Shown here in pieces: positions 1-64,000 of a stretch of DNA of 64,000 nucleotides (the first letter of the stretch is position 1; each line of letters begins with the position of its first letter). The position numbers and the translations under genes were made by a program. The notes beneath the pieces were generated by a model. The model saw only the letters and a program-made list of their open reading frames with translations, did no database searches and had not been told where the DNA came from. Source of the DNA: Ruditapes philippinarum (Eukaryota); NCBI RefSeq assembly GCF_026571515.1, contig NW_026852821.1, forward strand, positions 62,001-126,000. The letters run 5' to 3'.

Positions 1-3000
1 ATTATAAAACTGTCATCAATAAAAAGCTGATTTTCAAAACTTCCGTGTCGCAAATGAGTGACAATTTCCAAGAAACATTTATTACAATTGTCATATTAAG
101 TCAGATCATATTACGACACTGTCCAATTATAACTTTAATGTATGCATAAATGTGGCACAAATAACTTCACAATTCCAACGTTATCTTTGTCAGATGGCAC
201 ATTTAATCTATTGTTATGTCAAAACGATGAATAGTTTTAATACGGAAAAGCAACACACATAAATTATATATTTAATAAAATAAAAAAATATTAGTCACCA
301 AGAAAATTTTGCGTGTTTTACTCCTAAGGTTAAATGACATATATTAGGACATAGATAAAATTAATCGGTAGTCTGATATCGTGAAGGCAGACCTCATTGT
401 TCGTTGAAACGATTTGTCTAATAAATATCTTCAACTCATAATAATATTGTCCTTTACTTATTTGTTATTTAGAAATGCATGTATTTTAAGTTTATATATC
501 GTTGTCTGTGTTTGTTTTGTTTGATGACATACCAACACATTTCAAGTCATATGGCGCCGAAACAGCTTCAGTGTCAATATTTACTGACATTTATTGCTGA
601 TACTGCTTCTCTATAGACATAGTGCTTGCCAATACTTAACTCAGAGTTCAACAACAAATTCTTGCATATAATGATATTTTGTAGGAGTGTTATCAATTTT
701 TTTTTTGATAAATGCAAATTAAATTTGATTATAAAAATGCTGAATATGTCAACAATGTTGGCAACGGAAGAGAATAACATATAAATATTATTGCGAATTA
801 TAAATTCTTTAAAAAAACACAACAAACTAACAAACAAGTAATGTCCATTCTTTCTTGAACAACTGTATGATACATGTACATAATTTACAAGTTTATGTTG
901 ACACCAAAACTTAACATATAAAACTTGATATGATATGAATCATTTGCTATTTAATTAAATTCTAAAATTATATTTGTAATGCCTACGTTGTATGCATTGT
1001 TTATCATCCTGCCAATCAATTATCAAATTTAATGCATTACTTCTAAGTGCATGTAACATAATTTACTATCGAACCTGTCATGTCGGATGATGGCTAATTC
1101 AGAAATTACATCTGTACGTAAAATTTGAGTGTCATTGTACATAAAAATACTAAAATACTCAACTGTAATAAAAGTAAAAATATGTCTGATGATATATTAA
1201 TATATATTATGTTTTATTGTCACCATAAATGCATTCAGCTTTCAAAAACCCAAAGGGCCAAATGCCCTTATGTGTAGAAAATACTATCCTAATTGAAATT
1301 ATGATTATGAAAATAAGTCAATTGCATATATGCGAACAGGATAAATGTATAGGTCAAGGAAACATTTTCATGGAAAATAATTGAAACTTTCCCTTGCTAT
1401 TCAACTATAAAAATGTCACGCCATATCAGCGCAGTAAGGCCTCCACTATTCAGCTATGCATGGAAATGAATACACACGTTTTAAAGAAAGTGGTTTGGCA
1501 CACACAGAAATATTGACTACGCTTGAATAATCAAATTCTATAAAGGATTTAAAAATAAAATGTATGCGACTAACAGAAGTTACTGTTACTTTTTCTTGAG
1601 CTTTGTTTAGTTACTGGTAGATATTTGTTAATATTCACCAAACGTAATGAGAAAAATACCATTTCATTATCAGCGAAGTTTTATAGAAAACTCTAGACAT
1701 AAAAGTCAAAGCATCAACATTATGATTTCAATTGATTTGTATCTCAAAAGCATAATTGTAGGTGTTGCGATTAGTTTGGTATTCTGCAGTGAGGTTATAG
1801 TGATTACTAATTATCAAAATATTCAAGTTATATGTTTACGTTTATAAGCAGACATTTCCAGAATGTCTAGCGATGTCAAATAAATGTGGCAATGTGCCTA
1901 TTTAAGAATATATAAAGAGTAAACAGGTGAAGGTCAAAATAGTTTACATTTTCCCATAATTCCTTTTAATTTTATGATTTATTCTGCATGAACGATACAT
2001 ATCTTTAATGGCACAAGGTAGTGTGTGTACATATCCCTCTCAATTTACAGATGCTGTTCAATTTATAAATAGAATAGAGGTAGTTTTTAATATTATATAT
2101 CGTACATATTTATATTTTATCCTAAACATTTGCCAATATCAACTGTCGGTCAATCAATCATTATAACAGCCGATCTTTTGCAATATTTAGTCAATTGATG
2201 GAAACATAAACAAAATGTCACTTGAAAATTAAATAATATAGTCTTATTAAATAAGATCATATTACTTCAGACCCAAGGTAAACATCATTTCTCTGACACT
2301 AACTCAACAAATCCAATTTAATCTTTTTAAGACGTTTTGCTAAATTCATTGAAATGTCATAAAAAGTGATAAATTGTCTAAAAAGAAATTATAACACACA
2401 ACGTTTGCAAAGTATACTTGATAATTTTATGAATGTTAACGGCATTTTAGTTTGAAACCTTACACTCGTATATTGTATTAAAGGGGACACAATTACGGTT
2501 ATAAAATGTACATTAGTTCGTTTAGGTATTAGTAAAGACTAAATTTACGCGGAAATAGCTGTTTTACTTAATAATGACATATTTTCTTCGCAATGTTAAT
2601 TAAGTCCATGTATATGACATATATACATATTTGAGGAAAAAGTGCCTATCAAATATGGGGGTTGTATTCGTTAAGTGCCGCCTTTCCTTGTTGATCTTGT
2701 TTCTTTTATATTTTAATAAGCTTTTTAGTTTGGTCTACTGTAAATAATCTTAACATTTCTAGGGAACATTTTAATGAAATCAATATGATCGGGTATTCCT
2801 AATATCATTAGTATACCCACTTGCAAACACAACTGATTTGTCAAACATTTCCATCACTTGATATTTATTTACCAAATAACTTTATCTAGGAGCAATGGTG
2901 ATCATCTTCAATACCAATACTTACTGACGTTTATAGCTAATACTGCCTATCAGCAGACGTGATTCTTGCCGATACTTCATTCAAATTTTTTTTTTCCTAT

Positions 3001-3215
3001 TTCTACTAGTTGTATGATTATTTGTACCGGAGTATAAGCTGTAACTGAATATTAAAATTCGATCACATACACGTTGTATATGTAACCATTCAGGCAATGG
3101 GAATGATTATTTTTGTATTTATTAATGAAATTAAAAACAAAATTTGGTATACCTAATTCAGCAGACAACTTGCATTTCCTATATTTTATTTTAAGGTGCC
3201 CGCACTTTTGTAAAA

Positions 3216-3402
3216 GGGAGCGGTGGCCTAGTAGGTAAGGTATCTGCAACTTACCCAGTGATCATGGGTTGGGGCCCTTATCTGGTCACGACCATGTTTC
3301 TTCATATGACACCAGAAGTGGTTGGTTCGAGAAAAGTGATTAATCTATGTTGTAAGAACATGTTCTACAGTCGAGCTTTAATAAATAGGTTTAAACCAAA
3401 CC
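3216..3402 (+). mobile_element. tRNA-headed SINE of a second family (diverged)
   Basis: A-box-like GGTGGCCTAGTAGG, decayed B box, body 'cacgaccatgtttcttcatatgacaccag', A-rich tail. Related reverse copies lie at ~22.1 and ~31.3 kb. Confidence 0.65.
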
Positions 3403-6400
3403 ACAATTTTAATGTTAAATTTTAAACATGCAATTTATTCCGTTCAACGTTAAAATGCGTTATATTTCATTTAGCATTATTGAACTTTCGTTCAATATAT
3501 GGTAGCCTTTTAACTAGGTACAAATGTACGTCTATTTTTAAACGTTTTTGACTTGTCTGTTAAAATAACGGAAACAATGTATCTGGTTATGTAACATTTT
3601 TATCTAATTGTTGTCAAAGATGCTTTTAACATACAAGGACTCGAAGGACATAAGATCGCACTTAATATACAAGTGTTTTTATAGAAAATATTATGTTGAA
3701 TTAGCGATATCTATTAGATTATCATGAAAAAATTCAATTACCTATATAGGGAAAGTAGGAAAGGTCAAGAGTGAAGGAAAATAGAAAAAAATAAAGTTTC
3801 ATTTTAAAAGGAAAGGCTTGCACAGTTGTGCCTTCATCCCAACCCTTTAAAATCGTTTTTTTGTTTTGGTTTCAATTTCTTATCACAATTTTTTTGAATT
3901 ACGGTATTTGTATATGATAAAGGGTTTATTTAGTTGGGTTTTTTTTTGGAAAAACGAATATTATTTGTCGAAACGATTTGAAATCTATTCTCTATTGTAT
4001 AAACTTAATAAAGAAAATGATCAATCGTAAAAATACAAACGTGGAGATCTATCTTTCATACTGAAGGTAAACAAGTGTGCACATTTCATTTCCACTTTTT
4101 CGCAGAGAAATCATTCGTTTGCTTTATAGACAAGTAAATGCACTAAAATACTTCGTTACGTGGTACCAATTAATAAGCTGCTTAGCATGTATCAACAGCA
4201 CGTGGCAAGGTTAATGATATGCATGGGCTATTTTTTGATTACCTCACCAAGAAGTTGAATTGCGTTCAGTAGATCTAAATATAACTCGATCATGCGTGAT
4301 TAGGTAAGCAGGACCACCCTTTGAAGACGGAATACTACTACAGTCACCATTCTCTATTGTATAAAACTAATACAGACAAAAAACAATTATAAAAGAAACT
4401 AACTTTTGCGTCTTGAAAAACAATTGAAACGGAACAATTTCGTTTATAATTTATTACGGTTTAAACCGATAAATCAAGTAAAAATAGAAATCCTATTTAT
4501 ATAAACAAACTTGGATTACCGAAGTGACTAAAATAGCTTAGATTTCCGTAATATTACTTCGTCTGATTCCGCAGTATGACGGAATCGCACGAATTGTCAC
4601 GATTGCAATCGGAACTACATCGGCTATTATCATTAATCCGAAGAGTGACGGAAAAGGCCGAAAACATGCGATTGGCACGATTGCAGCTGGTTTCCCGTTC
4701 AATCATGCACTAACAATTGGAAACAGGAAACCACCTTACCGGAACAAGTTATTCAAAACGAATGGCTGCAAGCCAAAAACTGATACATACATTTCAATGC
4801 TAACATGTACAGCCTCGAACAACATTACTAGAAAGTCACAAATTGTGTTTTCTTGTCCCAAACGTTTAGGAATAAACAGTCATTATGCAATTCGATAGGG
4901 TGAATTCATCAAAAGCATTTCCATGAGTTTTGGTGATTTATTGTTTTCTAAGATGTTAATTATATTGGAATGATGAATGTAAAATAGCAATATACACAAA
5001 TGATGGTTCGACCGGAAAAGTTAACTTCAAATCAATATTCATCACAATCGGATAATGATAATAGGCTACCTGATAGGTAAAAGTTATAAATTTGGTTTTA
5101 TATTTAAGTTCAATATACATGTATATATATATAGAAAACTTAAAGACAAATGTGCATACAATAAAAAAATAATTTAATGGCACGTGTTCCTAAAATGTGC
5201 ATACATTATTAATAATAACTTAAAATAAAAGACATTGATATGTAAAAATGCACTTAAAGAGGTAAGCGATATCGTTTTCTCACTTGCATATACATCAGGT
5301 ATTGAAATAAAGACAAAAAGTAATGTAAAATAGTAACGACTTGCTTTTTAAAGATACACCTGTTTGTCTGCTATCCATTAAGGAATATATTTAGCATGAA
5401 CGCAGAACATCAAATAATTGTTTTACATGTACGACTGTCCTGGGAATTACATACAGGAACTAGATACATGTAACAAAAACAGTTATCAACAGGATGTTTG
5501 AGGGCAAGTAATAATTTTAACCTATTGATGAAAATTAAAGTTACCTCTCAACGTACAAAACGTTGGTTCTACGCCCGTAAGGTTCACTAAATTATATCCT
5601 CATAGGATCATTAAACGTTGAGGATTTAAGAGTACTATTCCCCGACTAAACATTTTTTTCTGAAAAATTATATTCATTCCATAAACCAATATTATGCAAA
5701 AGTACCAATATGCCCAATTTTACAGTCACTATGCAATAACACGTGCTTTGCATATATGCAAATGTTTGAAAAACATTCGGTCTGTCCGATATATTGATAA
5801 TTTAACCTTTTGTCATGCGAAAGCCATCTTATATGATTGCAGTTGACCTATATTTGTAACATACAAAAACTCAACCACAAATCATATTAATAACAAAGCG
5901 CCAAAGGCCAATTAATTAGTATCATTGAAAATACATTCGTATTGATTTCATTTTCTATTTTTTTATATATTACATGAAACAATTATAACGTTTTACAAAC
6001 AATGAAATTGCGCTTTAGTTTCACATTCTAATAAAATACTAAATATTATCAATGCATTGCGGCAGTGCACGGTCAAACCTGAATTAATTAGTTGCTCATG
6101 AAATTGCATAAAGCATACTGGTCTTTTCTGTTATTCTGTAAATAGGGTAAATAGGAAAAAAAATGGATTGACGTTTGACTGAAACAAATAAACTACTAAA
6201 ATCAACAGCTTATCAACAAATAAATGAACAAATAAATGAATAGATTAATAAAAACAATAAATTTATAAATAATAAATAACAAGTAAAGAAAAATAAAAAC
6301 AAAGCTCTTAAACTTATAAAAGAACGATTAAGCTAAATTGAATAAAATAATGCAGCTAAACCACATCATATAGATACAGTCACATGTTGTTTGACTACGA

Positions 6401-7424
6401 ACGTTCTTGAAAGTCATTGTTTGCTTTCTCCTAAAACGATACACATTTAATTAAATGTTAAATAAACATGCTTTTGGAGAGAAAAAAACACAATGTTTTG
6501 CTGCAAAGAATGTTCAGCTTTATAATCCATTGTACACCAAAACTGTCTCTTTTTTTATTTTGAGGAAGCTTTTCAATTTGTTGTTCTGCTAGAAATCCTA
6601 AAAAGTTACCCATTTGCAAATTATTACCTGAACCATCTTTTGCATAATTATGTTGCTTGATTGGTATATATATAGTTAGGTTAAATCAGTATTTTGTCAA
6701 AATACTACTTTGTTTACATTTTGTTCATTTTATAACAAATAATTTTACATTCAGCGCTACTTGTTTCGGTAAAAACATATAACATACTCATTATCATTCT
6801 TTAAACGTAATCAAGCTTATGTTTACTATTTCTGAAGAATGAAGGAAAATGCATTCGTTTCTGAGGCATAATATGTCTTTTATTACCTGTTTATAAACCT
6901 ATTTTCAGATAGTTACATCACATCCTTTTTTGCGGATTTCTTTCATCACAGAAAAAAAACTAGCATAAAATTTACATTGGTTGTTTGCTTTTTAGCTTGT
7001 CTTTCCTTCTCCCAACAAAAACAATTAAGTATTGTTTAGACTTTTTGTTGGTTACCAGACAGACATATAAAAATGAGAAAAACACATGTAGTCTCAAAAA
7101 AGATGTGCAAGCAAAATGTATTTAGCACCACAATTCAACAACATGGATTTATTTTCTGTGAGCCCTGGCTTCATACTTTTATTTATTATCTTGGTGTATG
7201 CTTTTCTGCACCTTTGTTGTTTGAGGAAGCAGGAAGTTATTAATTGATTTTTTTATCTTCATTATTTTCTTTGTTTTCCATTACTAAATTATTCTTTGCA
7301 GGTTCTAATGAACGTTATACCTCTTAAATGCACGTTAATAGATACTAAAACTTTAATCGCTATAAATGTTATATGCAACATTACTTCTTAGAAATTTCAT
7401 AATGCAACACTCAGGCATTTGCAA

Positions 7425-7600
7425 CATTGTTTCAATTCATGCAATTGTGCTGACACTGTAAAGGCCAAAATGGCGACTAACCAGCGTTACTGATGAAAGA
7501 TGACATCAGGTGCTTCTTATTAAATTATACCAGGCACAAATGAATACCTTAGTAAAAACAACGACCCCCCATTAGCTTGATGGATAGCATCCTCACATTG
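7425..7600 (-). mobile_element. Diverged minus-strand copy of the 58.7-kb SINE body
   Basis: Reverse complement reads tgtgaggatgctatcc...gtgcctgg...gcacctgatgtc...catcagtaacgctggttagtcgccat, matching 58796-58945. Confidence 0.75.
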
Positions 7601-7783
7601 ATTTTTATAAATCTTATTATATTCAACATGTTCTTGGTTTATGTTTGAATTTAAAATAAATGCATGTGGTTGTTTCATCGATTGTTATGTCCTTCTTACA
7701 CTGTAAAATCATATGACGACTAAGCAGATGCTTTTAATTTGAAGAAGGATAATTTCATCGGCTAATTTTCCGCCATTTCAAAT

Positions 7784-7951
7784 AACAGTTCATTTATATT
7801 CACAATTGTAGTTCTAACCTAGTAAATGCGTATTTTTATGTGTTTTAAAATGTTTATTCTATTTGCAACAGTTCATTTATATTCATGAGTTTTGTTCTTG
7901 CCCACTAAATACGTATCTCTATGTGTCTGAAAATGTTTATTCTATTTGCAA
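7784..7951 (+). repeat. Tandem duplication, 2 x ~84 bp
   Basis: aacagttcatttatattca...aaaatgtttattctatttgcaa occurs twice. Confidence 0.85.
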
Positions 7952-8029
7952 GTGTGGTATTTTAAGATGTTGTTTATATTGGCTTGTTTAATATGGTCCA
8001 CAAAATTTACTAAATTTCCTTAATGCAAG

Positions 8030-8490
8030 CACTATTAAGTGTTTAGAATTGAGTACCGCTCAAGCCTGTGCTAGGGGGCGTGAGGTAAGTTGCACGTATT
8101 CATTATCAATTTTGTACAGACTCAATCAAACCAAGTCTGCAATTCTCTTGTAATTTTGTTGTGATTAATGCTTCCGAGGGATCACGTTGTTTCCAGATTT
8201 TTATACTTTACAACAACAGGTGTCAAGTGCTGTGTGGCAGCTGTAAAAAGTTGCTCGTACTTCACTTTAGTGTTGTTTTATTTTTCTGGTCCTCCGGAAT
8301 CATTGATGCCATCACTATTAAGTGTTGAGAATTGAGAACCGCTCAAGCCGGTGCTATGGGGCGTGAGGGATGTTGCACGTATTTATTATCCCTCATGTAC
8401 AGACTCAATCAAACCGAGTCTGCAATTCTCTTGTAATTTTGTTGTGATTAACACTTCCGAGAGATCACTTTGTTTCCAGATTTTTTTACT
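8030..8490 (+). repeat. Direct repeat, 2 x ~178 bp (8030-8208, 8314-8490)
   Basis: cactattaagtgtt...tacagactcaatcaaacc...gtttccagattttt occurs twice. Confidence 0.9.
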
Positions 8491-9874
8491 AAGACTGTCT
8501 GTAAAATATTCTCACAAGCTGATAATATTCTGACATTGAACATCCTGTAGAGTTGTTGAAAATTCTTATTTATTTTGGCATAACAATAAGCGCATAAGTA
8601 CATTGTCGTCACGTGTATAAATTGTGAGAGCCAAAATTAATTTTGATATGTGTCAGTGTATCTAAGATATGCTTGCACCAGGAACGAAGAAAGTGCAATC
8701 AACTCTTCACAAATATTTGCTTAAAAAGTAAAATGCGCTTCATGTTTTGATTGTTTAGCAAGCCGTACGTTAACTTACAATGCACTTAGCCACACATATG
8801 TACTTGCCATAAGTACACATCGGACCTTTTGTTAGGTAAAGGGATAGGGACCTTAAACCAATGAAATACATATTAATTTTATAAAGGAATCGTGCTTGCA
8901 TTAATTGTGTGTTTTAAAACATTTGAATACAGGCATCTGAACTGCTTTGACAAAGAGGTCACTGAAACAAAATCAGGAACTTAATTGATAATTTAAACGG
9001 CAAGTCATATTTTTAATAACTTGTGTGACATAATTCACCTTTTCCATTGTAATTCATATTATGGAAACAAACGGCATAAATGGCCTTTCTTTAGCTGTTG
9101 AAGAGACATAATACGGCGCATTAAAAAAAGGACGATTTGATGCAGTCAGTAAAGTTTATAGCTATTAACGTTTCTTTTTTTTTAAAATAACATCTTGCAC
9201 TGGCTTTCCTTTCATTGTATTAAACATATGCCAGGATGCACTTCAAAATAGTACTAAATTATGATGTTTTTAATAAATGCGTGTTTTTAACTTTTATAAA
9301 ATCATTAATTTGCATAAATGCACACTCATATTGTAAGTTTTATTACCACAATGAAGTTTTGTTACCTCAATGTATTCTATAAAAAAACATTTTCATTGTA
9401 TGCATCTCATTTTTTACGGCGTTTATATTCTGCGATAACGCAATCACTTCTTAAAATAAGTAAGTAAACGAAATAAAACGTTCATGCGTTCAAGCACAGT
9501 TGGATACGAACCACTTATATATCATAATATCAACTTATCATGATTTTAACAACGATTTAATGTAATTTTATAACTTTAGCATAAGTAGGCTCATTTATTG
9601 CTGCAAAAAGTGCATCATATTAAACATTTGTCAAGTGTAAATTAGATTCTCTATAATCATTTAATAATGTTTTTTGTAAATCAAAAATAAAAACATTATC
9701 TTGAGTAAAACATCATGCTTATATTATTATATAATACAGAATGAGGTCTAAAACCACGTTATTAATTCTACCTAGTGGTTTGTAACCTTTTTATAAGAAT
9801 ACGCCATTTTTTTCACTCTAAAGCTGCCATTGGAAAGTTTTGCAAACAATTTTGCGATAACGGAAGACATTTAT

Positions 9875-10170
9875 GAATGATGAAAAGTCTTAGGAAAAAT
9901 AGTGAATAGTCAAAAGTACGATCATGGTGAAAAGTTGAAATTATTATGAAACAACGAAGGTGAAAACTCGCTATTAGTAAGTCGAAATTACGAAACACCA
10001 ACCACGATAATGAAAAGTCGAAAGAAAGTACGAGAGCGAAAACACGAAATTATATCGGTTTCATTATTTCAAATTTTTACCAACGTCGTTTCGTTATTTC
10101 GACATTTCATCATCGTAATGTTGTATTTCGAATTATGTGTGTGTCGCGATGGCTCTTACGGGGCACCGTA
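9875..10170. repeat. Repeat with ~20-bp subunits (cgatggtgaaaagtcgaaa-like) in direct then inverted orientation; probable MITE/satellite-like element
   Basis: Recurring 'tgaaaagtcgaaa' and 'acgaaa' at 9875-10050, with inverted 'tttcgacatttcatcatcgt' at 10090-10120. Confidence 0.55.
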
Positions 10171-11129
10171 ATATCTTCATATCATTTGAGACTGGCATAT
10201 TTTATCAGGTAGATTATATAGGACAAAAGTTGTGTCTTTGGACATAAAAACATATTTAGCTTTAGTTATACCTTTTGACGGGAATTCGATTGTTGCATCA
10301 GTACATTAGGTTTTTTTTGTTTGTTTGTTTCTGCTATGACGTATTTTGTATGACCAATTTCAAGTACACCATCTGGACCGATTTGTCATGTCCCTATTGA
10401 CGTCAATGTTGTTCCTCCATTAATAAGCCATGTAATTTGCCACGTGTAAACTGCTTTATTATTGTATATACACTTTGATATCATCTCCAATAACGTGTTC
10501 GAAATTTCAGCATTTAAGTGATCTAACCACTACCAACATATGTCGATCATTTACAAAATATCATTCTTTGATTTGTTTTTACATGTTATTAAAATTGTTG
10601 ATAAGTCAAAAAATAGCTGTTATAGCAATTATGAAGGTTTAGATAACAATCAGATATTACCACATTTACTTTAGTTTAATTTTCTTTACGTAAAGCGTGA
10701 TGTCATTGACGTGGTATAAAAGGATTAATGTGTATAAAATCTCGAAGTTTGGAAAATTTCGGAGGCTCGTATGAGTATAACAAAAACACACACATAGTGT
10801 ATATTCAAAGAGAAGTGTCAATTTTTTTACAAAGCAGTAATTTAACAATGTCACACTTTTGATTTTTTTTTCTATTAATCAAAAACCACGGAAATGATAT
10901 CCTGGAAGAGAGCTAAGTAAAATCAACTATGCTCAACTGACGCAAACATTATCAGCAAATATGTTTTTTCCACGTATTAATAAGGGTCGCATTGTTTCCT
11001 TAAAAGTATGCTTCTTTAAAATTCAACTGCTACGCATCCAGCGACCCAATTATCACGTTTACATATGAAAATGCATGACTTGCAGAAATGTTACTAATGA
11101 TTTATCTCAAACTATTCCACGGTGCAAAA

Positions 11130-11175
11130 ATGAACATCAGTTATTTGACATATCTATCAAATAACTGATGTTCAT
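11130..11175. repeat. Perfect 19-bp inverted repeat with 8-nt loop
   Basis: ATGAACATCAGTTATTTGA-catatcta-TCAAATAACTGATGTTCAT. Confidence 0.9.
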
Positions 11176-11987
11176 CTTCGTCTTGTTAATCTGTTATTGT
11201 ATCATTGATGTAAAACTGCAAATTGAACATCTTGTTTATGAATAAAACCTTTGACTTTTGAAACACAATCATGTTTGTGAAACATTGTTGTGACATACAT
11301 GTTTATAATTTACGCACTGCGGTTTAATGATTGTCTTACAGTAAACATCGTACGTTAAATATTTCCTTCATGTTGGTAATATGAATCCTAAACACGTTAG
11401 TTTATAATGTGAACCACAAGCTTACTTGCAATTACAATGAAGTGGCAAACTGTTATCCTATATAACAAATGTATTTACGATTAAATATGCTTATGAGAAA
11501 GGCAATGCATTAATATATTTGCCCAAAGGAAATACTATTTCCGTCTGTCCTTCCCGCTAATGATGTTTATGTTGACAATAGCAGAAATGAGATAAACACG
11601 TGCCAAAATAAAGCGATAACAATATTTCTTAATTACGAAATATGTCAAATGCAAAAGCCAATTTGTTGCTATATCAACGCCATGCCAGGCTTATATCCGG
11701 GTGTCCTGTGCATCATACAAATAACAAACCAAAAATAATACAAATTGTGTTTTCCGCGAGAAAAGTAATTTTGAAAAGTAGTCCGGTGTATACACATGAG
11801 CTTTAGGTAGCTCGCATTTATCCATTGCGGAATAATAATAAGTCATTACGGAGTTCTAATTTGCGTCGTATATGAATGTCTGTTAGAGACGCTACCAATA
11901 ATACGGCTTAATGAGCGCAAGACATTAAAGGATTTAATTAAATTAATGTGCAATAAATTTACTAATACATAGATGAAATGGTCATTC

Positions 11988-12213
11988 TGGATATTTCTCG
12001 CCAGCTAATATGTGTTATTTCTATCAAAATCCATTCAAAAATAAATACAATAGTGTAAAAAAGTGGATATTTCTCGCCAGCTTAGATGTGTTATGTCTAT
12101 CAAGATGCATTAATCAGTAAATACAATAGGGCAAAAAAAAACTGGATATTTCATCCCAGCTTGGTTTTATTGTGTCTAGTATTTTATCGCACACTCAGAC
12201 TGGTGAATACAAT
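11988..12213 (+). repeat. Tandem repeat, ~3 x 76-79 bp, upstream of exon A
   Basis: tggatatttc(tcg)ccagct...aatacaat starting at 11988, 12064 and 12143. Confidence 0.85.
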
Positions 12214-12495
12214 GATGTTATAAAATAAGTGATTTGAAATGATGCTATAATAAGATAAGATACAAATGTATAAATATATATGGATAGAATTAACAATAAA
12301 AAATAAACTATTACTTAAACGAGATCAAACTTGATTAATTGAAACATACCTGATAAATTTGTCTTCGAAAAGGCTATTAGTATTTGAAAAACGTTTCCAC
12401 AAAGTGGACGATTATTATCCGACAATACGGGAAATGTTAAGGAGTAATTGAAAACAGTGATAAAATACAAACCTTAAAAGATGCATTTGTAAAAA

Positions 12496-12904
12496 ATGGC
12501 AGAAAATTTGACATATATTGCGGAAGTTGAAAAGAATTCAGATATCCAATCTTTATTTTATGTTAATATGAGCAACGGTTCGGAGCTTTTGTCAAATGAA
12601 ACTCTTAATACACATGCTGTCGTGGAAATGAAATTCAAATCACCGCCTTTGAAACTAGAAGATATTATCACTTTACCCTTTTACACTTTGATATTCTTGT
12701 TGTCTATTGTTGGAAATTTACTGGTCATAATTACTCTGATTCAAAACAAGCGAATGCGAACCGTGACAAATGTGTTTCTTTTGAACCTGTCCATAAGTGA
12801 TTTGCTGTTGGCCGTATTCTGTATGCCATTTACCATCGTGCCAGTCATGTTGAAGAATTTTATATTTGGAGCAACGATTTGTATACTGATTCGGTACTTG
12901 CAAA
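12496..12904 (+). CDS. CCK/gastrin/sulfakinin-receptor-like GPCR, first coding exon copy A (N-terminus, TM1, TM2, ECL1, start of TM3)
   Basis: ORF contains TM1 'LIFLLSIVGNLLVIITL', ICL1 'QNKRMRTVTNVFLLNL', TM2 'SDLLLAVFCMPFT' and 'NFIFGATIC' (C3.25), motifs typical of CCK receptors. There is an in-frame stop just upstream of the ATG and N-glycosylation sequons in the N-terminus. Similarity ends at CAA A|GTAAGA (donor GT at 12905, phase 1). Confidence 0.9.
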
Positions 12905-15900
12905 GTAAGAGTTTAGATTTTATTCTTATTAATTCTGCTTTATATTCTGAATTGTTGGATACATTTAACAGCTGACTGAAATATGAATATAAAATGCAAA
13001 AGTATATGTCCAACTTTTATTGGTTTGTTATAAAGTATTAAAATTTACAATCTGCCTTCTTTACCTGACAGACTAGTTATTGAAAAAAATAATAAAAGAC
13101 ACCAAAATAAAAAAAACATGACATGGTTATATTAAAAATAATATATATTTTTCATATATAGGCAAAATGATGTCGTCACTAATTTGGTTTGTTAAATGAG
13201 GTATTATGATAATGAGGAGTCCGGATGAATGGCAAAAAATATTAAATTTGTCAGTATGAGGTACTTTCCAAATAGATTATAATAGCTGTATTTCGGTAGA
13301 TACTGTATATTTTGGTATATAATTTTTGATATATACGGAATAAAACATATTCTGGATAGTCAGATAAATTTCATAATTTCTTCGATATATTTTTCAAGTA
13401 AAATGAATTATACGTCAACTTTTATAGTGAAATATATAGGTCATAAGTTCAACGCGAAGAACATTAGAGTTTCCTGTTCTTAGAAACTGCTATCACATGA
13501 CATAACATTTATGTTTGATTGGCATGAGAAAAATATAAATTTCTGACGTTTGTCGCTTAAATGCTTTCTTTAAATCTTGGAGATAGAACATATTATTGTT
13601 TTAAGAATGTTCTAACAAATGAATGGAGATTGATTAAAGAATTATCGAGAAATTACGTCAATGGTGTCATTATTTATTTTGGCATGCAAATATAGAGTAA
13701 TATGAAACAAATATCTTATTATATGAAAACAAAAATAAAGAGCGTGTGTTTCATGAATCACGCGATGATATTTGTTTGACTTAGTTTGAATTGACCTTTT
13801 TGTGCTCGTTTGGTTATATTTATGCTTCAAAAATAAAGGATATGAAGAGTGTTAATACAATGCGCAAAATGTTAATGAATTCAGTTACTTCATAATTATC
13901 ATCATTATTATTCTTAATTAGGATATGGCTTTCAAGAAATAGAAATAATGTTGTCACATGTTTGAAAATGTATGTGAAGTTGCTACAAAATAAATTATTT
14001 AAATGATTGTTTTTAGATATTTTCCAGTAGCTAAATGGGATATGCTTAAATAATAAAGTTGTTCGGCCCTATTTAACAATATGTTTGAAAATGTTTTACA
14101 TGTGGATGAGTTTTTTATTTTATATCTTATGGAACAATTTAAAAAAAATCAAAACATATTTTATCTATTTGTCACTGCCATTTTAGTGCTTATTAATCTT
14201 AGCAGATTCCATCGACTACAAGTATAAACATATCAGAACTGTACAATACTTCAAATTTAAGGCACCCTAGCAAGCCACACTATACGAACAGTCAAAAAGA
14301 AAGAATTTTACTGCAATACGCCCCATTGCGTCACAAAATGTTACCAAATATAGGTTTTACGAAATCGGCAGAGAGAGACAAGAGCTGCTCCGGATTATAT
14401 ACGAAAGTGCGCTGCATTAGACAAGTTTTAACTATTAAGTTGGTTACGAAATCCGGCAAATTGATTTTACTGCAAGAATTTAATGACACCAAACATATCA
14501 CCAGCTGATAATTAATATGTGTGTGCTGCCTTAGCAATTTTGTTTCTAATATTATCAAATTTAATAAATCTAATATAACATTTTCGTGATGTTTCTATTC
14601 AAATGCGTTATGTTTTTTTCCTGTTTCCATAAAATTTCACAATATAATCAGCGATAATTATGACAGCAAAAGGTTTGTTTATTTGCATGCTTCTTTCAAC
14701 GGGAAATGCGCAAAATAGTATTTCTTATTTATGTTGTAAAACAAACATTTGAGACAACTTTTTATATCTATTTCTATTTTGTATTTTATTAACCTTGAAA
14801 ATTGTTATAAAATAAGCAGAGGATTCTTTTCATTTTAAAAGAAAGTTTGGAAGAACTTAGTATATTATATATTATATGATATTCTATTCTTCAACCCACG
14901 CGGGACAGCCACACATGAGCACATTCACTAGTCTAAGACAACTTTAGTGTGTCAGTAACTCGATTCTCTGTCACAGTTGTGTTGTCAGACCTTTCAGCAG
15001 CGTCCATTGCGATTACGTTGGGCTGTTGTCGGTAGTGTGAGTTATGGCATATATAAATAATTTCCGTTTTTGGACTGCCTTTCCAGTCACCAAATGAAAT
15101 TAAATGAAAATGCCAACACGCATCTTGTTTTCATTGACATATTTCACATTGTTGTCTATTAGGAAAAAAAGCTTATTAAGACTGAAGTATACAAAAATTC
15201 AAACACAAATTTTAAGTGTTAGTCTAAGATACAAACACGATGAAGCATTATAGCAAAATAACTGTAATACGAAAACGTGTTTCAAGCATTATATATCTAA
15301 ATAATTTCATGGTTATTTTCCATGATCTCCTGTAAAAGGACACTCCATGTATGCGCATAAGATTACATTGTGGTTAAAGCTTTATCTTCTTTGCACATTC
15401 TTTTTTAATATTTTTTTCGTCACCTATCAAAATGGTAAAGGCTAATAAATGCTCATTAACGCTTGCTTACAAGCAAACAAATTAATAACAACATTCATTA
15501 TTTGTGTTAACTATTATTATTGCATCATAATTTGATCATGACAAAGGCATTAATGTAATGCAGTAAAGAATTAATTTCATCTTAAAAATTAATTAAACTT
15601 AATGTCTGGCACAGTTGGATAGGCGCCTTTTTTAATGTAAGCCATTTAATGTATTAACTTATATGAAATTGTGAACGTTATTCTATATATTAGAACTTTC
15701 ATTGTACTTTAGTCTTCCTATATAATGCAAGTTAGGTGCACCTTAAAGTTTATGTGTACTTTCCGGTAGATCTTACACCAGGTTTATAAATTGGATTAAA
15801 TGATGATGCAAAAAATAAGGCTTTTAAATTTTGTTTTATAGTTGAAATTAGATACAAGCAGTGCATTTACATCCAGTTTTTATTTTATTTTTTCATTTTA

Positions 15901-18900
15901 TTGATTGAATTTAATAGATAATGTCTTAAAAAGTAGGTAAAATGGTAAAATATGTTTTCAAGATATTGCTCGGTAAAAATAGATACTACAATTATTGTTA
16001 AAATATGAGGCGAAATGACAAGTTTACAAACGAACGACGTTATATCGGGTAAGAATTTCACAAAAAAATCGATTTTTATTTTTCTACTGGTTATACATTG
16101 ATCTATTTGATAAAAATACATTCCATGTTTTAAACTTTTGAGCCCAAATAAAACTCCTTTAATTTTGAGCTTTTTTCTTGGGGGCTGAGGGGATTGGTGG
16201 GGGGGATTACGTCGCACCAACAGAGTGTTCCCCATGTCAGTTCGACGTAGTACACTTAAAATTAATTAACTGGAGTGCAGCCTCTTACAGCCTCTGAAAT
16301 GAAATAAAATTTCGCTCAATTAAATATTAAACTTGATATTGAAGTGAAATAAATATTTTTTCTTTTCTAAATTTAAAGTCAAAGTAACCCGGGTGATCAA
16401 AAATATATAATTGGTCACAACGTTAACTTTGTTGAATGAACAAAAGACATTCATAATTGGAAACAAAACAACCCTATTGTCTTCAAAAGCAAAGTCTTAA
16501 AAAAACATACACAAGTATGTGCTTCATTGGATGTCAAAATATAATATTTAAGTAAAATGAAATCTCTTTTTGTGCAAAGTCCCTAACAATTATGAAAAGG
16601 ATAATTTACTGTCATTGGCAGAAACCCTTGTTTTAAAATAATTCCTGCAGCATACGCTGACATTATTTTATGTTTTATAATTTACACACTGTTCCAATTT
16701 ACTAACCTCATGTCTTAAAGTATTTAAAAACGTAAAATAAACTTCATTTTGAACCATATTTGAAGTTTTTTGTAGCACAAACGGACTTGCATCATAGTTT
16801 ATATTTCATAACACCATATACTGTAAATTCATTAGTATTGGGTGGGGGTAATTATTGTGGCTTTTGTGTATACTTATAGGAATCTAGGAATTTCAGTATT
16901 TAATTGAGCGAAATTTTATTTCGTTTCAGAGGCTGTAAAATATTTTGTAATACATTACTTGCATTTTCCCTATTCCAAAAAAAAAACCAACAACAAAAAA
17001 AAAAGAACAACAAACATGTAATTAACACACTTGTTATACATGATTTGAATTTAAAAAAAATGTATGCGCTGAAAACAAAAAACATACACAAAAAACCAAC
17101 AACAAACACCATGCAATGCTAGTAATTTATGATTTATAGTATCTGAAAAGTTGAGCAAAATAACGATAAATCTATTTGAACGTTCCCTTTAGTTGTGCAC
17201 GCAAAAGTCTCCCAAAAAGTTGTTAAGTTCGCTCTGTTATTACGTGTACTCATATAAAGCTATTACCTAAACATGCATGATTGTAATTAATCATTCTTGA
17301 CAAATCTCTTTAGGAATTATCTGAATGCACAACTGAGCTGCCTACCATGCAATACTATACAAAATTGCTCTCAAATTTTAAAATTTATTCCTAAATAAAA
17401 AAGTTTTTTCTCTCAGAATTGAAAACCTCATGGCATATAAACCATGAAAACTAAATCATTGTATTGCAAATAGTTCTTGCAAGAACAGAAACATATCAAT
17501 CGTCTGAAACAAGTGGAGTTAAATTAGATATTTTTTGCGCAGGAAGTGACGTTTTAAGTTTTCTCTAATGATGTTCTTTTTTCGTATTTATTTTATAAAC
17601 CGACATATCTTCATTACGAAGAAAGAGTTAATGATACTTATAAAGAATCCCTGGAAGTTATTCTTTACAACTCACTGCAAACGCCTTTTTGCACTCATTA
17701 AAGAGAAATTTAGACTGTCACTATGGTAATCTGATATGTTTTATATGTTTATTGCCTAAACCTGGTGGCTAACTTATATCATTTATGCAGCATAGACGGC
17801 AACAAGACATAACACGGTAAAAAGTGTTGTTTTGTATAATTTAACATTAGTATATAGATATAGATTAACGTATTAGCGCAAAATTATAATTAGCATACTA
17901 AGGGATTGGTCAAAACACCAAAGCTTTATGTGGTATTTTCCTATAGCTATGAACATTCTTCAAACGAGACAGATGTTTTGTATCTTTGTACATGAAATCC
18001 AAAATTACAAATACAAAATTATAATGTAAATACATGTACGGTTGGAATAGAAGTTATATAAATATTATCAAGGGCCTTTTCCTAGATGTATTGTCATGGT
18101 TTTGACTTGAATGTTGCAAGGATGTGCATTAAAACGGGCTCAAAATCGTGCAAAACATGATATAAGTCTGAGTTTATTTCTTTATTATCATGTGTTCTTC
18201 ATTTTAAGTGCATCATTCGAATGATCTATGTAAAAATTAAAATATTTATATATTATGCATTTTTAGTACAGTGAAACTCCTTTAATCAAATCATTTGTCT
18301 TCATTAACTCTAAAAATTGTTTTCAAGTTATTTGTTTCCTTCTACATTTTTTATCTGGAATCATTTACATGTTCTAAATCAACATTATACAGAATGTTAT
18401 AACGTATTCTTTGAAAATATTGTATTTCACATTTCTTTCTGGCAATTTCTTGTGTTTGTAATTAAGTCGATTCACTTGCTGTTTACTAGGCTAGACCATT
18501 TTCTAAGTTCAAGAAAAACTTTGGCAACAAAGGTAAATAATGAGTGTGTGGTTTAACGACATTTTCTGATAAGAGAAAGAGTGTATCATTCGTTTCGGAT
18601 ACATTTCCTGTGCGAATGAAGTTCAGATGAATAGTGAAGGAAAAAAACATTATTGCTATATCAACACTTGTCAATAGTAAAAATGAGCTTTATAGAGGAA
18701 ATAGTAGGAGTATGTTTTGACGAAACAAGATTATAATTATTATAATTCATAAAAGTCTCTGCATCAAGGAAATTCTTAAACAACAAAAATTAAATCGCGG
18801 AATGTTTCCCAAAATCATAATTCTTTATCCTAAAAATATAACTGTAATTGTTAAAATTTGAATGAAATGAACGTATCAATGCTTTGTCATTAGATCTTTT

Positions 18901-21426
18901 AAATTTATTGGAAAGTAATTGATTTCAATTATAGCGAAAAATATTAGCCGCCAAGGAAAAAGGAACGTGTGGTTAATTTTGTTCAAAGTCAAAGTCAATT
19001 TGTCGAAGTTGATTTGTACTTCTTTTTTTATAGAAAAATTACGCACAAATATAATTTGTATTTCCACTTTTTATTGAAATATTAAGAGCAAACGAGTGTG
19101 TATGTAAAATAACTGTCTTTGGTTTACATAATATGATAGGATGTGATGCAATATTATAATAAGAAATGTTTGATTTGACAATATCAATATAGATTAATAT
19201 ACGCCAATGTCTTTTGTTAATAGAAATGACCATGGAAAAACAACGTTACAAATCGTTTAAGCAACCCAATCTTAAATCATTTTTCGATTTATAAAAAACA
19301 TCATTACATGATGTATAAATTACTAATTCGGACAGCATTCTTTCAATCAAAAATAGTTTTTCTTCGCATTTTTATAATTACCTAGGAACATATTATATGC
19401 TGTATACTTGTAAATAAAGTCTGCACTTTCCAAATGTGTGATTAGTGTTTGCTTGTGTGATAGAAGGAAATCGGACAGCTCTGAAAAATGTGTACAGAAG
19501 ACCCTTTTTTGGTATTCAATGCAAAACTAATTTTATGAATATTCAGGTGAATATTTAAACATATGGACATGTCTTATATGATATTTCATTAACTAGGCCC
19601 CTAGACTTGGATATTTTTCAGCCTATTACACAATAATTGTATTATACTCCTTTTAAAATTTAATAAAGTGTGCACTATTCGGTTATAACATTTTTGAAGT
19701 AATGGAAATCTTAAAAGGTTTCAATACTTTATTTTTATTTTGTGTTAATAAATAGAAACAAATAAATAAATTAAATAATTGCATGTTTCGTAATCGATTT
19801 TTTTCCTATGTTAGACACTGGTGCAATTTCAACAATATTGATTTTAAATGTATGCTAAAATTGTTCTTACTTTAAAAAGAAAGAAAAATAAGCATTACAA
19901 TTTTGTCAGATATATATGTGTACAATATGCATCACTGAAACCTAAACTTATACTTAATGGTGTTTGTTAAGTTACAAAAAATCAGTTATTGAAGAGAAAA
20001 TAATTCAAACATACAGTCATTTAAACCTTTACGTTAAACTATGACACTTAGTAAAAATTTATAGATTAAGTACAAAAGGTCTTTAATTTGAAGCAAACAC
20101 TATTTCAAAGACTGACTTTACATTCAAGCTAATTAATTTTCTGATAAAGTGATTTTGCAGGTGATCTTAAAAAACACAAGCAAGAAACTTGAAGCTTTGT
20201 GTTGTCTGAGTTGTTAGCAGACAGAAATTAATTTTAAGACAGGTATAGATAAGTATCAAAGATCAAAGAGTGGGAAAGTATAGCAGTAACTGTTATGTTT
20301 ATTGTGGATATTTTTGTTCACCCTAATATGCCAATTTCTGGGTGTTCTTCGAAACTTATCTCAATAAATTGAAAATGTCTAGCATAAGTAAAAAACATCA
20401 ATGTATAATCATTTAAAAGATACATTTTTGTTTCTGGTAAATAAATTAACAAAAACATGACTTTCCAAAAATACATTTTTGTGTTATAAAATAGCTTATT
20501 TTATACACAGGAATATTATAAGAGTTGAATAAAAAGTTTGTCATACGGCGTCAGTATAATATAGATCCACGAAATAAATAAATATTCAGTATTTGAATGA
20601 TTGTTTCTTTTAAACACTGATAATCATATCGCTGTTTTTCAATAAAACACAAGCAAACTCAAGTACTACTTAAAGTAAAATTGTAAAATTGGTCTTCAAC
20701 GAAATATCTGCAACACAGTGAATAATTACTATAATCATATTTACATGTATTATTAGACATAACAAATTATACATGTAATTATATAAGTTGTTGGCTTGTG
20801 TGCGATACATGATTTCATATATCTATATAGAAGATAATAAAATGTTCTAGAACACAATATTTATATTTTAGAATATATTGGCATTTTTTTCAATTCAAGC
20901 AACATTTCACAAGAACATCTAAATGATACTATACTATTGTCTTGATCTATATGTAAAAAATCTTTTGGAAATTTTCCCATTGTAGACCTATCCACTTAAT
21001 TATATACTTAATATTAATATTGTAATAAAATGCCAATGCAATGAAATGAGCCGTGTTATAATAACTTATGTAAATTTAATTACAATCCAGTTTCTACAGG
21101 AAACATGTTCTAAGACAAAAAGTTTTATTTTTTTTAAGTTCAAAATCCCATGTTAGCAAATGAAAAAATCCTTTGAGGGCATGATTGAGGTAAGTAAAAT
21201 ATGTTCATTTCAATTCAGTGTGACGTCATACATCAAAGAGAGGTATTAACATTGTCAACAAAGTAGTTTGAAGCAATGTATTTTTATAGCATTTTTGAAT
21301 GATATAATTATGTTGGTACTGTGAATGTTAACATAAGATGTGAAGTATATGATCATTTTCTGCGCTAGTTTTAATTTGACCTACCGATCCTTTGTAAATA
21401 ATGTCACTATTTCCAAAAACGTCTTT

Positions 21427-21750
21427 TAAAGGCATATTATGCCTCAAAATACAATATTTGTTTAATTATTTAGAAATATCAAACATTTGTTTAGTAATAT
21501 TTGCATATGGTTTAAGAGCATGTTGGATGTTAAACAACTGAAGAAGTACCGCTGAGCATGCTTCATAAAGGATACAAAATGTAAAAAGTTTATTTTGACT
21601 TCAATTCATTATAATTATAACAAGTGCCAACTGACCAAAAAAAGAAAACGATAGCCTAGGGTTTTATAGATATTATGGAAACTGTAAGATACCAAGAAGT
21701 ATTTTAAGAAATAAAAAATATTGCATTAATGAGGCATTATGGACCATTAA
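21427..21750. mobile_element. Probable TTAA-flanked MITE (copies at ~30595-30910 and ~49149-49490)
   Basis: Imperfect TIRs ttaaaggcatattatgcctca / tgaggcattatggaccattaa. Internal similarity to 30595-30910 and 49149-49490. Confidence 0.5.
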
Positions 21751-22074
21751 AGGACTCCACCGAGGACTTTTGATAGCATGACTCGAAATATATTGAGATG
21801 TGTTTATTATTTGATGGAGGAACCAATTACTTAATTGCAAAAAATATCATATCATCATTGTTTCACTTTTTCAAGAATAATCATTTTTTGTATGAAACAA
21901 AAAAATCGAAAGATTGAAAAGGCTTTAAACCCTGGCAAGTATTGCACTAAACAAATCATTTAAGGTTCATTTCTTTATGTTTTATAACAATTTGCATATT
22001 TTTCTGTATGTAAGAGATAGAAAAATATGTCTTAGGCTTTTGGACCTCGATGCAGTTCCCTTGAAACTTATTCT

Positions 22075-22225
22075 ACGAAACTGTTTTTTACGATTTTATA
22101 TTTAAGTGCAGTAGGGTTTGAATCTCTAGATTATATGTCTGGTACTTATCGTACCGATTTCACATGAAGAGTCAGGCTTATGCCCCTCTCCTGGAGAGCT
22201 CGATCCTCCGATTTCTGGATCTAAA
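22075..22225 (-). mobile_element. Old SINE fragment (3.2-kb family) within duplication unit 1
   Basis: Reverse complement 'cctgactcttcatgtgaaatcggtac' resembles the 3.2-kb SINE body. Shared with unit 2, so it predates the duplication. Confidence 0.5.
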
Positions 22226-24367
22226 GAAATATATTTTAATAACCAAAAATCACAGTTTTATATTCGAGGTAACAAAAGTTTCTGTACTGATATAATATAA
22301 TCATGGTTCTTTTGTATTGTATATTAGCGGAATTTATATGTCTAGTCGACAGAAAATGCGACACTAGCTAGTTTTGACTCGTTAATCACTTGTTTACTCG
22401 ATACTTTTCTCTCTGAAGTATGATAAATATATGATATCATAAGCTTTTTGTCTGGAAATAAATAAGATAATGATACCATACGATAAATACAAAAGGAAAC
22501 CGCAAAACAGACGACAACTGTGATTACAGAATGTTATTCAGATTGATAAGTAGCATTATAGTAAGGTATCTATAATATTGTATAATGTTACAGAATATAT
22601 AAAAAAGAATAATTATATTTCCGCAAACAATTTTTGAAAGTCAACCAGCATTCAAGTCTTTTCGTATTGATATTTAATGTATGTATATTTTCTTGAAATT
22701 ATGTTTCTTATTTTACTTTAAATTAATGGAGATACCTGAAATATTGACAGTTGTTTTAGGCAAAGAATAAATATAAAAAATAAAAAATAAAAACTCTTAA
22801 CTCTTTGTTTTAGAAGTATAAAATAAGAAAAAGATACTCGGTACATTTAACATTATAGAATGGCAGTGACCTACGGCGATCAACGAACCAAACTTGTCTT
22901 TTAAAAGATCCATCCCGACCAAGACATTTATTTGAACGACAAACTTTGACATGCGTTCTTTCGTCAACAAGGTGAATTTCGAATTCAAATAATCTAAATC
23001 GAAACGTTTAGAGTCATGAAAGGAGATATGTATTATGTGACAGAACACTCAATGTGATTGTATACTGCAAAGTCATCATTGTTCGCGGGGCACCAATGAA
23101 AGCTTTTGCTTTTATTTCCATCTGTATCACATGCATAAGCACGGAAAGCATCAAATAAATACTCAATGATTAAAAGAGGTGTGTATTGGGCTTGTCTCTT
23201 ACCGTATGACCATAGGTTGATTTGACTTGTAGTTGCCTTACATGTGACGCTATGCACTAAATACATCAACAATGTGTATGTGTAGTATTTTGATAGTTCT
23301 GAGAATTTGCAGAAGGTATAAAGTTGTCAACTCCAACTATTGAGAAAATATTTAATTGCTCCAACAAAGCAAATGAAATAAATGCAAACATATGCATTTT
23401 TTTCAGACTGAACAGATTTGTTTTGAATATTAACTTCTCGTAACAAATCTTAATAGTTTTGCCTTATATCATTTCCGTCTTTGATAATGGGTTTCGTTAA
23501 TGTTGATAAAATTTGCATATAGATTAATGTTTAAATTTGATGAAAGTCAGAATATTTCAAAGGACAATTGAACGGACATATGGATAATAATAAAAAACAG
23601 ATTAAAATATTAGAGACATTATCTTAAGAGGATTATTTACTCGTCAGTGTTTTTTTAGTTAGTGAAAGACTAACCTACGAAAACTAAAAGTAATCAACTG
23701 AAAGTAGTGTAAATTCATTTCCATTTTATTTTATATTTGATTTGATTCCAATTTATATTCTCTTACAAGGTTAATGACAACATTATTAAATTATTACATT
23801 TCTTTTTTTATTTCTACACACAACTTACACCATTTAAAGATAATTTATTTATACAAAGAAAACGTTCATGTTGACTTAAATATGATTTTTGAATATTGTA
23901 AATAAAATACAAAGGACCTATTATGATACAAAATGAATGTAGAAAGATCAGTTGTTCATATATTTTGTTATTGCCACTCATGTCTATATCGAGTTCACTA
24001 CTTTTACTGCTGGAGGTAGAAAAAGGGGCAAAAATAATAATTGTTCCCTAATGCTACATAATGATGCTTCGATTTTATAGCATTTTATGTGCATACAATC
24101 TTATCTATAAAATGCTGTAGGAATAAATTGTATCATCTCTCTAATATTGGATATCTTAATGGATTTAATCAGTTATTAAAGAGGTATCCTTAGGCTGTTG
24201 TTTTACATCACTTTATACACTAAACTGCTTGTGTTTATGACGTTCCTAAAAAACAGCGATTAAACGTATATTAAACCGATATTAATTTGATGTAAAATGT
24301 AACGAGATTGCAAAATGCGCATTATATCTGTTTTATACACTTTTTGTGCACAAAGGTACTCAGGAGA

Positions 24368-24660
24368 AAAGCAATGTACCATGAAACCTGTAAAATGATA
24401 CACGTAAAAATTAAATAGCTTGTTCAATACAAATAAATCATATATTTAATCAGCTTCTGTTTAATGTAACACCATTAAATATTCGCATTTTCTTCTCGGT
24501 TTCAACAAGCTTGATTTAATCAAACAAAAACACTAGTCGTGGTTTAACGAGGTCTGGTCTAGGAGATCGTTAAGACTGAATTTATGCTCCCGTATCAAAT
24601 ATTTTCTTTTATTGGAAAACACTCTTAGTTTGGTACTTGTGAAGAAAAGAAGAAATTTAT
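24368..24660 (+). promoter_or_regulatory. Putative proximal promoter/5'UTR of exon B (near-identical copy at 34029-34321 before exon C)
   Basis: 3 mismatches over ~293 bp between the units, ending 90-130 bp upstream of each ATG. Function is inferred from position only. Confidence 0.4.
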
Positions 24661-24749
24661 CTTAAAATAAGTTTTGTTGTATTTAAACATAAACTATTTG
24701 GTCAGAAAAAGAAATATTCAGCGATTGACTATATTTATTATCATTTGAA

Positions 24750-25128
24750 ATGGAGTTTAACAAAACGCATGGATATTCTTCTTCGGAAAATGGAAGCGTT
24801 AACTTTAACTTAGGGTTTAATAATAAATTTAATGACAATGGTACAGACCTTCCGGACTTTGAATCACCGAGATTGAAAACGGAAGATATAATTACTTTAC
24901 CACTTTATTCTTTGATATTTGTTCTATCCCTTGCGGGCAATGTATTAGTTATTATGACATTGGTTCAAAATAAACGTATGCGAACCATAACAAATATGTT
25001 TCTCTTGAACTTGTCTGTCAGTGATCTTCTGTTGGCGGTATTCTGTATGCCGTTTACCATCGTGCCAATTATGTTGAAGAATTTTATCTTTGGAGCAATG
25101 ATGTGCGTATTGATTAGATACATGCAAA
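24750..25128 (+). CDS. CCK-receptor-like GPCR, first coding exon copy B
   Basis: Same motifs (GNVLVIMTLVQNKRMRTITNMFLLNLSVSDLLLAVFCMPFT...FIFGAMMC). In-frame TGA at 24726 upstream of the ATG. Consensus donor A|GTAAGT at 25129, phase 1. Confidence 0.9.
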
Positions 25129-28100
25129 GTAAGTATCAATAAGATAATTAGATATACATTAGAAACATATTAAGTCAGTTATTGCGTTTATAACATTTAT
25201 AGACAAATGTTACCGAAGTCATAAAAGGAACCTCAATTAAAGTGCCATTTTGTAATATCAGCTATAAAATCGAACGGCTTCGTGATATGCTTATGTCTCT
25301 TATTTTCTTGTCTAATAATTTAAACATTATCCATACTGCACGTTTGTTCAAATTATCCATTACTGATGATTTTTTTTACTTTTACTTTGCTATGCAATGA
25401 ATTTGAAGTAAAATCAAACATGGAAATCAACTTAAAATGTCAGCTATTCATTTGACGTGAGTTTTTCATTAAAAGCATTACTATTAAACCACATTATTTC
25501 AGATTACTTAATTGAATTATGAAATTATTTCTCTTGATATTTTAATAATCCGTTCAAAGCAGTTGGAATATAAGATAATAGCTAATCGGCCCATCTGATA
25601 ACATAAAGTCTTGATATATATACAAACTATGGGTAGACTAAAGAAAAGTATTTATTAATTATTAATAATACACAATAAAAACACGACATTATTTAATCTA
25701 GTACCATTTTGCTTAATTAATTGATAATATTATTGCAAGTAACAATTAGAAAGCTAAATATTATAATGCTTTATACTTTGTAATTTCTTTATGGCTATTT
25801 CTTATTAATATGTTGATTATTGAATTGCAAATCGATATTTAGTGATCAATATGACTATCGAAAGGATTGTATTATTTTCACTATCAATAAAAATGCATAT
25901 TAATTTATTAACAGTAGTAAGTTTCTTCCGACATGTTTAAATGCACAACTTACGGAACCATTGTAGAATACTGTTATACTTATAGTTAGGTTCGGATCAA
26001 TTACAGTCACATTGCCAAAATTATAACAAAGACAATTACACGATGGTTAAATACAATAAATTATATTACCATTCCTCATAAATTCAAAAACATTATACCT
26101 GCTGGTCTTTATGTTAATTAACTCACCTTTTAAATTATTTGAAATAGGGCTTGCATGCCTCCAGATGATCCAATATAAATTAAGAAATCAACCTTGAAAA
26201 ATATGAACTTAGATATTTCAGAAAAGTATGAAAATCTCAATTCAAAAAATAAACTACATATTTTTTGTAATTAATGACTCTTATTGCAGTATCTATCACC
26301 ATGTATATTCTGTGTGACTAACGCAAGAAGGGCTGGCTTTTGTGCATGCCCATTCTTTCGTAGATTTAAAATTTCGTTTGCATTGTCTATAAATGACTTT
26401 CTTTGTTCACTATACAATATTTGACTTTTTAGTACATTTTACAAATGTTCATGAAAGTAAGCAAGGATTTGGATGCATGCTATTTAAACTCAAATACACA
26501 TCAATATCAACTCAATCGTTAACCTTCAGATGTTTAGTTTCATATTCAAATTTAAATTTACATCAAAATGCATGTTTCAAAAAAATAATAGATTATTTTG
26601 TACTTCTATCAGTTTCACCCATCCAGAGCCTGACCAAACTGTATAATGGCAAGGCTCATTGCAGTTTGTTCCTCATTTGTTCGTGTTTTGATGTTGCACT
26701 CCCTTTGATTTTAACAGGATGGTTTCAATTAAATACCATAAGCAATGTCAGCAGAATACGGGTAAAGGCATGTGTTTGGTGATACAGACATACATATATT
26801 AAATACATTGCGAACATATTTAAATTTCTTAATAATAATTCTAATAGTGAATGTTATTTACGTTTTTAAGGTTCGAGCGACTTTAGCAATGTAATAAAAA
26901 CTGTTTAATCGAATCTCAGAATTTATTTCAGTTCTGCACAGGTTATTTATGATACCAATTAGATATTCCATATTTATTACCATCTTGCAGTGTTTATAAT
27001 CCAAGTTAGAAATAGAAGAAGAAAATGGAGAAAGGCAAAGTAATTAAATGATTCTAAAAATTGAAGCAAACAATGTTTATTCTTCAAGTCTAAATTTATA
27101 TCCCTGATCTCATCGATTAAAGGACAAGTGCTGATAATTTTCATGATATTTATGATCCGACCATGAAATACATCTGTCTGACACGCTGTCTTTATAATGG
27201 CATTTGCAATGTCGCCCTTCGATGAACGACGATGCAACGTTACAGTGCAATGTGACGCGATATAATCTTGAGCTAAAGAATAATTGCACCTCATATTAAA
27301 GTTTTAGTAATATTTCAAGATGGTAATTTATTATTCAAATTGAATGTTAAAACGTTTAGTCTGATAAATTTGTATATACTCGTAGATCAAGCAGGTAGGG
27401 TACAACGTAACCCTTGACAAAATATGCCATTCTTACATTTTGCTCTGATATTAACATGAGCGGAATTTTTGTGCTCAGAAATAAATGTTTATCTATGTTA
27501 CAAAGACATTAATACCAAAGATTATAATGCCGTCATATATTTTGAACGTATCATAACGTTTATCTGCAAAGAAGAATCTTAATAACGCTTGTGGCATACT
27601 TCTGCTGAACGCTTTCAATTAAATAAAGAAAGATTTGATATTACGAGTACTTCTTTTTCTTTCAAATCAATGAATTCCTTTAAGAAGTTAGGGTAGGTTT
27701 TTTATTGTTTCGTACTTATAGTACGCAAGCCATATTTTTTCATGATTTGCAGTTTTCATATTAACCGATAATTGAAAGCGAGGCAAAGCTAACATTTGTT
27801 TGTTTGTTTTGTTGTTGTTGTTTTGTCCAAAAAAGCAACATCAACGTGCAATAGACTGGAAAGTGCACACTTGGCCTAAACGACGTTTCCAAAGGTTTTT
27901 ACTTTCATGTAGAGTTAACTGACGTCACACCAATTAAAGAAGATTGACTATAATTAAAACTAATAGCACATAGTAAGCTGAGCATAAAGAACAGATTATT
28001 ATTTGTTGTGCACCATTTATAATATTCGAATTTGATGAGCAAAAATGTAAAAAAAAATACATTAGCGCCAATTACATTAAAATTTGAGGTTATTAATTTG

Positions 28101-31100
28101 TTTATTTAATGTGTGCCTTGGTTTGATTTGATTTAAATGAGAACATTGACTTTTGACGCAAACCAGACACTCTGAATACTGCACGCTGGTACTTTTACAC
28201 ATATGTCAGCATTTTATCTCATGGAACTACTTTGGAATGGAAAATTTCCAATATTGTCAAGTGCATTTCAAATATTTTTTTAAATGCAAAAATGTCTGGA
28301 CTTATACCGATACAAGAGAGGCATTTTGTATTTTTATAAATATATGCCATTAATCAGTTTCTTTAATCAGCACTTCTTTAGTGTTTCGGATTAGGGCATA
28401 AAATATACAATTTTGTCAGATGTTATCATAAATAATTTTGGCACAACATACGACACTTACTATCCACAATTATAACCAATACTATATCCCAATTTGCAGA
28501 AACACCCTAATACTTTCAATTTTTGCTGATCAATATAATGATTGACCTGAGTAAAAATTGTAAAAAATGCACCAAGGTTTACTCTGATAACAAAACGTGA
28601 TACATTTTTTTATTATTTCTATTTAGCTTATATTTTATCACTAATTTGTAGGCTGGTAGGCTGGATGGTATTTTGGCGAAATCAATCTCAAATCATTTTT
28701 GCACGAGGTTTTAGCTCAAATTTAGTGTGTAATAGTCAAACTGTATACATTGCAATTAGTTCAAAGCGATATGTTGTGGAGCGCTATCCTCTTGCATCAA
28801 CAGTTTCTGTATCAAGCAGGAGCATTATTGTTTATGTCTCTGAAACTGTGTTACACTTATTGCATTCACGTAATTAACTGAAAACATGATGAAATTTTTA
28901 CAATTGCTTAGATAAGCCGATTACAAACAGTAATGTTTTGTATATTATGAAATTTTTCAAGACTATGGCCATGGCTATAATAATTGTGTTATCACATTTA
29001 CTAGGTCCTTAGACCTAGATATTCATATCACCATGTACTCCTTTTAAAATTTAATAAAATATGATAGCGTATTTGTTGAACAAAATGACGAAATGTAATG
29101 GAAGTCATAAAAAGGTTTCAATAATATCATATAATTTTTAATCACATAGCTTTTCATTTCTTTCCGTATGGTAGAAAGTGGTGCAATTGCAACGATTTTG
29201 AGTTTAAAATAATGCATATTGTCTACAAAATTATATCTGATAATTATAAAATTGTAATGTTTCTTAATTTCTATTATAATCTGTTTTTATTTTAACGTTA
29301 AATGCTTATCCTTTTTTTATAAAAGTCAATACAATTGCCATAAGCAAATGTTAGATTTGATACTGAACTAATTACGAAGCCTGAAATATTAAAGAAGGAA
29401 AGACTGAATAATTTTATAGGCATTCTCAAAATAAGATAATAATACACATCATTTTCCAATAACAATAAACATTAATGAAGCATGAAATTATATGATGTTT
29501 ATAAAGTTTGTTAAATTTGAAAATAAGTTATTGAAGACAAAATAATTTGATCACACAAAAGACAGTGATATAACACTTAACGTTACAGTGAAAATGTTTA
29601 GTACAAAAGTTGTTTGATTCTAAGCCACCAAGATTTCGAAGATTGGCATTTTCTGATTAAGTGTTTTAGCAGGTGAAATTTTTAAAAACACAAGCAAGAA
29701 ACTTGAAACTTTGTGTTGTCAGAGTTGTTAGCAGACAGGAATTAATTTTAAGACAGATATAGATAAGTATCAAAGATCAAAGAGGTGAAAAGAAAAATAG
29801 TTATGTTTATTGTAGATATTTTTGTAAACTATTATATGCCAATTTCTGGGTGTTCTTCACAACTTATCTCAATAAATTTAAAATATCAAGCATAAGTAAA
29901 TACCAACAATTTATAAGCACTTGAAAGATATTTTGTTTTGGTTAATGCAATAGAAAAAACATGACTATCGCAGAAATGTTTTTGGTGTTGTAAATAGTTA
30001 AGTAGCTGAAAGGAGTTGAAAAGGTTTGCCATGCGCGTCATGTGATTATCTACGAAATAAATAGATATTAAGTACTCGGATGATTGTTTCTTTTAATCAT
30101 AAAACACAATCAAATTCATGCTTTTTATGTGACCGTTTCACTTCTAGTAAATGTACATTCTGACTAAATGTCAATGAAATGAGCCCTGTAACAACAACTG
30201 ATGCAAATTTAAATAGAATCCAGTTCCTACAAGAAAGGTCTTCTACTGACAACATGTTAATAAAACGAAAAGAAAAGCTGCAAGATCACAATCCCTTTTT
30301 GCCATATGGGACAATCCTTTAAGCGCAAGACTTTAGATCGAGAAATATTTTCATTTCAATACAGGGTGACGTAAGACATCAAAGAGTGGTATTAACATTG
30401 TCATTAAAGTATTTTAAGCAAAATAGTTTGAAGCAATGTATTTTATAGCATATTTGCATGATATAATAATGTGTGTACTGTGATTGTTAAAGACATATAA
30501 GATGTGAATTAAAAGAACGTTTTCTGCGCTAGTTTTATATTTACCCTGCGATCCTTTGTAAAATATGGTACTATTTCCAAAAAAAAAACGTCATTTAAAG
30601 GCACATTGTGCCTCAGAATACCATATTTCTTAAATTCTTTAGAAATATCAAGCATATATCTAGTAATATTTTCTAGATGTTAAGCATGTAATTTGTTTAA
30701 CAACTTAAAAAATACTCGCTGACCATGCAGTTATGTGTCATAAAGGTTGCAAAATGTAAAAAAAAAGTTTATTATGACTTCCATTCATAATAATTATCAC
30801 GAGTGCCAACTGACAAAAATAAGCAAACGAACGATAGCCTAGGATTTTTATAGATATTTTGGAAACTGTAAGATACCCAGAATAATTTATAGCATTAATG
30901 AAGCATAATTTTAAGATAACATTACTCTAACTGTATTGAGATGTGTTTATTATTTGATGGCGGACGGAACCAGTTACTTAATTGCAAAATATCATATCTT
31001 TCGGTTGTTTCATTTTTTCCAGAATAATCATTATTTTTGTTTGAAAGAAAAAAAAAACAAAAACAAAAAAACATATACACCCTGGCAATTAATGCACCAA

Positions 31101-31229
31101 ACAAATCATCTAAGGTTAATTTCTTAATTTTTTACAACAATTTGCATATTTTTCTGTATGTACGAGATAGAGAAAATATGTCTTAGGCTTTTGGACCTTG
31201 ACGGAGTTCCATTAAAACGTATTCTACGA

Positions 31230-31375
31230 AACTGTAATTTACGATTTTATATCAAAGCGCAGTAGGTTTTGACCCCTATAGGTTATCTGCCTGGAAATTA
31301 CCGTACCGATTTCATATGAAGAATCAGGGTTATGCCCCTCTCCTGTAGAGCTTGAGCCTCCGATTTCTGGATCTA
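31230..31375 (-). mobile_element. Old SINE fragment (3.2-kb family) within duplication unit 2
   Basis: Reverse complement 'cataaccctgattcttcatatgaaatcggtacggtaatttccagg'. Orthologous to 22075-22225. Confidence 0.5.
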
Positions 31376-34300
31376 AAGAAATACATTTTAATAACAAAAA
31401 AAGAAACAGTTTTAGTTTCAAGGTCAAACAAATTACTGTACTGATATAATATAATCATGGTTATTTTGTAGTGAATTTTAGCGGCATTAATATGTCTAGT
31501 CGGCATAAAATGCGAGAACAGCTAACTTTTGTTTCGTTAATCACTTGTTTACTCAGGAATTTTTCTCTCTGTAGTATGATAAATATATGATATCATAAGC
31601 TTGGTGTCTGCAAATAAATTGGATAATGATACCTTACGATAAACACAAAAGGAAACCGCACAACAGACGACAACTGTGATTACAGAATGTTATTCAGATT
31701 GATAAGTAGCATTATAGTAAGATATTTACAATATTTACAATATTGTATAATGTTAAAAGAATATATAAAAGAATAAATATATTTTCGCAAACAATTTTGG
31801 AAAGTCATCCAGCATTCAAGTCTTTTAGTATTGACATTTAATGTATGTATACTTTCTTGAAATAATGTTTCTTATTTCACTTTAAAATGATGGATGTACC
31901 TTTGTGCAAAAATGTGTAGGCACTATATTTCTGTCAACAGTCACGGTTGACAACTTTGTTTGATAGCCCTCGTGTATATAAATAAAAAACAACAACAAAA
32001 AACAAAACAATCAAAATATCATATTTTACAAGCTGACAGCTTAATATTTAGATACATTTACTTGCAATACTTTTCACTCTGAAATATTGAAAGTTGTTTC
32101 AAGCAACGAATAAATATAAAAAAATAAAAACACTTTACTCTTTGCTCTAGAAGTAAAACATAAGAGAAAAATATTACATTTGACACCATAGAATGACAGT
32201 GACCAACGGCGTTCAACGAACCAAACTTGTCTTTAAAAAAATCCATCCATACTAAGACATTTATTTGAACGACAAACTTTGGCATGCGTTCTTTAACAAG
32301 GTGAAATTCGTATTCAAATTATCTAAATCGAAAATGTTAGGGTCATGTAAGGAGATATGCATTATGTAACAGAGCACTCAACGTTAAAGTTATTGTATAC
32401 TGGAAAACCATCATTGTTCGCGGGGCACCAATCAAAGCTTTTGCTTTTATTTCCATTGTATCACATGCATAAGCACGGAAAGCATCAAATATATACTCAT
32501 AATTAAAGGATGTTTGTATTGAGTTTGTCTTTAGCAGCATGACCACAGGTCGATTTGACTTGTAGTTGCCATACATGTGACGCTATGCACTAAATACATC
32601 ACTATTGTGTCCGTGTAGTATTTTGATAGTTCTGAGAAATTGCAGAAGGAATTAAGTTGTCAAGTCCAACTATTGAGAAAGTATTAAATTGCTCCAAAAA
32701 GCAAATGAAATAAATGCAAACATATTGCAAACAGATTTAACAAATCTTAAGATTTTTGCCTTAAAACATTTTCTCCTTTGATAATGGTTTTTCTTTGATG
32801 TTGATAAAAATTTACATATAGACTAATGTTTAAATTTGATGAACGTCAGAATAATTCAAATGACAATAGAACGGACATATGAATAATAAAAAAAAGAGAT
32901 TTAAATATTAAAGACATTGTCTTAAGAGGATGCTTTACTTGTCAGTACTTTGTTAGTTACAAAAACAATGATGTATATTAAAGATTCATATTTATTTAAG
33001 AATGGGAGTAATGGCCATGGCTAACATAACTTTAAGAATAATTTATAAATTATATTGTAATTTATATAATAATGAAATAGAAAGAAGAAAGCCCTGGGAA
33101 CAGATGCTGACTTGGTTCCTTTGAAATTACAGTAACAACAAAAAAGGCTGGTGGCGAATACTGAAAAACGCCACATGCAGATAAACAATATCATAATATA
33201 TAATTAAATATTGTTATCAAACACAAATGTTTGTTATCATACTATTTCATCACAAAAATGTCATTTTACTATTGGTCACCACACCATCCATTTGTTTTCT
33301 GTAATACCATCAAATCTGTTCAGCATTTGAAATTGTTCATCCACACATAATTGTGAGCCATGACGTGCCGTGCCAGTCTGAAAAACAAACCGAAAAACAC
33401 GACAGCAAACATAAGTAGTGTTAATTTACAATTCATACCTCAATGAGGGAGAGAAGGGCGGGTGCCCAAAATTTCATAAGTAAATAAAACATGAACATGA
33501 ATATTTTACAAAATCTACACCGTCCGAAATTGAATCTTCCCCTATACAAATTGCGAAAGGAAAAGGATGTGCTAAATGCCGGTACGTCATTAGCCGTACC
33601 GCAAATTGAGATTCATTCCCCATGTAACCTGTGCTCAAACAATATTATTGTTTCACTACCTTTACTGCTGGAGGTATAAAAACGCTAAAATAGTCATTGT
33701 TCCCATATGCTACATAATGATGCTTCAGTTTTTATTATAGCTTTTATTTGCATAAAATCTTATCTACAAAATGCCGTAGGGATAAATTGTATCATCACTC
33801 TAATATAGGATATCAAAATGGATTTAATCAGTTATTAAAGAGGTATCCTTAGGCTGTTGTTTTACATCATTTTATACACTAAATTGCTTTTGTTTATGAC
33901 GTTCCTAAAAAAAACAGTGATTAAACGTATATTAAACCGATATTAAATTGATGTAAAATGTAACGAGGTTGCATAAAATGCATTATTTCTGTTTTATACA
34001 CTTTTTGTGCACAAAGGTACTCAGGAAGAAAGCAATGTACCATGAAACCTGTAAAATGATACACGTAAAAATTAAATAGCTTGTTCAATACAAATAAATC
34101 ATATATTTAATCAGCTTCTGTTTAATGTAACACCATTAAATATTCGCATTTTCGTCTCGGTTTCAACAAGCTTGATTTAATCAAACAAAAACACAAGTCG
34201 TGTTTTAACGAGGTCTGGTCTAGGAGATCGTTAAGACTGAATTTATGCTCCCGTATCAAATATTTTCTTTTATTGGAAAACACTCTTAGTTTGGTACTTG

Positions 34301-34448
34301 TGAAGAAAAGAAGAAATTTATTTCGTTTTAAAATGTTGTAACAATAAGTAGTGCCGTATATCTTAACATTAGTTTTGTTATATCAAAACAAAAACATTTT
34401 GGTCAGGAAAAGAAATATTCAGCGATTGACTATTAATAACCATTTGAA

Positions 34449-34827
34449 ATGGAGTTTAACAAAACGCATGGATATTCTTCTTCTGAAAATGGAAGCATTA
34501 ACTTTAACTTTTGGTTTAATTATACCTTTCATGACAATGGTACAGACCTTCCGGAATTCGTATCACCGAGATTGAAAATGGAAGATATGATTACTTTACC
34601 ACTTTATTCTTTGATATTTGTTCTATCCCTTGCGGGCAATTTATTAGTTATTATGACATTGGTTCAAAATAAACGTATGCGAACCATAACAAATATGTTT
34701 CTCTTGAACTTGTCTATCAGTGATCTGCTTTTGGCGGTATTCTGTATGCCGTTCACCATCGTGCCAATTATGTTGAAGAATTTTATTTTTGGAGCAACGA
34801 TGTGCGTTTTGATTAGATACATGCAAA
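34449..34827 (+). CDS. CCK-receptor-like GPCR, first coding exon copy C
   Basis: Paralog of copy B (21 nt differences in 379 by my manual alignment), intact frame, donor A|GTAAGT at 34828, phase 1. Confidence 0.9.
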
Positions 34828-37800
34828 GTAAGTATCAATAAGATAATTAGATATACATTAGAAAAATGTAGTCAGTTATTGCGTTTATAACATTTAAAGA
34901 CAAAATAGTAACGAAGACAGGGGATGAAACCTCAAATACTAATGTTAAGCATAGTGTCGTTTCCTTTCAAATCGAACACCTTGCTATATGCTGAAAATAA
35001 TGATAATAATTGCAACATACGTTTAAAGAGTGTCTGGGTTTTTTCTTGTCTAATAATTTAAACGTTAAGTTTGTTAATTATCGCTTTGGAAATCTTTCAT
35101 TATATGAAATAAATAATCCTAAATGATATGGCCGTCATGGTTTAATAATTGTGATTCGTTTTAACTCACTTTTAAGAAGTCAAAAACTTATGTAATATGA
35201 ATTAAATTACTTGAATTACTCACATTTTAAGTTAATTTCCACGTTTGGTTTTACTTCAAATGTATTGTAGTGCAAGTTAAATCAAGTTTTTTTTTCTTTT
35301 ATTTTTTTTTCACATTATTTATCTAATAATTTGAATTATTAAATTATCCCTCTTGATATTTTAAGCACCCATTTAAAGCAGTTGGAAAATAAGGAAATGA
35401 CCATTCGACGCGTCTGATAACATTAGATAATAATAGCAAACTATGTGCCAACTAAAGACAAATGTATCTAAATAACAAAATTATAATAACAAAATGAAAA
35501 ACGACACCACTTAATCAAGTAACATAAACAAATATTTTATACTGTTTCATTCAAGTACCGCATGAACATGCCTGTAAATTAATTATTACTATATTTACTC
35601 AAGAATAATTTCGACAAACATGTATTAATTTCACGTTAACAACTGATGAAAAATAATAATTAATTTAAAAGTACAATGTCAATTCAAAAAAATTATAATA
35701 GTTATGCTAGCAAAACTATGTACTGGGGTAAAAACAAAATGTACTTTCTTTTACTATTAAATAGCTACAAATCTTGATTGTGATGTTTCGTACGTTAAAT
35801 TTCTGGTCAAGAACATCATGTTATTCAGAAAGACAGGTTAATGTCAGTGTTATCAAGCTTGTCCCAAATCACCATTTTTTCAAAAATAATTATTATTAAG
35901 CTTCATACTGTAATACTTTATACTACTTAATTTATATTGACTTACTGATAAGTTGGTTATTCAATAATTGCAAATTAGTATTGAGTGATCATTCTTTACT
36001 ATATAGTGCATTCTAGTATTTGGCCATCAATAAAAATGCATATTTATCTATTCATTGTTTCAGTGCGTCTTTTTCCGACATGCTTTATGAGAAACGTTGT
36101 AGGAATTAAAATATTAAACCTTTGTATTAGATTAACTGAGAATGTATAGTTGGCTTTAGATCAATTACAATTAAGTTGACAATTATTACAAAATATAATA
36201 CAGTAACATTAGTGTTTAAGACAATGCATTAATAAAGATTCTAGAAATAAGTGTTCTTTTCGTTTTCAAGGTTCTGCGAGCGACTTTAGCAATGTAATAA
36301 AACAGTTTAATTAAATCTCAGAATTTATTTCTGTTCTGAACTGGTTATTTATGATACCAAATTAGTATTCCTTATTTATTACCATCTTGCAGTGTTTATA
36401 ATCCAAGTTAGAAACATAAGAAGAAAATGGAGAAAGGCAAAGTAATTAAATGATTCTAAAAATTGAAGTAAACAATGTTTATTCTTCAAGCCTAAATATA
36501 TATCCTTGATTTGATCGATTAAAGGACAAGTGCTGATAATTTTCATGATATTTATGATCCACCCATGAAATGCATCTGTCTGGCACGCTACCGTTAGTAT
36601 GGCATTTGCATTGTTGCCCGTCTTGCTTTGAGATCGACGAACGACGATGCCACGTGACAGCGTGACAGTCATGTGACCCGATATAATCTTGAGCTATATG
36701 ATTATTGCACCTTACGTATTAAAGTTTTAGAAATATTTCAAGGTGATAATGTATTATCCAAAATGAATGTTGATTTTAACTTTTAGTCTGGGTAGTTTGT
36801 GTATACTCGTAAATAAAGCGGGTAGGGTACAACGTAACCCTTGAATAAGTTTGCCTTTTTATTACACTTTACTCTGATATTTACAGGAGCGAGATTTTGT
36901 TGCACAAAATTAAATGGTTTTCTATGATTTTAAGACAATTTACCAAGAAAATATTGCCACAGATTATAATTCCGTGATATGTTTTGAACGTATCATAATG
37001 TTTATATTAAGAAAACAAAAGAAATATCTTTGGAAAAAACACAATGTTAATGCTTGTAGCATACTTCTGCTTAACACTTTGAATTAAACAAAAAATGATT
37101 TGATCCGACAACTCGTTTTTTCTTCTTTCAAATCCATAAGTTTACATGCTATTCCTTCAAGAAGTTAAGTGCCGGTTTTGTTTATGGTTTCGTACATATT
37201 TTCTTTCATGATTTGCGGTTTTCGTATCAACGGATAAATGTAAGCGAGGCAAAGTTAACATTTGCTTGTTTGTTGGTGTTGTTGTTTTTTCGCAACATCA
37301 ACGCGCAATGGACTGGAAAGTGCACACTTAGCTTAACCGGTTTGTTTTAATGTTTTTTACTTTCATGTAGAGTTTACTGACGTCACACCAATTAAAGATG
37401 ATTTTACTATAATTAAAACTAATAGCACATCGTAAGCTGAGCATAAAGAACAGATTAATACACGTTGTGCACCATTTATAATATTCGAATTTGATGAGCA
37501 AAAATGTTGAGAAATTAGATTAGCGCAAATTACATTAAAATTTGTGGTTATTAATTTGTTTATTTTATGTGTGCCATGGTTTGATTTGATTAAAATGAGA
37601 ACATTGATTTTTGACGCAAACCAGACCCTCTGAATACTGCACTTTGTTGCTTTTACACATCTGTCAGCATTTTATCTCATGGAACTACTTTGGAATGGAA
37701 AATATTCCAATATCGTCAAGTGCATTTCAATTAATTTTTTTTTTAAAAATGTCAAAAATGTCTGGACCAATACCGATACAAGAAAGGCATTTTGTAATTT

Positions 37801-39871
37801 CTTAAATGTATGCCATTAACCAAAGGCTTAAATCGGCACTCCTCCGAAATTGTGCATAACACAGTCATGTAAAATATATTAGTCTGTCAGATCTTATCAT
37901 AAAAACTTTTGACCCAACATAAGACATTAACAATTCACAAGTTCAACCAATAACATATCATAAGATGCTAGAATATATTTGTAACCCTAACACTTCAATT
38001 TATTGCTGATAACAGTGATGCTTTTTGCAGTAAAAATTGTCATTTTTGTGCACTAAGTGTCACTATAATAACAAAAAGTGATAAAGTTTTAAACTATTTC
38101 TATTTTACGTTTAAATTAATTTTATCACTTATTTGTAGGCGAGTAGCCTGAATGTTATTCTGGCAAAATCAATCTTAAATAATCATTTTTGCAAGAGTTC
38201 TTAGCGCAAGATCATTGTATATTAGCCACCTGTATACTCAAGGCGGTCTGTTGTGGTGCACTTTTCTTTTGCATCAACTGTATCAAGCAGAAACATGATT
38301 GTTTATGTCACTCTGCCGATGTTGAACTTATTGTATTCTTGCAGTAATCTTTTAATTATCTTCATGTATTTGATTGAAATCATGGAGCCATTAGTATAAT
38401 TGCTTAGAAAAGCCGATTACAAAAGTCTGCATGATAAAACTTTAATTCGATAAGTAATATGAGATTATGTTTAGAAAATCCGGTTGTCACTTTCAAAATA
38501 TTTGTCGTTCGATTTTGCATAAAAAGCGCAATACAAAAAACATTCAGACATGGACTTTACAAAATATGATTTGACTCCCTTTAACAAATAGATAAATTAA
38601 AAACAAATAAAATAATTAAACATCTGTCACTACTAAACATCATCAATTTGTGCAAGTATTGGCGCACGCATAAACCTGTTTAAACTACTCAGTAGTGTTA
38701 TAAATACTGACCGTTCCCAGTTGATACCCCTTCTCTGTGCCTTCACACACGTTTTTCATGTATGTAATGTTCCACGTATTGAATGTTTGCATGTTTAAGA
38801 TGTTTTATCTTGTTAAATTGTCGCTAACGGTATTTTCAGTCTATCCCCTCTTACACCATTTTGTACATTGACCCTTGTCCCTTTAATTTCCGCATTGGCA
38901 CTTTTTAGTTTTTTAGTTTTTGTCCCTCCCCATCTTTCGCCGACCCTGTGTCTTCTTAGGGTTTTGGTTCAGTGCCTTCCAGCTGCCCTGCTGTTGTGGC
39001 TGCATTGTGTCGTTTTATACTTTGTTGGTCTCTTCTAACTTATGTCTTGTTAATATTGGGCTGTTTAGATTTCAGAAATGAAATAGACACTTCATCAGGT
39101 ATCGCGTGTTATATGGCAGTTCTAGTCACTATACCCCTGTTACACATTGTTATATTAGTCAAAAACACAATTATATAATATTGCTACTTAGAAAGGGAAT
39201 TTTAAAAAAAAAAGACATGCAAAGTTTTTTAAGCAATGTTAGTAATAACAACAAGTACAGTATGATTTTTGTTTACTCATGTTTGAAATACGTATTTAAT
39301 TAAACATATTTTTTATGATTCTCCCAATTTTTAGTTCGATGCCATCTGGGTGCCCCACTGGTGTGACTAGAGTGTGTCGAGGGCTACGCTCTGTGAACGC
39401 TGCTTTGCCTTTTTGATCTTAAAGTATGTTTTATGAAACAGTTTCTAGAATTGTCAGAAGCTTGTTTGTTATTGAAGTCTTGCCAATAGAGAACGTCTTA
39501 GAATAGAATATGATTGGTATTTGCTTATTCTTTTACAGAAAATCTGTGTTCTCTATCTTGAAATGAGTCATCAGTATGCCAGCAAAATAAATTAATCAAA
39601 TCCTTGATTGGGCTATCAAGATAGAAGACAATTCAATCAATCGTACGAATTGGTTTACATTTTCAGACAATTCCGATATGTTCCAAATGGTCGTGTCCTC
39701 GTGAGAAAATATCTAGAGGTGATAAATGACCAACATCTGCAACGTTACATACAACGCTTGAATGTATTGAATGTAGTTCAATCAAATAGTTCTTTACAAA
39801 GTATTTATTTAACAATATCATCATTATTACAACAAAGTTCTTACTTGTTGTCTCATTTTATTTGTTTTCTT

Positions 39872-39995
39872 GGTTATCCGGCTTGTTACGTAACATCGGT
39901 GATTGTACTCGGGTACCCGCTCGTGCCTGAAATATTTCATCCGTGTAGACATCCGAGGTTTTTCTTCATCAGCAAAGCTGGAAAGTCGGTGACTT
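39872..39995 (+). mobile_element. Headless, diverged copy of the 58.7-kb SINE family
   Basis: 'ggtacccgctcgtgcctgaaata...catcagcaaagctggaaagtcg' aligns with the SINE body at 58800-58930. Confidence 0.75.
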
Positions 39996-42212
39996 AAAAA
40001 AGATTGGTCTGGGCCTGATAAGTTAATTGTTTTTGTATCAAAGCTTTATTCTTACACATTAGATATTCGTAATGTTGAGAATACCGCTCAAGAGTGTCAT
40101 TTACATCAATTTATATTATCATCAAAAAGGGCACGTTGTGTTCTCCCCTCAAATCGTACCCGACGACCAACGTAGTCACAAACCATTATATGTATAGTAA
40201 ATGAACAAGAGAAACACATAGTTTTAACGTGAATGTTTAATATGATGTACGCGACTCTGAAATTCACTTCGTTTAAAAAAATAATAATTTCTTTCTTAAG
40301 AAATGCACTTCATTGAAACGAAACAGATTTTATTTCTTAAGAAAGGACAATCATGTGTTTATTAATTATTAATATTTAAACAATGAATTAAGAGCATTAT
40401 ATCCCTCAGGAAGCTAGCGCTAAAAATTGAAAAAGAAAGAAGAAAGCACAATAAAGTAGCAATATATATAATGAATATCGTATTTTGAATAAGGTGCAAA
40501 CTACTATATACATGTATTACTTGTGTAATAACTGTACCTCTGTCCTAAATGTTGAAGAAGCCATTGCTTGGCCATTGAGTATCGCTTTGGAAACTGGTAC
40601 TTAAACATATAGGAAAAATACACGTGGAGAAATAAAAATTACATGTTTGAAGCATTATGTGCCTTCAAAATAAAGAAATGAAAAATGAAAAATGAAATAA
40701 AATGTGGAGCTTAATGTGGCTTTAAATGTCAAACTTGTAAAAAATTTACAGTGACTATTTTAAGAAATTTTAATTGATTGTATCGATTCGTCAAAACCAA
40801 CATGCATAATCTATTATCTTACTGAAATTGAGAGTCAAAAGGCCAGGAATTCTAGAATTTGACTATTTCAATCAAAACAAAAACGACAGGCTCTGAATTT
40901 TAAGCTTTTTCTTCAAGGAAGTTGTATTATTTCTTTATATTAAACGAAAAATAAATCAAATCCTGTATTTAAAATTGGCATTAAGAAATGACGTTAAAAT
41001 TTAGATAGAGACATTTTAATATGCATGAGGACATTTTAACCAAATCTCATTAAGCGTTTGAATAATTAATGACATTTCTAACGTTCAAAGGGACTCCACT
41101 GATATTTTTTACATAACCGGCCCATACCAGTAAATGTTTTACCGAGTTTTGAAGAAAGATTTGATGAAGGTCTGGCCAATATCTTGTGTGCAAATTTCAG
41201 ATCATTTCCTCATCCCTTTTTTTACTAGTATATTCACGTTTCTTTCTGCAAATTTATCAACAAATGCAAGGCGTCGCAACACTTTTCACTCAATTTTGCT
41301 ACTTTTTGTTTTTTGTAAGAACTGCACAAAAATATCGATTTTCAATTTATTTTTGAGAATATATCTTTATTATCCTTTGCAGATTTTCCAATTTAAGTGC
41401 CTTTGCTTCTGAATATTCCTGTTCATAACACATACGTATGCACTTCTATTATGCTTTAACCGCCCTAACCATCAATGTATACATAAATAGTATTGCAATT
41501 TTATATCCATTAATAAAACCCGAGAAGTTTTACACAGAGATATGGCATATATATTTCAGCTTGACACAGTCTTATGTCCAACCAATGCATATTGGCATTT
41601 GGTATAGCATAATTATGATTTAAATGACTAGTGTGAGTTTATCATTGTCTGACTTTTGCCTTTGTTTGGATGGGTACAATTAAAATGGTATGTTCATTAA
41701 CGTCCTTACCTTTTACGCGAAATGAACAGGTCATCATAATAATACTGAATTAGAGATAGCTTAATGAAACGAATATATTTGCCTTGAATTCATGTGTGAC
41801 GTTTTCTTGACAGTATGATGTATGCCTTTGTTATCTTAGCAATACATAATTCTATTGCGGATCGATGTGTTTCTTAAGAAAGCATACATACCGAAAAAGT
41901 ACAAATATTGTTAGCTGATATGCCTGGTTTATTAATGCCTTTCTCATTTATAGATGGCATTTTGCAAATGGTATGTGATAGGCCAAAAGGTAATCCGATT
42001 ATTCGTTTCAAAGGATGAATGTTCTATAGCAATCAGTAAATAGTTTTCGCACGATGGGATATTGATTTTGCAGGTGAATTGTTTTGGAATTGAAAACCAC
42101 AAACAGGTGTAGCAAACCTTAATACTGTCAATAGTTTTATCAGTAAGCAATCAATAAAAGACACGTATAGATAAGCAACAAATATCAAAGAGGTACAAAC
42201 ACGAGGTTTGCA

Positions 42213-42229
42213 GTGTGTGTGTGTGTGGA

Positions 42230-42275
<46 letters not shown>

Positions 42276-42293
42276 TGTGTGTGTGTGTGTGTG
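42213..42293. repeat. (GT)n/(GCGT)n compound microsatellite
   Basis: Directly visible. Confidence 0.95.
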
Positions 42294-44311
42294 TTTTTCT
42301 TTTAAATAAAAAATGCCAATTCTGGGGTGTTTAACCAATAATTGTTGCAATGGAAAATTACTAGTTCAGTATCATAGTACACAGGTTCATTTAGACGCAA
42401 TAAAATTGAAAATATTTAAGTTTATTTGTTTATAATATAAATCATTAGCCGATTGGCAAAGATGATTTAAAAGAGAGAAAGAGAAATGTTCGGCATGGGT
42501 TGTGGTGGCAAACATGAGTATTAGACTATTAAAGAGAGTGAAATGTTGTGCTAAAGATTGGCATGCGTTGTGGTGACAAACCTTAGTTTTTGAAACATTG
42601 CAGTCTTATGGGTAAAATGTAAGTTTTTGTTTGTGTCCGATGAATACTAGTAGTATATTGTTTACGAAGTAACGACTGTGTTATAAATTTAATGTGTACC
42701 TAACTGTTTAATGCATGACATGAACCGTAGAGGCAATTATAATATGTGAAGAAAAATATCACAAAAAAATATGACAAAGAATAATATCACACACAATTGT
42801 ATCACATATACTAAGGGTACCATACAATTATGTACAAACACGCGATAAACCATTGTATACATGTGCATTCATAGTATCGCAATATCAAATGCAATATGTT
42901 GATAAAGAGATAATTTATATCAAATTCTATTGACAAAGGTAAACTTCTGTTCAATTGCTATTATAAAAGATCTTATTATAATCTTATGGTCAATTCTGGA
43001 TAGTAATGTATCAGAGAATGGCCCCGTTTTTAACACACATGTGCATACGGTACGTAAAAAGGAAACAGAACACAATATTATGGTGCTATTTTAAGTATGA
43101 GTTTAACGATTAAGCGTGCGCCATTCGTGGAAGTAAATTATACAAAGGATTTTTGATTTCATACAGGTATTTCGAGGTACTCTTTTCAAAATTAAAGCTA
43201 TTAATATAGATCTTCAAACTTAAGGCTGTGGATTTATAACTTTTTATGCATCAACATTTAATGAAACCATATGATAAACAAGTCTATAAAGTTTTGTGAT
43301 TTCAAACAACATGGGACAAAATATTCAATCAATACAAGGAAATGCAGTTCTTGTTAAATTTACTATAATTTTGTTGTTTACTATAACGCTGAAAAAACGT
43401 ACTATTGTTTCACTAAAACCTTTTCAAACTAATATGATTTTGTCATGGAAATTTAGAACACGTCTGTTAAGTTTAAAACCACCTTTGTCAAGCTGCGATG
43501 TAATTCGTTAATAAATTAATAAAAACTCATTTATGGCGTCTGGCATAGCAGGTCACGTGTTTGCACAACTGTTAAATGGCCTTTTTTCTGTAGTCTACAA
43601 ACTACATTTTAATTAAAAACAAATTACTATTAAGTACCTGCAGTGAAATTAAGACACTTAATATATCTTATTTAAATTTTTTGACGTAAACATTGACTGG
43701 TCCCGTAGTGTGAGATATCACTTTGAAATTGTAAAATATAACATGTCCCCCTTCTCAGCTCAAGATTAATACATTTTTGTATCATTTTTAACAATTTTAC
43801 CTGGCGATTTTTTTCCTGCATAATTTTTTATGATCTCCAAAGGACGTGTCTTTGCCAACTTTTTTTTTTGGATGTAATGCGCTTCATTATTCGGTCAAAT
43901 ATATATCGACATCTGTCGCTCTCTATCATGTGTCTATTCTATAGTATGTCCATTCTGTTAATTGTCTTATTTTATAATGTGTCTTCCGACACCCGATAAG
44001 ACATACATGTGTATAGGTTGGAAGTTTGAGAATTTGAGAATTTATATGATATTTGCATGCATGTAAATGTGTAATTTAATGGTAAAGTGGACTGGTCTAC
44101 AATGTGCTTTTTTCCATAAGTATTTCATATATTGATAGAAACAATTGAAATGCATCATGTGGATATTCTTATAATGTTGATAAAGTTGTAAAGGATTTAG
44201 TATGAACATTTATATGAGGAATGATATTTTTTTTAAAACAAAACAACATTATTATCTGCTGTATATTGCTATGTCATATCGGACCATGTATACAACAGCC
44301 ATTATAAGTAT

Positions 44312-44608
44312 CTTACACCGGCTGCCGGAACATACCGGAACATCTAGCTCTTTGGTAACTGTTTACGGCGGTGACGAGGCCCTGTCGAGTTTCCGCTTAA
44401 CAGTTACCCGAGAGCTAGATAGTCCCGCCTTTACTTGTTTTATTGTTGCATATATTAATCATAACTCGGAAAGAAATAACAAAAAAAACTTATATTTTCA
44501 TTAAGCACCTTTTTTTCTGATAGAAGAGTATTAATTTACAAATTCATTCATAACTTGTCTTGCATGTACATTGGGGCTATAAGTCCGGTTTTTCTAGCGT
44601 CGGTGTAA
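44312..44608. mobile_element. Probable MITE with internal hairpin
   Basis: Short TIRs TTACACCG / CGGTGTAA. Internal inverted repeat atctagctctttggtaactgtt / aacagttacccgagagctagat (~44342-44420). Confidence 0.55.
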
Positions 44609-45348
44609 ACGATAAATAATCCTGTCTGATATGCAAGAAATATATTTTTTTTAGATTTGTTTTCACGTATATGAATAATACCAAGGTCATCACATAGTTA
44701 CAAATCTTCCTTTATAGACCAATTAACTTTAAATATGAGTAAAGCTTGGTAATGCATAAAAACAACAAACAATTGGAAATGAATGGTTGCAGATAAATTC
44801 AAATTGTGCAAGGAAAAGTCTAATTATAGGAAATATTTTTTTCTTTTTGTTACAAGTGAAATTCCCTACCGGTAAGTTTTATACACGTGAATAAACCACT
44901 TTGAAAATGAAATGCTATTTTGCGTGCACATATCATTAGGCTAGAAACCGTTCTTGTTGAATTGTACGATTTTGTATTGTATTTCCTTCATTAAACGTAA
45001 TATACGAGATGAAAGATGATGATATAAGGTATAATTTATCATCACCTTCTTAATTGTGTAAGATTATTTCGAAAATAACAGGAAGAAATGTGCAGGAAAC
45101 ACTCAGTTAATGAGAAAGTTTACTGGTCATATATCATTTTAATTACCAGTATGACTTGGTTTTTACTGGGTTGAATGCAATCAGCATTTTCAAGTAAGCT
45201 GTCTTTTTTTGTTATTATTTTAATTTTGGAACAATATGAGAACTCATTTTAGAAACTGAACCAAATGAAAAATGTGTAATGTGGTCTATTTTTCGCAGAA
45301 CTTTTCGATTACGGATACATAAATATTTGATATCGTTTGATTTATATA

Positions 45349-45820
45349 TACGAGGCAATATCCGGACTTTTGACTCGTTCTCGAAAACCAGTCAAAATTT
45401 TAAAAAATATCTTTCTACTCTGTTTCAAATATTCTCCACCTACGTCTACGCACTTTTGCCATCTTCGCGTGAGCTTTTGTATTCCCGCTGTGAACCATGA
45501 CGTAGACCTATGTTTTAGGTACTGTGTAACAGCAGATATCAAAGCCGCCCTGGTCTTATATTTCTTTCCAGCAAGCATTTTTTTCAGTCCTGGAAACAAA
45601 TAAAAGTCACAGGAGGCGAGGTCTGAGAGTCCATGATAGTCGAAACACCTATCATAAATCAGAGGGCAAACTACTGTATGCACAACTATCATTGAAAATA
45701 AACTGACCACGTTATTGGCGAATAATTGTAGTTTTTCATTAATATATAATGTATGTATATAGCTGCACGTGGGAAGAGAGGAGCATGAAAAGTCCGGAAA
45801 TTTTCTGACCGTCCGTCGTA
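45349..45820 (-). mobile_element. Internally deleted Tc1/mariner remnant
   Basis: ORF 45342-45710 has 'SDLASCDFYLFPGLKKMLAG...RWQKCVDVGGEY', the mariner YSPDLAPxD C-terminal region. Imperfect TIRs TACGA...TCCGGACTTTT at both ends, flanked by TA. Confidence 0.85.
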
Positions 45821-45859
45821 TATATATTAATATATTTTATAATAAGATATTATTTTGTT

Positions 45860-45946
45860 CTTATTTTATTTTATTTATTTATTTATTATTATTATTATAA
45901 TTATGATTATTATTATTACAATTTTAGTATTTTCATTATTATCATA

Positions 45947-45988
<42 letters not shown>

Positions 45989-45990
45989 TA
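45860..45990. repeat. (ATT)n microsatellite / AT low-complexity
   Basis: Directly visible. Confidence 0.95.
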
Positions 45991-48900
45991 GCTTTATAAA
46001 AATATTTAAAAAGACGGTTAAATATGTTAAAAAATGCTGGGTATAAAACGGGCAAAATGTGATAAAAAGGCACAATCAAATCGTATTACTTTATGTTCAA
46101 AATAATTACATAATACGAGATGGACAATATCTCGAACAATGTCTCTTGAAATAATTATAGAGAAACAACCCTAATATCGGTTACAATTGCGCAAAATTAA
46201 TTATAGACTTTTTTTCTATGTCATACTTTGATTAACTATTATTAATATAAATAGGCTGCGGGTTGCTTAAAAGCGTTTGTAGAGATACAAATAAGTTCTT
46301 GACTCTTTTTTTTATAATAGCAATTGAACTTAAAAATTCATGATCTTATCCCTGAAAATGAATTTATTCATATTTACATTTAGAATATATGCAACAGAAG
46401 TAATTCAACTTTTAAGTAAATATTATGAAAGACATAAGCTTCCGGTTATTTCAAATACGAAAAAGATGTTTTACCAGGTCAACACGGTAGCATATCATCA
46501 TTGTCAGTTGTGGTATTTAAAGCGTTCAACATTAGCCTTTAAGGCGTTCCAAATAAGAATGTGTCCCTTATGGCGGAGGGGTTGTGACGTAATAATTGCA
46601 GCTGATGTTTATCCCTGCGTGATCGTTATAGGCGATTTAATTGGTTCGGATGACTGGAGCTTATGTACGTAAGCTCCAGGTGTAGAGTTTGTGTTGTTGA
46701 CACCTGGTGTTACTTAAAGTTTGTAATTCGCCAAAATCATCTTCCCTGTTTCGGCGCCATATGACATAAAATGTGTTAATGCGACGAAAAACCAGACAAA
46801 ACAAACGGAAAACAAAAAATTGAAAAGCTGAAACTAAACATATCTGCAGCATTTTAAGAATTCCGTTCCTTGTTAGCACGATATTAGCACTGTTGCCACT
46901 TAATCTTTTTCATGCACTTAGTCAATTAAAATTTCCAATTCCTCTAAATTTCTGTCAAATGTTCTCGTTATTTCGTGCGAACACTTAATTTGTGCCGGAG
47001 GTATCGCCATTGTTAATGTGATACATAACGAGAAGTTGACATGGTTAATCATTTTGGAATTCAATATGATTACAAAAACAAAATTTAAACATTTATTATT
47101 TATGCATAACAAAAGTTGCATGATTTAAATGCATTAAACTGCACTAAAAGAACAGAATTTGTTAGCATTTATGAAATAAATTATTTGTTAGCATTTATTA
47201 ATTTGCTTACATTTATAAAACAAGCACAAACAAAGATAACAGCTTATGGTATCAGTTTGAAAAAACAATTGGAATAAACTCAGAACTATTTTATATTCCA
47301 ATAAGTTGTTTGATGCTTAATTATGAAAAAGAAATATAGTTTACTTACATAACAATAGCCCTAGCAATGTTTTCGATAGACATAACAAATATAGACTGAT
47401 ACCATTTATTTTTGTTTTATTATTAGAATTCTTAGCTATAAAATAAAAAGCTTTAATTAAGGCTTGTAGTTTATGTCTTTTTCAGAGTAATCTTGACAAT
47501 TCGCCACAATATAAAACTAATTTAATAGCTATTTAAGATGTTCTTATTCAGAATAAATTGAAATATAAGGAGAAAGCGGACAACTGTATTATAATGTTGA
47601 GCATTGTATTGAAATAGTGTTTATTGTTTAATCATGCTTTAAGCTAGTGATTGTCTTTCAGTTCATGATAATACAGGTACCTGCAATAAAAGTGTCTATT
47701 GTTAGTTATTATTGCTTGATTAAATCTGAAAACCTTTAGCTGAAGGCATTATTAATTAATGTATACATCGTTCATTTTGAACAGAAAAAAAACAACAAAA
47801 TACAATATAGCAGATCTTGTTTCTATACGATTTTAAGGTAATCTAGTCAACGTAGTTAAAGAAAATAAATAACAACATGGATAGAGTTTTTCCTATTATC
47901 TCGTTTATATATAAATGATAAATTATCGTTTATTTTACACTAGCAAATGCAGCGTTTTTATTATTTATATGGGTTATGCTAAATGCCTTTTGGATCTTCT
48001 TACAAAAAAACCGCTTAAATTTGCAGGCAATGTGTAATTATCGCGTTGTGATATAATTAATAACCGTTACATTATAAAACAGGTCTAGTTTGTTTATCAG
48101 AGTGGGTCATGCGCCTGTATTACTGTTTAATGACATTTTGTAATAATTATGTTTAATATGTTTAAATCATAGGCAAATTAATCATAAACCGCCCCATAGC
48201 TAATTTTAGAAACTCGATAGATCTTGTTTAAAAATGTCGATATGGTAAGCTGAACTAAAAATTTAGGATACCATCACCTTAAAATAGATAAAACGGTAAG
48301 TATTTGAGCCCCCCCCCTCTCCTTTTATGAGTTTGATCGTCTGTAACAGTCCTCGCATTCCTAAATTAGTTAGATCGCTTCGCACATCTTATAGTAGCGT
48401 ACTATATAATTCGTATGTTGAATGTCAACATACTTTCTGTAGTATGTGTATTTTGTATTTATTCGACTGTTTAAAGACACTTTAAGTTTTTATTATTATT
48501 TCCTTTTACATGAATTTTGCAATGATTAAAGATTGGCTGAAGTGCATGTAAGGTTGTTATCATATGACGAAATTTGTGCTTAAAATTATCATAAATCTTG
48601 CATAAAAGCTGCGCCCGTAGTTAAACATTTTCTTGTTAAATAGTAATTGAATCAACACTCAATTCAAATTGGGAAATGCATTACCCTGCATTGCAATTGG
48701 TCCATGTGAGAAAAGGTGCACAATTGTAGTTCCCGTATTTACATGCAATCAAATAAATCGTTGAATTCGACAATAATTGGCAGTTTCTGAAGCTATTGCC
48801 TCCCATAATTGCATGTTATCACTAATATCCGCTAGAACAGATTTATTTCGGAGATATTGTCAATGTTAGCGAGAATTCTCTACGGATCAGCAGCATAATA

Positions 48901-50865
48901 TATAACATTGCGAATTAAATCTATCTTCCGATGTAACACTTTGAAAAAGAATACGGCGGTGAACACATGTTCGTTTTCAATTTGCTAAAAAGACAAACGA
49001 AAACAAAAAACAATGTTCGACATATAGCACCATCAGAGAGTATATGAACCAAATAATCTTACTTTACATTTGTAAATTGTTCATATAAATTTCATATTTT
49101 ATCAAAGCAGTCGCTTGACGTATGTCAATATGGAAATTACAAAATTGTAAGGCACATTATGCCTCAGACATCCCTGTTTTTAAATTCTTTTATAAAAATG
49201 TCATTTCTTCATAATGGTTTTAAAGTATATTTGATAGCTGTAAAAAGTAGCATGGAATGTGTAGTAATGTGTCGTAAAAAGTAGTAAAATGTAAAAGAAA
49301 GTAGTATTTTGACTTCCATATAAAATACCAATTCACTTAAATTATGAATTTGCCAACACAACGAAAGAAGCAGGATAGTTTATCAATATGGCAAATGTGC
49401 ATTTTGGATAACTGTGACAAGATTCAATTTTTAAAGGTTTCTTTTTGTTTTACTTTGTTTTTATTTAAAGACATCATTTCTAAGGCATTAATAATATAAT
49501 TGTTCTTTTACAAAGTCTAAACATGTAGAAATCATTCGACCTTTGTCAATGCTAAATTACAATATTAAACAAAATCTTAACATGTTGATGTCTCTAGAAG
49601 TTTATCAATATTTAAATTACATAATTTAACAAAATCTAAACAAGTCATGTATAAAAGTCACAAGACTTTATGTCCATATGAAAATTAAGCAAACTCTAAA
49701 CACAATTAGAGACAACCTTAACATGGAGCAGTTACTCTACTCATGATTTATTTGGGTTTTATAATTTGAAATTTTACTGCAAAAATAAATTTTGAAATCA
49801 TCTAAGGATTATTCATTTTGAATCGCACCAAACAATAAACAGTCTGAAACTTTTGAAAATTACAATGAATTCGAACCAAGAATAATCATTTTATGACTAC
49901 GTCTTAAAATTGTAGCGTCTTATCAAATTTAACATGGAATTTTAGATTTGTTTCTGTTAATTCTTGCTCAGATTATTCGAAAAGGTATCCTTATCACAAG
50001 TATCAAAACAGATTCTCAAGCAGTAATTAAATGCTTCTTTGTTCTGAATTTTTATTCTGCTTTAATATTTAATATTAGAAGCGCTTTAATGTTTGATACC
50101 TTTTCACTCGGAAGTTATATTTCAATGGATATCAAAACATCATTAATTAGCAATAAAGCATTACGGTATTGAATACTCCGATGCTTTTTCTTTAATAATC
50201 ACACGTAATTAACAGATAAAAAAACGTATGCATTTAAAAGCATACATGTAGTAAAATATTATTTTTAATCTTGTTAAATTCATTAAATAAATCACTCATT
50301 AAATTACTTTGAAGTTTTAAATGATTGAATTTACGTTGCTTATCGCATTTACTTCTTATGTACAGAACATTTAGTTAAAATTCAAACTTAACTTTTATTG
50401 CCTGTTGAAAACAAATTATTACATTTAATTAAGTAACGTTTTATCACTTTCCACTTTACTGAATTTATTGCACTTTTAATAACTTTAACAATTTTAATGA
50501 AATCACGTGATTATGCATTTACTTTTCGTGTACAGAAAAAAATAAGTTAACATTCAAACAGAACACAGATCTGTTCGATTAAGCAAGGTCTGTTTTCCGC
50601 GATAAACTTTAAATAGTTAAAATTATTTTTGTATTGTCAGAACTGATTAAGAAACATGTCAGTTTTGGATTTCGTATTGTTTATAAGTGTGTCCCTTTGT
50701 TGGGATTATAACAGAAATATAACCTACTAGTAGAAAGAATCTTTTAAAGATTTTAAAAACGTAAATTGGCGGACGCCTTGCAAACGACCACCTTAGGACA
50801 AGACTGTACACCTCATTGTGTTGTTAAATAAAACTTCTGTTGACGATAAAAGTCCTCACCAGATC

Positions 50866-51068
50866 AACACTTTACCTGCTTGAACCGATATTCGTCAGCC
50901 ATTGTCATCAGTATAGAGCCAAGCCAGCCTTCACTTCCCTGTAGTCTGACCAGGCTCGATACTGTTGGTAGCTTAATTGTTATATTTTGATATTAAAAAC
51001 CCTTAAATTGAATGAACTGTTCTAAATTTAAAGCAGGGGTAATATGTTAAACAAATTCTGGAGGTTAA
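50866..51068. mobile_element. Diverged MITE-like fragment
   Basis: Inverted ends ttacctgct / agcaggggtaa. Internal 'ccagcct...gtagtctgaccagg' resembles the core of the 55.8/56.6-kb MITEs. Confidence 0.4.
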
Positions 51069-51138
51069 GAGTTAAGTTTAAATCAACGGAAGACATTATA
51101 AATTTACCCTTACATTCAGTAAAATTTATAGAAATTTA

Positions 51139-54100
51139 TTTTTTTTTTTTATTTTTTTTTTTTTTTATTGATCAAATATAAACATTGTATTTACAGCATG
51201 GGTATATAAACATATAACTATAAATGAATTCAAAGTAAAAAACAGAACATATCATAAAAGAAAAATAATTCATTTTACATACTACACTCATTCATCTGCA
51301 CTCTCTCACTGCAGTCTGCGCTTTTGATATTGTTATTGATCATATCTATTCATCTTTTCAGTCATTTACTCATCTCTAAAGCCATTTTAAGCGGGGTAAA
51401 ATATAATAGTTTGATGTGTAGTTTTTGTATTGGTCAATACAGCCTAAAAGTTTAAGTCTGCATATATGTAGAGAATAATAATAATAATAGTAATAATAAT
51501 TATAATAAAAGTAATAATAATTATAAGAAGAAGAAAACAAAAATATTGTGTTAATCTGCATAAAGGAAAATTAGATAAGAATTCCACGCAGAATTAAAGG
51601 TTTCAACATTGTTATTTATCATTGCAGTCTCTTTTTCAATGTTGTAACAATATGTTATATAAAGTAAATTAAAATTAGATTTTTAGTTTTTGATAAAGGA
51701 CTTTCATCTGTTAAGCCAAAAATCATTTCGTCTGCAGTTAATGACGGAAAACTATTCGTTTTTGTTTTGAAATAGATATCAATTATGTCCTTTACAAAAC
51801 TACATTGCCAAAACAAATGTTCGATAGTTTCGTTTTCATTTTAACAAAAGGTACAAAGAGGATTATCATTATATTTAATTTTATGTAAATAATAGTTAGT
51901 GCCAATTTTTCTATGAATAATCCTAATTTGAAACCACTGTATCCTAGAATCTTTTGTTATTTTAAATGGCATTTCGTAAATTTCTTTCCATTTACTTTCC
52001 TCAAAATGAAGATCAAGCTTTTTCATCCAGGTTGCTTTACTTGTTGGTTGTGTGTTATAAGTATTCAATAAATTGTAAGTCTGTTTTGATCCTTTATTGT
52101 TAATAATTATGTTTTTTTAGATAAGGAGGCAATTTTGGTCCACAAGTTTTTTTTACGTCATTCATACTAAAATTAAATTTTGTCATCATTTCATTTATCA
52201 TTTTTTTAATTCCATGAAAGATTAAAAAGTTTGCATTAAGCCTTAATATATTATTAAAATCTTCTAATGAGAGAAAAGCACCGTAAGAATCAAACATTCT
52301 CCGATATAATATACACCGGTTTAAACCATGAATTAAGAAATATACTTTTATTGCCAATTAGTAATTTATCGTTATAAAAAAATGGTAGTTCTGCGAAAGA
52401 TTCGTTATTTATAGGATACTTATCTATATATGTAGAAAAACATTAAAAGTGTCCTTCCAAAAAACGTTTGAAATGCTTTTTGCAATTTTATCTATGTAAT
52501 GTTTTCCACAGTGAAATAATTTTTGCATATCAAATTCATTTATAATAATGTTTTTCCAACAGGCATCGCTAATCATTCTTTTGAACCAGCTTATCTTTAA
52601 AGCCATTATAAAAGCATTTAAGTTTAACATTTTTAAACCTCCCTCTGAATAGTCCTTAACCATAACAGTATTTTTTATTTTAACATTTCCTTGCCATATA
52701 AAATCATAAAACATATTGTTAAGTTTATTTATCATGTTCTGAGGTGGTGATGGTAGGGCTATAAAAAGATGGTTTAAAATTGAAATTAAAAGCGTTTTGA
52801 TAACTGCGATTTTTCCTATTATATAAAATTATGTTTGTTCCATGATAATTTCCATCGTGTTTTTATACTATTTGATGAGTATTTATTTTTTCCTATCCAA
52901 ATTACTTTTGTTTTATCAAAGTTTACATTTAGTCCAGATATATGAGCAAATTTCGATAACACATCAAGTGCCTGATTTAAGGAATTGCTTGACCCGTCCA
53001 ATATTAAAGTTGTATCATCCGCAAATTGAGATAATTTATGTTCTAAATTATTTATCTTTATACCTTTTATTTCTTTACAGTTTCTTATCTTAAGAGAGAG
53101 AATTTCAGCACATAAAATAAAGATGTAACAAGAAAGCGGGTCTCCTTGTCTGCAGCCTCTACCTATTGTTACAAAATTTGACAGAAATCCACATTGACTT
53201 ACAGCAGACTGTGCGTCTTTATAAAAAATATTAAACCATCGTTTAATAGAAATTCCAAAATTAAAATAAGACAATGTTTTTTGAACAATGACCAGGACAA
53301 AGAATCAAAAGCTTTTTTTCAAAATCAATTAAAAGAAGAAGACCAGGAGATATCTTTCTCTTCAGTATAATGCATAATGTCGTATATAAGTCTTGAATTT
53401 TCTCCCAATATATCTACCCTTAATAAATCCGGTTTGATCTTTGCTAATTAATTTGTTTAAAGTTTTTTTAATTCTATTTGCAATGACTCCAGAAGCAATT
53501 TTATAAACTGTATTTAAAAAGAGTTATGGGTCTCCAATTTTTTTAAAAATTCTTTTGGTTTATTGTCTTTAGGAATACATGTAATTATTCCCTGTGTTTG
53601 AGTTATGGAAAGTTTGCCTGATTCATATGCGTTATTAATAGCTCTAACGACAAAAAACTCCTATCTTTTTCCAAAAAACTTTGTAAAAATCTGCGCTGAA
53701 ACCAGAAGATCCTGGACTTTTATTATTTTTCATGTTATGTAAAAACTAAGTTGCTTCATGATAGTTTATTTGACCCTTCTAAAGCATTTGACTCTGTTGG
53801 ACATTTTTTTTAAACAGGTGCTTCTATGTATGAAATAAAATTTTCAAAAAGAATCGTCATTTTCATTGTGTATTTTTTTGCCATAAATAGGTTTTGATAA
53901 TATTTTTTTCTAATTCTTCGAGCAATTGCTGTTTTGTCTTTAACAATTGTTCCGTCCATCCTTTTAATTTTATAAATAGTTTTAGAAGTTTGATTTTTTT
54001 TCTCTAAGCTGCAAAAGTACTGTGAAGGTTTTTCACCTTCAAGAATCCCACTTAACTCTAGAACGAATAAGATAGCCCTGTAATTGCGAATCATTTTAAG

Positions 54101-55201
54101 TTATGAAGCTCTGTTTTGAAGGTCCCGAAGGTGCGTTCATTTTATATTCAGTTAAATCGGCTTTCTAAAATCATTTATTTCTTTAATGATATTTTCTTTG
54201 TTTAAGTTAGTTTTCTTCTTTACATAACTACTATATGATATAGATTTCCCTCGCAGTTCCATTAAAAGAGTTTCTAAAAAACAATTGATCATTTATTGTA
54301 AATTGAATTTCATTATCTGGAATTTCAGTAATGTTGTTAAAATTATAAACTGGTAAATGCATATTGTATTTTTATTTCGTCAATTATTTCGTTTATAGTA
54401 TTTAAATAGTTAATGTCCTTTAATAATGAATTGTTGTGTTTCCACAAGCCTTTGCCATGTTTAAAGTCGTCTAACTTTAAGTTTAATATTACAATGGAAT
54501 GGTCCCTGATTGGTAGCTTTGTAGTTATGGAAACATTTCTACAAAGTGGAACAAAGTTGAAGTTATTAAGAAGAAATCTAGTCTTGCTTGCTGAAGAGGC
54601 GTGCGTTTTTTACGCCATGTATATCGTCTTAAAGTTGGATTAAAACTCTCTAAACGGGTCAACCATATCTCTTTGACCAATATTAATCAAAACCGTATCT
54701 CTAGCTTTACTGTTATTAATATTTTTATAGTTAAAGTAGTCTTTTAATGGGTCTAAAACTAAATTGTAATCACCACATAATATATATGAATCATTCTCTA
54801 TCCTGTTTAATTAAACTGAATATTTCATTAAAAAGTTCGGGTTTATCAGTATTTGGGCCATATAAATTTACTAGAGTAATCTTCTGCCCTTCAATGGTTT
54901 TAAGTCTAATACTATAAAATTTCCAATTGGGTCAATAAATTTGTTATGGATTTTGTAGTCAATGTTATTATTAAAAAGAATCGCTAACCCTCTGGAGTTA
55001 CATGTTCCAGGGCTTAAAATACACTCATTATTCATTCACAGTATATCTTTTGTACATATCTAACGTAAAATGTGTGTCTTGAAGACAATAAAATGTTACA
55101 ACTTTTTTTTTTTAAAAAAAATGAAAACGGATGATCTTTTTTTTAGACCCATTCAGGCCTCTACAGTTCAGAGATAAGACATTTATATTACTTTCAACCA
55201 T
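51139..55201 (-). mobile_element. Non-LTR retrotransposon (L1/Tx1-like) ORF2, frameshifted: AP endonuclease, reverse transcriptase and C-terminal Cys region, with 3' UTR and poly(A)
   Basis: Minus strand starts MVESNINVLSLNCRGL at 55201 (APE motif). RT motifs GCRQGDPLS and QFADDTT (52819-53274) and NWRPITL are present, as is C-terminal 'WFQIRIIHR...CTFC'. AATAAA directly precedes the poly(A) (poly-T at 51139-51166 on +). No ORF1 seen, and the 5' boundary is uncertain. Confidence 0.92.
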
Positions 55202-55497
55202 ATTGAAGTAATGCAGAAAAAAATAAAAGAGATAAGTTAAAATATAACCAAAAATCATCATTAACATTATGGCAGATTGCGTCTCACATACAATACAAAA
55301 AACGAATACACAACAAAAAATACTTGAATTAATATTTCAAAAAGGTTTGACAATAAACCTCTTTTAACCAAGACCATTTTACTACAAATAAAAAATTGAA
55401 GCATTTATATTTCTTACACTTTTGATATATTGGCGTCAATACTTAACATGATTAGAAACTTTGCAGTCTATTCATATTTATATATAGTCATTTTGAA

Positions 55498-55757
55498 ATT
55501 AGAAAGTAACTGCTAGAAATGATTTTTAAACTTGTATTTTAATGACAGAAGAAATGATATCTTAATAGCCAAAAGTAAAAAAAGGAATTTATTAGTCATA
55601 ACAATATTAGGCCAGAATAATCGAATGCGGACATTTACAGACTTGAATAGCCCCGTTAGTAATCTGTTTTGGGCTATATTCTGTATGACGTTTACCATTG
55701 TATCAATTATGATGAAGAATTCTATATTAGGGAAACAATGTGTGTATTGATAAGATA
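55498..55757 (+). pseudogene. Decayed fourth copy (D) of the CCK-receptor-like first exon
   Basis: Reads NLLVITILGQNNRMRTFTDLNSPVSNLFWAIFCMTFTIVSIMMKNSILG, then a frameshift to TMCVLIRY. Upstream context 'tcattttgaaatt' matches B/C 'tcatttgaaatg' with ATG lost. Most of TM1 is deleted. A MITE is inserted just before the donor, and no GTAAG follows it. Confidence 0.8.
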
Positions 55758-56000
55758 TATGAGCCGCGTCATGACAAAACCAACGTAATGCGTTTGCGAC
55801 CAACATGGATCCAGACCAGCCTGCGCGCCCGCGCAGTCTGATCAGGATCCATGCTGTTCGCTATCAGTTTCTCTATTTGTAAAAGAGTTTGCAAGCGAAC
55901 AGCATGGATCCTGATCAGACTGCGCGGACGCGCAGGCTGGTCTGGATCCATGCTGGTCGCAAACGCATTATGTTGGTTTTGTCATGGCGCGGCTCATATA
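55756..56000. mobile_element. Palindromic MITE (TATGAGCCGCG...CGCGGCTCATA) inserted in pseudo-exon D
   Basis: Near-perfect inverted arms of ~105 bp with TA-rich termini. A second copy lies at 56595-56820. Confidence 0.9.
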
Positions 56001-56594
56001 CATATTGTGTATTAAAACGTTTACTCATTTTTTATGCTATGAATTATTTGAAGTTTTATTAATTAAAGAATGCACTATCGTAATGAACAGCAAATATGTC
56101 TCTCTATATCATACATGGGTAATCTATTTACATATTTTAAGCTATTAAACGTCATGTCATGCGTATCTAACTAAAGTCTTTTAATTGTTATGAACATAAT
56201 TTATGTTAATCTAACAAGTGTTAACGAGTAATGTTAGCTTGATATTAGCAAGTAGAGATGCTGTATACGATAAATTTTCCTTTTTTTACTTTCTTTATTC
56301 ATTTTTTCTTAAATATTGTCGAAAACTGTAACTAACTGATGTTGCACTGTGTTGACTATTTTATAAATAATTTATAAAACCAGACGTGATCATTTCCGAC
56401 TTCTGCTAATAAGTTTAAACAACCCACTAGTCTTATACTTCCGCTTAATATATAACCATTTATGATGTGTGTATAAAGGAAATATAAATTTATTTTCTCA
56501 AAATAAATAAGAATAAAACACAGATAAATCTGCTAATATTAACAAAGCATCCGAACTTTATACTGTTAGTATCTTACAACGTACTAGTATAAAG

Positions 56595-56820
56595 ATATGA
56601 GCCGCGTCACGACAAAACCAACATAATGGGTTTGCGACCAGCATGGATCCAGTCCAGCCGCGCAGTCTGATCAGGATCCATGCTGTTCGCTTACCAACCC
56701 TATTACAAGTACAGAAACTGATAGCGAACAGCATGGATCCTGATCAGACTGCGCGGCTGGACTGGATCCATGCTGGTCGCAAACCCATTATGTTGGTTTT
56801 GTCGTGACGCGGCTCATATA
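56595..56820. mobile_element. Palindromic MITE, second copy of the same family
   Basis: Essentially perfect inverted arms ATGAGCCGCGTCACGACAAAACCAAC...GTTGGTTTTGTCGTGACGCGGCTCAT. Confidence 0.9.
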
Positions 56821-58696
56821 TCTTACAAACTTTTTTATAATATTTATTAACGCTATAGGCATGTCGTTTCCATTATATATCTTATAAAAAAATCTTTTTA
56901 TAGAGCTGTAAAACAGTGAGGTATTTTATTAAAACAAACATGAATATTGCATGTAAATAAACTGAAATGTTTCAGAACATACAATTTCAGTAGGCAGCGA
57001 TTTCTTTATGCGATATTCGCTTTCAATGAAATAAATAAACATATTTCCTTCCTGTGTATTCTTAGATTATTATTCTGCAAAGTTCAAACAATTTCCAAAC
57101 CCCAAGATATCTTTTTGTAGCTTTTTCTCTACACAGTTTTCTCTGTTGCTTTAAACAGTTGACACTATACTGTTTTGCGACTGCAATGCATTGCATGGTA
57201 CCTTAGCATATGTTATACTGTACATGATAAAAGCAAATCAGAATGATTGCTTTTTTAAGCCTGCAGAGGATACAGATTAACTTTAGAGACGCTCCATTTA
57301 CGAGAGACAGATTAGAGTTAACGATATATGTAACATTATTATTTCCAGAAATACATGTCTTCATTAAATGCCTAGTTACATTTTTTGTAAGATTAACAAA
57401 TGGAAACAGAAATGACACGAAACAGGCGCGTGCAATGTATAAATGAGGTGCATTCAAATTATGTAGGGCATTGTTTATGCATATGAAATTGATAAAGAAA
57501 TATTAACAGATTTCGCATAATAAAATGAGGCTCGGGCAGTATAAACATACAGTAATTTTTAATGGAAATTTTCAAATTAATATATTAAGATTTTGCATGA
57601 TATTAAAATGAAACACGAGTATATATGCATGCAATGATTTGTCATGGAAATTTTCAAGATAATTATATGAATTTCAAAGATTTTATTCTCATAAATAATA
57701 TTAACTTTTATTGCGGCTTTATTTTGAACAATTTAATCAGTAATAATCAATTTTATTAGAATGGAATAAAATTAAACAAAGCACTGAATATCTTATTGTA
57801 CAAGTCATGCATTTTGACCTTTATATTGGCAAAACGTATATACTAACTTATTAAAGAAGTTGTTGTTTAAATAATTAAATGTCTTTTGGAAGAAATGCAT
57901 ATTAAGATGTTTATAAGATTATTAATAATTAAATTACATTCGCTTAAATCAGATAACTGCAAAAACCACAACATGTAACATATGCGAAATATACGGTATA
58001 TACGATAATTTATCACAAACCAGGGTCTTTCAAATAGAAAAAAAAATCTATTTAAAAGACCCTGCAAAACATATATAATAATAATGATAACAAAAACATG
58101 AGAAAATGTATTTTCAGTAATTACTGGAGGCATTATTCTTCGGGACCCTCACATTCAGGGCTAGAGGAACTTAACAAGAGGCTTGCGGAAAAAAAAACAG
58201 ATTGTTATTTTTTTCTGTGATACTAAGAACAAATTAGACTTGTTTTGGAGTTTTATATTTTGTTTATGTTTTTAATTTAGATTAGAATTAATAAATTGTT
58301 TCCTGGTTTAATTTGGATTGCAGTAAAACAGTAAATAAATTTTGTTTATTATTCATGTTTAAATTAATGAAAGGAAATACTTTTTTCCGTTAAAATTAGT
58401 TGTTCATTTTTATTTATGGAAGCTTACTTGATTTATTTACATATTACATTTTATGTCTTTATTTTAGATTAAACTTGAGATTTATTTCTCAACTTGAGAT
58501 TTATTTCTCAATGAATCAAAATAGTTTTATGGGTTACTTTATATATCATTCCTCAAATAAACTGAAATATGAGGAGAAAGCGAACAGAAAATACTAAATA
58601 TATCACCCAATCTGAGTGAAATATTGTCTATTGTTCAATGTGAATTACTTTGTATAAAAATATTCCTAAAGCTAGATACATATTTATTAAGTTAAA

Positions 58697-58974
58697 AGGG
58701 GCGTCCGTGGCCAAGTGGTTAAGGTCGTTGACTTCAAAAGACTTGCCCCTCACCACTGTGGGTTCAAATCCCGACAGAGCCTTTGGATTCATTCATGTGA
58801 GGAAGCTATCCAGCTAGCTTACGGAACGTCGGCGGTTCTACTCAGGTGCCCGTTAGTGCCTGAAATAATGCACGGAAGGGCACCTGAGGTCTTCCTCCAT
58901 CAGTAAAGATGGAACGTCGACATATGACCTATACTGTGTCGATGTGACGTAAAACCAAATCAAACAAACAATAG
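58697..58974 (+). mobile_element. tRNA-derived SINE, full length
   Basis: Pol III A box TGGCCAAGTGG and B box GGTTCAAATCC, ~200-bp body, (CAAA)n tail, flanking direct repeat TAAGTTAAA. Confidence 0.88.
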
Positions 58975-60928
58975 TAAGTTAAATTCTATTGAGTATACAA
59001 TTATACTGACAAAGTTTCTATATAACATCGTGCAAGTTTTTATGTTCTGTTTTTATCACATCTATAATAAAACATGTTTCTCATGTCAAGAAATATTAAT
59101 TCGCCCATCAGTTTCTTTTAATTGATTTAAAATGTAGAAGCAAGCGATGCAATTCTTCATCTTAAAGGTTGTAAACAGCGTAGGAAAGTACGTCATACAA
59201 ATTATCTAATTTGTATCGTCACTGTCTTAAGCATATTGAGTGCAAAAATAAAAATCACTTTATTGTTATCATGACAGACCTGAGTTATTTTTTTCAAGCA
59301 ATATTTTATCAATATGAAACATTTATATTGTTCCTTTTAATATTTGAAATTCTTATTTGCCATTTCGAAGCCACCACTTATTAACTCTAACGTTGTGATG
59401 CCAAACTTTCGATTATTGAGAGTATAAAGAAGTCATAACAAATTTTCTCATTACAAATCTTTCTCGTCACTTTTTTGTGGTTTGGTTTTTCCGCCCACCA
59501 AAGTCATCACAGTTTCGGTCTTATGAGTCTCAAGCAGGAAATATGCACAACCCAAACCTCCAAAATAACTATAACAGAAGTGATTTGATTTCATTTTTTA
59601 ACAAAACCAAGCAGTTAATGCTATGGTATATTTTATTATGTTTTTATAAATTTTAAAACAGGAAGTAAACAGCTATCAAATGACTCTTTTCATAGCTTCA
59701 AGATATCGGTAGATTAACAATTTATTCCCTATAATACTTTAACACTTCTTGGCATGAAAAAAAACACTTCTTCCTTAATTAATTCAAAAGACTTTCGAAA
59801 ATTAATCAAATGTTTCTTTGTTATGAGTTTTTAATTTCGCTTTAATGTCAAAAGCAGTGTTATGTTTTATTATTTTCTCTCTGAAATAATACTTCCGGTA
59901 ATATCAAAACACCATTTATTAGCTATAACACGTCACAGATTTAGACAATCTGCACGTTCTTCCGCACATGATGATCTCTACAGGAAAACGAAATGTGCCT
60001 TTTAAGAAAATTAAAACAATTTATCAAAGTTCTGATCAAAACAAATTAATCATACATTGAATCACCTGAAGATTCTTCAAACAAATATAATTCTTGTGTG
60101 CAGAAAGCCTAGTTAAACCGTTTTGTTTTTGTTTTGTTTGTTAGCAATTTAAAGCAAGTTTTGTTTTTTGTTTGCGATGGAGGAAAAACTGTGTGCATTT
60201 TAAAGCATAAAATACTAACAATTTAAACCAGTTTCAAAACAAATCATGCATTTAAACATTTTGGATGTCATTAAACTAATGTAGATTTTCAATTTATTAG
60301 GTGAATACTGATTGTTAAACTACATTATTACATTTGAATTTAATAAAAAATGAACGGACGTGGGCAGAAGTATATATATTTTTAATATGTCGCGGTGATC
60401 TACTGGATGCCATTTTTAATCTTGACAATATTCTAAAATATAATCATGTAACGGTAAATATCTGCAAAGTGAATATTCATCAATCTTATATTTGTTTGTT
60501 TTGAATTTTTCGCAAAGTTACTTCTTAACTAGAATAAAAGACAATGTAACAGCATATCTCTGTTAGCCCATATATATTTATCCATTAATACACCGGACAT
60601 TATTAAAGAACATTTTGTTTTACGCTTGCGAGGTTAGAATCCCAGTAAACTGCTTAGGTTCGACAATAATCCAATACCTCTTTTTCGAAGTAAAGTTTTG
60701 TCAATGGTACATATTCTCCGAAGAAATGAGTTTAGGGAGATACGATAGTTGCACATGTCTTTTAAACTTAAATGTATTTAAGAAGAGAGGTTTGTAATGT
60801 GGATGTAATGCATAAATGAGCAAGACGCTTCATTTTTGCTTGAAGATAATGCAGATGGAGTCATAGACTGAATGTTATAATTTTCTTGATTTAATGTCCT
60901 CTTAGATTATGTATAATTTTGTTAAAAT

Positions 60929-61490
60929 CATCGTCGGATACCCACGATTGATAAACATGTCACATAACATGCAATCAACCGTGGGTAAAATGAATCGATT
61001 TGCGTCGATATACAGCAACAGGTGCGTAAAATATCTACCAATGACATCGCGTTTAACAAATCTATATTTTTCAGCAGCGGAGGTAAAAAAAACAATAAGA
61101 AACAAAATGGCAGCGCCCACGGTTAAATACTGTTGCACGTGTTTTGCTAAAATCAATGTCAAAAACTATCGCCAAATCAATTCTTCTGCAAGCAGATATC
61201 AATCAGAAAGGAAAACATGACGCTGTAAAAGTAAATTATCTATACTTTCTTGCTGAAATCGTTTAATTTTTCGATGTTTAACTTTTCATGTCGTCTATGG
61301 TTGTAGCAATATTGTTTGTAATACCGAACGTCGTACAGAACGAGCGTTTTGATTAGTTTTAATCGCCTCATGAAATCGTGAGGCAGCCAATGAAATAGCT
61401 GCCTTTGACACACCCCTAATCGACTGAATATCGGCAAAAAATCCCACGGCAGATAAATGTTAATGGTTCGGCCGTGGGTATCCGACGATG
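60929..61490. mobile_element. Non-autonomous DNA transposon, 18-bp perfect TIRs, 9-bp TSD
   Basis: CATCGTCGGATACCCACG (60929-60946) and CGTGGGTATCCGACGATG (61473-61490), flanked on both sides by TGTTAAAAT. Confidence 0.9.
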
Positions 61491-64000
61491 TGTTAAAATA
61501 AGCACAAAAGACAACTTAAAGTTAAAGATTATGAGTTTCTCACATGACTTGCCATATTACGGAAAATAAATTAAACGAGTGCAAAAAATATTCTTACATT
61601 TTAATGTTCAAGTTTATTTTATTTTTATATGTTCCAATAGAAACCATTTACAATGATTGGTTCCAGTCTTATCAAATTGGCTTCATTTCCATTTTATGAT
61701 ACATGTATCTACATCAAATGCACATCGTAGCCCGTATAGCCTCGTATTTTTATTTTAGGAGTCATATCAACTGTATATTGTACTTCATCTACGTAAACCT
61801 TGTTTTCATTTACAGAGTAAACAAAAACACTCTAAAATTCTTATTGTACTTGACCTTTTGTCGCCATGTCAAAGAATGATGGTGCAAAATATAGATGTCA
61901 TTATATATTGTTAAGAAAAAGGACTGATTAAAATGGACTTCTCCTTACGCATGAGCATTATCAAAAATTTATTGATTTATTTTGACGTTTCACTACCACC
62001 TTTGTTCGCCAATGCTATTATAGCACTTGTGTAATATTGTGTGGCTATTAAATATTGAAGAGTAAAATACTGAGTTCACTTGGATGAGTACACAAGTGAT
62101 AAAATAATATTGACTCTTGCAAGTCCAGTATATGTTTTTCAAAGGTTTACGAGTTAATGTATTATGAATTCGATACTTCACAGCCCCGATTCGTAAGGAA
62201 ACAAGACACTGAATTTAAGAGAACATCCAATATCAACAGCTTCTTTGTTTTATGTTAAATTTTCGACAAACTGTCTAAAATTGTTATTGAACATTTCTTA
62301 TTGCTTGATATTTGGTCGTAACTGTGAATCGCACAATAAGTAAAAGGTTTTGTCCCAATCTTCAGTGAAGAGAAAAAAAGAAAATGATAAGAAACAACTT
62401 TACTTAACAAATCCCTGCATTAAATATTACTATATTTCGTGGAGTTTTTATGTTTTGTTCAAAGTAAAAACAAATTTTTTGTAGACTTTTACCTGCATGT
62501 ATTGCCTACACTTGAAAAAGTAGGCACGATAACTGCATGCATTTTGCTTCTCTTATCAGACACTTAAACTCGCCTTTTAAACACACATAAAATGATACAA
62601 CTATAAAATCTATAGTGGCTTTATCAGAAACTGCCTGAGGTAATTTATTATGCTACCATTCATTTCAAAGCTTTAACATAGCTTAACAACAGCTATCTTC
62701 TGAAATGAATAATATTGTCAATTTATATCAACATATTATAAGAACAAATATATATATTTAAATCAGGGTACAAACTTAAAATTACTTTCAATTGAACCAT
62801 ATATCTAAGGCCTGATTGCTGGGTATCTGTTCAATAGCCTATAAACTTAATTATTACGATAAAATCAAATATCATAAACAGGTGCAAGTGTAAATAAGAC
62901 TTTCTATGTTATTTTACGAAGATAAATGGATTATCTTTTTTTTTATATTTGATACAATGTTGTCTTTGTGTAGACACCCGGATTTTCATCCCCCCTGCCA
63001 TTTTGAAATAAGTATTGGTTTAAACATATTTATTTTTATCAAGTTACAATTCTACTCATCAAACACAAAATTTATACCAAATCATGATAAAGTGGATTGA
63101 AATGGAAGCTCAAAGCTTATTGTAATTCTATTATTAGTAGTATTGATTATTAAATTGCAATTAGATTGCAATAAAACATAACTCTATTGCATGTAAAGAG
63201 CCTATTATTTTGTTCCTTCTTTACATATTAAGCAATAAAATTATGAAAATATGGTCATAAGGTAATAGAGAACGACACATAACAGATACCACATTTGTAG
63301 TATATATGTAGGTTATAGCTCATTTAGAGCAAACACAGGTCCTGTTTGAAGAAGGTCTGTCTTTTGTATTCTTTTTTTTATATTTTTCATTTACTAAGTT
63401 ACCTATCAATTAATTTATTATAATAATTGTTAATGTTTGTTTGTCGTTGTTGTTGTTGTTTTTCGGGGTGGGGGTGGGTTGGTGATGACCAAGCTAAGTG
63501 ATTGATGTCAAATGGGACCATAAAGGTTTAAATACATTATTATAAAAAAACAGAAATGAAAATGTTCTTATTTTGAACAGTTATCGGTTTATATTTACTA
63601 ATATTTATATGTTTATTTATGCTTGTAAAACCCCCACCAGGGTGTGATACTTAAATATTTGACCTTCCTGATATAGGTTCGGATTCCTTTAGACACGTAT
63701 GTATTTTTAATTGATGAATATCAAACTATTTATCTTAATGAAAGTTGTATGTGATTCTACTCGGTGGCTCTGGGTTTTTTTGTTGTTGTTTATTTTCTAT
63801 CACCAATAAAACTAGAAAGTAACATAGCAAGTGTAACAAATTACCTAACACGCATAAAATACACATATTGTGTTCTACGGCATATTTATTTGTGTCTATC
63901 TTCAATGAATATTTTTATTGTCTCGTGATCTTTTTTTCACTACATGAATGCGTTATATTCGCTTTTCAAAACTTTAAAAAGGAAAAAAGCGCTATTAAAA

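What the first reader, a model, noticed from the sequence alone, without database searches (positions are those of the whole stretch)
12496..55757. Array of interchangeable 'variable' first exons for a CCK/sulfakinin-type GPCR (protocadherin/UGT1A-like architecture)
Seen: three intact same-strand exons and one dead copy. Each intact exon has its own ATG (in-frame upstream stop checked for A and B), encodes N-terminus+TM1+TM2+ECL1+C3.25, and ends at the identical phase-1 donor 'RY(L/M)Q A|GTAAG'. I could not find an intact TM3-TM7 exon (expected VSVxVSxxTLVAISLERY, CWxP, NPxxY) in the 10-20 kb spacers or downstream. Known: clustered protocadherins and UGT1A use tandem variable first exons with separate promoters, spliced to common exons. 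In peptide GPCRs the N-terminus, TM2 and ECL1 contribute to ligand recognition. Inference: one locus could make several receptors with different ligand-binding front thirds and expression domains but a shared TM3-TM7 signalling module located beyond position 64000. I do not know of this arrangement being described for an invertebrate neuropeptide receptor.
Basis: partly seen in the sequence, partly recalled or inferred. Interest (0 to 1): 0.92.

Follow-up and report, generated by a model that had tools for sequence, protein, structure and literature searches.

The report
Clam CCK receptor, swappable first exons
In the Manila clam, one cholecystokinin-type receptor gene has a row of nine alternative first coding exons (seven intact) upstream of a single shared set of downstream exons; this layout is known from protocadherin and UGT1A genes, but I found no description of it for a neuropeptide receptor.

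Summary
The window is Ruditapes philippinarum contig C1308:62001-126000. Exons A, B and C are intact and the fourth copy is dead. The whole array has nine same-strand copies between 35 and 148 kb of the contig: seven intact and two dead.

It lies 8 kb beyond the last copy, about 30 kb past the window end, as two exons with matching phase-1 splice sites.

RefSeq already models one gene with isoforms X1-X4. Each uses a different first exon (A, C, V9, V1) joined to the same two exons. Exon B, V2 and V8 are in no model.

Between classes the TM1-ECL1 core has dN/dS of 0.04-0.12 with dS above 1, so the copies are old and kept as coding sequence. Almost all variation lies in the glycosylated N-terminal tail. 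TM2 and ECL1 are nearly invariant, so "different ligand-binding thirds" is overstated.

The hard clam Mercenaria has two isoforms of the same kind.

Separate promoters for each exon are therefore inferred, not shown. I found no paper describing this arrangement.

An unchecked scan note reports two tandem first exons at another GPCR in this genome.

The parts
12496..12904 (+). It encodes the start codon, a 58-residue tail with 4 N-glycosylation sequons, TM1, ICL1, TM2, ECL1 and Cys3.25. It ends CAA A|GTAAG (phase 1).
   Evidence: It is identical to residues 1-136 of RefSeq XP_060566544.1 (isoform X1).
24750..25128 (+). It is intact, with 126 codons plus the phase-1 base and the same donor. No RefSeq isoform uses it.
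   Evidence: dN/dS against C is 0.26 in the core. No protein carrying B was found in the databases searched.
34449..34827 (+). It is intact.
   Evidence: It is identical to residues 1-126 of XP_060566561.1 (isoform X3).
55523..55745 (+). Dead copy V6. It is a degenerate TM1-TM2 remnant with no N-terminus and no GT donor.
   Evidence: (57% identity over query residues 57-120). Its flanks are homologous to those of the second dead copy, V7, at C1308:129155-129403.

Best explanation
This is one CCK/sulfakinin-type receptor gene of the Manila clam, built like a clustered-protocadherin or UGT1A gene.

Layout. Nine paralogous first coding exons lie in tandem on the + strand of contig C1308:
- V1 35095-35377
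- V2 56648-57056
- V3 = A 74496-74904
- V4 = B 86750-87128
- V5 = C 96449-96827
- V6 dead, about 117.6 kb
- V7 dead, about 129.3 kb
- V8 142503-142905
- V9 147750-148152

They are followed by one constant exon 2 (156473-156838, TM3-TM5) and one constant exon 3 (158295-158866, ICL3, TM6, TM7 and tail).

Mechanism. Each intact variable exon carries its own ATG and a phase-1 donor. A transcript that starts at one of them splices that donor to the single phase-1 acceptor of exon 2. The result is receptors of 438-448 residues that share TM3-TM7 and differ mainly in the glycosylated N-terminal tail, with a few TM1 residues also differing.

Shown here: the layout, the matching splice phases, the single copy of the constant part, long-term purifying selection on the variable exons, and four database gene models that use four different first exons.

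Inferred: that each exon has its own promoter, that choice of exon mainly sets where and when the receptor is made, that the tail modulates rather than redefines ligand recognition, and that B, V2 and V8 are also used.
For: Nine same-strand copies were found on C1308. Their ATGs, upstream in-frame stops and GTAAG donors were read directly.

There is a single TM3 exon and a single TM6-TM7 exon, both with phase-1 acceptors. Genome-wide, the next-best copies of these two exons are only 42-55% identical and belong to ordinary one-to-one paralogs on C4147 and C8758.

The organism and the RefSeq isoforms X1-X4 were identified. All four map at 100% to V3, V9, V5 and V1, plus the same two constant exons. 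Their junction residues (Q-I-I and I-E-A) are the ones the predicted splice sites give.

Core dN/dS is 0.04-0.12 with dS above 1 between classes.

Whole units of 10-18 kb were duplicated together with their upstream flanks.

In Mercenaria mercenaria, isoforms X1 and X2 differ only in the first-exon part. Fragments from other assemblies match the classes. These include V8-like fragments that keep the same Asn at 2.50 and the same two-cysteine tail motif.

The best solved relatives are human CCK1R (E 1e-82) and CCK2R (1e-70); the next family scores 1e-44.
Against: I saw no RNA reads.

B, V2 and V8 appear in no model.

The X4 model starts at an internal Met in ICL1 and would lack TM1. V1 may therefore be a decaying or aberrantly used exon.

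No shared promoter-like motif was found upstream of the four exon classes.

An upstream shared non-coding exon cannot be excluded.

V2, V3 and the copy on contig C1218 are 95-97% alike, so one of them could be a haplotig.
Confidence: 0.85

Rival explanations
1. There is one promoter and mutually exclusive splicing. A shared non-coding leader exon upstream of the array is spliced to one of the variable exons, as with Dscam-type tandem alternative exons. On this reading they are first coding exons but not first exons.
For: No direct evidence. It is not excluded because I had no transcript 5' ends. No conserved promoter element was found upstream of the classes. The X4 model begins inside V1, which could reflect an internal acceptor.
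Against: The sequence just upstream of each ATG is A/purine-rich and has no polypyrimidine-AG acceptor. An in-frame stop lies 2-15 codons upstream of each ATG. The duplicated units carry several kb of upstream flank, as expected if the regulatory DNA was copied with the exon.
Confidence: 0.2
2. Only the annotated exons (A, C, V9 and perhaps V1) are used. B, V2 and V8 are unused relics that still look intact.
For: No RefSeq isoform and no database protein carries B, V2 or V8 joined to the constant exons. V2 is a recent copy of A (core dS 0.05) and could be too young to have decayed.
Against: B and V8 have intact ATGs, frames and GTAAG donors in 30% GC DNA, where a 130-codon frame rarely stays open. 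V8 differs from every other class at dS about 1 with dN/dS about 0.1. V8-like fragments from another assembly keep its special features. B and C differ at dS 0.11 with dN/dS 0.26 in the core.
Confidence: 0.15
3. The array is an assembly artefact, made of uncollapsed haplotypes or a collapsed gene family.
For: V2, V3 and the C1218 copy are 95-97% identical over 2-6 kb. That is within reach of allelic divergence in a very heterozygous bivalve.
Against: Between classes only the 280-bp core aligns, at 77-81%, with dS above 1. The flanks of B and C are 78-90% identical. Identity along the V2/V3 unit runs unevenly from 78% to 95%, unlike haplotypes. Mercenaria also has two first exons for one constant part. 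The genome-wide search found no other constant exon set.
Confidence: 0.03
4. Each first exon belongs to its own complete receptor gene, and small TM3-TM7 exons were missed.
For: None was found.
Against: A six-frame motif scan of 266 kb of the contig found one TM3 exon and one TM6 exon. Whole-genome protein searches with both constant exons found one close copy each. No other ORF of 95 aa or more in the window has a Pfam match except a reverse-transcriptase remnant.
Confidence: 0.02

Closest known systems
Clustered protocadherins (Pcdh alpha/gamma) and UGT1A: variable first exons spliced to constant exons (from my own knowledge)
   Same: A tandem same-strand array of paralogous 5' exons. Each has its own start codon and donor. 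One downstream constant exon set is shared. Dead copies sit inside the array. Whole units were duplicated with their upstream flanks.
   Different: Here the variable exon encodes only the first third of a 7TM receptor (tail, TM1, TM2, ECL1), and its membrane part is nearly invariant. No conserved promoter element like the Pcdh CSE was found. Promoter choice and cell-specific use are untested.
Insect gustatory receptor loci Gr28b, Gr39a and Gr23a: several long alternative 5' exons joined to shared 3' exons (from my own knowledge)
   Same: A seven-transmembrane receptor gene in an invertebrate makes several receptors from alternative 5' exons and a shared 3' part.
   Different: Those are insect chemoreceptor ion channels, not rhodopsin-family GPCRs. 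Their variable exon encodes most of the protein and the ligand-binding diversity. Here the shared part is two thirds of the receptor.
Oyster Cragi-CCKR1/2 (PMC6219549) and human CCK1R/CCK2R
   Same: Same receptor family. The best solved relatives are CCK1R and CCK2R. ERY, CWxP and NPxxY are present, as is the ECL2 Cys-Arg that aligns with the human one. The oyster paper marks an arginine as important for the sulphated tyrosine of CCK and reports an intron at a position conserved in CCKR/SKR genes. I did not confirm that either is the same position as here.
   Different: The oyster paper's text contains no 'exon', 'splic' or 'isoform'. In the other molluscs, the nemertean and the brachiopod I checked, annotated isoforms differ elsewhere or were not compared. 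Only the venerid clams show alternative first exons.
Mu-opioid receptor OPRM1, alternative exon 1 / exon 11 promoters (from my own knowledge)
   Same: A class A peptide GPCR with alternative first exons, driven by separate promoters, that change the N-terminus/TM1 region.
   Different: The OPRM1 first exons are not a tandem array of paralogous copies, and the exon-11 forms lose TM1. Here seven homologous exons each supply a full tail-TM1-TM2 module.

Membership tests
CCK/sulfakinin-type receptor (class A GPCR) | Rhodopsin-family 7TM domain with E/DRY, CWxP and NPxxY | tested here: met
   Pfam 7tm_1 matches the first exons. MERY, CWSP and NPITY are present in the constant exons.
CCK/sulfakinin-type receptor (class A GPCR) | Closest relatives are CCK/SK receptors, clearly separated from other peptide receptors | tested here: met
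   In the PDB search, human CCK1R scores 281 bits and CCK2R 242 bits; the next family (QRFP receptor) scores 156 bits. Homologues across molluscs are named cholecystokinin receptor.
CCK/sulfakinin-type receptor (class A GPCR) | ECL2 Cys-Arg (the arginine that binds the sulphated tyrosine) | tested here: met
   Cys-Arg aligns with the human CCK1R Cys-Arg in the alignment. Its role is taken from PMC6219549 and from my own knowledge. It lies in constant exon 2.
CCK/sulfakinin-type receptor (class A GPCR) | Activated by CCK/SK-type peptides | not testable with these tools
   This needs a cell-based receptor assay with clam CCK-type peptides.
Variable-first-exon / constant-exon gene (Pcdh, UGT1A type) | Tandem same-strand array of paralogous 5' exons, each with its own ATG and 5' splice site | tested here: met
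   Nine copies, seven of them intact with ATG, upstream stop and GTAAG donor.
Variable-first-exon / constant-exon gene (Pcdh, UGT1A type) | A single downstream set of constant exons with a compatible splice phase | tested here: met
   One exon 2 and one exon 3 in the genome, with phase-1 acceptors.
Variable-first-exon / constant-exon gene (Pcdh, UGT1A type) | mRNAs join each variable exon directly to the first constant exon | tested here: inconclusive
   Four RefSeq protein models do so for V1, V3, V5 and V9. There is no model for V2, V4 or V8. No reads could be laid.
Variable-first-exon / constant-exon gene (Pcdh, UGT1A type) | A separate promoter in front of each variable exon | not testable with these tools
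   Indirect evidence only: no acceptor-like tract before the ATGs and upstream flanks duplicated with the exons. No shared upstream motif was found.
Mutually exclusive tandem internal exons (Dscam type) | A shared upstream exon, and a 3' splice site on every alternative exon | tested here: inconclusive
   No polypyrimidine-AG acceptor lies just upstream of the ATGs. Transcript 5' ends were not available.

The most novel reading that the evidence does not exclude
Venerid clams diversify one CCK-type receptor by promoter-driven choice among at least seven variable first exons of four ancient classes. One conserved class (V8) replaces the near-universal Asp2.50 with Asn and carries a two-cysteine tail motif. 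One locus would then give receptors that differ in tissue of expression and also in signalling or allosteric behaviour. That would be a protocadherin-style diversification of a neuropeptide GPCR. An unchecked scan note of two tandem first exons at another GPCR in this genome hints that it may recur.
Probability: 0.35. Interest if true: 0.8.

Novelty: new member of a known kind. Interest (0 to 1): 0.6.

Why it matters
Animals usually diversify neuropeptide receptors by duplicating whole genes. A tandem array of alternative tail-TM1-TM2 exons in front of one TM3-TM7 module is a different route. It would let a single CCK-type receptor be placed under several regulatory regimes and given different extracellular tails while G-protein coupling stays the same.

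It also gives a natural experiment on what the N-terminal tail and Asp2.50 contribute to a peptide GPCR, because isoforms from one locus differ only there.

There is a practical point as well. Gene counts and expression studies of "the" CCK receptor in clams will be wrong if reads are assigned without regard to the first exon, and three intact exons are missing from the current annotation.

Tried and rejected

The whole-genome searches do cover them.

Spliced models. Searches were done exon by exon by reference, or with full-length proteins that the tools returned.

Promoter motif. I looked for a shared promoter element in the 800 bp upstream of four exon classes. Only A-rich words turned up, within the range seen in random controls.

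Transcript-derived proteins carrying exon B. None was found. The hits are genomic single-exon frames that read into the intron.

Multi-stretch hits. P0001 and P0004 looked like chained first exons, but they are unrelated GPCR-like predictions with repeated segments. I rejected them.

Literature. Six searches found no description of this arrangement. The exon duplications in PMC6585902 concern peptide precursors, not receptors.

Positive selection on the tails. dN/dS is 2.3 for V2/V3 and 1.1 for B/C, but with only 9-10 differences this cannot be told apart from relaxed constraint.
Full report
**What is in the window.** They are open frames from an ATG at window 12496, 24750 and 34449 on the + strand. 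Each matches Pfam 7tm_1 profile positions 1-64, that is TM1 to the start of TM3, at E about 1e-15. Each has an in-frame stop 2-8 codons before its ATG and ends CAA A|GTAAG, a phase-1 donor at 12904, 25128 and 34827. The fourth copy, at window 55523-55745, is degenerate, lacks the N-terminus and has no donor.

The window is 30% GC. Only four ORFs in it reach 130 aa. Three are these exons and the fourth is a reverse-transcriptase remnant. Ten of the other twelve ORFs of 95 aa or more were scanned and none has a Pfam match.

**Where it is and how large it is.** The window is C1308:62001-126000 of a 1.4-Gb genome. The contig is 494,379 bp long. A whole-genome protein search with exon B found nine copies on C1308, all on the + strand. 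Reading each one gives:

| Copy | C1308 coordinates | State |
|---|---|---|
| V1 | 35095-35377 | intact frame, tail shortened to 16 residues |
| V2 | 56648-57056 | intact |
| V3 = A | 74496-74904 | intact |
| V4 = B | 86750-87128 | intact |
| V5 = C | 96449-96827 | intact |
| V6 | about 117.6 kb | dead |
| V7 | 129155-129403 | dead: frame break, one TAA, GTCAGT donor |
| V8 | 142503-142905 | intact |
| V9 | 147750-148152 | intact |

**The constant part.** A motif scan of 266 kb of the contig found one TM3 exon and one TM6 exon. Reading them gives two exons:
- Exon 2 is at 156473-156838. Its acceptor is tttcag|TT and its donor is G|gtatgc.
- Exon 3 is at 158295-158866. Its acceptor is tttcag|AG, and it runs to the stop codon.

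Both junctions are phase 1, so every variable donor fits the exon 2 acceptor. Whole-genome searches with each constant exon found a single close copy. The next-best matches, at 42-55% identity, are ordinary paralogs on C4147 and C8758, each with its own single first exon. So there are nine first exons and one TM3-TM7 set, which begins about 30 kb beyond the window end.

**Organism and existing annotation.** A full-length relative pulled out XP_060566561.1, [quoted passage not shown], on a contig of exactly 494,379 bp. Its 90% cluster also holds isoforms X1, X2 and X4. Mapped back by tblastn at 100% identity:
- X1 uses V3 (A).
- X3 uses V5 (C).
- X2 uses V9.
- X4 starts at an internal Met of V1.

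All four share exons 2 and 3, and their junction residues are those the splice sites predict. To my knowledge the NCBI pipeline adds alternative variants only when transcript alignments support them, but I could not inspect that evidence. B, V2 and V8 are in no model. I did not build a spliced model of my own; searches were made exon by exon or with proteins that the tools returned.

**Are the copies real, old and in use?** Only the 280-bp core aligns between classes, at 77-81%. In the 90-codon core, dS exceeds 1 and dN/dS is 0.04-0.12 between classes. For B against C, dS is 0.11 and dN/dS is 0.26. That is long-term purifying selection on coding sequence.

The duplications involved whole units of 10-18 kb with their flanks. 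Identity along a unit is uneven, 73-95%, which does not fit uncollapsed haplotypes. The exception is the trio of V2, V3 and a copy on contig C1218. These are 95-97% alike, and C1218 may be a haplotig.

**What varies.** The alignment shows four classes:
- V1, V2 and V3
- V4 and V5
- V8
- V9

Between classes the roughly 45-residue extracellular tails are unalignable. Each tail still keeps 2-4 N-glycosylation sequons, except in V1. TM1 differs at a few positions. ICL1, TM2 and ECL1 are nearly invariant. Tail dN/dS is at or above 1, but on very few differences. The Cys-Arg that aligns with the human CCK1R ECL2 Cys-Arg is in constant exon 2. The oyster paper marks an arginine as important for the sulphated tyrosine of CCK.

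The isoforms therefore most likely share their core ligand pocket. They would differ in tail-dependent properties and, by inference, in regulation. V8 alone has Asn in place of Asp2.50, plus a two-cysteine motif in its tail.

**Other species.**
- In Mercenaria mercenaria, also a venerid, isoforms X1 and X2 differ only in the first-exon part. The constant part is 82% identical to that of Ruditapes.
- Annotated isoforms of Mya, a chiton (Liolophura), Pomacea and the nemertean Lineus differ elsewhere. The Lingula (brachiopod) isoforms were listed but not compared.
- In a tree of first-exon sequences, all Ruditapes copies, both Mercenaria forms and several unnamed fragments form one clade with 97/95 support.
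- Individual fragments match individual classes by their tails: 57% identity to V9 and 39-44% to V4/V5.
- The V8-like fragments keep Asn2.50 and the cysteine motif.
- A V8-like and a V9-like fragment are each recorded on a contig of 6,647 bp, possibly the same contig. This recalls the 5-kb spacing of V8 and V9 here.

The classes thus seem older than these species splits. The species of the fragments is unknown.

**Family.** The best solved relatives are human CCK1R (E 1e-82) and CCK2R (1e-70). The next family scores 1e-44.

**Promoters.** The sequence just upstream of each ATG is A-rich, with no acceptor-like tract. Upstream flanks were duplicated along with the exons. No motif is shared between classes beyond what random controls give. 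Separate promoters are the most likely reading but are not shown.

**What could not be done.**

**Literature.** Six searches found no description of this arrangement. The oyster CCK receptor paper reports a conserved intron, and its text contains no 'exon', 'splic' or 'isoform'.

**Verdict.** It is a new member of a known kind of gene organisation. It is already implicit in RefSeq isoforms but, as far as I could find, has not been described.

Noticed in passing
window 52819-53274 (-): A 151-aa ORF matches reverse transcriptase (RVT_1, E 1e-13). It is a retroelement remnant about 2 kb upstream of the dead exon copy.
   Followed up: partly
C1308:142503-142905 (V8; outside the window, would be window +80503): Variable exon V8 has Asn instead of the near-universal Asp2.50, and a Cys-x5-Cys motif in its tail. 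Two fragments from another assembly (P0306, P0307) share both features, so they are conserved rather than decay.
   Followed up: partly
C1308:35095-35377 (V1) and RefSeq isoform X4: V1 has lost the long tail: a stop lies at 35059 and the first ATG gives a 16-residue tail. The RefSeq X4 protein starts even later, at a Met in ICL1, and would lack TM1. I did not resolve why the model starts there.
   Followed up: partly
contig C1218:11799-12092 (locus L005): This is a tenth intact copy. It is 96.9% identical to the V3/A unit over 3.3 kb and 96.3% identical to V2 over 2 kb. It is either a haplotig of one of them or a further array member on an unplaced contig.
   Followed up: partly
contigs C4147:95882-101875 (-) and C8758:22937-32136 (-): Two conventional paralogs each have one first exon, one exon 2 and one exon 3. 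Their first exons are nearly identical to each other. The exon 3 match on C8758 contains two stops, so it may be a pseudogene or a poor haplotig.
   Followed up: no
contig C7773, about 117-258 kb (+): At least seven same-strand GPCR first-exon-like frames of 136-182 aa lie 7-60 kb apart. This could be a tandem gene cluster or another first-exon array. An unchecked scan note (s1-810732) reports two tandem first exons for another GPCR in this genome.
   Followed up: no
window 11988-12138 and 7784-7951: Two short tandem repeats (76 bp x2 and 83 bp x2). The first lies 360-500 bp upstream of the ATG of exon A, in its putative promoter region.
   Followed up: no
C1308:148734-150017 and 150244-151491: A 1.3-kb local tandem duplication (89% identity) lies in the last intron, between V9 and constant exon 2.
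   Followed up: no
protein P0043: A 298-aa predicted protein from an unknown source chains three similar tail-TM1-TM2 segments of a related receptor. It looks like a gene prediction that ran through tandem first exons in another animal.
   Followed up: no
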